This document shows positions 1 through 21,970 of a stretch of DNA of 21,970 bases, one piece after another. The stretch is from sequence record NZ_CP014059.2; one strand, 5' to 3'. Source of the DNA: a plasmid. Below the pieces are notes generated by a model. The model saw only the letters and a program-made list of their open reading frames with translations, was not told the DNA's origin and made no database searches. How positions within the stretch are numbered: the stretch's first letter is position 1; the number at the start of each line of letters is the position of its first letter. Made by a program: the position numbers and the translations under genes.

Positions 1-912
1 GCTCGCCGCGCCCATAGCCGCACCGATGGCAGCGCCCGCGCCGAAATTACCGATGCCGCCAGCGTTCCCCACGCCCGTACCGGAAATGACGCCCGCGACC
101 AGCGGCGGCACGCGATTGACCAGCATGAGCAACGCCACGCAGAAAACCAGCATCACGCCCAGCTCTTCAAAGTTCAGCGTGCCGGTGTTCATCCTGGCGT
201 AGAAGCTGGAAAGCAGGTCGTTCCCGATGCCGACCAGGAGCACCATCGTCATGATCTGCACGGCCACGCCCAGCACAGTCTTGTAGTAGTTGATCGCCAT
301 GTCGGACGTCCAACGGCTTCCACCGAAGCCGAGGAAGAAGATGCCGGCGTACATCAGCAGCCAGCCCGAGACGAGCAGCAACAGCATGTTTATGGCAACG
401 ACAGCCAGCAGGATCAGGATGCCGAGGCTCAAGGCCACGCCGATGAAGCTATCCACGGGAGACCAGATCGACGAGTTGCTGAATGCCTGCTTCAAGATCA
501 TGAAGCCGATATCCACGATGCCCGAGGGTGTCACCGATGCCACCCCGGACGCCTGCTCACCGATCCGGGCCAATGACTGGATGATCGAGTTGGCGAAGGC
601 CGGGCCGTTGCGCAGCAGCCAGAGGAAGAAGCCAAAGAACAGGATGAAGCGGATGAACTCGGCGAAGAACTCGCCAATGTCGGCCTTGCGCAGCGCCATG
701 AAGCCGAACGTGAAAACCAGCGAGATCGTGCCCAGCGTCCAGAACAGGAACATCGCGGCATTCATCACCACCGTCTGCCAGGACGTGGCCCGCGTGGCGA
801 ACTCCGTCACCACCTGGTCAAGCATCCCTTGATTGGTGAGCTGGGCCGATGCGGCGGTGGAGTAAAGCGCGAGCGTGACGCCGATCAGCGCCGCCTTGTG
901 CAGTGCTTTCAT
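1..912 (-). CDS. trbL: TrbL (VirB6-like mating-pair-formation protein), N-terminal 304 codons; the ORF runs off the left edge of the window
   Basis: Minus-strand ORF starts with ATG at 912-910, overlapping the trbK stop (ATGA). The product is hydrophobic and multi-TM, MKALHKAALIGVTLALYSTAASAQ..., in the trbJ-trbK-trbL order typical of IncP-1 Tra2. Codon phase reaches position 1 exactly (..GAAS). Confidence 0.85.
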   Translation of the reverse strand, partial: MKALHKAALIGVTLALYSTAASAQLTNQGMLDQVVTEFATRATSWQTVVMNAAMFLFWTLGTISLVFTFGFMALRKADIGEFFAEFIRFILFFGFFLWLLRNGPAFANSIIQSLARIGEQASGVASVTPSGIVDIGFMILKQAFSNSSIWSPVDSFIGVALSLGILILLAVVAINMLLLLVSGWLLMYAGIFFLGFGGSRWTSDMAINYYKTVLGVAVQIMTMVLLVGIGNDLLSSFYARMNTGTLNFEELGVMLVFCVALLMLVNRVPPLVAGVISGTGVGNAGGIGNFGAGAAIGAAMGAAS

Positions 913-1175
913 GGCTTCGCCTCCTGGTCTTTCGGGTCGGCCAGTTCGAGCCAGTTCATGGGCTTCTCGGTCGGCGCGATGCCGCCGGCGGCCGGCGACC
1001 GACGCGAGCACAGCCCGGCGAATTTCTCGCGCGTACCCCTGTCCTCGATCTTCTTGATCGCCTCGATCTGGCAATTGGTGTCATTGACCTCGGGCATGGG
1101 CGGAATGGCCGGCTTGTTGTCGCAGCCAGCCACCAGCACCACCACGAGGCCGGCAAGCAGCATCGTTTTCTTCAT
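909..1175 (-). CDS. trbK: TrbK-like entry-exclusion lipoprotein (88 aa)
   Basis: Small ORF between trbJ and trbL. It has a signal peptide with lipobox LVAGC. A GGAGG Shine-Dalgarno lies upstream. Position and size match IncP-1 TrbK. Confidence 0.7.
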   Translation of the reverse strand: MKKTMLLAGLVVVLVAGCDNKPAIPPMPEVNDTNCQIEAIKKIEDRGTREKFAGLCSRRSPAAGGIAPTEKPMNWLELADPKDQEAKP

Positions 1176-1190
1176 GGTGCAGGGCCTCCG

Positions 1191-1976
1191 TCAGCGGGTC
1201 AGTTCGAGCCAGTTCTTCGGGCTCGCCGTGCGCTCGATCCTGGATTCCCTGGAAGTCGCGCCGGCGGCCTGCTGTTGCGCCTCAAGGTCGGCCTGCGCCT
1301 GCATCCTGGCGGTCGCGGCGTTCTGCTGCGCGATCAGCAGGCCGCGAATCTGCAAGAGCTGGTTCGCCTGGTTGGCGGCGAGCTGGTTGGCGAAGCCGAT
1401 GGCCTGCATCTGCCCGGTCGCACCCTGCGCGGCCGACTGGAGCCGTTCGAGCTGGCGAGCGTCGGCGGTAAGGTTGCGCTGCTGTTGCTCCAGACCCTTG
1501 AAAAGCGCGTCGTTCGCCTTCTTCTGGCTCTCGCTCGCCAGGCGGCGGTTCTCTTCCATCGCGGCGCGCTCTGCATCCGAGCAACCGGCGGCCGAGAAGC
1601 ACGGCGAGCCACGGTAATAGGCCACGTCCTGGAACTTGCCCAGGTAGCTGTCGAGACTGCCGAGCTGGTTCCGGTAGTAGTCCAGCGTGTTGACGGCATT
1701 CATCAGCCCGTTGATCGTGGACTGCGCCTGATCCCAGATGTAGGCCGCCGGGGCCATCGTGTTTTGCAGCATGTTCTCGTACTGCTGCAATTGGGTCTGG
1801 TACTGCTCGATCTGCTTGAGCGTCTGCGCCACCGACTCGATGGCCGTCATGACGTTCTGCACCAGGTTGCCGCCGTCGATGACGGGAATGCCGGCCTGCG
1901 CCGGGGTAATGATGATGCTGCCGGCCAGGGCAGCGGCGAGCGCGGTTTTAGCCGCTAAAAGGCGGACGTGTTTCAT
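1191..1976 (-). CDS. trbJ: TrbJ (VirB5-like minor pilus/Mpf protein, 261 aa)
   Basis: Signal peptide followed by a Q-rich coiled-coil region (QLQQYENMLQNT). Gene order is as in IncP-1. A GAGG Shine-Dalgarno lies upstream of the ATG at 1976. Confidence 0.85.
   Translation of the reverse strand: MKHVRLLAAKTALAAALAGSIIITPAQAGIPVIDGGNLVQNVMTAIESVAQTLKQIEQYQTQLQQYENMLQNTMAPAAYIWDQAQSTINGLMNAVNTLDYYRNQLGSLDSYLGKFQDVAYYRGSPCFSAAGCSDAERAAMEENRRLASESQKKANDALFKGLEQQQRNLTADARQLERLQSAAQGATGQMQAIGFANQLAANQANQLLQIRGLLIAQQNAATARMQAQADLEAQQQAAGATSRESRIERTASPKNWLELTR
1947..1959. promoter_or_regulatory. KorB operator (OB) consensus TTTAGCCGCTAAA, inside trbJ codons 6-10
   Basis: Exact match to the IncP-1 OB palindrome TTTAGC(G/C)GCTAAA. 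Confidence 0.8.
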
Positions 1977-2152
1977 GGTCGAGTACCTCGATGTGATGAG
2001 CGGCTAATCTGCCCCACGACCTACCGACAAGGCTGGTCATGGGGTTGGGCCATCACGAGACAGTTCGCCACGAAAAGACTGTCAAGGTACCCGCCCAGGA
2101 CGACACCGTCGCGTCCGGGCTTACGTTTTTGTTGAACATCGGTGTAAGCTAA

Positions 2153-2180
2153 CTAGCTGCTATATAGCTTCTAGCTGCTA
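2153..2180. promoter_or_regulatory. Two direct copies of CTAGCTGCTA (2153-2162 and 2171-2180) upstream of trbJ; putative operator
   Basis: The same 10-11-bp motif recurs at 9141-9172 and 10131-10141 in other promoter regions. Confidence 0.5.
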
Positions 2181-2218
2181 ATTCGGATGCTAATCGAACA
2201 TCCGAGAATTCGCAAGCG

Positions 2219-4048
2219 TCATCGCCCGCGCTTCTTGCCCTCCTGGCGTTTCGCCTTCTTGGCTTCCATCTGCGCCCGTAGCCGCGTCTCGCGCTGTTCC
2301 AGCTCGGACGGCGCGGGCCTGGCCGGCTGCTGAACTTTGGCCGGCGGCGGTGTCGGGGTGGCCTGGGTCGGCGCTTGTACCGGCCGCTGGGCTTCGCCCT
2401 CGATGTGCAGCCCGTCGAGCTGGCCCAACGTGCGCAGGCCGTGCCGGCGATGTGGCGGCGGCTCCTGGCCGACAGGGGGCACACCTGGCCGGCGCTTGGC
2501 CTGGGCCTTGGTGGCCTCGGCCTGCCGCCGGCTTTCCAGTGCCGGATCGGCGAAGGTGATGGGGAGCTGGGCATCGACGGCCGCCCGGATCACGGCGGCC
2601 TTGAACTCCACGCTGCCGCTGACAGTGATGCGCTCGCCGTAGCGTTCCATTGCCAGGCGCAGCGCCGCCGCCACGCCGGCGCGGTCGGCCTGGCTGGACA
2701 CGGCCAGGCGCTCGCCGTCATCGCGCACGGCCGAGCTGCCGGCGCGGTAGATGATCGTGCCCTTCTTCGTGATGCTGTCGATCACCGGGGCATGGCCGGG
2801 CTTCGCCTGGCCGTCGCCCTGGATGGTGTCGCCCTTGAGGCCCTGGGCCGCCTCGCGGGCGCGCAGCGCATCGAGCGCCTGGCCGTCGCCGGCCGTTGCC
2901 TGCTGCTTGAGCCAGTCGGCCCACGGCCGCCGGCGGTGCTCGTTGTAGATCGCCGCCCGCTCCTGGTCGTGGCGCTTGTGGATCGCCTCCAGGTCGGCCC
3001 GCAGAGCGGCGCTGGCCTGGGCATACAGCAGCTTCTTGGTCAGCCGGCCATCGGTCAGGTGCTTGATGGCCGCCCGCCGGGTGGCCGCCGCCTTCTTGGC
3101 GTGCTCGATGGCCCGATCCTTCCGGCGCTTCGCCTCGGCCAGCACGCCGGCCCTGGCGGCTGTGAGGGTCTGCTGTGCGCCCTTGTACCGGGCGTAAAGC
3201 TCGGTCGTATCCAGGCCGCCGCGCAGACGCATCGGCCGGCCCTTCTGGTAGTTGCGCCGTGCCGGCGCGGCCTGGCGCTCGGGCGACGCCTCGAACGTGC
3301 CAAGCCGCTTTTCCAGGGCGGGCTTGGACAGGTCGCGGGCCAAGGTGCTGGCCTTGATGATCGTGCCGTCGCCGGCCTCGATGACCAGGCCGTTACCGCG
3401 TGCGCGCAGCGCCAGGCCGTTGTCGCGCATGACCTGGTGCAGCTCGGCCCAGCTTGCCGCGTCCTTGATCTCGTCCAGGCACTCGCGCTTGATCCAGCCG
3501 ACCAGGCTTTCCACGCCGGCGTGCTGCTCCAGGTCGCCAGCCCTGGCGGCCGCGCCGCGCTGGCGTGGTTCGTGGTTGTCGCGTTCCAGGCCGTAGTCGC
3601 GTTCCAGGGTCGTGCAGAGGTCGGCCAGCGCCCGATGCGAGTAGTACGGCTCCTGCATCGTGCCCCTGGTCGGGTGAATCTTGTTGATGGCGATGTGGAT
3701 GTGCAGGTTGTCGGTGTCGTTATGCACGGCGCTGACGCGCTGATGCTCGCCCAGGCCCAGCCCGTCGCAGATGCGGGCCTCGATCTGCCGCAGGGTGTCG
3801 GCGCTCGGCTGCTCGCCGGCGCGAAAGCTGACGATCAGGTGATAGGTCTTGTCGCCCTTGGCCCGCGTGTTGGCCTGCTGGGTTGCCAGTACCTCGGTGA
3901 TTGCATCGCGCACGGTGTCGGCGGCGCAGTTCGTGACCTGCACCTGGCCCAGCCGGTGGTCTTTGCTCTGCGCGTCGGTGACGTAGCGCACCAGGCCGGC
4001 GAAGTCGGACTTGCCCAGCGAGCGCATGGGCACGTGCTTGGCGATCAC
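2219..4048 (-). CDS. traI: TraI relaxase, MOBP / IncP type (609 aa)
   Basis: N-terminus MIAKHVPMRSLGKSDFAGLVRYVTD is near-identical to RP4 TraI, with the catalytic Tyr at position 22. The His motif HNDTDNLHIHIAIN is present. The start overlaps the traJ stop. Confidence 0.93.
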   Translation of the reverse strand: MIAKHVPMRSLGKSDFAGLVRYVTDAQSKDHRLGQVQVTNCAADTVRDAITEVLATQQANTRAKGDKTYHLIVSFRAGEQPSADTLRQIEARICDGLGLGEHQRVSAVHNDTDNLHIHIAINKIHPTRGTMQEPYYSHRALADLCTTLERDYGLERDNHEPRQRGAAARAGDLEQHAGVESLVGWIKRECLDEIKDAASWAELHQVMRDNGLALRARGNGLVIEAGDGTIIKASTLARDLSKPALEKRLGTFEASPERQAAPARRNYQKGRPMRLRGGLDTTELYARYKGAQQTLTAARAGVLAEAKRRKDRAIEHAKKAAATRRAAIKHLTDGRLTKKLLYAQASAALRADLEAIHKRHDQERAAIYNEHRRRPWADWLKQQATAGDGQALDALRAREAAQGLKGDTIQGDGQAKPGHAPVIDSITKKGTIIYRAGSSAVRDDGERLAVSSQADRAGVAAALRLAMERYGERITVSGSVEFKAAVIRAAVDAQLPITFADPALESRRQAEATKAQAKRRPGVPPVGQEPPPHRRHGLRTLGQLDGLHIEGEAQRPVQAPTQATPTPPPAKVQQPARPAPSELEQRETRLRAQMEAKKAKRQEGKKRGR

Positions 4049-4422
4049 GATTGCCCGCCTCGCGGCCGCACCACGCTTTCCGCGATGGTGCTGATCTTGT
4101 CCTGGGTCGCCTCGATCCGGGCCAGCAGCGCCCGGATGGTGTCATCGCCGAAGCGGGCCGTGCGCGGGTCGTCGGTCAGCCAGAGCTTGAGCAAGCCGCC
4201 CAGCCGCCCGAGGTCGCCATTCACGCGCACCAGGTCGCGCACGTTCTCGAAGTCGGTCACGCCTTTGACCTGGTAGCCCTGACCGACCGCCAGCAGGTAG
4301 GCGGACGTGCTCATGCCGGCGGCCTGGGCGTTGGCCTCGATGGCGGCCCGTTCGTCCGGCAGGCAATAGACCTTGATGGGCGTGCTGCCCTTCCTCGTTA
4401 CCTTGTTCTCGTTGGCCTCCAT
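4045..4422 (-). CDS. traJ: TraJ oriT-binding relaxosome protein (125 aa)
   Basis: The segment IKVYCLPDERAAIE...GMSTSAYLLAVGQGY...INGDLGRLGGLLKLWLTDDPRTARFGD is almost identical to RP4 TraJ. Confidence 0.92.
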   Translation of the reverse strand: MEANENKVTRKGSTPIKVYCLPDERAAIEANAQAAGMSTSAYLLAVGQGYQVKGVTDFENVRDLVRVNGDLGRLGGLLKLWLTDDPRTARFGDDTIRALLARIEATQDKISTIAESVVRPRGGQS

Positions 4423-4508
4423 CTTGGCGTCCTCTGTCGTTGCCGGCGGCCGCCGGCTGGCCCCGCAGGGCAGGATGCCCCGTTGAGCGCCGCAGGCGCG
4501 AATAAGGG

Positions 4509-4568
4509 GAAGTGAAGAGGATCACCATGCTTGCATGGTGGGCCTACTTCACACATCCTGCCCTCTAT
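4509..4568 (+). other. oriT core: imperfect inverted repeat 4511-4552 and nic region CTTCACacATCCTG|CCC, with the nick predicted between 4560 and 4561 on the + strand
   Basis: The RP4 nic region is CTTCACCTATCCTG|CCCGG. The neighbouring AATAAGGGgAaGTGAAGA and GGTGGGCCTACTTCAC are also conserved. It lies between divergent traJ and traK, as in IncP-1. Confidence 0.9.
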
Positions 4569-4777
4569 TCAGCGTTGCATTCAATAAGGAAACTATACAC
4601 GCGCCATTGTGGATTTGCATGGTATCTAGCAAGGAAACCTAGCGCCTATGGATGCAACACGGCAAAATGCAGGGAAATCCGCTTGCTCGCAGGACTTAAC
4701 ACGCTGTTTCAGCGCACATTCCATGTGCTTTCCACTAGCTTTACACACATGAACCCGCGCGCATTACATAAACAGGA

Positions 4778-5206
4778 ATGAAGCCGATGGGAACCCGATA
4801 CACCGATGAACTTGCCGCCTGGGCCGATCAGAAGGCCGAGAAGAAGCGCCGCCAGGACGCGGCGGCAGTAGCGTTTCTGGCGGTGCGCGGGGATGTGGTC
4901 GAGGCAATGGAAGCCGGCTACGCGCTGACGACGATCTACGATCACATGCACGAAACCGGCCGGGTGAAAACCAGCTATGAGACGTTCCGCCGGCACGTCC
5001 AGCGGTTCATCAAGGCAGCGCCGGCCGACACCGCGCCGCCGACACCGAAGGCCGCCACCAGGTCGGCCAGCAACTCGCCGACCACCGTTCCAGCCGTCAC
5101 GCCAAAGCCGGCCGTATCAGCTCCGGCCAGCCCTGCCAGCGAGCAAGCCGGGAAGATTCCCAGCTTCAATTTCAACCCGACGCCGAACAAAGAGGACTTG
5201 CTGTAA
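4778..5206 (+). CDS. traK: TraK oriT-binding/bending protein (142 aa)
   Basis: YTDELAAWADQKAEKKRRQDAAAVAFLAVRGDV...SYETFRRHVQRFIKA...FNFNPTPNKEDLL matches RP4 TraK. Confidence 0.9.
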   Translation: MKPMGTRYTDELAAWADQKAEKKRRQDAAAVAFLAVRGDVVEAMEAGYALTTIYDHMHETGRVKTSYETFRRHVQRFIKAAPADTAPPTPKAATRSASNSPTTVPAVTPKPAVSAPASPASEQAGKIPSFNFNPTPNKEDLL

Positions 5207-5240
5207 GCCGCCCCTGATGGGGGGATGAACACCAAGGGAA

Positions 5241-5414
5241 GACAGTCGGCCGGCCCCTCAAGTGTCAATAACCCCATGACGTGAAATCGCCCCCCCCCCT
5301 GCGCCGCCCACCGGCCAACAGATCAGGACGGCCAAACCTGGCCGCTAGGGGCAGGCCCGCGCCCCTCAAATGTCAATATCCGGGCCTCCCCCGAGTTCGT
5401 GAAATCGCCCCCCC
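5241..5414. repeat. Two imperfect direct-repeat units of about 60 bp, each made of a TrfA-type iteron (5253-5267 GCCCCTCAAGTGTCA; 5361-5375 GCCCCTCAAATGTCA) plus CGTGAAATCG and a C tract (C10 at 5290-5299; C7 at 5407-5413)
   Basis: The iterons are the reverse complement of the IncP-1 oriV iteron consensus TGACA(C/G)TTGAGGGGC. No trfA gene is present in the window. Confidence 0.75.
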
Positions 5415-5425
5415 TGGTGGGCCGG

Positions 5426-6346
5426 TCACTCGCCGCCTGGCTTCTTCCTGGTCGCAGGCTTCGCCTCGGCCGCCGGCGGCGTGATACGGGCCAGCAGCGC
5501 GGCAGATTGCTCCTTGAGCGTGTCGAGTTGCCCCGCCATGCGGGCAGCTTCCTCACGAGCCTGCGCGGTGGCCTTCGCGGCCTGATCGCGCTCGGCCTGC
5601 GCTGCCGTCAAGCGTTCTGCCATACGCTGCGCCTCGACCGCTGCGGCCTTCCGCTGCTCCTGGTGCGCTTCGCGCTCGGCATCGGCCTTGGCGCGGACGG
5701 TCGCCAGTTCCTCGCGCACCTGGTCAAGTTGAGCGGCGACAGCCTGGCCGGCTTTCTGCTGGTCGGCCAGCGCCCGGCGTGCTTGGTCTGCGTCCTCGTG
5801 GGCGCGGTCAAGTTCGGTGCGCAGCTCGCCGGCCCTGGCCTCGGCCGTGGCGGCCCGCTCACTGGCCGCTGCCAGCTCTTGGCGAACGGCGGTGAGTTCC
5901 TGGGCCAACTTTTCGGCGGCGGCCTTCTCAGCGGTCAGCTCGGCCGTGGTCGCCTCCAGCTCGCCGGCCTGGCGCTCGAAAGCCTCGGCCAGCTCCTGCC
6001 GCATCGCGTCCAGCTCGGCCCGCTCTGTTTCCCATGCGGCCTGTGCGCTGCGCAGGGATTCGTTCGCCAGCTCCTGGGCCTGCTGCCAGATCGTCGCCAC
6101 GGCGGCGCTGCTGGCCTGCTGCACGACCTCCGGCACCGCCACGGCCACCGGGGCGGCCTGGGCAGTCTGCGCCCTGCGCCATTCCTTCATCACGGCGCTG
6201 GCTGCGTTCATATCTACGCGGGCGGCCCGGCGCACCGCATCGACCGTGGGCATCGTCTCGCGGCCCGACTGCTCGAAAAGATCAGTGGCGGCGGCAATGA
6301 TGCGCTCGCGCACGTCGGCGGGGATTTGGGGGGCTTGCGGTGTCAT
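5426..6346 (-). CDS. kfrA: KfrA-like alanine-rich coiled-coil DNA-binding protein (about 306 aa from the ATG at 6346)
   Basis: Long Ala/Glu/Gln/Arg-rich coiled coil. The N-terminal wHTH-like segment is VDAVRRAARVDMNAASAVMKEWRR. It is convergent with traK, as in IncP-1. An autoregulatory palindrome lies upstream. Confidence 0.8.
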   Translation of the reverse strand: MTPQAPQIPADVRERIIAAATDLFEQSGRETMPTVDAVRRAARVDMNAASAVMKEWRRAQTAQAAPVAVAVPEVVQQASSAAVATIWQQAQELANESLRSAQAAWETERAELDAMRQELAEAFERQAGELEATTAELTAEKAAAEKLAQELTAVRQELAAASERAATAEARAGELRTELDRAHEDADQARRALADQQKAGQAVAAQLDQVREELATVRAKADAEREAHQEQRKAAAVEAQRMAERLTAAQAERDQAAKATAQAREEAARMAGQLDTLKEQSAALLARITPPAAEAKPATRKKPGGE

Positions 6347-6368
6347 GGCATCGGCTCCGGTGGATAAG

Positions 6369-6399
6369 ATAAGAAGAATAATATTATTATTCTTCTTAT
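6369..6399. promoter_or_regulatory. Perfect 31-bp palindrome ATAAGAAGAATAATA-T-TATTATTCTTCTTAT in a nearly 100% A+T island; putative KfrA operator / kfrA promoter
   Basis: The 15-1-15 palindrome lies 23-53 bp upstream of the kfrA ATG. GATAA repeats and a GGTGGATAA DnaA-box-like motif (6359-6367) flank it. Confidence 0.7.
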
Positions 6400-6624
6400 T
6401 ATGCAAGCCATTATTTTCCGCATGGCCTGGATCAGCCCGGCCGGGAGCGCGTCGGGGGTCGAAATTCGGGCCTGGGCGGGCCGTGGCGGCGTTTTCCAGG
6501 GTTGGCGGCACTATCCCCTACCCTCGCCCGGTTTCGGGCGTCCTGGGCGTTTCTACGCGGCCGATCTCCGGCGCAAACGAAAAAAGCCAGACCACGGCCG
6601 GCCTGGCTTCCCCTTGGCGTCAGA

Positions 6625-6637
6625 TTTAGCGGCTAAA
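6625..6637. promoter_or_regulatory. KorB operator (OB) TTTAGCGGCTAAA
   Basis: Exact OB consensus. It lies about 280 bp upstream of the kfrA start and immediately 3' of the small gene 6640..6948. Confidence 0.8.
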
Positions 6638-6639
6638 AA

Positions 6640-6948
6640 TTAGGTCGCGGCCTGTAGGCGCTTCACGGCTGAAACGAAGTCCAGGCGCAGCAGGTGCATG
6701 GCAAGGTCGATGGCACCACCGCCGCCCTTCTCTGCGCGGGTGTCGTACCACTTCGGCCCGGTCGCCAGCAGCTCCACGCCACCGCCACCCAGCGCGACAT
6801 TCACCCGCACCGTGGCCTTGTCCTTGATCGGTTTGAAATCCGGGTCGTACTTCCAGTAGAGGCCCAAGAGATCGAGCGTGGCCGTTACCTGCATCGCGTG
6901 CAGGCGTGCCAACAACTCCGGCGGGAAAGCTCGCCGGGCGCGGCTCAT
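6640..6948 (-). CDS. Small protein (102 aa from the ATG at 6948) with a degenerate, cysteine-less CHC2 primase zinc-finger-like segment
   Basis: High GC3 real-gene codon usage. KWYDTRAEKGGGGAIDLAMHLLRLDFVSAV resembles the zf-CHC2 tail CFGCGagGDvIDFvm but lacks the cysteines. It is adjacent to the PrimPol rep gene. Confidence 0.45.
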   Translation of the reverse strand: MSRARRAFPPELLARLHAMQVTATLDLLGLYWKYDPDFKPIKDKATVRVNVALGGGGVELLATGPKWYDTRAEKGGGGAIDLAMHLLRLDFVSAVKRLQAAT

Positions 6949-6949
6949 G

Positions 6950-7280
6950 ACAACACCCCGGCGAGCTGGACGAGGGAGCCGCCCTTCGGGCGGCGGGCTA
7001 CTCCGGGCCTTCGGCCCCTCCGCGCCGTTCCGGCGCTGCGCGGCCCGTGGATAACTTGCAAGCAAGTTACCCACCGCCCTTGCCGGCTACTCGCGTTATA
7101 TAAACGCAGGGGGCTACTCCGGCCTACGGCCGAGGCGGACAAGCCGCTAGGCTTCGCCATTAGTAATACGGACGGACTTGTCTCAAGCATTGTGGCCGCC
7201 CTCGTCACTTCCGGCGATGCTGGCCAGGTCGGCCGCCTGGGCCTGTAATACGGATGGACTTGTCTCACTCGCCGGCGCGG
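6950..7280. other. Candidate vegetative origin (oriV) / rep-proximal repeat region
   Basis: It contains a UUCG-loop hairpin at 6978-6994. It has a 21-22-bp direct repeat GGGCTACTCCGG(G)CCT(T/A)CGGCC at 6995-7016 and 7111-7131. A DnaA-box-like cGTGGATAA sits at 7046-7054, next to the palindrome TAACTTGCAAGCAAGTTA at 7052-7069. An A+T palindrome GCGTTATATAAACGC is at 7093-7107. A 23-bp direct repeat GTAATACGGA(C/T)GGACTTGTCTCA at 7163-7185 and 7245-7267 overlaps the 3' end of rep. Confidence 0.4.
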
Positions 7281-8565
7281 CTGGCTTGCCAGCTCGATAC
7301 CAGCTCGCCCGGCTCATACCGAGGGCTTCCCAAGGCTTCTGCCGGCTCAAGGAGCGGCTTTCGTAGGTTTGCCGATCTACCGCCCCAGCAGCCCGCCGGC
7401 GGGCCGTGTGGCGCTCTCTGTCGCGCTCCTTCGCCATATCCGAGCTGATGAGCGTGCGGAGCTTGCGCTGTTCCTCGTCGGTGATCTGGAACAGGCTGAT
7501 GATGGTGTCGTTCTTGGGCGTGTAGAGCGGGGAAAGCTGCTTGCCGCCGAACTCCACTTTCTCGCCGGCCTCGTGCGCCTTTGCCTTGGCGTACAACGTC
7601 ATCAGCTCCTTGGAGCGATACGACCAGGCCGGATCAAGCTCGCCGGCCAGCGCGGCCGCCTCGTGGTACATCTGCCCGCTGTGCGTAGCACCAGACAGCA
7701 GCAGGAAGTTGAGACGCCAGAAAAGATGCTGCATCCGCTCGCCTTCCCTGACGCCACCGCGCAGCTCGGCCAGCTTGCGCAAGTCCTCCAGGCGATCCCA
7801 TGCGAGCTGCCGACCGGAGAAGCCGCGCAGGTTGTCGGCCTTGCCGCCTGGCAATAGCTTGAGCTGCCGGCGTTCGGCACGGTCGCGGCGTTGCTGCTCG
7901 ATGTCCCAGCGGGCTACTGGCAGCAGCATTTCAGCCAGGTACTCGAAACCGTAGCGGACGGGCTGGCCGTCCTGGCCGTGCTCGACATGCACCACGCGGC
8001 ACACATCGCCGCTCTTGGTATTCACGGTGCTGACCAGGCGCAGCACGCGGCTTGCGTCCTTGGCCTGGGGGTCGGCGCCGAGGCCGGCCAGGCGATCGAC
8101 AAGATACCGCTGGCAGGCGTTCCAGCGCGGCAGCGCCTGGCGCGGCAAGGTGCCGTCCAGCAGCCACTTGGCTTGTATGCCGCGGCCGCTATAGACCAGC
8201 AGCGAGGGCGTGGGGATGCCTTCCTGGGCGCAGTGGTACAGCACGGTGGCCGCCAGTTGCTCCGGCGTCCTGCCGGTGGCCCACGGCTGCCGGTAGGTGT
8301 CCAGGTCGGCGAACAGCAGCCCGACACGCGCCAGATTCACCACGCGCCGGTTAGGGCGCATGAACTCGGCCTGCGTCAGCCAGGTGTCGCGGGTCTGATC
8401 GACCATGCCCAAGATCGTGGGCATGTCTGTGAGCCTGTATGAGTCTTGCCGCTTGTCCTTCCCTACCGCGACCAGGAGCGAGAAAAAGCCCGTCCTGGCC
8501 GTGTCATGGTAGGTGCCGGCCTCGTCGGCCGGCTCGAACAAGGCAAGTTGTGCCTGTCCTGCCAT
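7183..8565 (-). CDS. Replication initiator with archaeo-eukaryotic primase-polymerase (PrimPol) motifs (about 460 aa from the ATG at 8565); not TrfA
   Basis: PrimPol motif I is VGLLFADLD, motif II is YSGRGIQAKWLL and motif III is VLRLVSTVNTKSGDVCRVV. N-terminal QLALF resembles the QL[SD]LF beta-clamp motif. An AAGGGG Shine-Dalgarno lies upstream. The promoter region carries a KorA operator. Confidence 0.6.
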   Translation of the reverse strand: MAGQAQLALFEPADEAGTYHDTARTGFFSLLVAVGKDKRQDSYRLTDMPTILGMVDQTRDTWLTQAEFMRPNRRVVNLARVGLLFADLDTYRQPWATGRTPEQLAATVLYHCAQEGIPTPSLLVYSGRGIQAKWLLDGTLPRQALPRWNACQRYLVDRLAGLGADPQAKDASRVLRLVSTVNTKSGDVCRVVHVEHGQDGQPVRYGFEYLAEMLLPVARWDIEQQRRDRAERRQLKLLPGGKADNLRGFSGRQLAWDRLEDLRKLAELRGGVREGERMQHLFWRLNFLLLSGATHSGQMYHEAAALAGELDPAWSYRSKELMTLYAKAKAHEAGEKVEFGGKQLSPLYTPKNDTIISLFQITDEEQRKLRTLISSDMAKERDRERHTARRRAAGAVDRQTYESRSLSRQKPWEALGMSRASWYRAGKPAAPASETSPSVLQAQAADLASIAGSDEGGHNA

Positions 8566-8630
8566 AACCCCTTCCCGCACGGAATCCGCGCGTGACTCTT
8601 GCCATTGAAGGGGTCAGGCCGTAGAATGAG

Positions 8631-8642
8631 GTTTAGCTAAAC
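8631..8642. promoter_or_regulatory. KorA operator (OA) GTTTAGCTAAAC in the rep promoter region, flanked by 10-bp inverted repeats GAATGAGGTT (8624-8633) / AACCTCATTC (8668-8677)
   Basis: Exact 12-bp IncP-1 OA consensus, 66-77 bp upstream of the rep ATG. No korA gene is present in the window. Confidence 0.8.
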
Positions 8643-8730
8643 AGTCGTGGGTGCGGTTGAACCCATAACCTCATTCATCGGCTGTCGTGTCTATCAGCTC
8701 GCCAAAGCTGGTAGGCCCGGAACCCCCGCC

Positions 8731-8766
8731 AAAGCCCCGTCGCCAAACGGGGCTTTTGCATTTTTA
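8731..8766. terminator. Rho-independent terminator hairpin AAAGCCCCG-tcgccaaa-CGGGGCTTT followed by TGCATTTTTA; bidirectional
   Basis: Perfect 9-bp stem and a T tract. It lies at the 3' end of the minus-strand gene 8764..9078 and separates that gene from the rep promoter. Confidence 0.6.
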
Positions 8767-9078
8767 CGGCTCGATGCCGGTGCCACCCAGCAACTCGCCA
8801 CCTTTGCGGGTCAGCGTCTTGGGCTTCCACCCGGCCACGTCCGCCTCGAAGCGGTAGATGCCGTGCTGAATCAGCAACGACGCCGCCGCGTCAATCGTGC
8901 GGAAGTAGCGGGGGCCGCCCCGATACTGCCCAAGGATGCGATTTTCTCCGCCGATCCGAAGCGCCAGAACCAGGCCCTTCTCTGCAACGGTGACAGTCGC
9001 ACCCTGTACGCCGCCCACCAAAACGACCTCCTTAAATGCGGTCGGATTGATGACAGCCTTTGAATCAAACGTAATCAT
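8764..9078 (-). CDS. Hypothetical protein (104 aa), function unknown
   Basis: Real-gene codon bias. Its own promoter region (9079-9161) has a CATAAT -10 and overlaps the CTAGCTGCTA motifs. A terminator lies downstream. The opposite-strand ORF 8647..9063 has poor codon usage. Confidence 0.5.
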   Translation of the reverse strand: MITFDSKAVINPTAFKEVVLVGGVQGATVTVAEKGLVLALRIGGENRILGQYRGGPRYFRTIDAAASLLIQHGIYRFEADVAGWKPKTLTRKGGELLGGTGIEP

Positions 9079-9140
9079 GCCCCACCTTCGCAGCAGTGTC
9101 CAGCATTAACGAAAAATGCAGGTGTCGGTTTTCGATTATG

Positions 9141-9172
9141 TAGCTGCTACCTAGCAGCAAACTAGCTGCTAG
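9141..9172. promoter_or_regulatory. Three alternating-orientation copies of the TAGCTGCTA motif (TAGCTGCTAcCTAGCAGCaaaCTAGCTGCTAG); putative operator
   Basis: It overlaps the parG stop and the promoter of gene 8764..9078. The same motif is at 2153-2180 and 10131-10141. Confidence 0.5.
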
Positions 9173-9491
9173 ATTGTTCGTAATGGTCAAGGGCCTTTTC
9201 CAGTATCTCGACCAGCAGCACACCTTCACGCTGCGCCAGGGCGCGGATGCGGGCATCCCATTCCGGCGTCACCCGCGTGGCGAACTGCACCGTGCGGTTC
9301 GTCTTGCGGGCGCTCCGGCCGTCGATCTTCTTGGCCGCCGGCGCTTGCGGTGGTGGGTTGGCGGCGGCCGGCCTGGCTACCGGTGCAACCTCCGGCGCGG
9401 TCAGGTTCGTGCTGGCCTCGTCCAGCGTCGGCGGTGCGCCCAGCTCGTCGCGCCGGCCTTTCAATTTCTTGAGCTTGGATACGTCAGCCAT
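9162..9491 (-). CDS. parG: ParG-like ribbon-helix-helix centromere-binding protein (109 aa) with a flexible basic N-terminal tail
   Basis: C-terminal RHH is RTVQFATRVTPEWDARIRALAQREGVLLVEILEKALDHYE. It overlaps the upstream parA by 8 nt. Confidence 0.7.
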   Translation of the reverse strand: MADVSKLKKLKGRRDELGAPPTLDEASTNLTAPEVAPVARPAAANPPPQAPAAKKIDGRSARKTNRTVQFATRVTPEWDARIRALAQREGVLLVEILEKALDHYEQSSS

Positions 9492-10116
9492 TTGTCACCC
9501 GGTCGATGAGCGATTGAATGAGTGTGTCGGCCCGCTCGTTCAGGCCCGCAAAGCGGGTTTCTGTGATGCTGTGGCCGGTGTTTTGCGCCTGGCGGTAGGC
9601 CGGCCGGTCGCGCAAGCTCCCATCCAGGACGGTGTAGCCGGCCTGCTGTAAATAGACCCGCGCCGCGACCTCTTCCGCCGGCGTGCCGATGCGGTTGAGG
9701 GCGAACGCCAGGCGGTCGTTCGGGACACCGGCCTTCGTCAGCGCGTGGAACTCGCGCACGGCCGGAATGAGGTCATCCCTCGATGCGCCGGACGGCTGCA
9801 CGATCAAATCGGCAGCGCGGGCTATGTCGAGCGTCGCCGAGCTGGTGCGGGCCGGCCCGTCGATGATGAGAAGGTCGTAACCCTTGGCCGCTTCCAGGGC
9901 CTGCGCGGCCGTGGCGAACGCCTCGACGGACACCACGGGTTCAATGCCCTGGGAAAGCCGCAGGCGGTGCCAATCGACAGCAGTTCCCTGCTGTGTATCC
10001 AGGTCTGCTACCTTCACGCGCAAGCCGCCGGCGGCCGCTTCGCGTGCAAGGGCACGCGCCAGGGTGGATTTCCCTACGCCGCCCTTCTGTGAGACGAATG
10101 CGACAATCGCCGCCAT
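9484..10116 (-). CDS. parA: Small ParA/ParF-type partition ATPase (210 aa)
   Basis: Deviant Walker A VSQKGGVGKST. The size and the parA-RHH operon structure match type Ib partition systems. Confidence 0.85.
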   Translation of the reverse strand: MAAIVAFVSQKGGVGKSTLARALAREAAAGGLRVKVADLDTQQGTAVDWHRLRLSQGIEPVVSVEAFATAAQALEAAKGYDLLIIDGPARTSSATLDIARAADLIVQPSGASRDDLIPAVREFHALTKAGVPNDRLAFALNRIGTPAEEVAARVYLQQAGYTVLDGSLRDRPAYRQAQNTGHSITETRFAGLNERADTLIQSLIDRVTNG

Positions 10117-10124
10117 AATTTAGC

Positions 10125-10192
10125 CCCTATCTAGCTGCTAGGTAGCAACGATTATAAGATAGAAGCTAGATACAAGATAGTAGCTAGATAGA
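10125..10192. repeat. Centromere/operator-like array upstream of parA: CTAGCTGCTAG, then repeated AGATAG and CTAGATA units
   Basis: Clustered short direct repeats lie between the parA start (10116) and the KorB operator. A TATAAT -10 (10151-10156, minus strand) is embedded in them. Confidence 0.5.
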
Positions 10193-10193
10193 T

Positions 10194-10206
10194 TTTAGCC
10201 GCTAAA
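10194..10206. promoter_or_regulatory. KorB operator (OB) TTTAGCCGCTAAA
   Basis: Exact consensus. It overlaps the resolvase stop codon and lies 78 bp upstream of the parA start. Confidence 0.8.
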
Positions 10207-11107
10207 GTTTGCGCCGCCGCGCCCGCTCGGCGTCTGCCAGGTCGCCGGGCCACGTCGCCAGCTCGTCATCGGTGAGGGCCGCCAGGATTTGCGGCAGGTT
10301 TTGGGTTCGGTACGGGGGCATCGGCAGATCGGCGACTGGGCCTTCATCGTCCAGAAAAGCCGGCTCGGGCAGCTCGGCCGCGCCCTGCTCCACGTCGGCC
10401 GCCGCGCCGGCGTCGGCCTCGGTCAATGCGTCCTCCACGAAAGCGCCATGCCTGGCCGCCTCGGCCCGGCTCATGTCACGGCTGGCCCAAATCCGTTTGA
10501 CCTGGGCCACGCTGCACCCGGCCAGCTTGGCAGTCTCCGCGATGCTCTGGCCGATGCTGCGCAACGCGATCACCTGGGCGCGCAGCTTCGGATCGGCCCG
10601 CCGGCCCTTGTAGCGGCCGTCCCGCTTCGCCAGCTCGATGCCCTGGCGCTGCCGCTCGCGCCTGTCCTCGTAGTCGTCGCGGGCCATCTGTAGGGCCAGC
10701 TTCAAAAGCATGTCCTGGACGGATTCCAGGACGATCTTGGCGACGCCCTGGGCCTCGGCCGCCAGGTCGGATAGATCGACCACGCCAGGGACGGCCAGGC
10801 GCGCACCCTTGGCCCGGATCGAGGCCACCAGGCGCTCGGCCTCGGGCAAGGGTAGGCGGCTGATGCGGTCGATCTTCTCGGCAATGACCACCTCGCCCGG
10901 TTGCAGGTCGGCCACCATGCGCAGCAGCTCGGGCCGGTCAGCGCGTGCGCCGCTGGCTTTCTCGCGGTAGATGCCGGCGACGTAGTACCCGGCGGCCTTC
11001 GCGGCCGTGATGATCCCTTCCTGGCGTTCAAGGTCTTGCGCGTCGGTGCTGACGCGCAGATAGACCCGCGCCACCATCGGCGCGGCTGCTGGCTTCGTCC
11101 TGCTCAT
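10202..11107 (-). CDS. Serine recombinase / resolvase (301 aa from ATG 11107, AAGGAG Shine-Dalgarno) with a long acidic C-terminal extension
   Basis: N-terminal catalytic motif YLRVSTDAQDLERQ. The HTH is GQSIAETAKLAGCSVAQVKRIW. It is divergent from the TA module across the res region, like the RK2 par/mrs layout. Confidence 0.85.
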   Translation of the reverse strand: MSRTKPAAAPMVARVYLRVSTDAQDLERQEGIITAAKAAGYYVAGIYREKASGARADRPELLRMVADLQPGEVVIAEKIDRISRLPLPEAERLVASIRAKGARLAVPGVVDLSDLAAEAQGVAKIVLESVQDMLLKLALQMARDDYEDRRERQRQGIELAKRDGRYKGRRADPKLRAQVIALRSIGQSIAETAKLAGCSVAQVKRIWASRDMSRAEAARHGAFVEDALTEADAGAAADVEQGAAELPEPAFLDDEGPVADLPMPPYRTQNLPQILAALTDDELATWPGDLADAERARRRKL

Positions 11108-11125
11108 TCTGGCTCCTTTGGGCAT

Positions 11126-11181
11126 ACCTGAATGCGCCTATCGTAGCCCGGAAGGCTCATTTATCAAAGAACGATCTATAT
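11126..11181. promoter_or_regulatory. Left part of the split res / divergent promoter region (the right part is 19292-19413)
   Basis: Related subsequences ATGCGCCTAtcgTAGC (left) and ATGCGCCTAGCTC (right) flank the Tn402-like insertion. The region lies between the resolvase and the divergent TA operon. Confidence 0.45.
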
Positions 11182-11337
11182 GTGTCGTTTTCAGAAGACG
11201 GCTGCACTGAACGTCAGAAGCCGACTGCACTATAGCAGCGGAGGGGTTGGATCCATCAGGCAACGACGGGCTGCTGCCGGCCAAAAGCGGTCTCTGGTCC
11301 CCCGTGTCCGGTCTTGACGACGAGGCACCGTAGTAGT

Positions 11338-12225
11338 TTAGAACCGGAGGGTTTCGCCATCCTCGGGAATCAGCACCCGTTGCTCAATTTTATGGTCTTG
11401 CACAAACTCACGCAGGGCCTTGCGGGTGAGTGACATGTGGTTCACCGCATCCATGTGCACGGCCACGATGGCCGCATGGGGCGCTGCCTTGGTGGCCTGG
11501 AGTGTGTCCTGCTTGCCCATGATGATGGGATGCTCCTCAAAGCCACTCACGAGCGCGCTCCCTGTGTTGAGGATCACCACGTCGGGCTTGTGCAGCTTCA
11601 GTGCCTGATCCACTTCCGGACGCCACACCGTGTCCCCCGCCACGTAGACCGTCTTTGCCTGCGGCGCCGCAAACACGACCCCCATGACCGGGCCCATGAA
11701 CGCCGCACGCGCGGGGTCGGCAAACCACAAATCCGTGCCGTGCTGACCGCCGGTCCTGCTCAGCTTCACACCCTTGAAGGTGGTGGAGCCGGTGAGCACG
11801 CGGACGTCCTGGAAGCCTTGGCTGCGAATGAGCTTGGCATCCGCTTCGTTCTGCGTGAAGACCGGCAGGCTCTTGGGGATCGCCTTTTGAGCGGCCTCAT
11901 CCCAATGGTCTGTATGGGTGTGGGTCACGACCACTGCTTCCACGCTGTCCAGCACATCCTTCACTGAAAAGGGCAGCGCGACCAAGGGGTTTCTCAGTTC
12001 GCTGCGGTAAGTGCCCGGGAAGCCGGGGAACGCCCCTTGGTCCGACAGCATCGGGTCGACCAGGAAGGTCGTGCCAGCAAAGTCGATCTTCACCGTGGCG
12101 TTACGGATCTGCTGCACTTTGACCGAGGTGCCGGTGACGGTTGCCGGTGCAGACCAGGCGGTTGCCGCAAAGGCGCCCAGCGACAGCGAGACCAGCAGGG
12201 GAGTGAAAGCTTTCATCGAGAACAT
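11338..12225 (-). CDS. Secreted MBL-fold metallo-hydrolase (start ATG 12225 or 12216)
   Basis: HxHxDH motif VVTHTHTDHWD. Signal peptide MKAFTPLLVSLSLGAFAATAWSA. Confidence 0.7.
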   Translation of the reverse strand: MFSMKAFTPLLVSLSLGAFAATAWSAPATVTGTSVKVQQIRNATVKIDFAGTTFLVDPMLSDQGAFPGFPGTYRSELRNPLVALPFSVKDVLDSVEAVVVTHTHTDHWDEAAQKAIPKSLPVFTQNEADAKLIRSQGFQDVRVLTGSTTFKGVKLSRTGGQHGTDLWFADPARAAFMGPVMGVVFAAPQAKTVYVAGDTVWRPEVDQALKLHKPDVVILNTGSALVSGFEEHPIIMGKQDTLQATKAAPHAAIVAVHMDAVNHMSLTRKALREFVQDHKIEQRVLIPEDGETLRF

Positions 12226-12285
12226 GGGGGACACCCGCGTTGAGTTGAAGAGGCCTCCATGGTCGTGTCTCTCGCCCCTTTGTAG

Positions 12286-12306
12286 AATTGACCCAAGCGT
12301 CAATAT
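12286..12306. promoter_or_regulatory. Inverted repeat ATTGAC-N6-GTCAAT in the divergent MBL / GlxA intergenic region; putative operator
   Basis: Perfect 6-bp arms at 12287-12292 and 12299-12304, between divergent starts 12225 and 12341. Confidence 0.35.
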
Positions 12307-12340
12307 TCGAAAGAATTGGGCCACTTCACCCAGGAGCTTC

Positions 12341-13297
12341 ATGTCAAAGCGACTTCCCCTCGTGGCCCTCGTGAGCTACCCGCACTTCAGCCCGTTTCAC
12401 TTTGGCGTGCCGTTCTTGATCTTCAGTGCGCAGTTGCCCGAGCAGGCGCTGTTCGATCTGAAGATCGTCACGCCAGGCGGCACCGCGCTGGCGGCCGAGC
12501 GGGCCTTGTTCGTCCAACCCGATGGCGGGCTGGAGTTGCTGGCCAAGGCTGACATCGTCGTGATCCCCGGTTGGCATGATCTGGCCGAGCGTCCTGAGCC
12601 CGAGCTGATAGCCGCCTTGCGCCAGGCCCGCCAGCGGGGTGCCCATGTGGTGGGGCTGTGCTACGGCGCGTATGTCCTCGCCTATGCGGGCTTGCTGGAT
12701 GGCAAACGCGCATCCACACACTGGATGGCGGAGCAGGATTTCAAGCTGCGCTTTCCGCAAGTGCAACTGGACATGAATGCGCTGTATGTCGATGACGATG
12801 GCCTGATCACATCGGCGGGAACAGGGGCGGGCCTGGACTGCTGCCTCTACATCGTGCGCAAGTTCTACGGCCAGAAAACGGCCAACAAAGTCGCCCGGAT
12901 GATGGTGGTGCCGCCTCACCGCGAAGGAGGACAGGCTCAGTTCATTGAACAGCCGCTTGCCCCTTCCACGCAAGATGCCAGGATCAATCAGTTGCTGGAC
13001 CATTTGCGCCAGCACCTGAACCAGGTCCACTCGGTCGATGCGCTGGCCCAACGCGCCGCCATGAGCCGGCGCACGTTCACGCGCCACTTCAGCAAGGCGA
13101 CCGGCATGTCGTTGGGAGACTGGCTCATCAACGAACGCCTGCAGCGGACCCGAGAGCTGCTGGAAAGCACCACCTTGCCGGTGGAAGCCATCTCTGACCT
13201 GGTCGGATTTCAGAACCCGACCTCGCTGCGTCAGCACTTCAAGCGCAGAAACCAGGTCAGTCCCAGTGAATGGCGAAGAACCTTTGGGCGCGCGTGA
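12341..13297 (+). CDS. GlxA/FtrA-type transcriptional regulator: DJ-1/PfpI (class I glutamine amidotransferase-like) domain plus C-terminal AraC HTH (318 aa)
   Basis: AGGAG Shine-Dalgarno 5 nt upstream of ATG 12341. Nucleophile elbow VGLCYGAY. C-terminal AraC-type HTH. The long upstream ORF extension (from 12011) is rejected. Confidence 0.75.
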   Translation: MSKRLPLVALVSYPHFSPFHFGVPFLIFSAQLPEQALFDLKIVTPGGTALAAERALFVQPDGGLELLAKADIVVIPGWHDLAERPEPELIAALRQARQRGAHVVGLCYGAYVLAYAGLLDGKRASTHWMAEQDFKLRFPQVQLDMNALYVDDDGLITSAGTGAGLDCCLYIVRKFYGQKTANKVARMMVVPPHREGGQAQFIEQPLAPSTQDARINQLLDHLRQHLNQVHSVDALAQRAAMSRRTFTRHFSKATGMSLGDWLINERLQRTRELLESTTLPVEAISDLVGFQNPTSLRQHFKRRNQVSPSEWRRTFGRA

Positions 13298-13513
13298 GCT
13301 TTGTCTGCTCCGGGCGGGACAGCGTCATCCAGCTACCTGCGCCACTGACTCAGCCTTGTCCAGCCGGCCGCGCCGCACGAACAGACTGACCAGCCGTTGA
13401 CGGATCGCCACCTGGAGTTCCGCCAGTTGTTCCGGCGTGATGCGAATTTCACCCGCTCGACGAGCGCAACACCGGCGCCGCCTACGCCAAGAACCGGCGA
13501 ATCGAACTCAAAC

Positions 13514-14368
13514 TCACGAACCGCTGAGCGCCGCGTCACCGCGCTGCTGCGCCAGCCAGTCGCGCGGGGCGCAGCCCATGCGCACGCGGAAGGCGCGCGC
13601 CAGAGCGTTCGGGCTGCCGTAGCCGACGCGGTCGGCCACCACCGCCACCGGCCGCCCCTGCTTGAGCAGGGTGCAACTGACGTTCATCCGCCAGTCGGCC
13701 AGATAGTCGCCCGGCGTGACGCCCACCGCGTCCTTGAACGCGGCGGCGAAGCGCGCGCGTGACATGCCCGCCTTCGCCGCCAGCGCCTCGAGCGACCACG
13801 CGGTCTGCGGCGCATCGTGCATGGCGGTTATGGCGCGCGCGAGTTTCGGGTCGGCCAGGCCCGCCAGCAGTCCGGTGGCGCCAAGCCGCCCATCCATCAG
13901 ATAACGCAGCAACTGGATCAGTAGCAACTCGCACAAGCGGTCGATGGCGGCCTGCCGACCGCACTGGTCGCGCTCGGCTTCGGCAAACAGCAACTCTAGC
14001 GTCGGCCCGAGGCCGGGCAAGTCCGCCAACGGAATCAGCAGCATCGACGGCAAGGCCATGGCCAACGGATTGCCCGTCGAAGCGCCCAGGTCGACCTCCG
14101 CACACAACTGCTCAGCGGTATCGCCGGGGGCGGCGACAAAACGATGCGACGCCACGCGCGGATAAAACAGCAGGCTCGGCTCGGTAACCAGCAGATCTTC
14201 ATGCACGGGCGAACGCGCCGTAATCGGGCCGCGCCGCACCAGATGGATATAGCCATGCGGCGCCGCGTAATGATGCTGCCCACAGAAGGCGCCGCTGTGA
14301 AAAACGCGCGCCGAAAGCGAGTAGTGCCGGAGCAAGCCGGCCAGTCGATCCGCCATTCCACTCTCCAT
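13514..14368 (-). CDS. AraC-family transcriptional regulator (N-terminal cupin-like domain plus C-terminal HTH); start 14368 or 14356
   Basis: C-terminal AraC HTH signature ..ARAFRVRMGCAPRDW... It is divergent from the AhpD-like / cyt P460 operon. Confidence 0.75.
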   Translation of the reverse strand: MESGMADRLAGLLRHYSLSARVFHSGAFCGQHHYAAPHGYIHLVRRGPITARSPVHEDLLVTEPSLLFYPRVASHRFVAAPGDTAEQLCAEVDLGASTGNPLAMALPSMLLIPLADLPGLGPTLELLFAEAERDQCGRQAAIDRLCELLLIQLLRYLMDGRLGATGLLAGLADPKLARAITAMHDAPQTAWSLEALAAKAGMSRARFAAAFKDAVGVTPGDYLADWRMNVSCTLLKQGRPVAVVADRVGYGSPNALARAFRVRMGCAPRDWLAQQRGDAALSGS

Positions 14369-14473
14369 ATAAGACGATAGGTTACGTATTTGATACTTTA
14401 CGTGCCATATCGTACCAAACAAAGGGCGATCATGCCCACGTGCTCTTGCACCTCACCCACTACGGAGATAGAC

Positions 14474-15007
14474 ATGACCCAAATCGCCCCCCTGACCATC
14501 GACACCGCTGACGCCGCTACCGCTGCCACACTCAAGGCCGTCAAAGCCAAGCTTGGCATGGTGCCGAACCTGTTCGCCACGCTGGCCCACGCGCCGGCGG
14601 CGCTCAATGGCTACCTCGGCTTGTCCGAAACGCTGGGCACCGGCCGCCTGAATGCCTCCCAGCGCGAGATCGTTGCGCTCGCTGCCGCTCAAGCCAATCG
14701 CTGCCAGTATTGCCTGAGCGCACACACCCTGATCGGCAAAGGTGCCGGACTGTCGGCAGAGGCCATCGCCGCGGCCCGCACCGGCCAGGCGGCCAACGCA
14801 CTTGACGATGCAATCGCCGGCTTTGCCCGCGCGCTGGTCGAGCAACGCGGCGTGGTGTCGGCCGACGCCATGGCCAACTACCGCCGCGCGGGGCTCGACG
14901 ACGGCCTGATACTGGAAGTGATCGCCAACGTCGCGCTGAACACGCTCACCAACTACACCAACCACATCGCCGACCCCACGGTGGATTTCCCCGTGGTCGC
15001 CGTCTGA
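14474..15007 (+). CDS. Carboxymuconolactone decarboxylase (CMD) / AhpD-like family protein (177 aa)
   Basis: GGAG Shine-Dalgarno 7 nt upstream of the ATG. CxxC..H core motif RCQYCLSAHT typical of AhpD/CMD. Confidence 0.7.
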   Translation: MTQIAPLTIDTADAATAATLKAVKAKLGMVPNLFATLAHAPAALNGYLGLSETLGTGRLNASQREIVALAAAQANRCQYCLSAHTLIGKGAGLSAEAIAAARTGQAANALDDAIAGFARALVEQRGVVSADAMANYRRAGLDDGLILEVIANVALNTLTNYTNHIADPTVDFPVVAV

Positions 15008-15034
15008 TCTCCATAGGCATATAAGGAGAACACG

Positions 15035-15583
15035 ATGAAAATCGCACTCACCGGCGCTCTGCTCGCCAGCGCCCTCGTCCTGCCACTGGCCGTCACGGCC
15101 GGCGACTTTTCGCCCTATGTGGACAGCCAGGGCGGCATCAGCCGCCCCACAGACTTCCGCACAAACTTCGTCCACCTGGGCTCATATGCGGTGTTGGACG
15201 AAAAATCCGCCTCTCGCGGCTTGCACGATGTGTACACCGAAAAGGCCTCGGCCGAGCACTACCGCAAGACCGGCAAGTTCTTGGACGGCGCCACGCTGGT
15301 GAAAGAGATCCGCAAGCTCGAAACCAGCGCCATGACCACTGGCAACCCTGTGGTCTAGGGTTCCGATGCGGCCGTGTGGTTCGTGATGGTCAAGGACGCC
15401 AAAGGCCGTTTCGCCAGCAACCCCTTGTGGGGCGACGGCTGGGGCTGGGCGCTGTTCAAGGCCGACGCCCCCGCCAAGAATGTCGCCGTCAGCTACGAAG
15501 CCGACTGCATGGGCTGCCATGTGCCGGCGGCCAAGACCGACCGCGTATTCATCCAGGGCTATCCGACACTGACCCAGCACTGA
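15035..15583 (+). pseudogene. Cytochrome P460 / c'-beta family hemoprotein interrupted by an in-frame TAG at 15356-15358
   Basis: AAGGAG Shine-Dalgarno. Signal peptide MKIALTGALLASALVLPLAVTA. The reading frame continues across the TAG into ..WFVMVKD... and the C-terminal heme motif CMGCH. Total length about 183 codons, typical for the family. Confidence 0.7.
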
Positions 15584-15656
15584 CTTGCTGCCGGGTTACG
15601 CTTCGCGCAGGATGGCACCTCCGTCCTGCGCGAGCCACCCTTTCCGGAAGCGCGCC

Positions 15657-16257
15657 ATGCCGACACTCGACGCCTTTCTGACCGACGTCCGCGCCTGCAC
15701 GCGCTGCGCACCGCATCTGCCACACGGCGTGCAGCCGGTCTTCCAGTTTCACCCGAGTGCGCCCATCCTCATCGCCGGCCAAGCACCGGGGGCCCGGGTC
15801 CATGCCTCAGGCGTGCCCTTCGACGACGCCAGCGGCGCGCGTCTGCGCGCCTGGCTGGGCGTGGACCGCGACACCTTCTACGACCCTACCCGCATCGCCA
15901 TTCTGCCCATGGGCTTCTGTTATCCGGGCACCGGCAAAAGCGGTGACCTGCCGCTACGCCCGGAGTGCGCCCCCCGCCTGGCGCGAAGCCTTCATGCAGC
16001 GTTTCGAGCGCCTGTCGCTGGTCATCGTGCTGGGCAGCTACGCCATGGACTACCACCTCGGTACTGGCAAGACGCCGCTCACCCGGGTGGTCGAAGCCTG
16101 GCGCGAGCACTGGCCGCAAGCGTTCCCCCTGCCTCACCCTAGCCCGCGCAACAATCGCTGGCTGGTGCGCAACCCCTGGTTCCAACAAGACGTGCTGCCC
16201 GCGCTGCAAGCACGCGTCCAGGCAGTCCTCACCGCCAACCCCAAGGAAACCCCATGA
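15657..16257 (+). pseudogene. Family-4-type uracil-DNA glycosylase-like gene with a +1 frameshift in a C6 run (15972-15977)
   Basis: Frame 3 gives MPTLDAFLTDVRACTRC..ILIAGQAPGARV..GFCYPGTGKSGDLPLRPECAP. Frame 1 continues AWREAFMQRFERLSLVIVLGSYA...LPHPSPRNNRWLV (HPSP motif). Deleting one C in the tgcgccccccgcctgg run restores a single protein of about 199 aa. Confidence 0.7.
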
Positions 16258-16372
16258 CCGACGACACCGCCGCCATTACCGAGCTGCTGCACAAGTACTA
16301 CGACACCCTGGCCTGGGCGAACGGAGACAGGCACCGGCTTTGGAGCGATGAACGACGGCTTCAGGTGCGGTA
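16254..16372 (+). pseudogene. Truncated SnoaL/NTF2-like fragment (39 codons)
   Basis: MTDDTAAITELLHKYYDTLAWANGD is the typical N-terminus of a SnoaL-like domain. ATGA overlaps the UDG stop. The ORF ends after 39 codons. Confidence 0.35.
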
Positions 16373-16440
16373 GCTGACGCCTGGGACCTCAATCACCGTA
16401 TGACCGGGTCGAAAGCGGTCCTTTCTCTGACAACATCGCC

Positions 16441-17325
16441 CTAGCCCGCACTCAACCCCCACAACACATCCAGCACATGTTGCGTAGGCCGCTCGACGTC
16501 CCCACCACGGTGGGCAATACCAAGTTGACGCCACAATAAGGGCTGTAATGGCCGCATGACGATCCTGGTATCGGGCAATGGCGTGGAGGCTTCATGCGGC
16601 AACAACGTCGCACCATAACCGGCCGCCACTAGGCTTTTGATCGCATCGTTGTAGTTCAGTTGAATACGCGGCGTGGGCTGCCGTCCATCACTGGCGAACC
16701 ACTCCGAGGTCAAGCGCGAAAGCCGAGTAGTTTTGTCATTCAGAATTAATGGCTGGGCGGCCAGCCAACCGGGGGTCACAACATCCGGGCATTCCCAGCG
16801 AGCCGGCAAGAAGGCCATGACCGGGTCCCGCCGCCATGGCTCGATCCGCAATTCCTTCACCGGGGTCTGTGGCAGCGCGACCAGACCGATCTCCAAAGAG
16901 CCCTCGGCAAGCTTCTTCAAAGTTTCCTGCGACGTGAGCACCGCGACCTGCACATCGATAGCGGGATGGCGTTGGCCCAACGTCTCCAAAGCTTGCGGCA
17001 TCAACTGTGCGATGGCCCCTGTGGAGGCACCCAGCCGCACACGCCCGGCCAAGCCCTGCACCTGACGCTCCACGTCCTCAAGCGCCTGCTCCGCATCCGC
17101 CAACAGGCGCCGCGCGCGCTCCACCAGCGTTTCTCCAATCGCCGAAGGCTGAATGCGCCCACGTGTGCGCGACAACAGCTTTCCGCCAACCCGCGACTCC
17201 AGGTCGGCAATATGCAAACTGACCGTGGGTGGCGCGAGGTGCAGCACACGGGCCGCCTCGGCAAACGAACCCAGGTCGGCAATGGCCACCAACGTGCGCA
17301 GACGGTCCAGGCTGATTTCGCGCAT
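16441..17325 (-). CDS. LysR-family transcriptional regulator (294 aa)
   Basis: N-terminal HTH LRTLVAIADLGSFAEAARVLHLAPPTVSLHIADLE and a C-terminal substrate-binding domain. Confidence 0.85.
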   Translation of the reverse strand: MREISLDRLRTLVAIADLGSFAEAARVLHLAPPTVSLHIADLESRVGGKLLSRTRGRIQPSAIGETLVERARRLLADAEQALEDVERQVQGLAGRVRLGASTGAIAQLMPQALETLGQRHPAIDVQVAVLTSQETLKKLAEGSLEIGLVALPQTPVKELRIEPWRRDPVMAFLPARWECPDVVTPGWLAAQPLILNDKTTRLSRLTSEWFASDGRQPTPRIQLNYNDAIKSLVAAGYGATLLPHEASTPLPDTRIVMRPLQPLLWRQLGIAHRGGDVERPTQHVLDVLWGLSAG

Positions 17326-17338
17326 GAGTCACTCCTTG

Positions 17339-17373
17339 TTCAGAAAAGCTGAATTTCATCGTTTAGAAATTCA
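17339..17373. promoter_or_regulatory. LysR-type T-N11-A box TTCAGAAAAGCTGAA (17339-17353), overlapping the palindrome TGAATTTC-N8-GAAATTCA (17350-17373)
   Basis: Immediately upstream of the LysR start (17325). Confidence 0.5.
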
Positions 17374-17420
17374 ACTTTTCCTATCTTAGCCCCTCACTGA
17401 AGATTGGAACTCCTGATTTC

Positions 17421-19148
17421 CTATGTCCGAGAGCATTCCATGGCAAGTCCTCTTATATTCATCGACGGCGACCACTCCTCGATCTGATCGAACGGTTTGG
17501 CCGGCGGCAGGTTGTCTGCCTGCGGGTCAGCCATGTCCACATCCGGCGGTATGGGCTTGGCCGGTGGCTCCGACGTCTTGAGGTGCTGGCGGCGATCAGC
17601 GTCGCGCCGCGCCTTGCGCGTGGCCTTCTGGGCGGTGGTCACGATCTCGCGCATCTGCCCGATCATGCGGAACAGCGCCGACTCGTCCACCTGCTCGCGC
17701 CCGAGCTGACGCAATTTGGCCAGCGCCTGGCGTTGTTCCCAGAGGGTGACGGCCGGATGGGACAAGGTGCGGTAGTGGATCTCCAGATAGTGCTGACCTT
17801 CCGGTTCCAGTACCCAGATGCGGCTGATGTCGCGCGGATCGCGCCGGATCAGGAAGGCGGGCAAGCGCTCGCGCCGGGCAATCCACGGCTTGAGGGCGTC
17901 GGCGTAGTAGTGGATGTGGTCGATGACAAAGCCGGTGCGGGTCAGGGTGCGGCGGATCACCGGCAGGAAATCGACCAAAAACGCGGTGGGGCGGGTAACG
18001 ACGGCCGGGACGCCAACGCGCTCCACGGCCTCGGCCCAGCGCGCGGCCGGCGGCTGGAGCAGGCCGTTGTGCACGGAGCCGTGATAGGTGCCTACCGCCA
18101 ACGCGAGCCAGCGCTCCAGCTCGCGCAGCGTCAGGGTGGCCATCTTCTCGGAATCGTACTCGCCGCGCTGGCCGGGATTGGAGAAGGTCGTCCCCGGTAA
18201 TTCGTCGTGGATCATCTGCATCGCCGTGCCGATGATCCGTTCCACGATGCCGCCGTAGTGCGGCTGGCCTGGTGGGCGATAGTCCAGCCGGATGCCATGC
18301 TGTTCGCAGCCACGGCGCAGCGCTTCGCTTTTGAACTCGGCCGCGTTGTCCAGATAGAGCAGCCTGGGCTTGCCGCTCATCGGCCAGTCCATTTCCACAT
18401 TCAGCCCTTCCAGCCAGGGCCGCTTGTCGCAGGCGGCATGCGCGAGGCATAGGCCGACCGAGACGGCGGACGGCGCTTCCAGCGTGACCACCATGCCGAG
18501 TACGCAGCGCGTGAACACGTCGATGGCGAGGGTCAAATATGGGCGGCCAATCGGTTGCCGGTCGCGCTCGTCGACCACGATCAGGTCGATGACGGTGTGG
18601 TCGATCTGCACCTGTTCCAGCGGCATGGTGACTTCTGGCGGAATGCCACCCGCGCCTTGCAAGGGACGGGCAGCGTCCTGCCCGCCCCGGCTGCGGGCTA
18701 TTTTCGCCGGGTGTAGTCCGGCAATCCGCTGGGCCACGGTGTTGCGCGCCGGCACCGGCAGCTTCTGGGTTTTGCACGCCTGCGCGACTTCGCGGTGGAA
18801 CGCCGCCAGGCTGCGTTTCTGCTTGGTCAGGAAGCGCTTTTGCAGCAGCTCGCGGATGATGCGCTCGACCGGTTCCGGCAAGCGCCCCTTGCCTTTGCCG
18901 CCGCCGGATCGGCCGGGCGTCAGGTCTGTTACCAGGCCAGTACCCTGCCGGGCGCGACGGATCAGGACATATACCTGTCGCCGGGACAGGCCCAGCGCTT
19001 GGGCTGCCTCATCGGCGGCTTCATGCCCGACCACCTCAAGCGCTGCCAGTGGCCCGATGATTTCCGTCCGGTGCCGGGCTTGCGCCCATGCCTCGTCGGG
19101 CAGGGTGGCCACGCCTTGCGCGGCAATCGGTGGAGTGTCTGATGTCAT
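17421..19148 (-). CDS. tniA: TniA (Tn402/Tn5053-family DDE transposase, TnsB/MuA-like), about 575 aa from ATG 19148
   Basis: MTSDTPPIAAQGVATLPDEAW...GLSRRQVYVLIRRARQG...QVQIDHTVIDLIVVD... is near-identical to Tn402/Tn5053 TniA. tniB, tniQ and tniR are absent downstream; the LysR gene follows directly. Confidence 0.92.
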   Translation of the reverse strand: MTSDTPPIAAQGVATLPDEAWAQARHRTEIIGPLAALEVVGHEAADEAAQALGLSRRQVYVLIRRARQGTGLVTDLTPGRSGGGKGKGRLPEPVERIIRELLQKRFLTKQKRSLAAFHREVAQACKTQKLPVPARNTVAQRIAGLHPAKIARSRGGQDAARPLQGAGGIPPEVTMPLEQVQIDHTVIDLIVVDERDRQPIGRPYLTLAIDVFTRCVLGMVVTLEAPSAVSVGLCLAHAACDKRPWLEGLNVEMDWPMSGKPRLLYLDNAAEFKSEALRRGCEQHGIRLDYRPPGQPHYGGIVERIIGTAMQMIHDELPGTTFSNPGQRGEYDSEKMATLTLRELERWLALAVGTYHGSVHNGLLQPPAARWAEAVERVGVPAVVTRPTAFLVDFLPVIRRTLTRTGFVIDHIHYYADALKPWIARRERLPAFLIRRDPRDISRIWVLEPEGQHYLEIHYRTLSHPAVTLWEQRQALAKLRQLGREQVDESALFRMIGQMREIVTTAQKATRKARRDADRRQHLKTSEPPAKPIPPDVDMADPQADNLPPAKPFDQIEEWSPSMNIRGLAMECSRT

Positions 19149-19376
19149 GCCCAAACCTCGCTTTGGTGCACACGAGTATTGAGCATAGTCGAGATTGGTG
19201 CAGACGACTCCTGATATTGGGCTGTCAGGAGCCGTATGCACACCAGGCGTTACATCCAGTCAGATGGTGCGGTCGTCTTCTGAAAACGACAATATGCGCC
19301 TAGCTCAAAACGCCAGCCTTAAAGAGCCTTTTCAAGACAGTTTCAGCGTGATGGACTTGGGGGCAGGGAAGGGCTA

Positions 19377-19403
19377 TTATCACTAGGTATTACCATGTGA
19401 TAA
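19377..19403. promoter_or_regulatory. Operator-like inverted repeat TTATCAC-N13-GTGATAA overlapping a TATTAT -10, upstream of the antitoxin gene
   Basis: Perfect 7-bp arms with an inner GGTA..TACC palindrome, 11 bp upstream of the antitoxin ATG. Confidence 0.5.
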
Positions 19404-19413
19404 GAGGCCCACT

Positions 19414-19686
19414 ATGGCAACGTCTCTCAAGATCGACGACACGCTGAAAGGTCGCGTCCAGCACCTCGCCAGCCAGCGCCGCCGCTCGCCCCACTGGATC
19501 ATGCTCGAAGCGATCCAGCAGTACGTCGAGCGCGAAGAAGCCCGCGAGAGCTTCAAGCAGGAAGCCTTGGCGTCCTGGGCGGCCTACAAGGAAACCGGCC
19601 GCCACCTGACCGGCCAGGAAGTTCGCACCTGGTTGAACACCTGGGGCACCAATGACGAAAGGGCGGTGCCTGAGTGCCACAAGTAA
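19414..19686 (+). CDS. parD: RHH (CopG-like) antitoxin of a ParE/RelE-type TA pair (90 aa)
   Basis: N-terminal RHH (SLKIDDTLKGRVQHLA). C-terminal ..TGRHLTGQEVRTWLNTWGTNDE.. is typical of ParE-partner antitoxins. It overlaps the toxin start. Confidence 0.7.
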   Translation: MATSLKIDDTLKGRVQHLASQRRRSPHWIMLEAIQQYVEREEARESFKQEALASWAAYKETGRHLTGQEVRTWLNTWGTNDERAVPECHK

Positions 19687-19967
19687 TCGTCACCGAAGGC
19701 GCGGCGGAAGGCTTGGAACGATGCCGGCGGTTCCTGGCCGTCAAGGCACCGGACGCCGCCAGGCGTGCCGGCCAGGCCATCGAGCGGCAATTCCTGCTGC
19801 TGGAGACGGCCCCGGACATTGGCCGGCCGTTCCCTGAAATGCCCGAGCTGCGCGAGCTGGTGATTGCCTTCGGGGATTCCGGCTATGTGGCCCTGTACCG
19901 CCACGAACCGGCCGACGATGCGGTGTATGTTCTGGCCTTCCGGCACCAGAAAGAGGCGGGCTACTGA
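19674..19967 (+). CDS. parE: ParE/RelE-superfamily toxin (97 aa)
   Basis: ParE-like pattern ..VALYRHEPADDAVYVLAFRHQKE... Translationally coupled to the antitoxin. It is divergent from the resolvase, as in the RK2 parDE arrangement. Confidence 0.75.
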   Translation: MPQVIVTEGAAEGLERCRRFLAVKAPDAARRAGQAIERQFLLLETAPDIGRPFPEMPELRELVIAFGDSGYVALYRHEPADDAVYVLAFRHQKEAGY

Positions 19968-20136
19968 TGACCACCAAGACCGTGAGCGCCGCCGTACCGG
20001 CGGCCGTGAAGGCCGAAGCTGCCGCTATCTCGGCCGCGCACGGCATGAGCATGGCCGCGCTGCTGCGCGAGCTGCTGGCCCGCGTAGCCGCCCGCGATGC
20101 TGAAACGCTGGCCTGGCTCAATAAGGCCCGCCGATG
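19968..20136 (+). CDS. Small RHH-like protein (56 aa), not in the ORF track; translationally coupled to parE and to the next gene
   Basis: ATG at 19968 abuts the parE TGA. Predicted strand-helix-G-x-S-helix pattern (KTVSAAVPAAVKAEAAAISAAHGMSMAALLRELLARV). Confidence 0.4.
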
Positions 20137-20508
20137 ACCGACCCGAAGAACCTGGAAAGCTGGCTGCATGAGAAAGCTGGCCCGGCCTATGACGCATTGA
20201 AGGCCGACCCGGCCCGCGCCGTCACGGCTGACCAGGTGCGCTACACGCTCGATGAGCTGCTGGCCGAAGCCGAAGCATCCGGCCAGTATCCATTGCCGCC
20301 TGAGCAACGCGAATGGGTGGATGCCCCGGCCGTTGGCCGTGAGCTGCTGCCCGAGGACTTGCAAACCGCCGAAGCTATAGCTGCGTTCCTGGCCGATGCC
20401 GAAACCACGGCCGACCCGGCCTATATCCAGCACGCCCGCGAAGTTGCGGCGCTGGCCAGCATCGCCATTTCTGGCGGTGCTGCAGGTGGATCTCATCGCC
20501 GGAAATGA
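20134..20508 (+). CDS. Acidic helical hypothetical protein (124 aa)
   Basis: ATGA overlap with the 56-aa ORF. Net charge about -10. No recognisable motif. Confidence 0.45.
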   Translation: MTDPKNLESWLHEKAGPAYDALKADPARAVTADQVRYTLDELLAEAEASGQYPLPPEQREWVDAPAVGRELLPEDLQTAEAIAAFLADAETTADPAYIQHAREVAALASIAISGGAAGGSHRRK

Positions 20509-20623
20509 CGATGCGAGATCCACGCCAAGGGAAAGGGCAGGGCGGCCGTCATCGCTCGATCTGGCGATGCTCGAGAACGCCGGCGCGCATCGTCGGAAAC
20601 GGCGATGCAGGCCCGAAAACGAC

Positions 20624-20646
20624 AAGGGCGGCCACCGGCCGCCCTT
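20624..20646. terminator. Perfect hairpin AAGGGCGGCC-acc-GGCCGCCCTT between convergent genes; rho-independent terminator for minus-strand gene 20664..20897 (GTCGTTTTC tail)
   Basis: 10-bp GC-rich stem. On the minus strand it is followed by TTGTCGTTTTCGGGC. Confidence 0.6.
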
Positions 20647-20663
20647 GCTGTTCCTGGTAGAGC

Positions 20664-20897
20664 CTACGCGGTGAGTGACTGCCGCACCGCGTCCAGGGCC
20701 TGGCGGAAGTCGTCCCGCGTAGCCTGGCCCGTCTCGGCCTGGTAGTACAGCACCATGAACATATTGGCGACGGCTTCCGCCATCGGCGAGAGCTGCCGCG
20801 CCGCCTCTTGGTCGATCCAGTCCAGGGCCGCGAGCTGTGCGGCCGCATGATGGACTGCCTGGGTTGCGATTGCATTGGTAGGATTCAAAGTTGCCAT
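20664..20897 (-). CDS. Hypothetical helical protein (77 aa)
   Basis: GAGGTGA Shine-Dalgarno upstream of the ATG. A terminator lies downstream. Confidence 0.5.
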   Translation of the reverse strand: MATLNPTNAIATQAVHHAAAQLAALDWIDQEAARQLSPMAEAVANMFMVLYYQAETGQATRDDFRQALDAVRQSLTA

Positions 20898-20960
20898 GAT
20901 TCACCTCTGTGGTAGGTGGGTTGTGGAAGTGTCGGCCGGCCCCACGCCGGCCGGCGCGCT

Positions 20961-21218
20961 TTATCGCTGGCCGCTGCTGTAGATGCCGGCGGCCTCGGCC
21001 AGCGGCGTGTTCCTGTTGCTGCCGCTGTAGCTGTTGCTCGATGACTTGGCCGCCGGCCTGATGGCCTCGATGGCAGACGGGGCAGGGCGATCAACGAAGG
21101 CCGCCACTTCCGCCGCTGCATCAAGCTCGGTTGATTGATCGCCAGGCTGCTCAAACTCCACCGCCGGCCGCTGCACCTGGTCGAGCGCCAGGCAGTCGAA
21201 AAAGCCACTACGTTTCAT
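20961..21218 (-). CDS. Hypothetical protein (85 aa from ATG 21218), translationally coupled to the 3' end of trbL
   Basis: A GGAGG Shine-Dalgarno lies 9 nt upstream. The ATG at 21218 is 2 nt from the trbL stop codon (21221-21223). It occupies the position where IncP-1 has trbM. Confidence 0.5.
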   Translation of the reverse strand: MKRSGFFDCLALDQVQRPAVEFEQPGDQSTELDAAAEVAAFVDRPAPSAIEAIRPAAKSSSNSYSGSNRNTPLAEAAGIYSSGQR

Positions 21219-21220
21219 GG

Positions 21221-21970
21221 TCACGCCTCCGATTTACCGTGCTCGCGGTTGGCGAACGCGGCCACTTCGTCATCAGGATCGGCAGCAGCCGAATCGGCCC
21301 CTGCCAGGTTGTTGCCGCCGAATGTCGGCACCGCCTCGACAGCGGCGGCCTGGTCACTCTCCGCACTCGCCCTGATAGCCGCCGCGATCTTCCCGCCGGT
21401 GGTGTCAGCGATGCGTTCGGCGGCGGCGTCGCGCATGCTGGCGGCCTTGGCCTTCGCAACCTCGCCGACGCCTTGCATCAGGTTCGCGCCGGCGTCGGCC
21501 GTCACGCGGCCCGCCGTGCCAAGCGCCGATGCGGCCGAGGCCAGCAAGCCGGGGCCGGTGCTGCCTGGTGCGGCCTGCTGGCCGCCTTGCTGGGCTTTCT
21601 TGCTGCCGGCTTCGTCGCCACCCTTCGAGCTGGGACCTCCACCCGATTTACCGGGCTGCTGCCCATTGCTTCCACCCGAGCCGCTGGCACCGCTGCCCGA
21701 GCTGCTGCCGAAACCGGCGGCCTGTGCAAGTGGTGTAGTGGTGCCCGCACCTGAGCTTGACCCGCCACCAAAGCCAGCAGCTTGCGCAAACGAGCCTGCA
21801 TCGCTGCCGGGGTCGGAGCCGCCACCGAGCATGGGCATTCCGCCCGACTCGCCGCCGGCGCTCGATCCCGCTTTCTCGAACGCTGCCTTGATGGCCGACA
21901 TGCCGCCGGCGGCCGAGGTTGCACCACCCATCACGGCCGCACCGGCTACGCTTGCCGCACCAGCGGCCAT
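21221..21970 (-). CDS. trbL: C-terminal Gly/Ala/Ser-rich low-complexity part of TrbL (249 codons), continuous with 1..912 if the molecule is circular
   Basis: The ORF reaches the right edge of the window in a phase that joins the codon ending at position 1. The low-complexity composition continues seamlessly (..GAAIGAAMGAAS + MAAGAASVAGAAVMGG..). Combined length is 554 codons, about the size of IncP-1 TrbL. Confidence 0.65.
   Translation of the reverse strand: MAAGAASVAGAAVMGGATSAAGGMSAIKAAFEKAGSSAGGESGGMPMLGGGSDPGSDAGSFAQAAGFGGGSSSGAGTTTPLAQAAGFGSSSGSGASGSGGSNGQQPGKSGGGPSSKGGDEAGSKKAQQGGQQAAPGSTGPGLLASAASALGTAGRVTADAGANLMQGVGEVAKAKAASMRDAAAERIADTTGGKIAAAIRASAESDQAAAVEAVPTFGGNNLAGADSAAADPDDEVAAFANREHGKSEA

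Follow-up and report, generated by a model that had tools for sequence, protein, structure and literature searches.

The question raised by this stretch of DNA (hereafter the window, all 21,970 nucleotides analyzed from NZ_CP014059.2) is whether it is an entire circular replicon that was opened inside trbL. The original prediction was that it is, and both the behavior of probes that span the joined ends and collinearity with a complete Xanthomonas cucurbitae plasmid support this. Based on these sequence comparisons, we conclude that the window is almost certainly a whole 21,970-bp circular plasmid.

Continuity of trbL and completeness of the plasmid

On the minus strand, the N-terminal half of trbL (positions 1 to 912, start codon at 910 to 912) reads MKALHK...GNFGAGAAIGAAMGAAS and stays in phase up to base 1 (translation of 1 to 1200). 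The minus-strand ORF that starts at base 21970 begins MAAGAASVAGAAVMGG... and ends with a stop codon at 21221 to 21223 (translation of 21101 to 21970), as had been predicted for both halves. The first segment comprises 304 codons for a VirB6-type membrane core, matching this region of the identical trbL of p3-T1 (WP_061070728.1), and the second (21221 to 21970) comprises 249 codons and the stop for a Gly/Ala/Ser-rich tail. When the ends are joined, the halves form a single in-frame ORF, as expected, but its length is 553 amino acids (304 from 912 to 1 and 249 from 21970 to 21224) rather than the predicted 554. The joined protein matches Pfam TrbL (PF04610, E = 5.9e-39) and NCBIfam TrbL_P (TIGR02783, 263 bits against a cut-off of 129), which is far above chance level. 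It is also close in size to IncP-1 TrbL (576 amino acids), and alignment of IncP-1 TrbL with the circularized window gives a single high-scoring segment pair that runs through the junction into the C-terminal tail (563 columns, residues 16 to 571, 52% identity, E = 1.6e-124). The gene predicted to be coupled to the end of trbL is present as an ORF of 85 to 87 amino acids (20961 to 21218 or 21224, minus strand). Its translationally coupled 85-amino-acid form (20961 to 21218) is annotated as hypothetical in all relatives and has no family match.

A 3,000-nt probe that spans 21970|1 matches plasmid p3-T1 at 3000/3000 positions without gaps and each of both copies in pLH3.4 at 99.9% identity. A 600-nt probe over the same junction is 100% identical, again ungapped, to 12 loci (L001 and L003 to L013) from 11 independent assemblies, and the two ends are thus contiguous in each independent relative examined. 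In three of the related assemblies (L004, L005, and L007), an IS21-family element (rve plus IstB) lies within trbL, and larger relatives such as the 56-kb p3-T1 are known, as might be expected if the window were a contig of a larger replicon whose assembly broke at an insertion sequence or repeat in a disrupted trbL. We consider this very unlikely. The IS21-family element of the relatives is at trbL codon ~446, whereas the cut is at codon 304/305, and the ends of the window join without a duplicated or missing base, an insertion sequence remnant, or a target duplication; nor do the two ends overlap. Furthermore, trbL is under purifying selection across the family, and the window is uninterrupted at the positions where p3-T1 carries its extra DNA. 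Additional DNA, if there is any, could only sit exactly at the trbL cut.

Less likely still is that the window represents exactly one unit of a tandem multimer, or of a copy that had integrated into a chromosome or formed part of a cointegrate. The sequence recorded for pLH3.4 is a head-to-tail dimer of ~19.37 kb, and one contig that contains TrbJ (L007) is 166 kb long. However, short of deliberate trimming, it would be surprising for such a segment to match one unit exactly and to have seamless ends, and we found neither an integrase nor an attachment site in the backbone. In the multimer case, the gene content and the conclusions would be the same.

A single circular plasmid is the reading that comparison with complete relatives favors. 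Each backbone segment of the transposon-free 14,122-bp X. cucurbitae plasmid (NZ_CP082216.1), which carries the complete backbone, is present once and in collinear order in the window, and the only interruption is a transposon for which the X. cucurbitae plasmid provides the exact empty site (5-bp target duplication). The two plasmids share ~90% nucleotide identity, with divergent TrbK (34% amino acid identity) and TrbL (61%) alleles and a different Rep C terminus. Compared with the larger relatives, every difference is an internal insertion or deletion. PLSDB contains complete plasmids of the same family that range from 14 to 56 kb, and an identical TrbJ occurs in 226 collection blocks, mainly on contigs of 10 to 50 kb. 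A search of PLSDB recovered no plasmid with exactly this 21,970-bp arrangement (best coverage, 85%), and searches of the genome, viral, and metagenome collections did not recover it either.

Relationship to the pMATVIM-7/pPE52IMP family and to IncP-1 plasmids

The replicon consists of a ~13.86-kb backbone and an 8,109-bp defective Tn402-type transposon. The backbone carries rep, parA-orf-parC, a serine resolvase gene, kfrA, traI-traJ-oriT-traK, trbJ-trbK-trbL, and two toxin-antitoxin systems. The prediction that trfA, korA/korB/incC, traG, and most trb genes are lacking was borne out by tblastn against the circularized window: 31 of 38 IncP-1 proteins had no match, and TrfA, KorA, KorB, IncC, TraG, and TrbB-I/M/N gave none at E ≤ 1e-3.

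We rejected the idea that this is a reduced or stripped IncP-1 plasmid, since it falls within a MOBP11 family that was described separately, has its own Rep, and normally lacks those genes. The plasmid is a further member of the pMATVIM-7/pPE52IMP mobilizable family, in which the absence of the IncP-1 genes is the norm. Its gene set and accessory hot-spot match those published for the family, for which only failure of self-transfer was reported (Gomez-Martinez et al. 2022, PMC9501424). The window shares with pMATVIM-7 (p07-406, NC_009739.1) and pPE52IMP the order of rep, parA-orf-parC, the resolvase gene, kfrA, traK/oriT/traJ/traI, trbJ-trbK-trbL, and the ptaRNA1 toxin gene, as well as accessory DNA inserted in the interval that separates the toxin-antitoxin module from the resolvase gene. 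Identity to pMATVIM-7 is 96% for TraI, 98.6% for TrbL, 89% for Rep, and 100% for ParA. In contrast to these plasmids, the window has no integron, carbapenemase gene, or mer operon; its cargo is a defective Tn402-type element that encodes regulators and small enzymes. It also differs in the C-terminal ~90 residues of Rep and in the type II toxin-antitoxin allele. Taken together, the window is very probably a complete, circular, mobilizable but non-self-transmissible plasmid of this family that was linearized arbitrarily in trbL.

Among the close relatives, Acidovorax sp. T1 p3-T1 (NZ_CP021651.1) and X. perforans pLH3.4 (NZ_CP018473.1) have a 99.9 to 100% identical backbone and the same transposon site. 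Both lack the 2-kb MBL-fold/AraC-DJ-1 segment of the window (11289 to 13302) and 133 bp at 15108 to 15240. p3-T1 differs further in carrying ~31 kb of additional DNA at window positions 6539 to 6547, for a total of 56 kb, and a full tniABQR-mer module in place of the window's LysR gene.

Transfer genes and a proposed route of mobilization

The minus strand encodes trbK (909 to 1175), an 88-amino-acid entry-exclusion lipoprotein (TIGR04359 TrbK_RP4, 78 bits against a cut-off of 23; 64% identity to IncP-1 TrbK); trbJ (1191 to 1976), a 261-amino-acid VirB5-type protein (NF010452, 425 bits; 77% identity); traI (2219 to 4048), a 609-amino-acid MOBP relaxase (NF041893, 566 bits; Pfam Relaxase, TraI_middle, and LPD7; 72% identity); and traJ (4045 to 4422), a NikA-like relaxosome accessory protein (PF21983; 60% identity). 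On the plus strand, traK (4778 to 5206) encodes a DUF5338 relaxosome accessory protein (PF17273; 46% identity). The oriT region (4459 to 4563) coincides with an Rfam traJ-II match (RF01760, 109.5 bits). Its core, ACTTCACACATCCTGCCC (4546 to 4563, plus strand), is identical over 18 nt to the IncP-1 traJ-traK intergenic region, and the nick, as in IncP oriT, probably lies after ATCCTG (4560|4561).

The likeness to conjugative IncP-1 plasmids (Delftia NZ_CP120957.1; RP4/R751 type) thus covers the oriT core, which is identical, and TraI/J/K and TrbJ/K/L, which are 46 to 77% identical and in the same gene order. MOB-suite also labels the family "IncP." These similarities would fit descent by decay from a self-transmissible IncP-1 plasmid, with trbJKL as functionless leftovers, but we regard this as highly improbable. 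The same minimal gene set is kept in relatives at dS values as high as 0.8 to 1.6 in trbL/trbK, and the trbJKL ORFs are intact in all relatives compared, with dN/dS of 0.09 to 0.48, which indicates from sequence divergence that the orphan trio is under purifying selection. Unlike IncP-1 plasmids, the window lacks TrfA/oriV, KorA/KorB/IncC, TraG, TraF, TrbB-I, TrbM/N, and primase, and its modules for replication and partition bear no relation to TrfA and IncC/KorB. Moreover, the set of relaxosome plus TrbJKL recurs in integrative mobilizable elements (PMC5704250).

We propose that the plasmid-encoded TraI, TraJ, and TraK would nick their own IncP-type oriT and that transfer would depend on a co-resident conjugative plasmid for TraG, the coupling protein, and for the TrbB-I mating channel. 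The helper is most likely of IncP-1 type because the 18-nt oriT core is identical to that of IncP-1, and the identities of TraI and TrbJ point the same way. TrbJ (VirB5), TrbK (exclusion lipoprotein), and TrbL (VirB6) probably substitute into the helper channel, where they may set or evade entry-exclusion specificity. This is a known idea, having already been proposed for related elements: the IncP island, GIsul2, and PIMEs have been suggested to remodel the channel of an IncP helper and evade exclusion (PMC5704250; bioRxiv 10.64898/2026.01.12.698999). Those elements are likewise mobilizable; they encode TrbJ-TrbK-TrbL, in some cases together with the TraI/TraJ/TraK relaxosome, and lack other channel genes. 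They are, however, chromosomally integrated and have integrases, whereas the window has rep and par genes and is autonomous as a plasmid.

Replication, stability genes, and the transposon

The 460-amino-acid rep product (7183 to 8565, minus strand) has no Pfam family, and its more than 1,200 homologues carry the name "replication protein" at NCBI. Its conserved motifs DxD, SGRGIQ, and SRVLRL align to the PrimPol AEP domain, and its C terminus aligns to the DNA-binding helix-turn-helix of ColE2 Rep. The best Foldseek matches to the Rep model are AEP primases throughout, with TM-scores of 0.17 to 0.38 for an AlphaFold model of pLDDT 55, and comparison with PDB profiles gave E-values of 0.09 to 0.18. 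The plasmid replicates with its own non-TrfA Rep, which is probably an AEP-primase-like initiator with a C-terminal helix-turn-helix, although this assignment is weak. Two 22-bp direct repeats, GAGACAAGTCC(A/G)TCCGTATTAC, are separated by 82 bp at the rep 3' end (7163 to 7266, minus strand) and are candidate origin or Rep-binding sites; both the X. cucurbitae plasmid and pMATVIM-7 share their conserved core. Rep would initiate replication, probably at these repeats, in the manner of ColE2-class replicons, for which the origin position is stated in PMC5304414. We propose that the plasmid has no TrfA/iteron origin because its own Rep and the rep 3' repeats would serve instead. The apparent resemblance to ColE2-class (class C theta) replicons lies in one Rep protein that combines an AEP-primase-like core with a ColE2-type C-terminal helix-turn-helix and in a candidate origin at the rep 3' end without an iteron array. 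Membership in that class is, however, undetectable by sequence: Rep has no PF03090 or PriCT match, and hhalign against a genuine ColE2-related RepA (pPT23A family) gave no match (probability 0.7%).

The remaining backbone genes are on the minus strand unless noted. The kfrA-like gene (5426 to 6346) encodes a DNA-binding protein (Pfam KfrA_N; RefSeq annotation of the identical p3-T1 gene), and a 102-amino-acid conserved hypothetical gene downstream of rep (6640 to 6948) is annotated in p3-T1, pLH3.4, pMATVIM-7, and the X. cucurbitae plasmid and has no Pfam match. The partition region comprises parC (8764 to 9078; NF041544, 122 bits); a 109-amino-acid hypothetical gene that overlaps the end of parA (9162 to 9491), is kept in all relatives without a family match, and is a possible partition adaptor; and parA itself (9484 to 10116), whose 210-amino-acid ATPase (Pfam CbiA/AAA_31/ParA) is 100% identical family-wide. 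A serine resolvase of 301 to 307 amino acids (10202 to 11125; Pfam Resolvase and HTH_7) is assigned to the plasmid multimer-resolution system. The type II toxin-antitoxin pair (19414 to 19967, plus strand) consists of a CopG/RHH antitoxin (19414 to 19686; RHH_1) and a ParE/RelE toxin (19674 to 19967; ParE_toxin), and the type I system consists of the ptaRNA1 toxin gene (20664 to 20897; PF12703, E = 1.6e-39) and the PtaRNA1 antisense RNA (20891 to 20961, plus strand; RF01811, 84.7 bits). The unassigned and shadow ORFs of the window have no Pfam domain.

As a correction to the first reading of the sequence, 8.1 kb of this 22-kb plasmid is a Tn402-type transposon. [quoted passage not shown] Its target is unoccupied in the X. 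cucurbitae plasmid, and Pfam matches also support the element. Its only transposition gene is tniA, and its cargo comprises genes for an MBL-fold hydrolase, two AraC regulators, CMD, P460 (amber), a UDG-like protein (frameshifted), and LysR. The same transposon is also seen at other sites.

Continuity of trbL and probable completeness of the replicon

The original prediction held that the window is an entire circular replicon linearised inside trbL. Translation of the minus strand bears out the gene structure on which it was built: the N-terminal half of trbL runs in phase from an ATG at 912 to base 1, ending ...GNFGAGAAIGAAMGAAS; a Gly/Ala/Ser-rich ORF runs from base 21970, opening MAAGAASVAGAAVMGG..., to a stop at 21221-21223; and the gene described as coupled downstream of trbL is present as an 85-aa backbone ORF. 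Joining the ends does yield a single TrbL ORF, which is 553 aa long (304 + 249) rather than the predicted 554 aa, and which matches both Pfam TrbL (E 5.9e-39) and the NCBIfam P-type TrbL equivalog (263 bits). When it was aligned with IncP-1 TrbL (576 aa), as had been proposed, we obtained one 563-column HSP with 52% identity (E 1.6e-124) that is unbroken over the 21970/1 junction of the circularised window.

We looked for overlap between the two window ends and found none, and the ends meet with no base doubled or lost. A 3-kb junction probe made of the last 1,500 and first 1,500 window bases aligns ungapped over 3000/3000 positions with the Acidovorax sp. T1 plasmid p3-T1 (NZ_CP021651.1), in which an intact 553-aa trbL is annotated at the junction region, and at 99.9% with both copies in the Xanthomonas perforans plasmid pLH3.4 (NZ_CP018473.1). 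A 600-nt junction probe is contiguous at 100% identity in 12 fetched loci of 11 independent related assemblies (from NCBI, ENA, and Logan), which is indirect evidence that the native molecule runs directly from one end into the other. Because of these probe matches, the intact trbL of p3-T1, and the IncP-1 TrbL alignment across the junction, the in-phase ends of trbL are not a chance coincidence. In one clade of relatives (L004, L005, and L007; GCA_0315752xx / GCA_0315754xx), trbL is broken after codon ~446 by an IS21-family element (rve + IstB) in plasmids that are otherwise identical. The cut in the window trbL is at codon 304/305, unlike the site of that insertion. One of the IS21-interrupted relatives is on a 166-kb contig, beside copper and efflux genes.

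A megablast search with the window as query and 72,556 plasmids as the database recovered a family of small plasmids with the same genes, of which the minimal member is a transposon-free Xanthomonas cucurbitae plasmid (NZ_CP082216.1; 14,122 bp; ~90% nucleotide identity). All segments of this plasmid place on the window once each and are collinear with it, and the sole large block that the window has beyond it is at 11183-19291. The window is composed of a ~13.86-kb backbone and an 8,109-bp Tn402/Tn5053-type transposon. Bigger relatives depart from the window solely through internal insertions. For example, p3-T1 has ~31 kb of extra DNA at window 6539-6547, between the 102-aa ORF and kfrA, where the window is continuous, and it has a full tniABQR-mer module, a site through which the window reads on. 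Based on the contiguity of the ends in relatives and the collinearity of the backbone with the X. cucurbitae plasmid, which support the prediction, we consider it highly probable that the window is a complete circle; extra DNA could hide only at the cut itself. With the window as a whole replicon, its gene list is a complete inventory, and the genes missing from it are truly lacking, not merely outside a sequenced fragment. There is a 9-bp alignment overlap at the ~31-kb insertion point of p3-T1, which may be a target duplication. The pLH3.4 record, deposited as "complete" at 38,746 bp, contains two head-to-tail copies of a ~19.37-kb unit; this dimer is either a true multimer or a product of the assembly.

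Family identity and gene complement

Translations of 38 backbone proteins of an IncP-1 plasmid (Delftia NZ_CP120957.1) were compared with the circularised window by tblastn (E<=1e-3). Matches were obtained for TrbJ (77%), TrbK (64%), TrbL (52%), TraI (72%), TraJ (60%), TraK (46%), and, in part, KfrA. The prediction that the replicon lacks TrfA, KorA, KorB, IncC, TraG, and TrbB-I was correct, as none of these had a match, and the same search found no match to Ssb, KorC, TraF, TraC, TraE, TraL, TraM, TrbM, TrbN, or TrbP. IncP-1 plasmids have the TrfA initiator, whereas the window Rep is unrelated to it. They have KorA/KorB/IncC for control and partition, whereas the window partitions by an unrelated ParA/ParC. 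They also have the full Tra2 channel (TrbB-L) and the TraG coupling protein, whereas the window has TrbJ, TrbK, and TrbL only. The replicon is nevertheless not a stripped IncP-1 plasmid, since the genes that it lacks are also missing, as the normal state, from the described pMATVIM-7/pPE52IMP MOBP11 family.

This family was described by Gomez-Martinez et al. 2022 (PMC9501424) and includes pMATVIM-7 (NC_009739.1), pPE52IMP, pMRVIM0713, pD5170990, and p4130-KPC. Its backbone is composed of RepA, parA/parC, kfrA, MOBP11 traJ/traK/traI, and trbJ/trbK/trbL, without traG or trbB-I, and its accessory DNA is located between the toxin-antitoxin genes and the resolvase gene. No transconjugants were obtained in that study, and the family was termed mobilisable. 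The window has each of these properties. Its Rep is of the shared RepA clade (89% amino acid identity to the Rep proteins of both pMATVIM-7 and the X. cucurbitae plasmid), and identity to pMATVIM-7 is 96% for TraI, 98.6% for TrbL, and 100% for ParA. It has a MOBP TraI (NF041893, 566 bits) with traJ, traK, and the oriT core. Both tblastn and Pfam scans of all ORFs find trbJ-trbK-trbL as the sole channel genes, without traG or trbB-I, and the transposon (11183-19291) is in the variable region, between the resolvase gene and CopG/ParE. We conclude that the window is an ordinary new accessory variant of the pMATVIM-7/pPE52IMP MOBP11 family, one more on a widespread, broad-host-range mobilisable backbone whose relatives bear VIM, IMP, and KPC carbapenemases in clinical Pseudomonas. 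Having the full gene inventory is useful for annotation and plasmid typing, because MOB-suite calls the family "IncP" although it is without IncP-1 replication and control genes. A "pMOS94-like" identity was considered and rejected, since pMOS94 belongs to MOBF11 and combines a trw channel with an iteron repA (PMC6614342).

The transfer genes of the backbone are trbL (split), trbK, trbJ, traI (the MOBP relaxase), traJ, oriT, and traK. The remainder of the backbone contains kfrA, the 102-aa ORF, rep, parC, a 109-aa ORF, parA, a serine resolvase gene (10202-11125), a CopG/ParE toxin-antitoxin pair (19414-19967), two small ORFs, a ptaRNA1 toxin gene (PF12703, E 1.6e-39), and the 85-aa ORF coupled to trbL. 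The PtaRNA1 antisense RNA (Rfam RF01811, 84.7 bits versus a gathering score of 47) overlaps the 5' end of the toxin gene in convergent orientation, and the two are arranged as expected for the ptaRNA1 type I toxin-antitoxin system, in which the antisense PtaRNA1 overlaps the toxin ORF. No Pfam domain was found in ten large alternative-frame ORFs. ORFs at 2375-4276(+) (633 aa) and 19741-20904(-) (387 aa) were rejected as genes and taken to be shadow ORFs, being domain-free and overlapping well-supported genes in DNA of 65% GC.

Several shorter features were also observed. Two short tblastn matches to IncP-1 proteins are stronger than expected: residues 52-105 of IncP-1 TraD match at 61% in the C-terminal extension of the resolvase ORF (window 10298-10462), and residues 49-81 of IncP-1 ParD match at 79% (window 20152-20250) in a hypothetical ORF at 20134-20508. 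The palindromic motif (A/T)CTAGCTGCTAG is found upstream of trbJ (2147-2165), parC (9145-9175), and parA (10117-10147). This CTAGCTGCTAG motif looks like a candidate shared operator or a centromere-like site, through which the operons for transfer and partition could be coordinated.

A Tn402/Tn5053-type transposon with tniA alone

The transposon is bounded by 25-bp terminal inverted repeats, TGTCGTTTTCAGAAGACGGCTGCAC, at 11183-11207 and 19267-19291, that are 92% complementary, and it is flanked by a 5-bp ATATG duplication; in the X. cucurbitae plasmid, precisely this site is unoccupied (gatctATATGcgcctagc). The transposon is inserted ~57 bp upstream of the start of the resolvase gene. The 25-bp inverted repeats and 5-bp target duplication are those of Tn402/Tn5053 elements, but the tniA-tniB-tniQ-tniR module of such elements is represented only by tniA (17421-19241; Mu-transpos_C/rve). 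The genes tniB, tniQ, and tniR are in p3-T1 and are replaced in the window. With tniA alone kept, the transposon is defective and reliant on functions supplied in trans. Its cargo consists of an MBL-fold hydrolase, an AraC/DJ-1 regulator, an AraC/cupin regulator, a CMD-family protein, a cytochrome P460 gene, a UDG-like gene, and a LysR regulator.

Copies of the transposon with 99.9% identity are present at at least 3 other sites with differing flanks (L015 1322-9304, L014, and L016), and the one on metagenome contig SWCC01005221.1 is flanked by a 5-bp duplication of its own, ATGTG. These copies suggest that the transposon has moved as a unit even though only tniA is kept, and it appears to have been mobilised in trans. 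A 40-nt junction specific to the transposon variant was found solely in Comamonas testosteroni JL40 (174,945-bp contig) and two metagenome contigs (25,034 and 6,899 bp), and was not found in viral contigs.

The reading frames of two cargo genes are interrupted in the window sequence. The cytochrome P460 gene (15035-15583) contains a 133-bp segment at 15108-15240 that is missing in all other copies examined, including those at the other sites, and that restores a full-length P460 ORF with an N-terminal signal peptide. This gene also has a TGG-to-TAG amber codon at 15356-15358, and because this codon is private to the window, the gene is either a pseudogene there or contains a sequencing error. 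A frameshift near 15950 divides the UDG-superfamily gene (15585-16257) between two frames. Since p3-T1 has the same frameshifted state, the transposon probably carries this gene as a pseudogene.

Transfer, the orphan trbJKL genes, and replication

The traJ-traK intergenic region aligns with its IncP-1 counterpart, and its 18-nt core, ACTTCACACATCCTGCCC (window 4546-4563), is invariant; we take the nick to be after ATCCTG, as in IncP oriT. An Rfam "traJ-II RNA" match (4459-4563, 109.5 bits) coincides with this IncP-type oriT. The outer stem of traJ-II is the nick-region sequence ATCCTGCCC plus its inverted copy, and the motif may be conserved because oriT acts as DNA, not because it encodes an RNA. 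Because the plasmid encodes its own relaxosome but neither a coupling protein nor a mating channel, it would have to borrow both of these from a helper. Based on the identical oriT core and the 72-77% identity of TraI and TrbJ, we infer that this helper is of the IncP-1 type.

The window, pMATVIM-7, and the X. cucurbitae plasmid all have intact trbJ, trbK, and trbL genes, for which dN/dS values are 0.09-0.48; judged from these sequences, they are maintained and not decaying. Divergence from the X. cucurbitae plasmid is mosaic: TrbK is 34% identical and TrbL 61% (window 909-1175 and 1-912; 7432-9326 of the X. cucurbitae plasmid), versus 97% for TraI and 100% for ParA. The divergent block begins in the C-terminal part of TrbJ and takes in TrbK as well as parts of TrbL, and the window TrbK is nearer to IncP-1 TrbK than to that of the X. 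cucurbitae member. This mosaic pattern suggests allele exchange of a putative exclusion-specificity block, and the divergent block fits a putative exclusion-specificity cassette. An exclusion role has already been proposed, by analogy with SGI1, for GIsul2 and IncP-island elements with the same TrbJ-TrbK-TrbL set (PMC5704250), and TrbJ and TrbL are core genes of the recently described PIMEs (bioRxiv 10.64898/2026.01.12.698999).

The 460-aa Rep matches no Pfam or NCBIfam family. It has >1,200 homologues, named "replication protein" and mostly on 10-30 kb contigs, and its best database homologues are from the same plasmid types. Its invariant motifs, D87-x-D89, SGRGIQAKW, and ASRVLRL, align to the PrimPol AEP domain with weak E values of 0.09-0.11, and its C-terminal KPWEALGMSRASWYR aligns to the HTH of the ColE2 Rep DNA-binding domain (E 0.011). 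The best Foldseek matches of the AlphaFold model are all AEP primases (RepB', 1.3e-4; S-2L PrimPol, 9.6e-4), with TM-scores of at most 0.38. Because the model is poor (pLDDT 55), these fold matches serve only as supporting hints. Membership of Rep in the ColE2 family (PF03090 Replicase + PriCT) was rejected on the basis of Pfam scans and hhalign: permissive Pfam scans of 20 Rep homologues gave no match to PF03090/PriCT even at E<=5, and hhalign of Rep with RepA of p1448A-B, a genuine pPT23A-family protein that itself matches PF03090 at 1e-51, gave a probability of 0.7%. We put it at an even chance that Rep works like a primase-type initiator, as distinct from being a ColE2-family Rep.

For a replicon of this size, GC skew was uninformative about the origin. 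Two 22-bp direct repeats, GAGACAAGTCC(A/G)TCCGTATTAC, are located 82 bp apart at the rep 3' end (7266-7245 and 7184-7163). One is within the last rep codons, where it encodes the conserved ETSP(C/S)VLQ, and the other overlaps the stop codon. Diverged relatives retain the core of the repeats. The family has no reported origin, and the repeats at 7163-7266 are candidates for the origin or for sites bound by Rep. In ColE2-class replicons the origin is at or just after the rep 3' end and is without iterons (PMC5304414, PMC4538821), and a ColE2-like origin at this position would explain why no iterons were found in the family (PMC9501424).

A joint reading, which we offer tentatively and rate as rather unlikely, is that this small autonomous plasmid would re-badge the channel of a co-resident IncP-1 helper with its own TrbJ, TrbK, and TrbL, which would allow entry into helper-holding cells that otherwise exclude the plasmid and would impose its own exclusion specificity, with family members swapping TrbK/TrbL alleles to alter that specificity, and that, separately, Rep may define an as yet uncharacterised branch of AEP-primase initiators with an origin inside the rep 3' end. 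The role of trbJKL and the mode of Rep initiation are questions for the whole family and are not specific to the window. Two other repeat features of the replicon are an AT-rich, near-perfect palindrome, AATAAGAAGAATAATAATATTATTCTTCTTAT, just upstream of kfrA (6365-6400) and an 18-bp tandem repeat, AAGATAGAAGCTAGATAC (x1.9), at 10156-10190, between the resolvase stop and the parA start.

Follow-up and report, generated by a model that had tools for sequence, protein, structure and literature searches.

Small resistance plasmids of the pMATVIM-7 (p07-406)/pPE52IMP/pSMC1 family are predicted to be mobilizable, and a family member alone yielded no transconjugants without a helper (Gomez-Martinez et al. 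2022, PMC9501424). That paper records 'parB not found' and 'no iterons', and KorA and KorB sites are not among the features it mentions. A second group of relevance, GIsul2, the 'IncP island', and PIMEs, consists of integrative elements that have been proposed or shown to depend on an IncP-1 helper (PMC5704250; bioRxiv 10.64898/2026.01.12.698999). IncP helpers induce and mobilize related integrative elements (bioRxiv 10.64898/2026.01.12.698999); here too, KorA, KorB, and TrfA sites are not mentioned in either report.

A complete replicon with IncP-1-type transfer genes

The DNA analysed here (21,970 nt; "the window") is a whole circle whose ends join inside trbL. When the last 400 and first 400 bases are joined, the resulting 800 bp match trbL of plasmid p3-T1 without gaps at 100% identity; the window thus represents a complete plasmid in circularly permuted form, and no genes are hidden elsewhere on the molecule, including korA, korB, or trfA, whose discovery outside the window would have overturned the original prediction. 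The closest relative is p3-T1, with a backbone 100% identical to the window. Backbone DNA is about 96% identical to that of the pMATVIM-7 family, with repA, parA, parC, kfrA, traJ, traI, traK, trbJ, trbK, trbL, and a MOBP11 relaxase in common, and the plasmid is a member of this published family (pMATVIM-7/p07-406/pPE52IMP). Unlike the clinical plasmids, however, the window and p3-T1 belong to a non-clinical branch (Acidovorax, Xanthomonas, Hydrogenophaga) with different cargo. The transfer genes and the borders of the backbone are as follows.

21221..21970, minus strand: 5' part of trbL; the tblastn alignment with R751 TrbL is unbroken across the junction
1..912, minus strand: 3' part of trbL, joined to 21221..21970 across the record junction; 553 aa in total
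909..1175, minus strand: trbK, entry-exclusion lipoprotein homologue; 62% identity to R751 TrbK over 42 aa
1191..1976, minus strand: trbJ (VirB5-like; Pfam T4SS); 77% aa identity to R751
2219..4048, minus strand: traI, MOBP relaxase; 609 aa versus 747 aa in R751
4045..4422, minus strand: traJ; 60% aa identity to R751
4459..4563, minus strand: oriT core, also traJ-II RNA (Rfam); oriT region 78% identical to R751
4778..5206, plus strand: traK; 46% aa identity to R751
10202..11125, minus strand: resolvase gene, beyond which the accessory region starts
20891..20961, plus strand: PtaRNA1 antitoxin RNA, in a trbJ-trbK-trbL-orf-ptaRNA1 block common to the GIsul2-type element

By tblastn, TrbL is 52-56% identical to R751 TrbL, and TraI is 73% identical over the N-terminal 525 aa. 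The nic motif ATCCTG|C lies at 4555-4561, and the adjoining inverted repeat shows compensatory changes relative to R751. TrbK retains an intact lipobox (LVAGC) and, in the alignment, a conserved mature N-terminus (CDNKPA..PMPEVND). These homologies confirm that oriT, traI, traJ, and traK are present, which gives the plasmid an IncP-type relaxosome of its own, and that the mating-pair genes are limited to trbJ, trbK, and trbL, with no other Trb genes and no coupling protein. When R751 proteins were compared with the circularised window by tblastn, KorA, KorB, TrfA, and TraG gave nothing better than an E value of about 0.2, and the sole IncC match was to the P-loop of ParA encoded by the plasmid itself (E 0.002). 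Pfam scans of the backbone and accessory ORFs likewise found no ParB/KorB, KorA, or TrfA domains. Thus, the reported lack of korA, korB, incC, trfA, and traG is borne out.

This gene content indicates a plasmid that must obtain its coupling protein and mating-pair apparatus from outside. That the helper must be IncP-1, as first claimed, holds in part. In its favour are the gene content, the lack of solo transconjugants in the family, the sharing of sites with chromosomal elements of an IncP-1-dependent type, and the co-residence in Acidovorax sp. T1 of p3-T1 and p2-T1, a full IncP-1beta plasmid, both of which were assembled as complete replicons. Against it, an IncP-1 partner is absent in two of the three hosts checked. 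Since these other hosts carry the plasmid without such a partner, the plasmid replicates autonomously, and it has its own set of replication and partition proteins: an IncP-6/IncU-type Rep, ParA, a ribbon-helix-helix partner, and ParC.

Helper-type sites and the small-RNA promoter

The IncP-1 cis-acting sites proved to be real and orphan: the KorB operator (OB) TTTAGCSGCTAAA occurs exactly three times, the KorA operator (OA) GTTTAGCTAAAC once, and the TrfA-type iteron TGACAYTTGAGGGGC twice. These exact sites are non-random. In 100 shuffles, there was no case of at least three OB matches, no exact OA match, and no case of two iteron matches at up to one mismatch; R751 itself has 10 iteron-type sites at up to two mismatches.

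1947..1959, no strand: OB1, exact; nt 18-30 of trbJ, coding for LLAAK of the signal peptide
5253..5267, minus strand: iteron A, TGACACTTGAGGGGC; exact in an X. cucurbitae plasmid, with flanks 66-71% identical
5324..5337, no strand: decayed fourth OB between the iterons; intact in p07-406
5361..5375, minus strand: iteron B, TGACATTTGAGGGGC; its sole difference from the orthologue is at a position also variable among R751 iterons
5426..6346, minus strand: kfrA (Pfam KfrA_N); C-terminal part 59% identical to R751 KfrA
6625..6637, no strand: OB2, exact; between the orf102 stop codon and the terminator at 6584-6604, ~235 bp upstream of the kfrA promoter
8631..8642, no strand: OA, exact; 3 bp downstream of a -10 hexamer
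10194..10206, no strand: OB3, exact; distal member of the parA operator array, overlapping the resolvase stop codon

In each case, the site is better conserved than its surroundings. The arms of OB1 are kept at 12 of 12 positions relative to R751, with 60-bp flanks only 49-57% identical. OB2 is exact and in the same place in relatives L002, L018, and L024 (Rep 78% identical) with flanks 41-64% identical, and all 13 positions are kept in L024. The arms of OB3 are invariant in L002, L005, L008, and L018-L020, with A, C, or G as the centre base; compared with L005, 12 of 12 arm positions are kept, and the 60-bp flanks are 58-61% identical. OA is exact in L002, L018, and L024 (12/12 in L024, 60-bp flanks 53-70% identical), and the motif is present with one mismatch in L005 and L013, where it is kept despite a 3-bp indel. 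The iterons match their orthologues at 15/15 and 14/15 positions, with 60-bp flanks 66-81% identical. Because the sites are exact while the flanking DNA of relatives is only 40-75% identical, this comparison indicates that the orphan KorA, KorB, and TrfA sites are under purifying selection.

The placement of the sites departs from what was first proposed. A KorB operator had been assigned to the trb promoter, but OB1 lies inside the trbJ coding sequence. Its counterpart in R751 trbJ is at nt 15-27, and others occur in trbJ of p2-T1 and of the GIsul2-type element; given the same within-gene placement in R751, OB1 was inherited with the gene and does not serve as a promoter operator. The putative kfrA promoter is overlapped by a perfect 15-bp inverted repeat (6369-6399). 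The KorA operator, previously placed on the rep promoter, is found instead at the start of a small-RNA promoter that points away from rep.

6640..6948, minus strand: orf102, conserved small gene downstream of rep
7163..7185 and 7245..7267: 23-bp direct repeats which, with an inverted repeat at 7042..7079, form a candidate own oriV
7183..8565, minus strand: rep, IncP-6/IncU-type; 78% to IncP-6-type plasmids, 69% to IncU RepB
8599..8627, plus strand: promoter TTGCCA-17-TAGAAT, the best sigma-70 match of the backbone
8634..8765, plus strand: structured small RNA of about 130 nt with three hairpins, the last being a terminator (8731..8756)

OA falls at about +1 to +12 of this promoter, which is kept with diverged spacers in L002, L005, L013, L024, and L010. 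The small RNA has an invariant loop, CGCCAA, in two hairpins, an MFE of -59.2 kcal/mol (z -6.3), and an architecture kept in six diverged homologues, and its covariation score is 0.657, versus no more than 0.15 for slid controls. It could be a counter-transcript that controls rep, a role suggested solely by its position. The possibility that Rep is a TrfA was rejected, as was the possibility that the two iterons are the plasmid's origin; Rep is of the IncP-6/IncU type.

Taken together, these results have led to the explanation that we consider probable, namely, that the plasmid is an IncP-1 hijacker wired into the control circuit of its helper. In RK2, a KorB-CTP clamp travels along the DNA for as much as about 1.5 kb, and KorA bound at OA locks it, so that RNA polymerase is occluded (PMC11790492). 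In the plasmid, 1.55 kb separates OA from OB3, and 2.0 kb separates it from OB2. With an IncP-1 helper in the same cell, KorB would load at the three OB sites and KorA would bind OA; the most likely output would be helper-dependent silencing of the small RNA at promoter 8599-8627. Should the small RNA regulate rep negatively, the effect of KorA would be more Rep, not repression, and copy number would also rise when transfer is possible. In addition, par, kfrA, and trbJKL might be modulated by helper KorA/KorB, and TrfA might bind the two iterons, resulting in titration or handcuffing of the helper origin or serving as a sensing input. Finally, TrbK, together with TrbJ and TrbL, might provide the plasmid's own exclusion function or a remodelled helper apparatus; comparable remodelling or exclusion has been shown for SGI1 with IncC plasmids. 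For trbJKL of GIsul2 and the IncP island, it has been proposed (PMC5704250; bioRxiv 10.64898/2026.01.12.698999).

Three E. coli chromosomal trbJ-trbL elements also carry helper-type sites, and all lack ParA, its partner, KorA, KorB, and TrfA. In the GIsul2-type element, trbJ contains an exact OB, and there is an inverted iteron pair; the MB19 element has two exact OA and two exact OB, an OB-type site with A at its centre in trbJ, and repeats resembling iterons, spaced at 22 bp in AT-rich DNA; and the Z0117EC0098 element has three exact OB. Because the pattern recurs in IncP-1-helper-dependent chromosomal elements, the conserved sites are a testable candidate for how hijackers sense an IncP-1 helper.

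Some observations count against reading the plasmid as a hijacker: the decayed OB, the trbJ OB of L013 (one site, with a mismatch), the OB sites retained in L005 despite the absence of any IncP-type transfer genes, and the two partnerless hosts.

The partition module and other explanations

It had been supposed that control would come from the helper in trans. The plasmid indeed encodes no helper regulators, but it does have its own ParA and a ribbon-helix-helix partner, whose putative sites resemble the KorB operator.

2153..2181, no strand: two own-type palindromes, TAGCTGCTA, in the traI-trbJ spacer; putative ParA-partner sites
8764..9078, minus strand: parC (NCBIfam ParC, E 6e-36)
9140..9172, no strand: three own-type sites, GTAGCTGCTAC, CTAGCAGCAAA, and CTAGCTGCTAG, in an 11-bp register; centromere-like array
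9162..9491, minus strand: ParA partner gene, 109 aa; predicted C-terminal ribbon-helix-helix (ParG-like)
9484..10116, minus strand: parA, small type Ib ATPase (210 aa)
10131..10187, no strand: parA promoter operator array, one perfect and two degenerate own-type sites; -10 hexamer TATAAT at 10151-10156, minus strand

Homologous loci have own-type sites at the position equivalent to the 9140-9172 array. Given this module, it could be postulated that the sites form the plasmid's own regulon: the ParA partner, predicted to be a ribbon-helix-helix protein, would bind a common core, TAGCnGCTA, whatever the flanks, and OB would be a variant of its operator or centromere sites, while OA would be the operator of some plasmid protein, the iterons relics, and helper binding incidental. 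The own-type site TCTAGCnGCTAGA and OB have 11 of 13 positions in common, differing only at +5 and -5; the window has 8 core palindromes versus 0.14 expected; and 47 of 59 other loci, carried by replicons whose Rep types are unrelated, also have core sites flanking the parA and partner genes. Furthermore, the centre base varies freely in the lineage: it is A or T in 6 of 23 OB-type sites, whereas the 20 distinct exact sites obtained by scanning two IncP-1beta plasmids (R751, 9; p2-T1, 11) all have G or C, a difference suggesting that the binder of OB-type sites in the lineage may not be KorB. An own-type site (L012) or a hybrid site (L024) replaces OB3 in relatives, and this, together with the existence of hybrids, fits a single plasmid-encoded binder. 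However, OB-type flanks (TT-TAGC) are limited to the plasmid's lineage and R751, with none among 127 core sites in the 59 other partner-encoding loci. Plasmids that have OB-type sites and plasmids that lack them show an identical predicted DNA-reading strand in the partner, RTVQFATRV, and sister plasmids L010 and L012, whose Rep and Par proteins are the same, lack OA, OB, and iterons. Because OA and OB differ in half-site spacing, one protein could not bind both. The GIsul2-type, MB19, and Z0117EC0098 elements carry OB, OA, and iterons without ParA or its partner, and own-type sites were not found in them. Lastly, the exact TrfA iterons are left unexplained, and an own regulon is considered unlikely.

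Less likely again is that the plasmid is mainly an IncP-1 antagonist, in which TrbK blocks entry of IncP-1 plasmids, TrfA is titrated or handcuffed by the iterons and KorA/KorB titrated by the operators, and the helper is thereby destabilised or displaced, an effect that SGI1 has on IncC plasmids. The intact lipobox and conserved mature N-terminus of TrbK and the exact iterons would suit such a role, and RK2 iterons, when cloned, act in trans to inhibit RK2 replication. One related integrative element lowered the amplification of its helper, but no cotransfer penalty was reported for the element studied (bioRxiv 10.64898/2026.01.12.698999). Moreover, each copy of the plasmid has only two iterons and three or four operators, and a strong form of the antagonism raised in the original prediction is unsupported because p3-T1 and p2-T1 co-reside as complete replicons in one strain, a stable co-residence that also speaks against strong incompatibility.

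The least probable explanation, that a recombinant acquired IncP-1 segments (trbJKL, traIJK-oriT, kfrA) with neutral operators and iterons that have not yet decayed, accommodates OB1 at homologous trbJ codons in R751, the decayed OB between the iterons, and the L013 mismatch, but it is at odds with exact sites in flanks only 40-75% identical, with substitutions limited to the OB centre base and a known variable iteron position, with OA, OB2, and OB3 in a Rep/Par module that is not IncP-1-derived and in arrangements not found in R751, and with the persistence of sites in AT-rich chromosomal elements.

Comparison with known systems

To the description of the pMATVIM-7 family, the present analysis adds a ParA partner with its site family, as well as IncP-1 operators, iterons, and a small RNA. 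With IncP-1 (R751, RP4, p2-T1), the plasmid shares identical OB, OA, and iteron sequences, a 78% identical oriT, and homologues of TraI, TraJ, TraK, TrbJ, TrbK, TrbL, and the C-terminal part of KfrA. Nevertheless, it is not an IncP-1 member: it has no trfA/oriV cluster, korA-incC-korB, traG, trbB-I, or KorC operator, and its OA is downstream of the -10 hexamer, whereas in IncP-1 OA is over it.

The gene order parA, small partner gene, parC, rep is that of IncP-6 (Rms149-type) and IncU (RA3-type) plasmids, but the plasmid's Rep forms a separate clade; no OB, OA, or iterons were found in IncP-6-like and pXAS25 relatives. TP228 ParF/ParG is a type Ib partition system with a ribbon-helix-helix centromere-binding protein. 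Like it, the plasmid has a small ParA, a partner whose N-terminal tail is flexible and whose C-terminal part is a ribbon-helix-helix, and repeated short palindromes upstream of parA and beside the partner gene. The partner has no sequence match to ParG in Pfam or PDB, and, unlike TP228, the plasmid has an extra parC gene and a site core identical to the KorB operator core.

GIsul2, the IncP island, and PIMEs share with the plasmid the trbJ-trbK-trbL block and the lack of a coupling protein. In the GIsul2-type element, trbJKL is followed by the same small orf and ptaRNA1 toxin-antitoxin pair, and the IncP island and PIMEs have IncP-type traJ, traI, and oriT. However, these elements integrate via a tyrosine recombinase and have IncQ-like RepA/RepC or no rep gene, whereas the plasmid is autonomous with its own partition system.

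The logic proposed for the plasmid is like that of SGI1 with IncA/C plasmids, in which the hijacker has binding sites for the master regulator of its helper, replicates in the helper's presence, interferes with the helper, and encodes a few substitute mating-pair subunits, including an exclusion partner. The helper signal differs: for SGI1 it is an activator (AcaCD), whereas for the plasmid it would be a pair of repressors, KorA and KorB.

Plasmid identity and IncP-1 gene content

When the last and first 400 bases of the window are joined, the resulting 800 bp are 100% identical to trbL of p3-T1, the nearest relative, from Acidovorax sp. T1. The ends therefore meet inside trbL and the window is the whole circle; consequently, the reservation attached to the original prediction, that the missing IncP-1 partners might lie elsewhere on the molecule, falls away. 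Backbone identity is 100% to p3-T1, whose extra 30 kb consist of transposons and cargo only, with no IncP-1 genes. It is 99.8% to Xanthomonas perforans pLH3.4 and about 96% at the DNA level to pMATVIM-7 (p07-406), pPE52IMP, pMRVIM0713, pD5170990 and pSMC1 (accessions of the ~96% relatives: NC_009739, CP102481, CP033834, KP975076 and KX169264). With pMATVIM-7 and pPE52IMP it shares the RepA clade and collinear repA, parA, parC, kfrA, traJIK and trbJKL. Relaxase, TraI_middle and LPD7 domains are present, and the relatives are typed MOBP. In 2022 the family was described as a group of mobilizable MOBP11 plasmids; its parB and iterons were reported as 'not found', with no iterons near repA, the plasmid's own origin could not be found, and KorA and KorB go unmentioned (PMC9501424). 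Membership in the pAX22, pNOR-2000, pMOS94 and pDCPR1 groups was dropped, as the papers assign these to other lineages (RepA_C or pLD209-type). The 38.7-kb pLH3.4 record (NZ_CP018473) has each backbone gene twice in unchanged order, which suggests a ~19-kb plasmid present as a head-to-tail dimer or doubled by an assembly artefact.

Features of the window
1947-1959: OB1, KorB-type operator, nt 18-30 of trbJ
2153-2181: own-type sites (putative sites of the ParA partner), TAGCTGCTA, in the traI-trbJ spacer
5253-5267 and 5361-5375 (-): TrfA iterons, between traK and kfrA
5324-5337: decayed KorB operator between the iterons
6625-6637: OB2, KorB-type operator flanked by the orf102 stop codon and an intrinsic terminator, ~235 bp upstream of the kfrA promoter
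7042-7079: 18-bp inverted repeat; with the next entry it straddles the rep 3' end
7163-7185 and 7245-7267: 23-bp direct repeats, GTAATACGGAYGGACTTGTCTCA
8599-8627 (+): best sigma-70 promoter match in the backbone, TTGCCA-17-TAGAAT
8599-8765 (+): region of a predicted structured RNA
8631-8642: OA, KorA-type operator
9140-9172: own-type sites, 11-bp-register array by the partner gene
9162-9491 (-): partner gene
10131-10187: own-type sites in the parA promoter
10194-10206: OB3, KorB-type operator, distal element of the operator array in the parA promoter
11300-19300: cargo
20891-20961 (+): PtaRNA1 antitoxin RNA (Rfam, 84.7 bits)

The plasmid is a chimera of an IncP-6/IncU-like module (resolvase, parA, partner gene, parC, rep and orf102) and IncP-1beta-like parts (kfrA; oriT with traJ, traI and traK; trbJ, trbK and trbL). 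Its Rep is 78% identical to an IncP-6-type Rep and 69% identical to IncU RepB; a TrfA-like Rep was thus ruled out. The inverted repeat and direct repeats at the rep 3' end are a candidate own origin. The cargo encodes an MBL-fold hydrolase, two AraC-type regulators, carboxymuconolactone decarboxylase, cytochrome P460, a LysR regulator and a TniA-like transposase remnant, and is 99.9% identical to segments on large Cupriavidus, Citrobacter, Enterobacter and E. coli plasmids.

To establish gene content, R751 proteins were searched by tblastn against the circularised window, and the backbone and cargo ORFs were scanned with Pfam. By tblastn, KorA, KorB, TrfA and TraG have no match, and the sole match to IncC is the P-loop of the plasmid's ParA; by Pfam, ParB/KorB, KorA and TrfA domains are absent from the backbone and cargo ORFs. 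These results bear out the original prediction of IncP-1 sites without korA, korB or incC and of iterons without trfA. The proposed transfer inventory also holds against R751: traG and trbB-I are absent from the window, and Tra1/Tra2 are represented by traI, traJ, traK, trbJ, trbK and trbL only. Identities to R751 by tblastn are 77% for TrbJ, 62% for TrbK, 52-56% for TrbL, 73% for TraI over the N-terminal 525 residues, 60% for TraJ, 46% for TraK and 59% for the C-terminal part of KfrA. At oriT the identity is 78%, the nic motif is retained, and an inverted repeat shows compensatory changes. A KorC operator was not found in the window. Downstream of trbL, PtaRNA1 adjoins a small ORF; together they form a type I toxin-antitoxin pair associated with trbJKL.

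Operators, iterons and a small RNA

Three exact copies of the 13-bp KorB palindrome TTTAGC(G/C)GCTAAA and one of the 12-bp KorA palindrome GTTTAGCTAAAC lie where they had first been noticed, with none expected by chance. The TrfA iteron core consensus TGACAnTTGAGGGGC has two exact copies, and R751 oriV carries sequences identical to them. However, the spacing of the copies is 108 bp and the DNA around them is GC-rich, unlike the ~22-bp cluster with DnaA boxes and AT-rich DNA of a functional oriV. Because the spacer that bears them has no match in IncP-1 plasmids at blastn sensitivity, it was ruled out as a copied piece of oriV. OB1 arrived together with trbJ; the operator occupies nt 15-27 of that gene in R751, in the complete IncP-1beta plasmid p2-T1 and in a GIsul2-type element. 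A perfect 15-bp inverted repeat overlaps the kfrA promoter downstream of OB2. The OA of R751 contains the -10 hexamer TAAACT, whereas in the window OA begins 3 bp downstream of the -10 hexamer TAGAAT and does not overlap it as at korAp and trfAp; start-site occlusion by OA is nonetheless plausible here. Neither inspection nor a scan found a convincing sigma-70 promoter for rep on the minus strand or for trbJ in the traI-trbJ spacer; transcription of rep may come by read-through from the par operon.

The sites were set against their orthologous positions in five relatives at different distances from the window: X. cucurbitae (L002), X. fragariae (L005), an E. coli contig (L013), a Hydrogenophaga MAG (L018) and an Alcaligenaceae contig (L024, with a Rep 78% identical).

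Conservation of the sites against their surroundings
OA: 12/12 identical, 60-bp flanks 53-70%, versus L024
OB2: 13/13 identical, 60-bp flanks 41-64%, versus L024
OB3 arms: 12/12 identical, 60-bp flanks 58-61%, versus L005
OB1 arms: 12/12 identical, 60-bp flanks 49-57%, versus R751
Iterons: 15/15 and 14/15 identical, spacer 78% overall, versus L002

The OA motif is kept in L005 and L013 despite a 3-bp deletion that shifts it relative to the promoter, OB2 stands directly 3' of the orf102 stop codon in each relative, and OB3 varies at the centre base alone. OB1 is embedded in trbJ signal-peptide codons that are otherwise variable, and the lone iteron difference falls at a position also variable among R751 iterons. 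X. fragariae pFap29-2 (L005) keeps three OB sites without IncP-type transfer genes. It should be noted that an ancestral KorB operator between the iterons is intact in p07-406 (L008, 23018-23030), half-decayed in X. cucurbitae and decayed in the window, so constraint differs from site to site.

The promoter beside OA faces away from rep and toward a strong terminator. Promoter, OA and terminator are conserved in six diverged plasmids, while the transcript body varies. The predicted 132-nt RNA has a fold z of -6.3, and its middle and terminator hairpins share an identical invariant loop, CGCCAA. The middle-hairpin stem has changes on both sides in 4 of 7 pairs, with a covariation score, from a hand-registered alignment of this hairpin, of 0.657 versus at most 0.15 for slid controls; on an automatic alignment of the small RNA, RNAalifold recovered the terminator only, and no covariation. 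The structured RNA (~130 nt), encoded in the rep-parC interval, has no Rfam family match. Judged from its position only, it is likely to be a counter-transcript for rep control in this Rep lineage.

A ParA partner with a predicted KorB-like site

ParA domains are detected at parA and iterated sites lie at the locus, which makes it a candidate type Ib ParA / ribbon-helix-helix partition system. The end of parA is overlapped by the gene for a 109-aa protein, here called the partner. In its 220 homologues a variable linker joins a conserved N-terminal peptide to a C-terminal strand-helix-helix. Sequence searches of Pfam, NCBIfam and the PDB gave no match. In an AlphaFold model the C-terminal strand-helix-helix reaches pLDDT 76-87, and the best Foldseek matches, although weak (E 0.6-5), are all ribbon-helix-helix proteins (CopG, Arc, PutA, ORF56 and MatP); together, model and matches suggest a ribbon-helix-helix fold.

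The core palindrome TAGCnGCTA occurs eight times in the window versus 0.14 expected; three of these are the OB sites and five are own-type. Among 59 other partner-encoding loci (814 kb, on replicons with unrelated Rep types), 47 contain the core, in 127 sites with the consensus ATCTAGCnGCTAGAT, located upstream of parA and at the partner-gene end; in L005 the own-type clusters lie at 4241-4328 and 5331-5361. Thus, the plasmid very probably has its own global regulator, and since the predicted site of that regulator is KorB-like, the label "orphan" for the sites has to be qualified. Its own-type site and OB differ at positions +5 and -5 and nowhere else, the 9-bp core being identical. The KorB operator thus resembles a ribbon-helix-helix partition site family, and unrelated folds could possibly share operators. 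A metagenome contig (L011, 3922-8700) carries a TrfA-encoding plasmid with a TrfA iteron in which a ParA partner of the same kind replaces IncC/KorB; in nature, TrfA replicons therefore swap these two partition and regulator types.

These observations raise the alternative that the sites belong to the plasmid's own regulon. OB3 is replaced by an own-type or hybrid site in P. oryzihabitans (L012) and L024. Furthermore, 6 of 23 lineage sites of OB type are centred on A or T, as against G or C in all 20 distinct exact OB sites on two scanned IncP-1beta plasmids; given this variation, the binder in this lineage may be a protein other than KorB. On the other side, the OB-type flanks (TT-TAGC) occur in 0 of the 127 sites at other partner-encoding loci and are present only in this lineage and R751. 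P. syringae (L010) and P. oryzihabitans have the same Rep, ParA, partner and ParC, yet lack OA, OB and iterons; in P. syringae the small-RNA promoter is kept with a non-palindromic sequence at the OA position. The partner protein can account for neither OA nor the iterons.

The same kinds of sites occur on three E. coli chromosomal trbJ-trbL elements from which ParA, the partner, own-type sites, KorA, KorB and TrfA are absent. The GIsul2-type element (L083, from NZ_CP160121; L083 positions 14176-15045), with the window's order trbJ-trbK-trbL-orf-ptaRNA1, has an inverted iteron pair upstream of trbJ and an exact OB within it. In the MB19 element (L085, from NZ_CP073981; L085 positions 12300-12930), AT-rich DNA upstream of traJ-trbJ contains, densely clustered, two exact OA sites, two tandem exact OB sites and, beside an AT-rich stretch, three iteron-like repeats at 22-bp spacing, without trfA; its trbJ holds an A-centred OB-type site. 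The cluster upstream of traJ-trbJ resembles a TrfA-dependent origin plus control region on an integrative element. The third, Z0117EC0098, adjoining guaA, has three exact OB sites. On these comparisons of sequence, and given that p3-T1 shares its strain with p2-T1, we favour wiring to an IncP-1 helper over the own-regulon alternative.

Proposed helper sensing and known systems

In Acidovorax sp. T1, p3-T1 is co-resident with p2-T1, whose KorA is identical to that of R751, and this argues against strong incompatibility or exclusion. Such natural co-residence also lends support to possible mobilization or induction of the plasmid by an IncP-1 helper. An IncP-1 partner is absent from two of the three hosts checked; thus, the plasmid persists alone.

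How a helper might be read is suggested by RK2, in which KorB-CTP clamps load at OB, slide up to ~1.5 kb and are locked by OA-bound KorA, occluding RNA polymerase (PMC11790492). In the window, OA covers the small-RNA promoter start and lies 1,552 bp from OB3 and 1,994 bp from OB2. Helper KorB clamps could be loaded at OB2 or OB3 and then locked by KorA at OA. Given this arrangement and the RK2 mechanism, the most likely output would be silencing of the small RNA by a co-resident IncP-1 plasmid. If the small RNA inhibits rep, then Rep and copy number would rise when the helper is present, and such a rise would match the helper-induced replication reported for IncP-dependent integrative elements, for which the sensing mechanism was stated to be unknown (bioRxiv 10.64898/2026.01.12.698999). 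Helper amplification was reduced in the same study (bioRxiv 10.64898/2026.01.12.698999), and TrfA bound at the iterons could account for this.

Taken together, these steps lead to a broader model, which as a whole we consider unlikely. In this model, KorB/KorA operators and TrfA iterons would be a common hallmark through which hijackers of IncP-1, plasmids as well as integrative elements, detect their helper. Here, the KorB-KorA lock would silence a counter-transcript and confine the rise in Rep and copy number to conditions in which transfer is possible. The plasmid's ribbon-helix-helix regulator could in turn bind the helper's 11-12 OB sites, which would make the cross-talk run both ways, through two unrelated DNA-binding folds.

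The plasmid family, its mobilizable nature and the trbJKL-bearing elements as IncP pirates are already published; no mention of KorA or KorB was found in the literature examined on these elements. The shared site set on genetically unrelated hijackers provides a concrete helper-sensing hypothesis that is cheap to test and could also explain why helper amplification was reported to fall. If true, KorB-KorA sliding-clamp silencing would extend from control within a plasmid to control between elements. The pMATVIM-7 family disseminates VIM, IMP and KPC carbapenemase genes in Pseudomonas, Serratia and Enterobacter, and relatives of the plasmid occur in plant pathogens.

Among known systems, IncP-1 plasmids have TrfA with an oriV iteron cluster, korA-incC-korB and complete Tra1/Tra2 (traG, trbB-L), whereas the window has neither of the first two and only part of the third. 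It is like the GIsul2, IncP island and PIME (IncP-dependent integrative element) hijackers in carrying trbJ-trbK-trbL without the remaining mating-pair genes or a coupling protein, a block proposed, by analogy with SGI1, to remodel the IncP apparatus and exclusion (PMC5704250). However, those elements have an integrase and integrate into the chromosome, whereas the window is a closed circle with Rep and Par, and its only recombination genes are the resolvase and the TniA remnant.

Follow-up and report, generated by a model that had tools for sequence, protein, structure and literature searches.

The window, that is, the whole stretch of DNA analyzed, is a complete circular plasmid of 21,970 bp, a small resistance-type member of the pMATVIM-7 family. 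In p3-T1 the end of this stretch runs on into its start without a break, and trbL is intact across the junction; a motif scan of the window therefore takes in the whole plasmid. The features considered are as follows.

21221-21970 plus 1-912: trbL, crossing the circle junction, within the proposed regulated operon
909-1175, minus strand: trbK, within the proposed regulated operon
1191-1976, minus strand: trbJ, first gene of the proposed regulated operon trbJ-trbK-trbL (909-1976 plus trbL)
1977-2146, minus strand: conserved, structured trbJ 5' leader, beginning at ACACCGATGTTCAAC immediately downstream of the site cluster
2142-2181, minus strand: trbJ-upstream site cluster, directly upstream of the conserved leader
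8764-9078, minus strand: parC (formerly orf104), ParC-family partition-associated protein (NF041544, 121.9 bits; cut-off, 95)
9140-9172, minus strand: parB 3'-end array, three abutting 11-bp units GTAGCTGCTAC / CTAGCAGCAAA / CTAGCTGCTAG, overlapping the parB stop codon
9162-9491, minus strand: parB, directly after parA, gene of the candidate centromere-binding protein ParB109 (109 aa)
9484-10116, minus strand: parA, short Walker-type partition ATPase (210 aa), N-terminal DNA-binding domain absent
10131-10187, minus strand: parA promoter/operator array, with the same layout in relatives L002, L003, L010, and L012

The gene order at the par locus is res-parA-parB-parC-rep, and parB overlaps the parA stop codon. 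In the parA product, the Pfam CbiA/AAA_31/ParA matches begin at residue 3-5, and the protein is thus of the short Walker kind, lacking an N-terminal DNA-binding domain, that characterizes type Ib systems; its NCBIfam ParA_partition score (111.8 bits) is under the 180-bit cut-off. The organization resembles those of ParF/ParG (TP228) and pRA2 / IncP-6 parABC, in which a short Walker ParA is likewise followed by a small protein (a dimeric RHH protein with a flexible N-terminal tail in the known systems) and then by a ParC-family gene and rep. The order in an IncP-6-like plasmid is ParA-ParG-ParC.

The motif is an 11-bp palindrome, CTAGC-N-GCTAG, with a free central base and an extended consensus of approximately ATCTAGCWGCTAGAT. 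The exact 10-mer CTAGCTGCTA occurs four times (starts at 2153, 2171, 9162, and 10131; 0.02 expected), and none of 100 shuffles gave four or more copies. The 9-mer TAGCTGCTA occurs five times (starts at 2154, 2172, 9141, 9163, and 10132; 0.08 expected). These counts, far above chance, confirm the motif described in the original prediction. Its figure of five copies holds for the 9-mer, but the positions it listed total six, with GTAGCTGCTAC (9140-9150) and the degenerate CTAGCAGCAAA (9151-9161) among them, and the alternating orientation it described amounts only to a central base alternating between T and A, the site being palindromic. Three loci carry the motif, namely before trbJ, at the parB 3' end, and upstream of parA; with one mismatch or less allowed, only two isolated degenerate copies (5338 and 7140) are added. 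The shortness of the motif is the single point in favor of a functionless chance occurrence. This reading is already refuted by the statistics (4-8 copies observed overall versus 0.02-0.14 expected), and both the retention of the site positions in relatives down to ~45% protein identity and the invariance of the trbJ-side block within a variable spacer, described below, also oppose it. Nor is the motif plasmid-specific, as had been supposed: CTAGC-N-GCTAG is the probable cognate site of a widespread ParB family that occurs in Xanthomonas, Pseudomonas, Nitrosospira, Acidithiobacillus, Sphingomonas, and other genera.

Upstream of parA, the perfect palindrome CTAGCAGCTAG (10141-10131) and two degenerate minus-strand units 18 bp apart, CTAGCTTCTA (10169-10160) and CTAGCTACTA (10187-10178), bracket a TATAAT −10 element at 10156-10151. 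The sigma-70 scan, under its strict rule, called no promoter at this position. A repeat array over the par promoter, kept in relatives, is the arrangement of a type Ib operator and centromere. The position of the second array should also be noted. L002, L003, and L010 have a 3 x 11-bp array in the corresponding position, where L004-L007 have TTGC-type equivalents. The array had been taken as an operator of the orf104 promoter, but it keeps to the 3' end of parB whichever gene comes next (parC, a zeta-toxin operon, parM, or repA), and 9140-9172 is better read as a second cis site of the parAB cassette, which may affect parC expression as well. Motif arrays flank parAB in unrelated replicons, whatever the neighboring genes. 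We read the arrays upstream of parA and after the parB stop codon as a putative type Ib operator/centromere pair.

ParB109 is composed of a conserved N-terminal peptide, a variable linker, and an RHH-like C-terminus, in which an RTVQFATRV strand is followed by two helices; the strand-helix-helix is conserved. In the AF2 model, the last 35 residues have pLDDT values of ~90, and a Foldseek search with the model gave ParG (1P94) as the best match and then almost only RHH proteins. Neither the single sequence nor a profile retrieved anything usable from Pfam, NCBIfam, or PDB, and no Pfam family was matched. PF09274 (ParG) matches the partition proteins of L002, L013, and L072 but not ParB109, even with E values up to 1 allowed, and hhalign against a ParG gave a nonsignificant probability of 1%. 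The predicted architecture fits that of a type Ib centromere-binding protein.

The relationship between the protein and its site was seen in ~47 distinct ParB109 relatives (30 of the Q class and 17 of the A/P class). Residue 69, predicted to face DNA from the strand, tracks the half-site, Q69 going with TAGC and A/P69 with TTGC. The Q69 proteins are accompanied by 219 TAGC versus 26 TTGC half-sites and the A/P69 proteins by 70 versus 133 (Fisher p = 2e-35; Mann-Whitney p = 3e-8), statistics that overstate the count of independent events because each class probably consists of few clades. Among full sites, the TAGC and TTGC types number 71 and 0 in the Q class, and 8 and 39 in the A/P class.

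This comparative evidence makes ParB109, until now unannotated, the best candidate for the binder of CTAGC-N-GCTAG, and very probably the protein that docks there. The earlier proposal of the partition centromere-binding protein thus finds support, while the role of global regulator given to it is overstated: a site cluster outside par, before trbJKL, does exist, but it is the single extra-par target in this plasmid. The prediction had also counted two DNA-binding proteins alone nearby; the plasmid further encodes KfrA, TraJ, TraK, a ParD-like RHH antitoxin, and a resolvase. Binding of the repeats by another plasmid protein, whether Rep (with the repeats as iterons), a 102-aa ORF, the 56-aa RHH-like ORF (orf56), the ParD antitoxin, or the resolvase, might be considered, since the repeats adjoin the resolvase gene with rep near, and L009, L010, and L012 carry the 102-aa ORF together with the motif. 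However, orf56 and ParD are both present in L011, which is without the motif, whereas orf56 is missing from the motif-bearing L010, L012, L009, and L002, and ParD from L012 and L002. The arrays go with parAB beside quite different rep genes where the resolvase is absent, and the 102-aa ORF also occurs on plasmids whose ParC is of the type that accompanies ParG in pLNU-11 (OW969826.1). Because of this co-occurrence pattern, which excludes the 56-aa protein previously named among the nearby DNA-binding proteins, we reject the iteron, res-site, and other-protein explanations as highly improbable.

The motif might also be a variant KorB-type operator, read by an HTH ParB/KorB that an IncP-1 helper plasmid in the same cell would provide in trans. 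The motif, the KorB operator, and the three OB-like sites TTTAGCSGCTAAA of the plasmid have the 9-bp core TAGC-N-GCTA in common. The OB-like sites abut the arrays (one, at 10194-10206, is just upstream of the parA array), and the plasmid has IncP-type tra/trb genes and lacks korB: neither the ORFs that were scanned against Pfam/NCBIfam nor the genes annotated by RefSeq in near-identical plasmids include a KorB/ParB-HTH gene. The IncP-1 KorB regulon is marked by TTTAGC(C/G)GCTAAA together with korB, whereas the motif here is CTAGC(T/A)GCTAG and the OB-like sites are separate from it. Furthermore, CTAGC-type arrays flank parAB homologues in replicons outside the IncP context, the site covaries with a residue of an RHH-type protein, and the OB-like sites persist in L011 and L013, where the CTAGC sites vanish along with the 109-aa protein. 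We give KorB binding very little credence.

The third cluster lies in the traI-trbJ spacer, where the two copies predicted upstream of trbJ are present (2153-2181). TTAGCAGCTAG (2181-2171) and ATAGCAGCTAG (2163-2153) are 18 bp apart, a spacing shared with the degenerate copies upstream of parA; a degenerate unit (2164-2174) overlaps them, and TTAGCTTACAC (2152-2142) abuts. Among the window, L010, and pMATVIM-7, 54 of the 246 spacer columns vary (22%), while the block 2126-2181 is invariant (P ~1e-6), and we report this block as being under apparent purifying selection. The trbJ leader has 39 predicted pairs, 11 of them with compensatory changes in an alignment across seven backbones; the Rfam scan detected traJ-II and PtaRNA1 alone and no model for the leader. 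The structured leader, supported by covariation, directly follows the cluster, and transcription therefore has to initiate within the cluster or farther upstream. A sigma-70 scan of 1900-2300 gave no promoter at the cluster in the window.

Related backbones that have traI-trbJKL in common carry two other, mutually unrelated RHH partition proteins, of the RHH_10 family in L011 and the ParG family in L013. The window, L010, and L012, with a ParB109-type protein, have CTAGCNGCTAG at par and at trbJ, whereas L011, L013, and L014, with the same tra/trb backbone and other partition proteins, have none at ≤1 mismatch. By 8-mer mapping, the variable stretch preceding the trbJ leader has its best match, in both L011 and L013, in the plasmid's own parA promoter/operator, and pairwise alignments of the two show 73% and 81% identity, respectively. 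The −35/−10 hexamers and repeat boxes of L013 are conserved between the trbJ and par copies while the spacer differs, and L011 has TTGTCG-16-TATAAT facing trbJ; the sigma-70 scan of L013 called no promoter. Exact par-repeat copies in these two plasmids are limited to par and trbJ, plus one further locus in L011. Extra-par sites in relatives lie in the traK-kfrA spacer for the L011 repeat type, and otherwise before an XRE pseudogene (L009) and before GIY-YIG/kfrA (L012). In the sister plasmid p2990 of K. oxytoca, the par repeats are absent before trbJ and a small RHH gene is there instead. The cluster at 7312-7351 of X. fragariae pNBC2815-21 was rejected as a regulon member because it is the promoter of a second, unannotated parA remnant. 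From the sister plasmids, we infer an operator function at the trbJ-side cluster of the window. The comparison supports control of trbJKL by the partition protein and suggests that plasmid inheritance and transfer functions may be wired to one small protein.

The partition protein could, on the other hand, bind the trbJ-side cluster with no transcriptional role. The cluster would then be an extra centromere, a pairing site, or a remnant left when recombination between par arrays fused the arcs tra-kfrA-rep-par and res-accessory-trbJKL, retained since added sites aid assembly of the partition complex. Both arrays lie exactly at the two junctions between these arcs on the gene map, the trbJ-side array has the opposite orientation to that at the parA promoter, and the absence of a detected promoter at the site in the window is consistent with such a role. 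Several cis sites in scattered positions also occur in known type Ib systems, e.g., pMF1 (PMC3235114). However, the duplicated segment in L011 and L013 holds promoter hexamers facing trbJ, with a divergent spacer in L013, which is the signature of a working promoter and not of a bare binding site, and the cluster is directly followed by the conserved structured leader. We consider a purely structural or vestigial cluster unlikely, though worth keeping in mind.

The reading that we prefer, with a probability of roughly 0.65, is that CTAGC-N-GCTAG is the recognition site of ParB109 in a type Ib parA-parB-parC locus, including the proposed control of trbJ. Putative ParB109 dimers would bind cooperatively to the array over the parA promoter, from its −35 region through the spacer to the transcription start, and this binding would repress the par operon (autoregulation). 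A further target of ParB109 would be the 3 x 11-bp array where parB ends, and the two par arrays together would form the partition complex, moved by the short ParA ATPase, which the conserved N-terminal peptide of ParB109 may contact. At the third cluster, between the traI stop codon and the structured leader, with its two sites and degenerate neighbors, ParB109 would set the transcription entering trbJ-trbK-trbL, either by repressing a local promoter or by blocking traJ-traI read-through. The counts, positions, and conservation of the motif and its covariation with the protein are observations, from which we infer binding, repression, and the direction of effect at these sites; expression of the trbJKL transfer and entry-exclusion genes would then track the level of the partition protein.

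In ParF/ParG-type systems, short promoter repeats autoregulate and act as the centromere (PMC3235114). ParG shows no detectable sequence similarity to ParB109, and its ACTC tetramer boxes contrast with the 11-bp palindrome with a GCNGC core found here, where, unlike in ParF/ParG, a second array follows the gene and a third lies 7 kb away, before trbJ. In pB171 par2 (parC1-parA-parB-parC2), cis repeat arrays on both sides of parAB are bound by a small ParB (PMC4270457). The arrays up- and downstream of parAB are alike in the two systems, while the protein and repeats differ. The cross-talk of pB171 is with a second par locus, whereas the partner proposed here is the transfer genes. Omega of pSM19035, the RHH centromere-binding protein of a type Ib-like system, is in addition a repressor of promoters beyond par, where it acts on arrays of short repeats that are direct or inverted (PMC3074150, PMC2441792). 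Omega belongs to a Firmicute plasmid, uses heptad repeats, and targets copy control and toxin-antitoxin genes, not T4SS/entry-exclusion genes as proposed here. KorB of IncP-1 combines centromere binding in partition with control of conjugation genes, through sites dispersed over the plasmid. ParB of NAH7 (IncP-9) does so as well (PMC12421886). Both are large HTH ParB proteins of type Ia, in contrast to the RHH type predicted here; KorB, with its 12 sites, acts at a distance, as opposed to a single extra target, and NAH7 ParB activates, as opposed to the predicted repression. ArtA of pSK41 and StbA of R388 are small plasmid proteins coupling segregation and transfer-gene regulation (PMC2777438; bioRxiv 10.1101/2022.04.29.490116). 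Unlike the candidate here, ArtA does not serve a ParA system as its centromere-binding protein, and StbA is an HTH protein working without a plasmid-encoded NTPase.

With omega, KorB, StbA, ArtA, and NAH7 ParB as precedents, the concept of partition-transfer coupling is not new. The maintenance module of these MOBP11 resistance plasmids has been reported as being without parB and without repeats (PMC9501424), and our literature searches found no account of the motif or of the 109-aa protein for the pMATVIM-7 family. We hold it an evenly balanced proposition that an unnamed RHH centromere-binding family with no Pfam model reads the 11-bp palindrome, with TAGC/TTGC specificity switched by a single β-strand residue (Q versus A/P), and that the trbJ-trbK-trbL promoter region of pMATVIM-7, pAX22-like, and GIM-1-plasmid backbones has been refitted with the operator belonging to the partition protein that the plasmid carries, one of three unrelated RHH proteins. 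If true, the refitting would imply that selection favors subjecting these T4SS/entry-exclusion genes to the partition protein of a mobilizable plasmid. Plasmids of this MOBP11 group, 14-60 kb in size, spread VIM, IMP, GIM, and KPC carbapenemases in Pseudomonas, Achromobacter, and Enterobacterales. A gap in their annotation is closed by naming a candidate centromere-binding protein along with its site and a residue that may determine specificity, and the candidate protein and site may be targets for incompatibility or curing strategies. With one protein, three sites, and a one-residue switch, the plasmid would offer a simple test system for partition-transfer coupling in mobilizable plasmids.

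The original prediction counted five copies of the motif. That number holds for the 9-mer TAGCTGCTA (5 copies vs 0.08 expected in the window), but CTAGCTGCTA has only 4 copies (vs 0.02 expected). The motif is clearly over-represented on either count, and it is genuine and non-random. The site takes the form of an 11-bp palindrome, CTAGC-N-GCTAG, and occurs at only three locations in the window.

Motif locations
2153-2163 and 2171-2181, cluster in the traI-trbJ spacer, with degenerate neighbours besides
9140-9172, array at the end of the 109-aa ORF, three 11-bp units directly adjoining one another
10131-10141 (perfect), 10160-10169 and 10178-10187 (degenerate), array upstream of parA

The window (1-21970) is a complete circular plasmid, since the end-to-start junction is contiguous in the Acidovorax plasmid p3-T1 and trbL reads across it without a stop, giving an intact protein of 553 aa. 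The backbone belongs to a mobilizable MOBP11 family that has pMATVIM-7 and pPE52IMP as members.

Backbone genes
21221-21970 plus 1-912, minus strand, trbL
909-1175, minus strand, trbK
1191-1976, minus strand, trbJ
2219-4048, minus strand, traI
4045-4422, minus strand, traJ
4778-5206, plus strand, traK
5426-6346, minus strand, kfrA
6640-6948, minus strand, 102-aa ORF
7183-8565, minus strand, rep
8764-9078, minus strand, parC
9162-9491, minus strand, 109-aa ORF (candidate parB)
9484-10116, minus strand, parA
10202-11125, minus strand, resolvase

Upstream of parA, motif units bracket the TATAAT at 10151-10156, and the perfect palindrome (10131-10141) lies between the −10 hexamer and the ribosome-binding site. 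ParB bound at this array would repress the par operon, and the parA array and the downstream array together would form the partition complex. The array at 9140-9172 had been taken as an operator of the parC (orf104) promoter, which is not its primary role: it stays with parB in front of parC, a zeta-toxin operon, parM or repA alike, and therefore belongs to the parAB cassette, comparable to parC2 of pB171 par2. Between this array and parC there is a weak promoter-like match. ParC is a genuine ParC-family protein, and the family also follows ParA-ParG in an IncP-6-like plasmid; thus the locus is a type Ib parABC of the pRA2/IncP-6 style, though with a different putative centromere-binding protein.

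The 109-aa protein, labelled "hypothetical protein" in RefSeq, has no match in Pfam or NCBIfam and by sequence is no ParG-family member; publications on this plasmid family describe parB as absent (PMC9501424). In 220 or more relatives the N-terminal peptide (MADVSKLK..LG.PP..EAS.NL.APE) and the C-terminus (RTVQFATRVTPEWDARIRALAQREGLLLVEVLERALDAYE) are conserved, joined by a Pro/Ala-rich linker that varies. For the last 35 residues AlphaFold predicts a short extended segment and two helices (pLDDT about 90), weakly suggesting a ribbon-helix-helix (RHH) fold. Both sets of structure-comparison scores are weak, which is what a 40-residue monomer of an obligate dimer would be expected to give.

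The evidence that decides for this protein as the putative motif binder is comparative. Xanthomonas plasmids, whose proteins are 56-90% identical, carry the same palindrome upstream of parA and an array of three 11-bp units after the stop codon. In enterobacterial IncI/K, IncFII and other plasmids and in X. citri pXAS24, with proteins 38-52% identical overall, CTTGC-N-GCAAG is found at both positions instead. Residue 69 is a predicted DNA-facing position of the strand. Among 57 genome loci plus the plasmid loci, with identical proteins counted once, Gln69 goes with 219 TAGC vs 26 TTGC half-sites, and Ala69 or Pro69 with 70 TAGC vs 133 TTGC. The corresponding ratios for full sites are 71:0 and 8:39; each class probably comprises few clades, so the pattern represents consistent covariation, not many independent events.

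Contrary to the original prediction, the DNA-binding proteins encoded nearby are not limited to two, since KfrA, TraJ, TraK, a ParD-like antitoxin and the resolvase are encoded as well. The 56-aa RHH-like ORF (orf56) is rejected as the binder: a sister plasmid that lacks the motif encodes it, and four motif-carrying relatives (L002, L009, L010 and L012) do not. The ParD antitoxin is likewise present in a sister without the motif and absent from L002 and L012. Other candidates fail on co-occurrence, as motif arrays go with parAB beside quite different rep genes and without the resolvase.

Within the traI-trbJ spacer, a variable segment precedes the trbJ leader.

1977-2146, minus strand, trbJ leader of roughly 170 nt, conserved in seven backbones

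Of its 39 predicted pairs, 11 show compensatory changes; the leader matches no Rfam family and may be a cis-regulatory RNA. Among window-type plasmids 22% of the spacer columns are variable, but no column within 2126-2181 varies (P about 1e-6). In Marinobacter pMAD49b, TTTAGCTGCTAGA is retained at the corresponding position before trbJ. Two features of the cluster in the window call for caution: no sigma-70 promoter is recognisable there, and its orientation is the reverse of that at the parA promoter.

In two sister backbones, A. xylosoxidans CP014066 and E. cloacae NC_021087, the partition proteins belong to the RHH_10 and ParG families, respectively, and CTAGCNGCTAG is absent altogether. 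The best 8-mer match of the variable segment before the trbJ leader is in each case the plasmid's own parA promoter/operator, with which it aligns at 73% (CP014066) and 81% (NC_021087) identity. NC_021087 keeps both promoter hexamers (−35 and −10) and the repeat boxes with a different spacer, and CP014066 has a TTGTCG-16-TATAAT promoter oriented toward trbJ. Exact repeat copies occur only at par and trbJ, and in CP014066 also in the traK-kfrA spacer. Thus, for three unrelated partition proteins of RHH or RHH-like type, a putative operator of their own precedes trbJKL; this is the strongest argument for partition-protein control of these genes. The trbJ cluster could instead be a pure centromere or a recombination scar, as the two arrays lie at the two points where the tra-rep-par arc meets the res-accessory-trb arc; we regard this as unlikely. 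Under partition-protein control, ParB bound at 2142-2181 would control the transcription that enters the trbJ leader: it would repress a local promoter or else stop read-through coming from traI. The predicted effect is repression, given that boxes and promoter hexamers overlap in the sister plasmids, as at parA. The pattern has an exception in K. oxytoca p2990, where a small RHH gene stands before trbJ in place of par repeats; it may be an alternative local regulator of trbJKL.

12065-12530 of K. oxytoca p2990 (L014), traI-trbJ spacer region with an RHH antitoxin-like gene (60 aa)

The motif differs from the KorB-type operators and is rejected as one. Three perfect IncP-1 KorB-type operators, TTTAGCSGCTAAA, are located at 1947-1959 (inside trbJ codons 6-10), 6625-6637 (upstream of kfrA) and 10194-10206 (abutting the parA array), and one KorA-type operator, GTTTAGCTAAAC, at 8631-8642; neither korA nor korB was found on the complete plasmid. 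In sisters with other partition proteins, KorB-type sites are still found next to the par arrays and upstream of the ribosome-binding site of rep; the par protein is therefore not their binder, which may instead be KorB of a helper IncP-1 plasmid acting in trans.

Several other sites were observed. Between rep and parC, on the plus strand (8599-8766), a strong promoter-like site (TTGCCA-17-TAGAAT, 10/12 matches) is followed by a KorA-type palindrome and, about 100 nt on, a terminator hairpin (8731-8756). This arrangement, conserved in K. oxytoca p2990 and without a match in Rfam, may encode a small countertranscript or an RNA for copy control. Downstream of rep, 6990-7130 contains three copies of GGCTACTC (6996, 7085 and 7112) and a 20-bp palindrome (7050-7069), a candidate origin with iterons; the literature on the plasmid family had found no iterons. 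The convergent traK-kfrA spacer holds a direct repeat of about 45 bp in two copies (5254-5295 and 5362-5413; CCCCTCAA[A/G]TGTCAAT ... GTGAAATCGCCCCCC) with a degenerate CTGGCCGCTAG between them at 5338; the A. xylosoxidans plasmid has its own par repeats and a KorB-type site here. Just upstream of kfrA, a 32-bp AT-rich palindrome (6369-6400) overlaps a promoter-like region (TTGCAT ... TATTAT); it is probably the site at which KfrA regulates its own gene. X. fragariae pNBC2815-21 (L009, 2440-2510 and 7311-7420) carries a motif array and a KorB-type site before an XRE-family pseudogene, and a second, unannotated parA remnant with an array of its own.

The term "global regulator" was too strong for a protein with one extra target in the window plasmid, while other extra-par sites do occur in relatives. 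A partition protein with a regulatory role is a kind of system already known: the functionally closest is the RHH centromere-binding protein omega of pSM19035, which represses several promoters, and KorB and NAH7 ParB, partition proteins controlling transfer genes, also resemble it. The gene at 9162-9491 (minus strand) marks a gap in annotation, its protein family counting hundreds of members. This family, its predicted site and the candidate specificity residue 69 appear to be undescribed, as does the recurrent re-wiring of trbJKL.

Follow-up and report, generated by a model that had tools for sequence, protein, structure and literature searches.

What is the function, if any, of binding sites for the IncP-1 initiator TrfA on a plasmid that does not encode TrfA? 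The stretch of DNA analysed here (the window, 21,970 bp) is a plasmid that poses this question in the intergenic gap between traK and kfrA. The window is a closed circle, since joining its ends yields an intact trbL reading frame that is identical (553/553) to trbL of p3-T1. Its nearest relatives are p3-T1 of Acidovorax sp. T1 (100% identity over 85% of the window) and pLH3.4 of X. perforans. The transfer region consists of an IncP-type oriT with traJ, traI and traK, plus trbJKL, and the IncP-1-related proteins encoded (TraI, TraJ, TraK, TrbJ, TrbK, TrbL and the C-terminal part of KfrA) are 46–77% identical in amino acid sequence to those of R751. The features of the gap and of the genes on either side of it are as follows:

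4778–5206, plus strand: traK (DUF5338), 46% amino acid identity to R751 TraK
5207–5425, no strand assigned: traK/kfrA intergenic gap, 219 bp between convergent genes, holding two composite units
5253–5269, plus strand: TrfA-type (IncP-1) iteron 1, GCCCCTCAAGTGTCAAT, identical at 17/17 positions to R751 and p2-T1 oriV iterons
5280–5299, plus strand: RepA_C-type iteron 1, CGTGAAATCG followed by C10, a motif shared with RepA_C oriV arrays
5361–5377, plus strand: TrfA-type iteron 2, GCCCCTCAAATGTCAAT, with A at position 10, identical over 16 nt to R751 and p2-T1
5398–5414, plus strand: RepA_C-type iteron 2, CGTGAAATCG followed by C7, a motif shared with RepA_C oriV arrays
5426–6346, minus strand: kfrA, with a KfrA_N domain; the iterons lie past its 3' end

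The TrfA-type sites were found as 15-nt cores, GCCCCTCAAGTGTCA at 5253–5267 and GCCCCTCAAATGTCA at 5361–5375, both on the plus strand and with starts 108 bp apart, and the match extends to 17 nt (ending in AAT). The 17-mer occurs twice in the window when up to one mismatch is allowed and in none of 100 dinucleotide shuffles, and neither it nor the CGTGAAATCG-C motif has further copies elsewhere in the window. Two plasmids were used for comparison, R751 and p2-T1, an IncP-1beta plasmid. Iteron 1 equals, base for base, the oriV iteron at 9700 in R751 and that at 23847 in p2-T1, while the first 16 nt of iteron 2 (GCCCCTCAAATGTCAA) are those of the isolated, trfA-proximal iteron of R751 (14947) and of p2-T1 (24401). 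The oriV of R751 contains three exact copies of GCCCCTCAAGTGTCA, the isolated iteron adjoining trfA reads GCCCCTCAAATGTCA, and the two oriV clusters contain six more copies with 1–2 mismatches each. p2-T1 has ten iterons in the same pattern; these give the consensus GCCCCTCAAGTGTCA(A) and differ mostly at positions 9, 10, 16 and 17. Both window copies match the 17-bp IncP-1 iteron consensus, over 17 nt and 16 nt, respectively. Position 10 of iteron 2, which is A in the window and G in relatives, is one that also varies in genuine oriV iterons. By sequence, the two 17-mers are genuine IncP-1 iterons, i.e., predicted TrfA sites, as the first-pass annotation of this DNA had proposed from the letters alone.

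The initiator that would recognize these sites is not encoded by the plasmid. With the R751 proteins as reference, none of TrfA, KorA, KorB, KorC and TrbA is encoded in the window, and a tblastn search with R751 TrfA gave no match anywhere in the closed 21,970-bp circle, so that the absence of trfA noted at first reading holds for the complete replicon. Neither the trfA–oriV replicon nor the korA-incC-korB central control region, which together define an IncP-1 plasmid, is present, and the "IncP" label given by MOB-suite tracks the 460-aa rep gene and not trfA. This gene is located as follows:

7183–8565, minus strand: rep, coding for the 460-aa initiator of the plasmid itself, of a ColE2-Rep-like primase type according to PHROG and PDB profile similarity

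Profile searches with this protein returned the PHROG families "replication protein" (6e-14) and "DNA polymerase/primase" (2.5e-5), PDB entry 3vw4 (0.011; a chain named "Rep", the DNA-binding domain of ColE2-P9 Rep) and, at 0.11, a PrimPol AEP domain. These matches, which are weak but concordant, point to an initiator of the ColE2-Rep or prim-pol type; searches of Pfam and NCBIfam assign no family, and an HTH_23 domain is present in the 491-aa orthologues. That the protein might be a divergent TrfA or RepA_C was ruled out, as BLASTP shows no similarity. In sum, the plasmid is IncP-1-mobilisable, belongs to the pMATVIM-7 family and has a primase-type Rep resembling that of ColE2. Initiators of this type do not rely on iterons. 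For pMATVIM-7-type plasmids, neither iterons nor an origin have been found near repA, and parB is lacking (PMC9501424). This remark fits an initiator of a type that needs no iterons and, because trfA is missing from the whole plasmid as well, the TrfA-type iterons are orphans.

They are not the only foreign sites in the gap. Each is followed, after a spacer of 12 bp in unit 1 and 22 bp in unit 2, by CGTGAAATCG and a run of C (C10 at 5280–5299, C7 at 5398–5414). This succession had been described correctly; its interpretation as a single TrfA iteron unit with a C-tract is revised here, as the C-tract motif is a separate iteron, that of RepA_C-type replicons. Directly downstream of the RepA_C rep gene (PF04796) in CP014066.2, pNOR-2000 and contig L014, there are five copies of CGTGAAATCG with C7–C9, with TTATCCAC DnaA boxes between them and an AT-rich stretch beyond, the classic anatomy of an iteron origin. 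(CP014066.2 is from A. xylosoxidans and L014 is a Hydrogenophaga contig.) The core of the CGTGAAATCG-C(7–9) unit is matched exactly twice in the window, and the second copy has flanks (GTTCGTGAAATCGC..TGG) similar to those around the oriV copies of CP014066.2. From this oriV anatomy, we infer that the CGTGAAATCG-C(n) repeats are RepA-binding iterons. Here, too, a cognate initiator is lacking on the same replicon: a RepA_C gene gave no tblastn match in the window and the plasmid's own Rep is unrelated. The window is, as far as motif identity can tell, a place where two kinds of foreign iteron stand side by side. The C-run varies from C4 to C11 in the gap copies of relatives and is C10 in one and C11 in the other of the two copies within the dimeric pLH3.4 assembly, which supports the earlier remark that it is a hotspot for slippage.

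Whether the two composite units are a tandem repeat depends on what is compared. Repeat analysis of the gap yields two families, one with a period of 108 bp and the other of 118 bp, the units having the motif cores alone in common, and TRF calls no tandem array in the gap; the units are therefore not a clean tandem duplication, which qualifies their earlier description as a tandem unit. Relatives share this layout, which we call type B (direct repeats plus RepA_C iterons) and which is present in only 10 PLSDB records. Metagenome versions of type B have one unit (L029), two units (L031, L035, L037) or three units (L036/L032), with units 1 and 2 near-identical in the three-unit version, and comparison of these sequences suggests that the gap behaves as an expandable array. 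Two additional metagenome matches (L030, L038) were discarded as AT-rich chance matches.

Most of what can be said about function comes from the relatives, as TrfA-type sites lie past the 3' end of kfrA in every relative examined. Their layout consists of 1–3 direct copies or of an inverted pair 16–92 bp apart, the overall spacing being 16–108 bp. The layout called type A is shared by pMATVIM-7, CP014066.2 and several genome contigs: following the direction of kfrA, the stop codon is succeeded by an iteron, 16 nt later by a second iteron in inverted orientation and, 4 nt further on, by TTTAGCCGCTAAA. In pNOR-2000 and its relatives, which have a Ti-type MOBQ relaxase and no traK, an inverted pair follows kfrA with 75–92 bp between the copies. 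In X. citri and Alcaligenes plasmids, the proximal iteron is within the last codons of kfrA. A scan of genome contigs with TraK added little diversity, its 9 loci all being of type A or from true IncP-1 plasmids that have traL. The association with kfrA persists across initiators of three unrelated kinds (RepA_C, "replication initiator protein A" and the 460–491-aa Rep) and two relaxase types (MOBP and MOBQ). The placement of the sites between traK and kfrA, as first annotated, is accurate for the window; as a statement of linkage only its kfrA half survives, since MOBQ plasmids without traK keep the kfrA-linked iterons.

A gap of this kind could be a neutral relic, i.e., a recombination scar holding fragments of an IncP-1 oriV and a RepA_C oriV whose sites are not used. 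Several observations speak for it. The gap stands in the place where R751 carries traL, traM, kfrC and kfrB, an equivalence already recognized in the first-pass annotation, and kfrA itself is a mosaic of two lineages. One contig (L033) has tandem kfrA copies and a truncated type-B unit, implying that recombination is frequent at the locus. The RepA_C-type motif decays in some lineages, to C4–C5 or by deletion in L035 and L037, and the kfrA-proximal iteron is degenerate, with 1–2 mismatches, in two divergent pNOR-type plasmids (L021, L022). Nevertheless, a scar should have a source, and inheritance of the iterons from the kfrA/traK neighbourhood of IncP-1 plasmids was rejected, as R751 has none near kfrA or traK–traM.

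The conservation of the sites weighs against the relic as well. Across seven two-unit gaps, columns are invariant at 32/34 positions of the TrfA iterons, 23/32 of the RepA_C iterons and 77/155 of the remaining gap, with Fisher p-values of 3.5e-7 and 0.017; these figures represent ~4–5 independent lineages, and, phylogenetically, the columns of the alignment are not independent of one another. Consistent with this, when the window is aligned with the X. cucurbitae plasmid, the most divergent complete one, 33/34 iteron columns agree compared to 101/154 elsewhere (p = 4.7e-5). None of the 7 two-unit relatives departs from the window in iteron 1. Variation within the iterons is confined to positions 6 and 10, where the substitutes are bases present in the iterons of R751 and p2-T1, so the variants permitted are exactly those of working oriVs. 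In the pNOR-type alignment, the iterons and the adjacent TTTAGCCGCTAAA are invariant islands while the spacer cannot be aligned. The sites thus outlast changes of orientation, number, spacing, initiator and relaxase. The best reading of these alignments is that the TrfA-type sites are conserved islands in divergent DNA, probably kept by selection, and the neutral scar is accordingly an unlikely explanation for them. The RepA_C-type motifs are less well conserved than the TrfA-type sites and may be, in part, hitch-hikers of a recombination event.

If the 17-mers are selected, which protein selects them? Their constant position next to the 3' end of kfrA, with one site inside the kfrA coding end in L023 and L024, could mean that they bind KfrA, another backbone protein or a host factor, and that the match to iterons reflects shared ancestry. 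The presence, in most relatives, of a KorB operator (O_B) 4–6 bp from the distal iteron is in keeping with this and suggests a composite nucleoprotein site. However, KfrA occurs with two classes of N-terminal DNA-binding domain, which are only 30% identical and have different operators at their own promoters, while the 17-mers are the same; KfrA was rejected as the binder because both classes carry these sites. Furthermore, R751 KfrA is class-2-like, yet no such sites are present downstream of R751 kfrA, and besides KfrA, no protein is common to all backbones. To our knowledge, TrfA is the only protein that binds the 17-mer, and TrfA supplied in trans would be the sole candidate binder with a known matching specificity. 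An unrecognised plasmid or host protein of the same specificity is possible, but the reading in which something other than TrfA occupies the sites is, overall, very unlikely.

An origin function for the gap had been raised at first reading, in the form of a secondary origin that fires when TrfA is supplied in trans by a helper. In its favour, the iterons are exact, and in pNOR-2000-type plasmids, an AT-rich stretch is located on the GGGGC side of the distal iteron, with the polarity of the R751 oriV. A switch between initiators is also conceivable, as helper KorA could repress the satellite's rep through the KorA operator (O_A) described below. The minimal RK2 oriV requires a five-iteron cluster, DnaA boxes and an AT-rich region. 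By comparison, the gap does not have the at least 5 iterons at ~22-bp spacing, the DnaA boxes or the AT-rich region of a functional IncP-1 oriV. It is 63–73% GC without an AT-rich unwinding element, the nearest DnaA-box-like sequences are >900 bp away, and its two iterons are ~10 helical turns apart instead of in the 22–23-bp clusters of R751 and p2-T1. Since there is no unwinding region, no DnaA box and only two widely spaced sites, the gap is not an origin as far as its composition allows one to judge, and TrfA-dependent auxiliary replication from it is most improbable.

Scarcely credible is the proposal that the gap acts at the level of RNA, as terminator hairpins for the convergent traK and kfrA transcripts or as a small RNA. 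It derives from the type-A iterons, which form a perfect 17-bp inverted repeat directly past the kfrA stop codon, and from an imperfect inverted repeat (5345–5359 and 5381–5395) that flanks iteron 2 of the window. The window iterons, however, are direct repeats; no terminator-like or promoter pattern was detected, the folding energy equals that of shuffled sequence (z = 0.19 and 0.07 for the two strands) and Rfam gave no match. In pNOR-2000, moreover, the arms are ~90 bp apart and a separate, canonical terminator sits between the two iteron copies.

For TrfA to act on orphan sites, a plasmid that makes it has to be in the same cell, and such a pair exists in nature. Acidovorax sp. T1 holds p3-T1, the plasmid that is 100% identical over 85% of the window, together with p2-T1, a complete IncP-1beta plasmid of 79 kb; besides the trb and tra operons, p2-T1 carries trfA, ssb, trbA, korA-incC-korB and kfrABC. 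The two coexist stably, so any incompatibility between them must be weak; this argues against the iterons as a strong incompatibility determinant directed at IncP-1 plasmids, one of the roles first suggested for them. In the few records checked, P. aeruginosa F010 and X. perforans LH3 showed no IncP-1 partner. With several family hosts lacking a visible IncP-1 plasmid in these few records, the sites would often be idle.

Further support for a dialogue with IncP-1 plasmids comes from a second set of orphan sites. Two motifs, the operators of KorB (O_B, TTTAGCSGCTAAA) and KorA (O_A), are found exactly at these places, with no strand assigned:

1947–1959: exact O_B inside the 5' end of trbJ, in the frame and place it has in R751
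6625–6637: exact O_B upstream of kfrA
8631–8642: exact O_A (GTTTAGCTAAAC), ~66 bp upstream of the rep start
10194–10206: exact O_B upstream of promoter-like hexamers (TTGTAT and TATAAT, picked by eye) ahead of parA

These three O_B and one O_A are all of the exact matches in the window, and 0/100 shuffles contain a match. In R751, the two motifs have 9 (O_B) and 2 (O_A) exact occurrences at known promoter regions, which validates their identification. Five relatives of complete sequence, like p3-T1 over its first 50 kb, keep exact O_A and O_B in divergent flanks; korA and korB were not found there, nor was TrfA. As the operators are present without korA and korB, the iterons are one of several types of helper-protein site on the plasmid.

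Taken together, we favour, with moderate confidence, the reading that the 17-mers are selected sites for helper TrfA acting in trans, where they would serve in titration or handcuffing and not as an origin. Titration or handcuffing was among the roles suggested from the letters alone, and it remains the one that best agrees with the comparisons made here. The supporting points that are established are the identity of the sites to IncP-1 iterons, their orphan status, the pattern of conservation, the linkage to kfrA and the coexistence with an IncP-1beta plasmid; binding of TrfA in vivo, and the effect that this would have, we infer from them. That there are just two sites per plasmid speaks against it. 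The plasmid would be a satellite of IncP-1 conjugative plasmids, relying on IncP-type transfer and probably coupled to a co-resident IncP-1 helper. When such a helper is in the cell, its TrfA would bind the 17-mers of the satellite, which could then work as additional iterons with a negative effect. Through titration of TrfA and pairing (handcuffing) with the helper oriV, they would tie the satellite to the replication control of the helper and mildly lower helper copy number. In RK2, all iterons mediate a negative action of TrfA dimers, and loss of i1 or i10 approximately doubles copy number (PMC6961859). Given this effect of a single iteron, extra iterons on a multicopy co-resident plasmid are expected to titrate and to handcuff. 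The RepA_C-type motifs may, similarly, be orphan sites aimed at a second foreign initiator, that of sister plasmids.

A broader scheme, which we put forward tentatively and regard as possible though doubtful, is that both this family and the pNOR-2000-type plasmids, which have the kfrA module in common with it, are satellites in the full sense, connected to IncP-1 control by means of orphan cis sites. The wiring would comprise TrfA iterons after kfrA, O_A at the rep promoter or at the edge of oriV, and O_B at the par and kfrA promoters, plus the one inside trbJ. Through the helper's proteins, the satellite could sense an IncP-1 plasmid that arrives or is resident, whereupon its own replication and partition genes would be shut down or retuned. 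It would then handcuff to the helper's origin, and the added RepA_C iterons would apply the same strategy to competing sister plasmids.

Iterons are usually thought of as private to one replicon. Here, they are conserved on unrelated small resistance and mobilisable plasmids, which depend for transfer on the very group whose consensus-perfect iterons they carry, and the iterons are accompanied by exact operators for the global repressors of that helper. If TrfA, KorA and KorB do act on the sites, helper and satellite would share replication and transcription control. This would affect copy number, stability and co-transfer in a family by which VIM, IMP and KPC carbapenemase genes are disseminated in Pseudomonas and Enterobacterales, and it would be a natural example of the principle behind plasmid-curing vectors. 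A literature search, with the original reports of pMATVIM-7, pNOR-2000 and pAX22 outside its scope, found no account of the orphan iterons or operators described here.

Among known systems, the closest in backbone is the pMATVIM-7/pPE52IMP family of MOBP11 mobilisable resistance plasmids, whose backbone is that of the window. Their gap contains the type-A inverted pair, whereas that of the window is the rarer type B with RepA_C-type iterons. These can be compared to the RepA_C oriV of pNOR-2000, pAX22 and CP014066.2 (MOB-suite rep_cluster_995), with which the window shares CGTGAAATCG-C(7–9) and part of its flanks. The RepA_C oriV has five copies; the window has two, without DnaA boxes, an AT-rich region or a RepA_C gene, and the C run is more variable in gap copies (4 to 11) than in the RepA_C oriV (7–9).

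With the oriV iterons of IncP-1 plasmids (RK2/RP4, R751), the TrfA-type sites share the same 15–17-nt sequence, including the natural G/A variant at position 10, and copy 2 of the window is the i1-type variant of R751. The arrangement differs: IncP-1 oriVs have 22–23-bp clusters and the window two isolated copies 108 bp apart. Unlike an IncP-1 oriV, the gap is without DnaA boxes, an AT-rich region and trfA in cis, and its sites are downstream of kfrA on a non-IncP-1 replicon. A closer parallel is provided by RK2 i1 and i10, which likewise are single iterons outside the minimal origin and act negatively (PMC6961859). They are inverted with respect to each other, as is the type-A pair of the relatives. 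RK2 i1 and i10 exert their effect in cis, on the plasmid that carries them, whereas the sites of the window, being on a different plasmid, would act in trans.

P1 incA and F incC are inc loci with initiator-titrating or handcuffing repeats away from the origin. In pCURE-type curing cassettes, Rep-binding repeats away from the origin likewise titrate or handcuff the initiator (PMC6961859). Relative to both, the layout of the window is natural, of low dose and compatible with stable coexistence of the target plasmid, and the cognate initiator of its sites belongs to another plasmid. The broader satellite scheme put forward above, if true, would make these plasmids the counterpart of phage satellites, which read the regulators of their helpers.

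The gene trbL is divided by the window ends (1-930 and 21221-21970). When the ends are joined, the resulting trbL ORF is identical to TrbL of p3-T1, a plasmid of Acidovorax sp. T1, and the window is therefore a complete, circular plasmid of 21,970 bp. The related X. perforans pLH3.4 (NZ_CP018473.1) was deposited as a head-to-tail dimer with a unit of ~19.4 kb. Here, a homopolymer is 11 nucleotides long in one copy and 10 in the other (5335-5354 vs 24708-24726), a difference that could be genuine slippage or a sequencing error.

The window's plasmid encodes none of korA, korB and trbA. Exact matches to the IncP-1 operators of KorB (O_B) and KorA (O_A) are present near four promoter regions, and repeats adjoin one of these sites:

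1947-1959, O_B, exact, near the trbJ promoter region
6625-6637, O_B, exact, near the kfrA promoter region
8631-8642, O_A, exact, near the rep promoter region
10194-10206, O_B, exact, near the parA promoter region
10140-10190, two copies of the 18-bp direct repeat AAGATAGAAGCTAGATAC with related CTAGATAG/CTATCT motifs, between O_B and the parA start

These repeats probably serve the ParA/ParC system that the plasmid itself encodes, as its operator or its centromere. Exact O_B/O_A sites without KorA, KorB or TrbA are likewise found in pNOR-2000, pMATVIM-7, CP014066.2 and the X. cucurbitae plasmid; across these plasmids the operators are unchanged and the flanking DNA is divergent. In addition, where the initiator is RepA_C or 'replication initiator protein A', an exact O_A lies past the rep stop codon and ahead of the first oriV iteron (L007 15150-15161; L020 1009-1020; L021 1181; L022 1149; each of these is a relative with kfrA-linked iterons).

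Downstream of kfrA, the highest conservation among the relatives lies in a composite block of TrfA-type iteron and O_B. In most of them this reads ATTGACACTTGAGGGGC-N4-6-TTTAGCCGCTAAA, which is the kfrA-distal iteron followed after 4-6 bp by an exact O_B (L007 13181-13263; L020 2847-2976; L021-L024). The iteron-adjoining O_B has been lost from the window's type-B gap, which has direct repeats and RepA_C-type iterons.

The window's kfrA (5426-6346, minus strand) is itself a mosaic of two types: the 3' half is like the CP014066.2/pMATVIM-7 type, and the 5' half, together with the promoter palindrome AATAAGAAGAATAATAATATTATTCTTCTTAT (promoter 6347-6440), is like the pNOR-2000 type. Between the two classes of KfrA N-terminus, identity is only 30%. 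Tandem kfrA copies occur in a metagenome contig (ERZ1645187 NODE-2369, 12900-14810, counted on the reverse-complemented locus), one with a type-A gap (inverted iteron pair) and the other with a type-B gap in which the first TrfA iteron is truncated. The arrangement reflects either recombination between the two types of plasmid or a chimeric assembly.

MOB-suite labels the window's rep 'IncP', yet it is unrelated to TrfA:

7183-8565, minus strand, family 'RepA', N-terminal prim-pol-like region and C-terminal HTH

Judged from sequence, the RepA of the pMATVIM-7 family looks like a primase initiator of the ColE2 type, and this would account for the lack of any iteron origin found in the family so far.

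Follow-up and report, generated by a model that had tools for sequence, protein, structure and literature searches.

The window, by which we mean the whole 21,970-nucleotide stretch of plasmid DNA analysed here (NZ_CP014059.2), contains on its minus strand a replication initiator gene (rep) followed by a small ORF, with repeats and palindromes at the rep 3′ end and in the spacer, and with sequences matching IncP-1 KorA and KorB operators at the outer sides (Table 1). Directly upstream of rep are genes for ParA (Pfam CbiA/ParA), a 109-aa parB-like product and ParC (NCBIfam NF041544, 6e-36), and the backbone includes IncP-type traI/J/K and trbJ/K/L. The order parA / parB-like / parC / rep / orf matches the synteny of IncP-6, for which a consecutive parABC-rep cluster has been defined (PMC4785139). 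Rep is a clear orthologue of Rms149 (IncP-6) Rep (78% identity over 450 aa) and of RA3 (IncU) RepB (70% identity over 444 aa) and, as a preliminary description of this DNA had recognized, it is not TrfA. The replicon at 6625–8766 is best placed in the pMATVIM-7 / p07-406 plasmid lineage. No single PLSDB record spanning the whole window was found; the best coverage was from Acidovorax p3-T1 (85% at 100% identity) and X. perforans pLH3.4 (79%), and whole-window collinearity with pLH3.4 was rejected because it breaks beyond about 11.3 kb.

Table 1. Features of the replicon and its borders, in window coordinates (strand left empty where none applies).
Feature	Position	Strand	Description
Intrinsic-terminator-like hairpin	6584–6604	minus	Followed by T-run
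KorB-operator-like palindrome (OB)	6625–6637		TTTAGCGGCTAAA, exact; 2 bp beyond small ORF stop codon, ahead of terminator
Small ORF	6640–6948	minus	102 aa; predicted cysteine-less DnaG zinc-binding-domain fold
Two GC-rich hairpins	6978–6994 and 7005–7017		Contain TTCG; read from sequence
Imperfect palindrome	7042–7079		Holds DnaA-box-like site
DnaA-box-like site	7046–7054	minus	TTATCCACG, 8/9 match
AT-rich region	7082–7119		Palindrome GCGTTATATAAACGC (7093–7107) between GGCTACTC repeats
Core origin motif	7149–7185	minus	GAGACAAGTCCGTCCGTATTACTAATGGCGAAGCCT; overlaps rep stop codon
Second origin-repeat copy	7245–7267	minus	Within rep 3′ coding region
rep	7183–8565	minus	460-aa initiator; 465 aa if started at upstream GTG
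Sigma-70-like promoter	8599–8627	plus	TTGCCA-17-TAGAAT, 10/12 match; fires away from rep (antisense)
IncP-1 KorA operator (OA)	8631–8642		GTTTAGCTAAAC, exact; at about +1 of antisense promoter, between inverted-repeat arms
Candidate antisense RNA	8634–8766	plus	About 130 nt; ends at intrinsic terminator 8731–8756 plus T-run

From N- to C-terminus, Rep has a disordered tail carrying QLALF (aa 6–10), an AEP primase domain (about aa 25–215), a helical PriCT-like region (about aa 250–345) and a helix-turn-helix (about aa 385–430) that may resemble the origin-binding domain of ColE2 Rep. The three primase motifs, LLFADLD (83–89), SGRGIQAKW (126–134) and LRLVSTVNTKSG (175–186), are all present, as is QLALF. 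Among 37 Rep homologues (71–88% identity) D87, D89, D170, S126-G-R-G, Q131, R173, R176 and N182 are invariant, and with them the motif I DxD and the motif III acidic residue with RxxRxxxxxN. Motif II reads SGRGIQ, with Gln at the His position of sGxGxH throughout this clade, so that the catalytic competence of Rep is not assured; the distant homologue P0341 carries SGRGLH. As modeled, the Rep fold is that of an AEP of the PrimPol clade, the predicted structure being of moderate quality (pLDDT 66, pTM 0.39), and this supports the PrimPol assignment of the preliminary description. The fold is clear despite empty sequence-model scans: hmmscan against Pfam and NCBIfam gave no AEP family, PF03090 included, for Rep or any of the 37 homologues, and when Rep and the small ORF were scanned, as single sequences and as whole alignments, the C-terminal helix-turn-helix was the only relevant match. 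The lack of a Prim-Pol HMM hit, which had been proposed as grounds for abandoning the PrimPol idea, would therefore have misled. Comparing our Rep alignment, which is shallow (Neff 1.7), with one ColE2-type PF03090 member by hhalign was uninformative; for the Rms149/RA3-type Rep family a preprint gives an HHblits value of 98.4% to PF03090 and has already reported the AEP ancestry of these initiators (bioRxiv 10.1101/2024.09.03.610885). Replicon and oriV of the Rms149 and RA3 type have been characterized by experiment (PMC9455977, PMC4785139). The replicon thus is a member of a known family, IncP-6/IncU, and the novelty once claimed for it falls away.

The same earlier account had placed the origin over the rep 3′ end, and the comparison agrees. 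Across the window, Rms149, RA3 and five further plasmids the 37-bp core motif hardly varies, regardless of reading frame, and together with the second copy it aligns with RA3 1303–1340 and with the Rms149 tandem copies. Deletion mapping in RA3 narrowed the minimal oriV to the counterpart of this motif, a partial r3 repeat, and an AT-rich region boosts RA3 oriV (PMC9455977). The two copies here share the 23-bp direct repeat GTAATACGGAyGGACTTGTCTCA (7163–7185 and 7245–7267; 22/23 nt identical) at a spacing of 82 bp, and Rms149 has the same tandem arrangement at 49 bp. A 2022 description of the lineage found neither iterons nor origin (PMC9501424); the present comparison puts the origin of pMATVIM-7 / p07-406 plasmids at the rep stop codon.

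The repeat block described earlier holds up in its direct repeats, DnaA-box-like site and palindromes. Its hairpins are not the canonical UUCG tetraloop; they close on a 3-nt TTC or 5-nt CTTCG loop depending on register, the rep-sense strand loop being CGAAG, and among relatives the stems of 6978–7017 are conserved with one variable loop base. A single 8/9 DnaA box is by itself not significant against chance; in the related loci L008 and L009 both arms of the palindrome that holds it co-change (GTCAACGC...GCGTTGTC) and TTGTCCAC(A/G) is retained. Three copies of GGCTACTC were detected in the origin region, and the AT-rich palindrome is, by analogy with the RA3 AT-rich region, a candidate unwinding element. 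Diverged relatives have the KorA operator, the 23-bp repeat and the palindrome of 7042–7079 at the same positions.

The 102-aa protein has no cysteines and thus no CHC2 zinc site. Structural modeling indicates that it is a cysteine-less look-alike of the DnaG zinc-binding domain (zinc-ribbon/ZBD fold), with a primase domain as its best and sole full-length structural match. In an alignment of 39 members, no column that is invariant or nearly so is Cys or His, and no member matches PF01807 (zf-CHC2) at E up to 10; the protein belongs to no Pfam family, and searching PDB sequences with a profile built from this alignment found nothing. Fusions join this domain to three kinds of plasmid initiator: Rep homologues (eight cases), a replicase with PF03090 and PriCT_1 (P0331), and an RPA initiator of PF10134 (P0294). 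This link favors the zinc-finger-like partner proposed in the preliminary description. Among plasmids, 193 intact copies of the ORF keep the place next to the origin. RA3 lacks the ORF, and in many IncP-6 plasmids it is split (see also PMC4785139), so that it is not a core partner; the protein, a zinc-less DnaG-ZBD homologue, would work alongside such initiators yet be dispensable.

The exact KorA operator is real and conserved, about 1 nt from where it had been placed. It is the sole match in the window even with two mismatches allowed, and the identical 12-mer occurs at R751 korAp and trfAp. Inverted repeats of 10 bp are indeed present (GAATGAGGTT, 8624–8633; AACCTCATTC, 8667–8676); they do not flank the operator symmetrically, the left arm overlapping it. 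OA is conserved in L002, L006, L007, L009 and L010 and absent in Rms149 and L008. The window has three exact OB sites (TTTAGCSGCTAAA) where 0.09 would be expected, and R751 has sites of identical sequence; the one just 3′ of the small ORF holds the same position in L002, L006, L007, L008, L009 and L010. This site and OA are intergenic, and another OB is inside trbJ. The TAGCTAGATA-type repeats upstream of parA are distinct from OB and look like sites of the small ParB.

In tblastn searches with R751 KorA, KorB, TrbA and KorC, the best hit was a short stretch of KorC in p3-T1 at E 0.039; the searches covered the window, pMATVIM-7 and pIC001B (both complete), the portion of Acidovorax p3-T1 outside its match to the window, pLH3.3, and pLH3.1 over its first 50 kb. 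With RA3 KorA and KorB the best hit in the window, pMATVIM-7, pIC001B, Rms149 and related loci was 26 aa long, at E 0.089. Neither incC nor korA, korB or trbA was found in the sequences searched, which leaves the asserted wiring into the kor regulon unproven. As possible operator binders, we rejected the 307-aa ORF at 10202–11125, a serine resolvase, and found no family match for a 202-aa ORF of pMATVIM-7. The proposed replicon swap is likewise unproven: the operator-rep-ori-orf-operator cassette is present also in plasmids without IncP-like transfer genes. Since RA3 has no IncP-1-type OA or OB, the operators are not an IncU legacy; exact IncP-1 operators kept in plasmids with no detected Kor gene suggest cross-talk between plasmids.

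The antisense promoter is the only promoter-like site in 6500–8800, and a rep-sense promoter was not located in the sequence. Both hexamers are kept in all seven relatives, including Rms149 (TTGTGC-17-TACAAT). The candidate antisense RNA has a predicted fold of -59.2 kcal/mol (z = -5.9); among seven sequences its terminator hairpin is invariant and its middle hairpin has a few compensatory changes, and covariation support from this number of sequences is thin. The transcription unit of rep and the small ORF probably ends at the hairpin at 6584–6604.

Taken whole, 6625–8766 is best explained, with a probability of about 0.78, as an IncP-6/IncU (IncG)-type theta replicon with a self-priming Rep, a dispensable small partner and antisense control. 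Rep would bind the conserved 37-bp site at the rep stop codon, as well as the repeat copy lying 82 bp upstream of it, because the same motif is the RA3 minimal oriV. It would then melt the adjacent AT-rich palindrome and, we infer, synthesize the primer itself as ColE2 Rep does. The primer may be handed to Pol III through the clamp motif QLxLF, since a preliminary RA3 repB-DR2 replicon replicated in an E. coli polA strain (PMC9455977). Q[LIM]xLF falls within the first 40 residues of 32/37 Rep homologues; as a candidate clamp-binding motif it is a pentapeptide only, which counts against this explanation, as do the lack of a Pfam or NCBIfam match for an AEP, the moderate Rep model, the motif II Gln, the patchy presence of the small ORF and the rep-sense promoter that was not located. 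Expression of rep is probably set by read-through from parABC together with the conserved divergent promoter and its antisense RNA.

Priming by Rep itself is opposed by an alternative that we regard as improbable, in which Rep is a degenerate, non-priming AEP that only binds and melts the origin. Synthesis would then be started by host proteins as in classical iteron plasmids, first DnaA on the palindrome with the DnaA box and afterwards DnaB and DnaG. The motif II Gln, the conserved DnaA-box-like site within a covarying palindrome and the independence of the preliminary RA3 replicon from Pol I, unlike ColE2, all fit this alternative, as does a literature on the Rep family that offers no biochemical primase activity (none is reported for RA3 RepB, and the word 'primase' is absent from PMC9455977). 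Yet all three acidic positions, like the Arg and Asn residues of motif III, are invariant across the family and in 30%-identical homologues, unexpected for a dead enzyme, the box matches at no more than 8/9, and the RA3 row of the alignment has no equivalent of its palindrome. That the small ORF is unrelated to replication, a passenger beside the origin by chance, seems quite unlikely: its absence from RA3, its lack of a Pfam family and its interruption by transposons in many replicating IncP-6 plasmids (PMC4785139) would suit a passenger, but the fusions to three kinds of initiator, the position kept in 193 copies and the full-length primase-domain match would not.

The operators admit a more elaborate reading, rather unlikely, in which they are working sites read in trans. 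The cassette would then be a satellite replicon with its rep and antisense promoters repressed by KorA and KorB of a co-resident IncP-1 helper, KorB loading at 6625–6637 and reaching KorA at 8631–8642, 2 kb away; such long-range sliding of KorB and its capture by KorA are established for RK2 (PMC11790492). One OA and three OB are exact and identical to R751 operators, the two intergenic ones keep their places in diverged plasmids whose backbones differ, the cognate genes were not found in cis, and the backbone has IncP-type tra and trb genes. Against this, the one closely related host strain that was checked, X. perforans LH3, showed no IncP-1 plasmid in pLH3.3 or the first 50 kb of pLH3.1, the promoter persists without OA in Rms149 and X. 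vasicola pXCARECAE29, the OB within trbJ may merely be inherited with that gene, and some other plasmid protein could occupy the sites. Less probable than either this reading or the non-priming Rep is the combination of a helper-sensing satellite (KorB sliding 2 kb to KorA) with a zinc-less ZBD-like accessory subunit of AEP initiator-primases and QLxLF hand-off of the primer to Pol III. If it were true, satellite copy number would be coupled to the presence of an IncP-1 helper, and the DnaG-ZBD-like protein would be a hitherto unrecognized accessory subunit of AEP-type plasmid initiator-primases.

With the replicon itself already known, the value of the analysis lies in three testable additions: the zinc-less domain, the Kor operators and the clamp-like motif. 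The zinc-less primase-finger partner, the IncP-1 operators without repressor genes and the clamp-binding-like tail appear to be undescribed in the literature searched, while Haines 2005 (Rms149) and Li 2008 (p07-406) may mention the operators or the small ORF. The domain is widespread and unannotated, traveling with or fused to three kinds of plasmid initiator, and the conserved clamp-binding-like motif could account for an AEP initiator working without Pol I. In Pseudomonas and Enterobacterales this replicon drives plasmids that spread the carbapenemases VIM, IMP and KPC; in Xanthomonas it drives effector plasmids.

Among known systems, RA3 shares the initiator, the same GAGACAAGTCC...TATTACTAATGGCGAAGCCT core at the rep 3′ end and a weak rep promoter facing a stronger divergent antisense-RNA promoter (PMC9455977). 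It differs in having repA (HigA-like), DR1/DR2 repeat arrays and its own KorA, KorB and KorC, and in lacking the small ORF and IncP-1-type operators; the window has parABC upstream of rep and a duplicated origin motif. Rms149 shares a 75% identical small ORF, the tandem origin repeat, the same gene order (its parB-like gene annotated ParG) and conserved antisense promoter and terminator, yet it has no KorA or KorB operator sequences, a far shorter rep-orf spacer without palindromes, and an IncQ-type mob region in place of tra/trb of IncP type. ColE2-P9 Rep (PF03090 Replicase, PriCT and a C-terminal DNA-binding domain) is about 35 kDa, has the motif II His and depends on Pol I. The window Rep, in contrast, has no PF03090 hmmscan match and has Gln in motif II, and the preliminary RA3 replicon did not share the Pol I dependence (PMC9455977). 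Unlike the DnaG ZBD (zf-CHC2; PDB 1d0q, 2au3), the small protein either stands alone or is joined to AEP or RPA initiators, and not to a Toprim domain. With IncP-1 (RK2/R751) the window shares identical OA and OB, an OA at a replication-gene promoter as in trfAp and, as in R751, an OB near the trbJ 5′ end, whereas its initiator is of another kind and its partition genes are a pRA2/IncP-6-type parABC.

The replicon is best classed as an IncP-6/IncU variant. Its Rep shares 78% identity with that of Rms149, the IncP-6 archetype, and 70% with the RepB protein of the IncU archetype RA3, which was established as an initiator by experiment (PMC9455977). By tblastn, Rep occurs in 1338 PLSDB plasmids (357 near full length), a set that takes in Clostridium plasmid proteins 25-28% identical; the MOB-suite label "IncP" on Rep-bearing records is a known mislabelling of IncP-6 (PMC12452181). 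The preliminary description made accurate observations, and most of its structural inferences hold, but its claim of an undescribed PrimPol replicon wired into the IncP-1 kor regulon fails on novelty: the type is known and experimentally studied, and its primase ancestry already reported. Pfam and NCBIfam contain no archaeo-eukaryotic primase (AEP) match, nor any other except the C-terminal helix-turn-helix, for Rep or any of 37 homologues. Invariant in the homologue alignment are D87, D89, D170, S126-G-R-G, R173, R176 and N182; at motif II an invariant glutamine replaces histidine in the Rep clade, a caveat to the primase-polymerase reading, and the canonical SGRGLH is seen in a homologue of 30% identity. 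The AEP assignment of the family is not new; a preprint placed IncP-6 initiators in PF03090 (ColE2 replicase family; HHblits 98.4%), noting also a PriCT domain (10.1101/2024.09.03.610885).

The interest lies in three features: an unannotated initiator-associated domain resembling the DnaG-type zinc-binding domain, IncP-1 operators in plasmids for which the search turned up no Kor gene, and a clamp-binding-like motif in Rep. All are undescribed in the searchable literature, outside which two key older papers lie.

On the minus strand the gene order is parA, parB-like, parC, rep, the 102-aa ORF and a KfrA-like gene. Over 6400-9000 the window matches Xanthomonas perforans pLH3.4 at 100% identity, as it does Acidovorax sp. 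T1 p3-T1 from position 6539; identity to Pseudomonas aeruginosa plasmids in the pMATVIM-7/p07-406/pPE52IMP lineage is 96-98%. The window in full is not covered by any one database record. In the 38.7-kb pLH3.4 record an AraC regulator, IS6100, trbK, traJ and traK are each annotated twice, at a spacing of about 19.37 kb. This pattern suggests either a dimer whose halves have diverged in part or an error of assembly; within the window no such duplication occurs. The PLSDB gene table of pLH3.4 lacks the serine-recombinase ORF. The repeat array upstream of parA, distinct from the neighboring KorB-operator-like site, probably serves the small ParB-like protein as operator/centromere.

Features of the replicon and its surroundings (window coordinates)
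Feature	Position	Strand	Remark
KorB-operator sequence	1947-1959		inside trbJ 5' end, as in R751
traJ-II RNA	4459-4563	minus	upstream of traJ; Rfam, 109 bits, above gathering score
KfrA-like gene	5426-6346	minus	
KorB-operator sequence	6625-6637		2 bp past stop of 102-aa ORF
102-aa ORF	6640-6948	minus	
Palindrome	7042-7079		arms covary between lineages, TT(A/G)TCCAC kept; window and closer relatives
AT-rich palindrome	7093-7107		flanking GAGTAGCC repeats; window and closer relatives
37-bp block	7149-7185		GAGACAAGTCCGTCCGTATTACTAATGGCGAAGCCT; contains first 23-bp repeat copy
23-bp repeat, two copies	7163-7185, 7245-7267		
Two GC-rich hairpins	downstream of 37-bp block		window and closer relatives
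rep	7183-8565	minus	460 aa
QLALF motif	about 8536-8550	minus	Rep aa 6-10
Promoter TTGCCA-17-TAGAAT	8599-8627	plus	exact KorA operator at about +1
Candidate antisense RNA	8634-8766	plus	about 130 nt
Intrinsic terminator	8731-8756	plus	
parC	8764-9078	minus	NCBIfam ParC, 6e-36
parB-like gene	9162-9491	minus	109 aa
parA	9484-10116	minus	
Repeat array	10125-10192		(G)ATAG(A/T)AGCTAGAT-type; directly upstream of parA
KorB-operator sequence	10194-10206		upstream of parA
Serine-recombinase ORF	10202-11125	minus	307 aa; Pfam Resolvase and HTH_7; stop codon overlaps KorB-operator-like site
PtaRNA1 antitoxin RNA	20891-20961	plus	Rfam, 85 bits, above gathering score

Searching 1.84 billion representatives with a profile of the small protein gave 494 relatives. 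Eight are fusions of 650-790 aa, with the small domain C-terminal and N-terminal parts 30-38% identical to Rep; another carries it at the C-terminus of a PF03090 Replicase + PriCT_1 protein, and another N-terminal to a PF10134 RPA initiator (fusion proteins P0299, P0305, P0341, P0347, P0354, P0367, P0369, P0377, P0331 and P0294). Such fusion to initiators ties the domain to replication initiation. In the three fusion proteins examined (P0331, P0341, P0294), the stretch that aligns with the zinc-finger segment is free of cysteine. The small protein is dispensable, as RA3 has no copy and a transposon splits the ORF in two in many IncP-6 KPC plasmids; in pCOL-1 and p10265-KPC it was described, as "orf1", as disrupted (PMC4785139).

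The QLALF pentapeptide of Rep, in a low-confidence, disordered N-terminal tail, matches in sequence the known beta-clamp-binding consensus of TrfA and Hda. Its equivalent is QLSLF in RA3 and QLRLF in Rms149, and Q[LIM]xLF occurs within the first 40 residues of 32 of 37 homologues. QLSLF is mentioned in two papers (PMC8034659; PMC7049699); in the literature searched we found no report of a clamp-binding-like motif in the IncP-6/IncU Rep family.

The 37-bp block is nearly invariant among the window, Rms149, RA3 and five other plasmids; they read through it in different frames, which marks it as a cis-acting DNA element. In RA3 this block is the partial r3 repeat found where repB ends, and it suffices for initiation, enhanced by the AT-rich region alongside it and by DR2 repeats (PMC9455977). 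A 2022 paper on the pMATVIM-7/p07-406 lineage found no iterons or origin (PMC9501424). Acinetobacter johnsonii pIC001B has a third origin-motif copy just before the small ORF.

Five of seven relatives carry the exact KorA operator (OA), among them pIC001B, a plasmid lacking transfer genes; Rms149 and X. vasicola pXCARECAE29 do not. The exact KorB operator (OB) sequence, TTTAGCSGCTAAA, occurs three times in the window versus 0.09 expected, and its position beside the small ORF is kept in six relatives; pMATVIM-7 has five such sequences. In R751 an identical OA lies at both korAp and trfAp, and the OB sequence occurs ten times. The same parABC-OA-rep-ori-orf-OB cassette lies at 1348-4720 of the pIC001B record. 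No homologues of KorA, KorB, TrbA or KorC were found in the window, complete pMATVIM-7 or complete pIC001B, nor in the portion of p3-T1 outside its match to the window. Two co-resident plasmids, pLH3.3 and pLH3.1 (its first 50 kb), likewise gave none. RA3 has no OA/OB-type sites, and its own KorA and KorB have no homologues in the window or related loci searched. In RK2 a KorB sliding clamp is captured by KorA (PMC11790492); we hypothesize that an IncP-1 helper acting in trans on the operator sequences would fit this mechanism.

The OA-bearing promoter is directed away from rep; no other good sigma-70-like site lies within 6500-8800. Both of its hexamers are kept in seven of seven relatives, Rms149 among them. 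With the downstream terminator this promoter would define a structured antisense RNA opposite the parC-rep junction; the predicted fold of this candidate is far more stable than those of shuffled controls (z = -5.9), with thin covariation support. The arrangement parallels RA3, where transcription from the divergent repX promoter yields an antisense RNA acting as a strong incompatibility determinant (PMC9455977).

Follow-up and report, generated by a model that had tools for sequence, protein, structure and literature searches.

The questions raised by this locus are what kind of mobile element has come to lie between a plasmid resolvase gene and the divergent toxin-antitoxin operon beside it, and whether its present interior arrived with the insertion. 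The window, a 21,970-nucleotide stretch of sequence record NZ_CP014059.2, contains the insertion in a plasmid of the pMATVIM-7 family (MOBP). Judged by its ends and gene content, the sequence at 11183-19291 belongs to the Tn5053/Tn402 family of res-site hunters, as a non-autonomous element of Tn6008 type. That it is such a res hunter, defective and lodged in a res hot spot, is almost certain; the route by which its interior was acquired is a matter of lesser confidence. Feature coordinates are collected in Table 1.

The element is 8109 bp long and is bounded on both sides by 25-bp inverted repeats of TGTCGTTTTCAGAAGACG type. IRi (TGTCGTTTTCAGAAGACGGCTGCAC; 11183-11207) is complementary to IRt (19267-19291) at 23 of 25 positions, a pair that ranks first among the inverted repeats of the region, and matches the IRi of Tn402 at 25/25. 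IRt is identical to that of a Tn5053-like element in plasmid p3-T1 and differs from the Tn402 IRt at 2 of its 25 positions. The flanking ATATG pentamers are identical, and the chance of such a 5-mer match is ~1/1024. The 101 bp of the i-end are 100% identical to Tn402 in R751 and to the pMATVIM-7 integron, with divergence beyond. The i-end has two predicted TniA-binding 19-bp repeats and the t-end three clear ones, and all matches to the repeat consensus of at least 14/19 in the 22-kb window are confined to the two element ends. The element, by these comparisons, is a hybrid of a Tn402-type i-end with a Tn5053-type tniA and IRt. An assembly artefact was ruled out, as independent records show the same junctions. 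A preliminary description had proposed a res-site hunter of the Tn5053/Tn402 family, flanked by an intact ATATG duplication, and both the ends and the duplication bear this out, as does the alignment to Tn402 and integron references, which places the i-side breakpoint at 101 bp. Its IRt position was correct, whereas its IRi (11182-11206) was one base off.

Table 1. Features of the element, its target and its flanks in the window
Feature	Position	Strand	Basis or remark
Plasmid serine resolvase, 301 aa	10202-11107	-	Pfam Resolvase 3.5e-20 and HTH_7
Left part of split resolvase-TA spacer (putative res)	11108-11182	.	Conservation, repeats, promoter scan
Left target duplication ATATG	11178-11182	.	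Single copy in empty X. cucurbitae site
i-end	11183-11283	+	IRi and two direct 19-bp TniA-type repeats (11189-11207, 11212-11230)
2014-bp segment not in Tn6008	11289-13302	.	BLAST breakpoints, junction sequences, Pfam
MBL-fold hydrolase	11338-12216	-	Pfam
AraC-type regulator with DJ-1/PfpI domain, divergent from MBL hydrolase	12341-13297	+	Pfam
AraC-family regulator (Cupin_6 and HTH_18), MN042 in Tn6008	13514-14356	-	Pfam, annotation of identical copies
Carboxymuconolactone decarboxylase/AhpD-family gene	14474-15007	+	Pfam CMD 1.4e-13
Cytochrome P460 pseudogene	15035-15583	+	TGG>TGA at 15357
UDG-superfamily gene, split over two frames	15585-16257	+	Frameshift near 15970
LysR-family regulator (WP_003465017-type)	16441-17325	-	Pfam, annotations
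tniA, 575 aa	17421-19148	-	Translation, tblastn, Pfam rve/Mu-transpos_C
argC remnant, first 32 nt, between tniA and LysR gene	17440-17471	+	Alignment with complete tni elements
t-end	19149-19291	-	IRt, Tn5053-type, and 19-bp repeats 19198-19216 and 19223-19241
Right target duplication ATATG	19292-19296	.	Direct match to left copy
Right part of split spacer	19297-19413	.	Holds TA operator-like palindrome
RHH (CopG/ParD-like) antitoxin	19414-19686	+	Pfam
ParE toxin	19674-19967	+	Pfam

The plasmid serine resolvase is presumed to be the target-site resolvase. Its ORF spans 10202-11125 on the minus strand, and an AAGGAG Shine-Dalgarno sequence, together with the annotation of the homologue in pHUSEC411like, sets the start at the ATG at 11107. 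From this ATG to IRi the distance is exactly 75 bp, in agreement with the preliminary description, which had also placed the insertion between the resolvase gene and the divergent TA operon. That operon, an RHH/ParE pair, lies opposite the resolvase gene across the spacer. IRi is thus the resolvase-proximal end, i.e. the preferred orientation of the family. An uninterrupted target, which the preliminary description had proposed to look for in relatives, is present in Xanthomonas cucurbitae plasmids, which match the joined flanks at 96.4% and have a single ATATG and direct ATGCGCCTA repeats 48 bp apart. In the window, one ATGCGCCTA copy lies in the left spacer part (11132-11140) and the other overlaps the right target duplication (19294-19302). 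A promoter scan found a promoter-like site for the resolvase on the minus strand of the left part (TTGATA 11167-11162, TACGAT 11145-11140), and the operator-like palindrome of the TA operon consists of GGGCTATTATCAC (19371-19383) and GTGATAAGAGGCC (19397-19409). A symmetry search of the spacer for res subsites returned no more than the direct pair of ATGCGCCTA copies and some weak dyads; the ~100 bp adjoining the resolvase ATG are conserved across four diverged backbones. Taken with the repeats and the clustered insertions, this conservation makes the spacer the putative res site. The insertion probably separates conserved parts of this res region, consistent with the earlier suggestion of a split site.

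In related pMATVIM-7-family plasmids, Tn402-family insertions occupy four adjacent positions within ~40 bp of the spacer, in both orientations and with the duplications GTAGT, CTATA, ATATG and TATGC (the last in two plasmids), and the spacer may therefore be considered a res-hunter hot spot. It had already been recorded as the variable region of these plasmids (PMC9501424). A coincidental position by the resolvase gene, through the low-frequency, resolvase-independent insertion described for Tn502 and Tn512, seems very improbable against this clustering, the preferred orientation and the fact that most other copies examined abut recombinase genes, even though random insertion is known in the family (PMC7765201) and one copy, in a Cupriavidus plasmid, lies inside a Tn21-type tnpA ~0.6 kb past tnpR and not in res proper. 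Independent hits on an identical 5 bp are also possible at a hot spot, a possibility that weighs against a single-hit history.

The tniA product consists of 559 aa of Tn5053-type TniA and a 16-aa read-through tail, SPSMNIRGLAMECSRT, the stop codon having been lost. Those 559 residues are all identical to TniA of the p3-T1 Tn5053-like element, while 495/559 (88.6%) are shared with Tn402 TniA, at 84.5% identity of the tniA DNA. The preliminary description was right that tniA is full length in this sense; it had the LysR gene following directly, but the argC remnant lies between them. The junction falls inside a 17/20 microhomology at 17455-17474; in p420352-strA, argC starts where the 32-nt remnant does and homology to the window stops at 17474. 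As read from these alignments, tniB, tniQ and tniR were lost in a deletion running from argC codon 11 to the tniB-start/tniA-stop region, an event that also cost tniA its stop codon and added the 16 residues. No molecule with both argC and tniB was recovered, and thus we infer the ancestor of the deletion. Both p420352-strA and pSE5419-2 run from IRi to LysR-argC and then into cargo full of IS elements, and in the stretches examined the far end has no tni genes.

In tblastn searches, TniB and TniQ of p3-T1 had no match anywhere in the window, and TniR matched only the plasmid resolvase, weakly (37% over 73 aa). The internal res and tniR, hallmarks of the family, are missing from the element. 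Without tniB, tniQ and tniR it would be movable only with helper tni functions, as the preliminary description had argued. IntI1 likewise had no tblastn match anywhere in the window. The ~100 bp shared with class 1 integrons next to IRi, in the absence of intI1 and attI, had been recognized correctly; the proposal that an integron was replaced by cargo was rejected, since there is no intI1/attI1 trace next to IRi, homology stops after 101 bp and the t-end, with its Tn5053-type tniA and IRt, is of a different lineage. In terms of sequence, there is no evidence for a former integron.

The gene order is IRi, AraC, AhpD/CMD, P460, UDG, LysR, tniA, IRt. On the strength of this order and of near-identity, the element is a variant of the already described and named Tn6008, and not new in kind. 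Tn6008 was reportedly presented as part of Tn6006/Tn6005 by Labbate, Chowdhury and Stokes in 2008 (J Bacteriol 190:5318). It also occurs in pOP-I (KY126370; Ghaly et al. 2017, PMC5460862), and our reference for it was that paper together with sequence identity to pOP-I and pABWA45_2. Both ends, the gene order, the argC'/tniA deletion junction and the 575-aa TniA are the same in Tn6008, which, two indel differences aside, is colinear with the window at 99.8-100% in pABWA45_2 and pOP-I (a single mismatch among the 4051 bases of 15241-19291). The prototype measures 5999 bp, whereas the window element has 2014 bp and 133 bp extra. In place of the 2014-bp segment, found also in the Cupriavidus and Comamonas copies, Tn6008 has ~36-49 other bases. 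The 133 bp (15108-15240) belong to the P460 pseudogene and are deleted from Tn6008; the window copy keeps them but has a nonsense codon. The two UDG Pfam halves (profile positions 4-79 and 81-141) lie in different frames, and the Cupriavidus copy, with one base fewer, has a single 199-aa ORF. Published Tn6008 resides inside Tn6006 with no duplication of its own, whereas the window copy is solitary, with its own 5-bp duplication.

Tn5053 is said to have been described by Kholodii et al. in 1995. The Tn5053-like element of p3-T1 has the same IRt, is ~99.8% identical to the window element in DNA from tniA to IRt, and occupies the same target site in the same orientation with the same duplication, in a near-identical backbone. 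The window element differs from Tn5053 in having no mer operon, tniB, tniQ, tniR or internal res, and a Tn402-type i-end instead of TGTCACTTTCAGAAGGCGACAGCAC. With Tn402/Tn5090, In0 and In2 it shares the first 101 bp at IRi, and with In0 and In2 also a tni module reduced to tniA, a res-region location and a 5-bp duplication; it differs from Tn402 and class 1 integrons in having no intI1 or attI1 and in 2/25 positions of IRt. The mer- and tni-defective Tn5053-family elements Tn6606 and Tn6607 resemble it in having both IRs, 5-bp duplications, the outer repeat IRo adjoining a resolvase gene, catabolic or orphan cargo and an inferred movement with tni functions in trans (PMC7765201). Their cargo and tni remnants are different, Tn6606 having only a 522-bp IRt-tniA' fragment as opposed to the whole tniA here. 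The rules of the family include the preferred orientation and the 5-bp duplication, and tniA-only In0 and In2 were moved by Tn502 functions in trans (PMC7765201).

Nine PLSDB plasmids and three genomes carry the identical argC'/tniA junction, in contexts that are unrelated. The scan of genome contigs with the junction yielded three contigs (Comamonas, Stenotrophomonas and a Sphingobium MAG), with 8-kb loci too short to span both ends. pAER57, pLM159.2 and pB13-200A carry the junction but are truncated or have no matching duplications, and so contribute further contexts and no footprints of transposition. A chromosomal origin of the cargo, suggested in the preliminary description, is not borne out, as most copies examined are on plasmids and the three genome contigs are assignable to neither plasmid nor chromosome. 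Among copies sharing the junction, the two indel characters (2014 bp, 133 bp) are found in all four possible combinations, a pattern that demonstrates exchange between copies.

In this family, TniA, TniB and TniQ form a cointegrate and are guided to a res site occupied by the resolvase of the target. The element would have arrived by this mechanism, leaving the 5-bp duplication and IRi adjoining the resolvase gene; both ends, with their TniA-repeat arrays, are predicted to be functional, and the whole tniA has been kept with its tail. Two near-identical sister plasmids, p3-T1 (Acidovorax) and pLH3.4, have the ATATG position and orientation in common with the window, with 1 mismatch in ~14 kb of flanks. 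At this site p3-T1 has a Tn5053-like element, complete at 8447 bp, that adjoins the cargo, and pLH3.4 holds a different interior with an IS6100 deletion. The window has segments missing from both (2014 bp, 133 bp), and the converse is also true. Because the sister plasmids hold other interiors at ATATG, the interior may have been swapped after a single insertion. The earlier picture of an element caught in the res site holds for the insertion but is uncertain for the arrival of the present interior. Beyond the core reading, we give about even credence to a history in which a single insertion at ATATG took place in an ancestor shared by the three plasmids, and the MBL segment, the 133 bp and the LysR-argC'-tniA junction were later imported by homologous recombination from another Tn6008-type copy.

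A long composite with a complete tni module (IRi, cargo, LysR, argC onward, Tn5053) could instead have inserted at ATATG and decayed entirely in situ, with no imported interior, through the argC/tniB deletion in the window plasmid and other deletions in p3-T1 and pLH3.4. The complete Tn5053-like element abutting cargo in p3-T1 and the Pseudomonas plasmids with a long IRi...LysR-argC version agree with such a course. We nevertheless consider it improbable, since the recurrence of one identical junction across unrelated contexts implies a single origin followed by spread, and deletions alone cannot connect plasmids with reciprocal segment differences.

Alternatively, an already defective 8.1-kb element may have transposed as a unit into ATATG, independently of the p3-T1 and pLH3.4 insertions, with TniB and TniQ (perhaps TniA) from a Tn5053, Tn502 or Tn402 helper in the same cell. 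The MBL-containing variant with the same junction, lacking only the 133 bp, is flanked in the Cupriavidus plasmid by a perfect GATCT duplication, and it recurs inside a serine-recombinase gene in Comamonas JL40; tniA-only In0 and In2, like Tn6606, are documented to be mobilized in trans (PMC7765201), and neighboring independent insertions indicate that the site is hot. Unit transposition would, however, need separate hits on the same 5 bp in the same orientation, in flanks one base apart in ~14 kb, and exchange between copies is evident; we regard it as possible but rather doubtful. The GATCT duplication fits unit movement of the defective form, an observation that sits uneasily with an interior swap.

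Taken as an example, the locus is ordinary: one more res-site hunter with a defective tni module, in a res hot spot of a plasmid, with little that is new. The pMATVIM-7-family hot spot also collects carbapenemase-bearing class 1 integrons. Tn6008, published only within the composite Tn6006, is here solitary with its own duplication, and the route by which it would have lost tniB, tniQ and tniR is a microhomology deletion between argC and tniB that also removed the tniA stop codon. Sister plasmids with different interiors between the same ends mean that target duplications, which outlast interior replacement by recombination, are no proof that the present interior transposed. We tentatively suggest that tniA-only Tn6008-type elements may have moved in nature as solitary units by means of resident Tn5053/Tn402 helpers, with an active 575-aa TniA, guided to unrelated resolvases. 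If so, these would be the pMATVIM-7-family plasmid resolvase, Tn21-type tnpR regions and the Comamonas recombinase gene; ATATG here and GATCT in Cupriavidus would be the footprints of two such movements, and the two copies would be the first DR-flanked solitary copies of Tn6008.

Both terminal inverted repeats carry ATATG on their outer side, so the element was delimited to 11183-19291, a span of 8109 bp. Its two arms, complementary at 23 of 25 positions, form the top inverted repeat of the region. The i-end has two direct copies of the 19-bp family repeat and the t-end three clear ones, with no further match of at least 14/19 elsewhere in the 22-kb window. The preliminary description had recognized IRi, IRt and the ATATG pair, all of which were found, although its IRi began one base too far to the left. 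It had also placed the insertion 75 bp upstream of the resolvase gene, with a divergent toxin-antitoxin (TA) operon on the other side. The operon is present, and IRi lies exactly 75 bp upstream when the resolvase start is set at ATG 11107, a choice supported by an AAGGAG Shine-Dalgarno sequence and by the homologue annotated in pHUSEC411like. Read from this start (10202-11107), the resolvase is a 301-aa protein with its catalytic and HTH domains fused in frame to an extra tail; in pHUSEC411like, the homologue has 245 aa and the tail is encoded downstream of it as a 74-aa ORF of its own. Several sister plasmids show no gene at this locus in PLSDB gene tables. Immediately before the antitoxin start is a TA operator-like palindrome, GGGCTATTATCAC-N13-GTGATAAGAGGCC (19371-19409), which the insertion left intact. 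Judging from annotated homologues in sister plasmids, a ptaRNA1-family type I toxin gene (~20000-20500) follows the RHH/ParE operon, so that two addiction systems adjoin the res region in the backbone.

Features of the element and its immediate neighbours (window coordinates)
Feature	Position	Strand	Remark
Serine resolvase ORF	10202-11125	minus	Resolvase and HTH_7 domains; left of element
Target duplication ATATG	11178-11182 and 19292-19296		outer side of each repeat
IRi	11183-11207		TGTCGTTTTCAGAAGACGGCTGCAC
MBL-fold hydrolase	11338-12216	minus
AraC/DJ-1 regulator	12341-13297	plus
AraC/cupin regulator	13514-14356	minus
CMD/AhpD	14474-15007	plus
Cytochrome P460	15035-15583	plus
UDG-superfamily gene	15585-16257	plus
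LysR regulator	16441-17325	minus
tniA	17421-19148	minus
IRt	19267-19291
RHH antitoxin	19414-19686		right of element, divergently transcribed
ParE toxin	19674-19967		right of element, divergently transcribed

Assignment of the element to the Tn402-type res hunters in the preliminary description was right. Megablast against plasmids and pairwise BLAST aligned it colinearly (99.8-100% identity) to a structure carried by E. coli pABWA45_2, two Citrobacter plasmids, Enterobacter cloacae pOP-I (KY126370) and P. mendocina pAER57. This structure was named Tn6008 by Ghaly et al. 2017, after Labbate et al. 2008; its order is IRi, MN042, ahpD, MN043-MN046, tniA, IRt, and it adjoins the integron transposon Tn6007 within Tn6006 and Tn6005 (PMC5460862). 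Compared with the 5999-bp Tn6008, the window has 2014 bp (11289-13302) containing the MBL and AraC/DJ-1 genes, where Tn6008 has ~36-49 unrelated bases, and retains 133 bp of the P460 gene (15108-15240) that Tn6008 has deleted. The P460 gene of the window is decayed by a nonsense codon (TGG>TGA at 15357), also present in the Pseudomonas plasmid p420352-strA, and the UDG gene by a frameshift that divides it between two frames, as in most copies. P460 is inactivated differently by copy, Tn6008 and most others having the 133-bp internal deletion. A Cupriavidus copy has one base fewer near 15970 and an intact 199-aa UDG ORF. The earlier view of the cargo as chromosomal was unsupported.

It had also been proposed that this cargo replaced a class 1 integron, given ~100 bp of integron-like sequence at IRi and no intI1. 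The likeness holds, as 11183-11283 (101 bp) matches two IRi ends at 100% identity, that of Tn402 in R751 and that of the pMATVIM-7 integron, and tblastn detected no IntI1 in the window; the replacement is unsupported. Past 11283, integrons, Tn6008 and the window each continue with a different sequence, so the shared stretch is the conserved functional i-end rather than what is left of an integron. The t-end (tniA and IRt), judged by sequence, belongs to the Tn5053 lineage. The element is a hybrid, and a stripped integron was rejected on these grounds. The 559-residue TniA is identical to that of the Tn5053-like element in p3-T1, a near-identical Acidovorax sister plasmid, and 88.6% identical to Tn402 TniA; DNA identity of tniA to Tn402 is 84.5%, and IRt equals that of p3-T1 and differs from Tn402 IRt at two positions. 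Alignment to Tn402 and integron references, as the preliminary description had suggested, thus ends the i-end homology at 11283 and places the t-end closer to p3-T1. The 8447-bp unit of p3-T1, with its own different i-end repeat (TGTCACTTTCAGAAGGCGACAGCAC), merRTPFADE and tniR-Q-B-A, was taken as Tn5053-like; Tn5053 carries this mer operon and has this length.

No tniB, tniQ or tniR is present in the window copy, which is therefore predicted to be non-autonomous and, as previously proposed, to depend on tni functions supplied in trans. In Pseudomonas plasmids such as p420352-strA, this IRi...LysR stretch is also present and runs on into argC and long cargo, and their homology to the window stops at 17474; complete tni elements match from 17455 rightward. 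The overlap is a 20-bp microhomology (17/20 identical) between argC codons 6-11 (ATATTCATCGACGGCGACCA) and the tniB-start/tniA-stop region (ATATTCGTCCACGGCTACCA). At the crossover the tniA stop codon was replaced (plus strand CTA to CGA, 17469-17471), TniA reads through for 16 extra residues to 17421, and a 32-nt argC remnant (17440-17471) separates tniA from the LysR gene. The full-length tniA reported earlier is hence extended, and not directly followed by LysR. The identical argC'/tniA junction recurs in 9 plasmids of PLSDB and in 3 genome contigs, so it arose once and then spread. We infer an ancestor with argC and tniB on a single molecule, of which no example was found among the sequences recovered.

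In this family, the resolvase of the target occupies a res site, and TniA, TniB and TniQ build a cointegrate there; this is resolved by TniR and the internal res with the target resolvase assisting. Duplications are of 5 bp, and IRo/IRi usually lies toward the resolvase gene (PMC7765201, summarising Kholodii 1995, Minakhina 1999, and Petrovski & Stanisich 2010). In0 and In2, with tniA only, move to resIncP with tni functions from Tn502 (PMC7765201). The window copy has all cis features of the family, preferred orientation included.

The joined flanks minus one ATATG match two 14-kb Xanthomonas cucurbitae plasmids without interruption (96.4% over 987 bp), so an empty site exists in relatives, where the preliminary description had proposed to look for it. 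The ~100 bp adjoining the resolvase ATG is conserved in four diverged backbones, and spacer conservation stops ~14 bases past the insertion point. Two direct ATGCGCCTA copies lie 48 bp apart in the intact site; the second is overlapped by the insertion at its left edge, so the interval between the copies has grown to 8.1 kb. On its own side of the insertion, the resolvase keeps a promoter-like site (TTGATA, 16-bp spacer, TACGAT). Junctions in related plasmids (the spacer cluster being noted for loci L010, L013, L014 and L015) place Tn402-family/class 1 integron insertions at four positions within ~40 bp of the spacer (window 11143-11183), in both orientations, with the duplications GTAGT (pMATVIM-7), CTATA (an Enterobacter asburiae plasmid), ATATG (the window, p3-T1 and X. 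perforans pLH3.4) and TATGC (an Achromobacter xylosoxidans plasmid and Serratia pSMC1). Conservation, repeats and the clustering of res hunters suggest that the spacer is a res site split by the insertion.

The backbone (ParA, ParC, resolvase, RHH/ParE, ptaRNA1, trbL-K-J, traI-J-K) belongs to the pMATVIM-7 family of MOBP plasmids. According to the article on this family, the stretch between the antitoxin and resolvase genes is where resistance regions are always located, a 'potential hotspot', and a term search of that text turned up neither a res site nor Tn402 (PMC9501424). Plasmids of the IncP-1 type share a further hot spot, beside traC: Tn402 IRt adjoins traC in R751 (39084-39115), and a truncated LysR-tniA-IRt remnant in X. 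vesicatoria pLM159.2 (5129-5160) ends 3 bp from that position.

The flanks of p3-T1 and pLH3.4 differ from the window by ~1 base in 14 kb, and at that ATATG site both plasmids also hold an element, oriented as in the window but with a different interior. In p3-T1 (4814-16376), a Tn402-type IRi and cargo fragment (AraC, CMD, P460, UDG') adjoins the complete 8447-bp transposon, analogous to Tn6006, and the ATATG duplication brackets only this composite; pLH3.4 has an IS6100-mediated deletion. Neither interior is derivable from the other through deletion alone. Among copies with the argC'/tniA junction, the 2014-bp and 133-bp characters are found in each of their four possible combinations, which shows homologous exchange between copies. 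For these reasons we favor, at about an even chance, a history in which a single res-targeted insertion at ATATG would have occurred in the common ancestor of the three plasmids, the interior of the inserted element later being replaced. An independent hit by the already-defective element, mobilised in trans, is a somewhat doubtful alternative that would fit two MBL-containing variants found elsewhere: one in a Cupriavidus plasmid, bracketed by its own duplication GATCT within a Tn21-type tnpA (this copy lacks only the 133 bp and has an added IS6100 composite), and one within a recombinase gene in Comamonas JL40. Recombinase genes adjoin most other copies examined as well. Overall, the element is a variant of Tn6008, a transposon named before; its location is a known hot spot, and its behaviour is that established for the family.

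Follow-up and report, generated by a model that had tools for sequence, protein, structure and literature searches.

The window analysed here, a 21,970-nucleotide stretch of plasmid DNA (NZ_CP014059.2), contains an AraC-family regulator gene divergent from three co-oriented genes for a CMD/AhpD-like protein, a secreted cytochrome P460 and a protein resembling uracil-DNA glycosylases (UDGs). The question raised by this locus is what these four genes do together, and why they are found in a damaged state on a plasmid. The original prediction, made from the sequence alone, read them as a decayed unit for nitrosative stress and the repair of deaminated bases.

Organization and lesions of the gene string

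The predicted layout was confirmed in all its elements. The RclR-like AraC-family regulator gene (13514..14368, minus strand; Pfam Cupin_6 E 1e-28 and HTH_18 E 5e-19) is separated by a 105-bp divergent control region (14369..14473) from an apparently intact gene for a CMD/AhpD-like thiol-dependent reductase (14474..15007, plus strand; Pfam CMD E 1e-13), which is followed on the same strand by an amber-inactivated gene for a secreted cytochrome P460 (15035..15583; Pfam Cytochrome_P460 E 5e-25) and by a UDG-superfamily pseudogene (15657..16257; Pfam UDG E 2e-21 on the repaired protein). As anticipated, a Shine-Dalgarno-like sequence lies upstream of each of the three co-oriented genes. The intergenic gaps within the string measure 27 bp (CMD-P460) and 73 bp (P460-UDG), and the sole plus-strand terminator-like hairpin is located 3' of the string, at 16406-16421. 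A 39-codon open reading frame (16254..16373, plus strand), to which no family could be assigned, overlaps the UDG stop codon with its start (ATGA), and a 39-residue gene is called at the same place after intact clusters in L003, L004 and L005.

The two downstream genes are broken, as originally noted, and the description of the string as decayed was correct. The P460 gene carries an in-frame TAG at 15356-15358, where every other copy with a readable codon has TGG (Trp108); this amber codon, found in the window only, may reflect either a recent mutation or an error in sequencing. The UDG-like gene carries a +1 frameshift in a run of six cytosines (15970-15975) that has five in intact relatives.

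The string is cargo of a defective transposon

The original prediction proposed a search for intact syntenic copies in Burkholderiales genomes; the string itself is carried by a transposon on a plasmid and not by a Burkholderiales chromosome. A 25-bp terminal inverted repeat of the Tn402/Tn5053 family marks the left end of the element (11183..11207, plus strand; exact match to TGTCGTTTTCAGAAGACGGCTGCAC) and a second one, with two mismatches, its right end (19267..19291, minus strand), with no occurrence of either expected by chance. The left repeat adjoins the plasmid resolvase gene (10202-11125; Pfam Resolvase). The tniA transposase gene (17421..19148, minus strand; Pfam Mu-transpos_C and rve) is 99.9% identical to tniA of the Acidovorax plasmid p3-T1, and has lost its stop codon (TAG to TCG) at the cargo junction (17455-17474). 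Elements of this family are recognized by 25-bp inverted repeats and a tniABQ-tniR module, of which the window has both repeats and tniA and no tniB, tniQ or tniR, leaving tniA as the only transposition gene. The gene string is cargo of an 8.1-kb Tn402-family transposon on an IncP-type plasmid, and we describe the element as a defective derivative because tniB, tniQ and tniR, as well as mer, are missing. Its further cargo comprises an MBL-fold gene, a DJ-1/PfpI-AraC gene and a LysR gene.

Over 85% of the window, the plasmid backbone matches Acidovorax p3-T1 with 100% identity. The segment occurs in at least 42 plasmid records at an identity of 95% or more, which in 34 of the 42 reaches 99% or more. 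The six-cytosine frameshift is found in all 13 mobile-lineage copies with a readable run, whereas four intact relatives have five cytosines. In the UDG-like gene, the three mobile copies compared at codon 15954-15956 (window, L001 and L002) also share a Leu (CTA) where our 24-sequence family alignment has an invariant Pro. In five other copies the P460 gene has lost 133 bp of its 5' end, and in L041 it is split into two parts separated by about 1.5 kb. Four substitutions are specific to the window, each of them nonsynonymous or nonsense; they include two nonsynonymous changes in the CMD gene, at 14688 and 14975.

Conserved linkage in other genomes

Genes that decay together as transposon cargo, as those of the window do, may be neighbors merely through co-travel on mobile DNA, in which case they would share no functional link and the UDG-like gene would be an unrelated housekeeping repair gene. 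Intact clusters, with AraC divergent from CMD-P460-UDG, were found in Pseudomonas sp. (L003 and L028), Denitromonas (L030), Zoogloeaceae (L031), Methyloversatilis (L038) and metagenome loci L004-L008, so that the four genes form a real conserved unit. Other lineages rearrange it: AraC is divergent from P460-UDG, without CMD, in Rhodocyclaceae, and from UDG-CMD-YHS in Actimicrobium; UDG-AraC is divergent from a P460 paralogue (P460b) and P460 in Gammaproteobacteria (L052, L059, L066 and L070); and ECF sigma-UDG-YHS-CMD is divergent from P460-P460b in Limisphaerales (Verrucomicrobia). The UDG-like gene thus lies beside P460 or the regulator type in at least five arrangements. Since it recurs in several gene orders and in two phyla, chance does not explain its linkage to P460 and the regulator.

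The association is nonetheless loose. Among 65 P460 loci outside the mobile lineage, 32 carry a Cupin_6-AraC regulator, 13 MsrB, 11 UDG and 11 CMD; with UDG and CMD each present in only about 17% of these loci, the module is a loose one, and UDG (11/65) is a facultative member of it. Seven of 80 UDG-centered metagenome loci carry AraC, CMD, P460b or YHS. For a genome of about 4 Mb, a one-copy gene would be expected by background alone in about 0.3% of 12-kb loci, a figure that is our own estimate and not a computed control, and raw linkage counts are inflated because related organisms contribute loci that are not independent.

Most members of the UDG-like family lie in unrelated gene contexts and near-identical AraC-CMD-P460 modules without UDG exist (L024-L027), both of which favor mere co-travel. 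In L024, L026 and L027, however, homology breaks off immediately behind P460, at the very point where UDG is lost (in L024 a mer operon comes next). Moreover, the linkage is seen on large chromosomal contigs, in at least five gene orders, with or without CMD or P460 and with two regulator types, and the UDG-like gene is directly beside a Cupin_6 regulator in six metagenome loci chosen regardless of P460. The absence of any functional link is hence already disfavored, and we consider it highly improbable. Genes for MsrA and MsrB, which repair oxidized methionine, are frequent members of the module and lie in the same operon.

The UDG-like protein belongs to a 3IKB-like family

The repaired UDG-like protein had been called a family-4-type UDG with an N-terminal Cys cluster. 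The Cys part of this call was upheld: C14, C17, C88 and C104, at least 90% conserved, align with the Fe-S ligand Cys of the family-4 structure 1UI0, suggesting that the protein binds a [4Fe-4S] cluster. Assignment to family 4 (UDGa), on the other hand, did not survive comparison with curated models, against which the protein scores 16.6 bits (TIGR00758, cut-off 125.3) and 17.9 bits (NF040953, cut-off 250). Its motif A reads GQAPG, with Gln and Ala at least 90% conserved, instead of the GE(A/G)PG that defines family 4 (PMC10359453). The family-4 motif-3 Asn, which as N80 of Thermus UDGa reads uracil and positions water (PMC9796141), aligns with the Pro of an invariant LPMGF in the phmmer alignment to 1UI0. 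Two other families were also rejected: motif B of family 3 (SMUG) is present as HPSPRN, but motif A is GQAPG, without Asn, where SMUG has GMNPG; and the protein falls short of the curated UdgX model.

The closest structure is PDB 3IKB (E 1.5e-43 over residues 21-192, against 5.5e-7 for 1UI0), with which the protein shares GQAPG, PFDDxSG, PMxF.YPG, DLPP, HPSPRN and WF. We therefore assign it to a 3IKB-like family, which comprises 240 representative clusters with E below 1e-30. 3IKB, the only structure of this family, itself lacks the Cys and was deposited as an 'uncharacterized conserved protein'. The 24-sequence family alignment also contains a conserved loop, PMxFCYPGxGKSGDLPPR, that is not known from the characterized UDG families.

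These features leave room for the view that the protein may not be a DNA glycosylase, and that it is instead an Fe-S protein of UDG fold acting on another substrate (a nucleotide or a small N-glycoside) or serving as a redox partner or sensor. The family has neither the motif-3 Asn nor a polar catalytic residue in motif A, its loop sets it apart, its sole structure was deposited without a function, and our literature searches found no paper pairing 3IKB with uracil and returned, for the two motifs of the family, only the description of SMUG motif B. Set against this are the identity of motif B to that of SMUG, the retention of the Fe-S Cys set of families 4 and 5, a GxPF Phe with an aligned counterpart in 1UI0 that may stack on a flipped base, and the co-occurrence with the macromolecule-repair genes MsrA and MsrB. 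Taken together, a role outside DNA repair appears improbable to us.

The regulator, its control region and the CMD protein

The best NCBIfam match of the regulator is RclR (model positions 42-275 of 284), at 93.8 bits against an equivalog cut-off of 400 (NF040475). With E. coli RclR it shares 25% identity across 239 residues (E 1e-24), and this low identity and a score far below the cut-off imply that it may respond to a different ligand. All regulator orthologues conserve the Cys aligned with RclR Cys89, and an N-terminal Cys is likewise kept in them, although two positions off in the RclR alignment; the redox-active Cys of E. coli RclR are C21 and C89 (numbering of Parker et al. 2013). The RclR proteins of E. 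coli and P. aeruginosa, the closest characterized relatives of the window regulator, sense HOCl and HOSCN, and the rclR mutant of P. aeruginosa shows no sensitivity to an NO donor (PMC7950407).

Within the control region we identified an imperfect palindrome (14374-14388 / 14399-14413), a direct repeat (GATAGGTTACGT / GATACTTTACGT) and a CACGTG box. A GATAC...GTA core and CACGTG are retained in most of eight aligned orthologous intergenic regions, from Pseudomonas to Rhodocyclales, and we regard the repeats as a putative operator. No sigma-70 consensus promoter was found in 14369-14473.

The CMD/AhpD-like identity given in the original prediction was borne out. The protein contains the motif CQYCLSAH, a C-x-x-C-x3-H with the CxxC and downstream His of the CMD family, and exceeds the cut-offs of PF02627 (51.1 bits against 23) and of the AhpD core domain model TIGR00778 (45.9 against 27.8, E 3e-12), scoring slightly below that of the peroxidase-related model TIGR01926 (80.8 against 81.8). 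Its best PDB matches are 3LVY and 6E8L (AhpD).

Cytochrome P460 and the nitrosative-stress reading

Identification of the second gene product as a cytochrome P460 with a CMGCH motif proved accurate, and the protein appears to be secreted, as predicted. It has a signal-peptide-like N terminus and a C-terminal CxxCH, scores 88.6 bits against PF16694 (cut-off 27) and matches the P460 chains 6AMG and 2JE2 (E about 1e-13). K90 (in a VKE motif), C158, C161 and H162 are invariant, and K90 is presumably the heme cross-linking Lys, judging from the alignment, with Lys70 as its counterpart. In c'-beta proteins, the cross-linking Lys is replaced by Phe, Met or other residues (PMC11928373). At the distal second-sphere position, the P460 type of the window has an invariant W115/F116 and lacks the Glu needed for NH2OH oxidation, which is present in Ne-P460 and replaced by Ala131 in the inactive Ns-P460, whose activity is restored only by A131E (PMC11928373). 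The window protein thus appears to be a Lys cross-link type with a hydrophobic distal pocket, a kind of variant whose role, according to a 2025 review, still awaits determination. Glu is retained at the position required for NH2OH oxidation in the paralogue P460b, which occurs in 39 of the 65 P460 loci.

These observations bear on the specific defense against nitrosative stress and hydroxylamine envisaged at the outset, in which P460 would clear periplasmic NO and NH2OH and the UDG-like enzyme would excise deaminated bases made by N2O3 (uracil, hypoxanthine, xanthine) or NH2OH adducts such as N4-hydroxycytosine. Rhodocyclales and Pseudomonas/Stutzerimonas, to which the hosts largely belong, are groups known for denitrification. 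In Pseudomonas sp. L003, nirK-nirV-senC is found about 2 kb away from the cluster, and in Rhodocyclaceae L012 a distance of about 3 kb separates it from nosZ, but among all loci denitrification genes are adjacent in these two lineages only. Characterized P460 proteins bind NO and oxidize NH2OH (PMC11928373), and P460b has the Glu for the latter reaction; the P460 type of the window, however, has Trp115/Phe116 in its place. Deamination products are classic targets of UDG-superfamily enzymes (PMC9796141), yet the UDG-like protein lacks the uracil-reading Asn of family 4, and linkage to MsrA/MsrB indicates methionine oxidation rather than deamination. Finally, the nearest characterized regulators respond to HOCl and HOSCN, and loss of one of them does not sensitize P. 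aeruginosa to an NO donor (PMC7950407). The existence of a conserved unit and its decay in the window therefore stand, but its dedication to nitrosative stress and deamination is only partly supported because the trigger may be either nitrogen or chlorine oxidants, and we hold this narrower reading to be possible but rather unlikely.

A proposed damage-control module against reactive oxidants

We propose, with a probability of roughly 60%, that the string represents a conserved module for the control of damage by reactive small-molecule oxidants, in a copy that has spread horizontally and decayed. The genes present, their lesions, the mobile setting and the conserved linkage are established by the sequence comparisons above; the regulation, trigger and enzymatic activities that we infer for this module are as follows. 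By analogy with RclR, the regulator, with its Cupin_6 domain and conserved Cys, would be activated by a thiol-reactive oxidant and would turn on the divergent operon. The AhpD-like CxxC protein would reduce the oxidant or its products in the cytoplasm, while the secreted, Lys-cross-linked P460 would bind or convert a small N- or Cl-containing oxidant in the periplasm, candidate substrates being NO, NH2OH, chloramine and peroxynitrite. The Fe-S UDG-like protein would excise chemically damaged DNA bases. Other lineages complement this set with MsrA/MsrB, with a second P460 paralogue bearing the catalytic Glu, or with a YHS-domain protein. In the window, the module is a passenger of the defective Tn402-family transposon on its IncP-type plasmid and no longer maintained: the frameshift in the UDG-like gene predates the spread of the element, and the P460 gene has been knocked out independently several times since, in the window by the amber codon.

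A broader reading, which we advance only tentatively, joins two proposals. The 3IKB-type Fe-S UDG-like proteins would be an additional, so far undescribed DNA glycosylase family, specialized for bases damaged by reactive nitrogen or chlorine species (e.g. 5-chlorouracil, oxidized pyrimidines or N4-hydroxycytosine), and the P460s of non-nitrifiers would be the periplasmic part of a damage-control regulon under RclR-type or ECF-sigma control that recruits MsrA/MsrB, AhpD-like and YHS proteins. P460 is widespread outside nitrifiers, and the 3IKB-like UDG family has a structure and no assigned role; if true, the joint reading would provide each of these orphan families with a physiological function beyond nitrification. 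Their repeated association with an RclR-type redox regulator and with AhpD-like and methionine sulfoxide reductase genes offers a hypothesis that is specific and inexpensive to test, with HOCl, chloramine, HOSCN or reactive nitrogen species as inducers and oxidized, chlorinated or deaminated bases as the targets of excision. The window copy itself, a decaying passenger on a promiscuous plasmid transposon, has low biological weight, and is useful as a marker of the spread of the element and as an example of cargo erosion.

Comparison with known systems

The element resembles the Tn402/Tn5053-family transposons of pMATVIM-7-like IncP-type plasmids in its 25-bp repeats, its tniA and its insertion beside a resolvase gene; relatives on the same plasmid backbone carry mer, whereas the window element has none of mer, tniB, tniQ and tniR. 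The UDG-like protein shares the Pfam UDG fold with families 3 (SMUG), 4 (UDGa) and 5 (UDGb), its motif B with SMUG, and its Cys and GxPF Phe with family 4, but its motif A matches no described UDG family, and the LEAP motif of the DR0022-like family sets that family apart from it as well (PMC9796141).

The reactive-chlorine regulon of E. coli, RclR-rclABC, has the same regulator architecture, a Cys (Cys89) with an aligned counterpart in the window regulator, and a regulator gene divergent from its target operon, but the window lacks the RclA flavoprotein, RclB and RclC. In P. aeruginosa RclR-RclX (PA14_07340 / PA14_07355), an RclR-type regulator likewise adjoins an AhpD-like CxxC gene of the CMD family; RclX is activated by RclR, and the pair confers protection from HOCl and HOSCN (Farrant et al. 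2020, PMC7950407). Unlike the window module, RclX is a single-gene operon without P460, UDG-like or Msr genes, and the window CMD protein is probably not its orthologue, since the RclX template Lpg0406 is absent from the PDB matches of the CMD protein.

Lastly, the P460 of the window shares fold and family, the VKE Lys, CxxCH and apparent secretion with those of Nitrosomonas europaea and Nitrosomonas sp. AL212 (2JE2, 6AMG). With Trp/Phe instead of Glu at the distal-base position, it resembles the NH2OH-inactive AL212 protein (Ala131). In contrast to the Nitrosomonas proteins, the hosts of the module are not nitrifiers, and their P460 gene is grouped with stress-repair genes.

Organization of the gene string

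The four-gene string of the original prediction was borne out in every element by ORF listing, sequence reading and profile searches. An AraC-family regulator on the minus strand (13514-14368; Pfam Cupin_6, E 1e-28, and HTH_18) is separated by 105 bp from three effector genes that are transcribed away from it on the plus strand: a CMD/AhpD-like gene (14474-15007) with the CxxC-x3-H motif CQYCLSAH and an AhpD core (E 3e-12), a cytochrome P460 gene (15035-15583; Pfam E 5e-25) encoding a signal-peptide-like N terminus and CMGCH, and a UDG-superfamily gene (15657-16257; Pfam E 2e-21 after repair). The effector genes are separated by 27 bp and 73 bp, each is preceded by a Shine-Dalgarno-like sequence, and the sole terminator-like hairpin of the plus strand (16406-16421) lies 3' of the string. 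A 39-codon plus-strand ORF (16254-16373), for which no family could be assigned, begins within the UDG stop codon, the two overlapping as ATGA, and may be what is left of a longer gene; three relatives (L003-L005) have a called gene at the equivalent spot behind their intact clusters. The AraC-CMD intergenic region harbors two candidate operators, an imperfect palindrome plus direct repeat with a GATAC...GTA core (14374-14413) and a CACGTG box (about 14443-14448), with core and box kept in most of eight aligned orthologous regions, from Pseudomonas to Rhodocyclales. A sigma-70 promoter scan of this control region returned no site.

Protein family assignments

The best curated match of the regulator is RclR, at 93.8 bits versus a cut-off of 400, and it shares 25% identity over 239 residues with E. 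coli RclR (E 1e-24). All P460-linked orthologues keep a cysteine that matches RclR Cys89 in the alignment, along with another in the N-terminal part. The CMD protein is AhpD-like, with PDB matches to 3LVY and 6E8L. The window P460 retains the CxxCH and, in a VKE motif, a lysine that by alignment probably corresponds to the cross-linking Lys70. Invariant Trp115/Phe116 occupy the position of the N. europaea P460 glutamate. This glutamate is needed for NH2OH oxidation, and the inactive AL212 protein carries Ala131 there, with only the A131E substitution restoring activity (PMC11928373).

The UDG-like protein had been predicted to be of the family-4 type, an assignment that the analysis did not sustain. 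Its closest structure is PDB 3IKB (E 1.5e-43), deposited as 'uncharacterized conserved protein', versus E 5.5e-7 for the family-4 enzyme 1UI0, and its family comprises 240 representative clusters below E 1e-30, with invariant motifs GQAPG, PFDDxSG, PMxFCYPG, DLPP and HPSPRN. The last of these is identical to motif B of SMUG/family 3. Four cysteines, at least 90% conserved in the family, match the Fe-S ligand positions of family 4, whereas the family-4 motif-3 Asn is missing. Membership in family-4 UDG or UdgX was rejected on curated model scores far below threshold and on differing motifs, and the DR0022-like 'acid UDG' family on its LEAP motif, as opposed to GQAPG. Judged by these comparisons, the protein belongs to a family of its own within the UDG superfamily. 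The literature searched yielded nothing on 3IKB and uracil, and only the SMUG motif definition for GQAPG and HPSPRN.

A defective Tn402/Tn5053-family element carries the string

Plasmid records that contain a 3-kb segment of the window at an identity of at least 95% number 42, of which 34 reach 99% or more, and their hosts include Pseudomonas, Ralstonia, Citrobacter, Escherichia, Xanthomonas and Burkholderia. The string resides in an 8.1-kb defective Tn402/Tn5053-family element (11183-19291), inserted beside plasmid resolvase and ParA genes and bounded by Tn402/Tn5053-type 25-bp inverted repeats, the first exact (11183-11207) and the second with two mismatches (19267-19291). The sole remaining transposition gene, tniA, has lost its stop codon where it meets the cargo. 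At the junction (17455-17474), the cargo and the tniA 3' end have a short sequence in common; the cargo side is LysR-argC intergenic DNA, which plasmid NZ_CP156904 also has. The junction turns the tniA stop TAG into TCG, so that the ORF runs on for another 16 codons and ends at 17421. The cargo comprises an MBL-fold hydrolase gene (11338-12228, minus strand), a DJ-1/PfpI-AraC (FtrA/GlxA-like) regulator gene (12344-13297, plus strand), the four-gene string, the 39-codon ORF and a LysR gene. The 2-kb module formed by the first two genes (11289-13302) is shared with an Enterobacter hormaechei contig (L016) and is missing from three otherwise near-identical copies (L010, L011, L002), which indicates an indel within the transposon cargo.

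The plasmid is of the IncP-type MOBP group, with Acidovorax p3-T1 and Xanthomonas pLH3.4 as near relatives, and its backbone (trbJKL, traIJK, parA/parC, resolvase) is 100% identical to p3-T1 over 85% of the window. On this same backbone, p3-T1 carries a full mer-tniRQBA module in place of the 8.1-kb element. Coordinate mapping from the p3-T1 annotation places a ptaRNA1-family type I toxin gene at 20664-20897 and a CopG/RelE-ParE pair at about 19414-19967. The backbone is also akin to small P. aeruginosa class 1 integron plasmids, including the 24-kb NC_009739.1 (pMATVIM-7).

Decay of the mobile copies

Decay of the string, also part of the original prediction, was confirmed in the window and extends to other members of the mobile lineage. 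The window P460 gene contains an in-frame TAG at 15356-15358, where every other copy readable at that position has TGG (Trp108); the change could reflect a recent mutation of G to A or an error in sequencing. The UDG-like gene carries a +1 frameshift in a six-C run (15970-15975). The extra C is present in 13/13 mobile-lineage copies with a readable run, taking in Ralstonia, Pseudomonas and Acidovorax plasmids, an Enterobacter contig and ten genome contigs, and the run has five C in four intact relatives (L003, L004, L005, L028), so that the frameshift predates the spread of the element. Among the mobile copies compared at 15954-15956 (the window, L001 and L002), a leucine codon (CTA) replaces a proline invariant in a 24-sequence family alignment. 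P460 has been inactivated independently in other mobile copies, by a 133-bp deletion (15108-15240) in five of them (L010, L011, L016, L039, L045) and, in another (L041), by a split that leaves its two parts about 1.5 kb from each other. All four window-unique substitutions are nonsynonymous or nonsense. The window copy is a non-functional passenger.

The E. hormaechei contig (L016, 6001-6600) encodes a public 199-aa protein (P0097) annotated as 'Uracil DNA glycosylase superfamily'. It is the mobile copy, its original frameshift offset by another one, and since about 60 middle residues are read out of frame, the ORF does not encode a functional protein, intact though it seems.

Conserved linkage outside the mobile lineage

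A search for intact syntenic copies established that the unit exists elsewhere. Intact clusters, with CMD, P460 and UDG genes divergent from the AraC regulator, are found on a 735-kb Pseudomonas contig (UDG-like protein 94% identical), in Denitromonas iodatirespirans, in a Zoogloeaceae genome, in Methyloversatilis, with an extra P460 paralogue, and on several metagenome contigs (76-97% identity). The arrangement varies across clades. Rhodocyclaceae present AraC divergent from P460-UDG, without CMD; four gammaproteobacterial genomes present UDG-AraC divergent from P460b-P460; Actimicrobium presents AraC divergent from UDG-CMD-YHS, without P460; and a verrucomicrobial Limisphaerales genome presents ECF sigma-UDG-YHS-CMD divergent from P460-P460b.

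An HMM survey covered 65 P460-centred loci outside the mobile lineage and 80 UDG-centred metagenome loci. Cupin_6-AraC regulators adjoin P460 in 32 of the 65 loci and a second paralogue, P460b, in 39, with MsrB (13), MsrA (10), the UDG-like gene (11) and CMD (11) less frequent. Among the UDG-centred loci, 7/80 harbor any of AraC, CMD, P460b or YHS, and 6/80 the Cupin_6-AraC regulator. Set against a chance rate of ~0.3% per 12-kb locus for a single-copy gene, an estimate and not a computed control, the linkage enrichment is large even with only five or six distinct arrangements counted. UDG is a facultative member of the module: UDG-family genes lie mostly in unrelated contexts, and Dechloromonas, Azonexus and P. 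taeanensis harbor AraC-CMD-P460 only. Close relatives lacking UDG were examined as possible counter-evidence to the linkage. In three of them (L024, L026, L027) homology stops directly 3' of P460, followed in L024 by a mer operon, and in two (L025, L029) it is lost within or just 5' of the UDG gene.

In the majority of P460 loci beyond the mobile lineage, two paralogues stand in tandem (as in L038, 5394-5984; L059, 5360-5992; and L066, 5345-5977). In the upstream paralogue, P460b, which the window lacks, the distal base is Glu, as in N. europaea P460, whereas the downstream one is of the window type, with Trp/Phe in that place; such tandems suggest a division of labour. All-against-all clustering of neighbour ORFs returned mostly antisense shadow ORFs of GC-rich DNA, and MsrA and MsrB as the only genuine recurrent neighbours. 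In many Gammaproteobacteria and one Trueperaceae genome, co-oriented msrB and msrA (Pfam SelR, PMSR) lie directly 3' of the P460b-P460 pair; msr genes are downstream of P460 in six loci (L055, L061, L070, L071, L081, L086) and directly downstream of the UDG-like gene in two (L059, L066). Another recurrent module member is a secreted YHS-domain protein, found with UDG and CMD in Actimicrobium (L101, 6345-6803) and Limisphaerales (L091, 3314-3775), and with UDG on a short metagenome contig (L173, 2-298).

Proposed function and comparison with RclR-RclX

From the observed linkage and family assignments, we infer the regulation, trigger and activities of the unit. An RclR-type redox sensor would switch on the divergent operon against a small reactive oxidant and its damage; the AhpD-like protein would provide cytoplasmic detoxification, P460 would act in the periplasm on small N- or Cl-containing species, MsrA/MsrB, where present, would repair protein, and the UDG-like protein, with its predicted Fe-S cluster, would repair DNA bases. 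The regulator analogy with RclR, the AhpD-like partner, the Msr linkage and host species names that hint at chlorate or iodate respiration (chloritidismutans, iodatirespirans) speak for reactive chlorine or thiocyanate oxidants as one candidate trigger. Reactive nitrogen species are the other candidate, for which P460 chemistry, the Glu-bearing P460b and hosts from groups of denitrifiers speak. Consistent with a nitrogen trigger, nirK-nirV-senC lies ~2 kb from the intact cluster on a Pseudomonas chromosome (L003, 1039-3891) and nosZ ~3 kb from the cluster on a Rhodocyclaceae contig (L012, 9676-11970). This adjacency is not general, however: tblastn of the loci with NirK, NirV, SenC and NosZ matched only the two lineages of the first sighting, and systematic linkage to denitrification genes was rejected. 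Of the proposed nitrosative-stress and deamination-repair unit, the unit and its decay are real, but the nitrosative and deamination specifics are unproven and partly contradicted.

In the literature searched, P460 together with UDG, hypochlorite or methionine sulfoxide reductase gave only incidental co-mentions, the P460-Msr linkage was absent, and recruitment of P460, 3IKB-type UDG-like, MsrA/MsrB and YHS proteins to an RclR-type core was not found. The regulator/AhpD-like core itself is already known as a kind of unit. The P. aeruginosa regulator RclR switches on its neighbour rclX, whose product is AhpD-like and has a CxxC motif; the two genes confer protection from HOCl and HOSCN, and mutation of rclR does not sensitize the cells to an NO donor (PMC7950407). 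The likeness of the window unit to RclR-RclX is one of architecture, the window CMD giving no match to Lpg0406, the RclX template, in the PDB search. Beside this known core, the value of the window lies in the hypothesis that it opens for two orphan families, P460 and the 3IKB-type UDG-like proteins.
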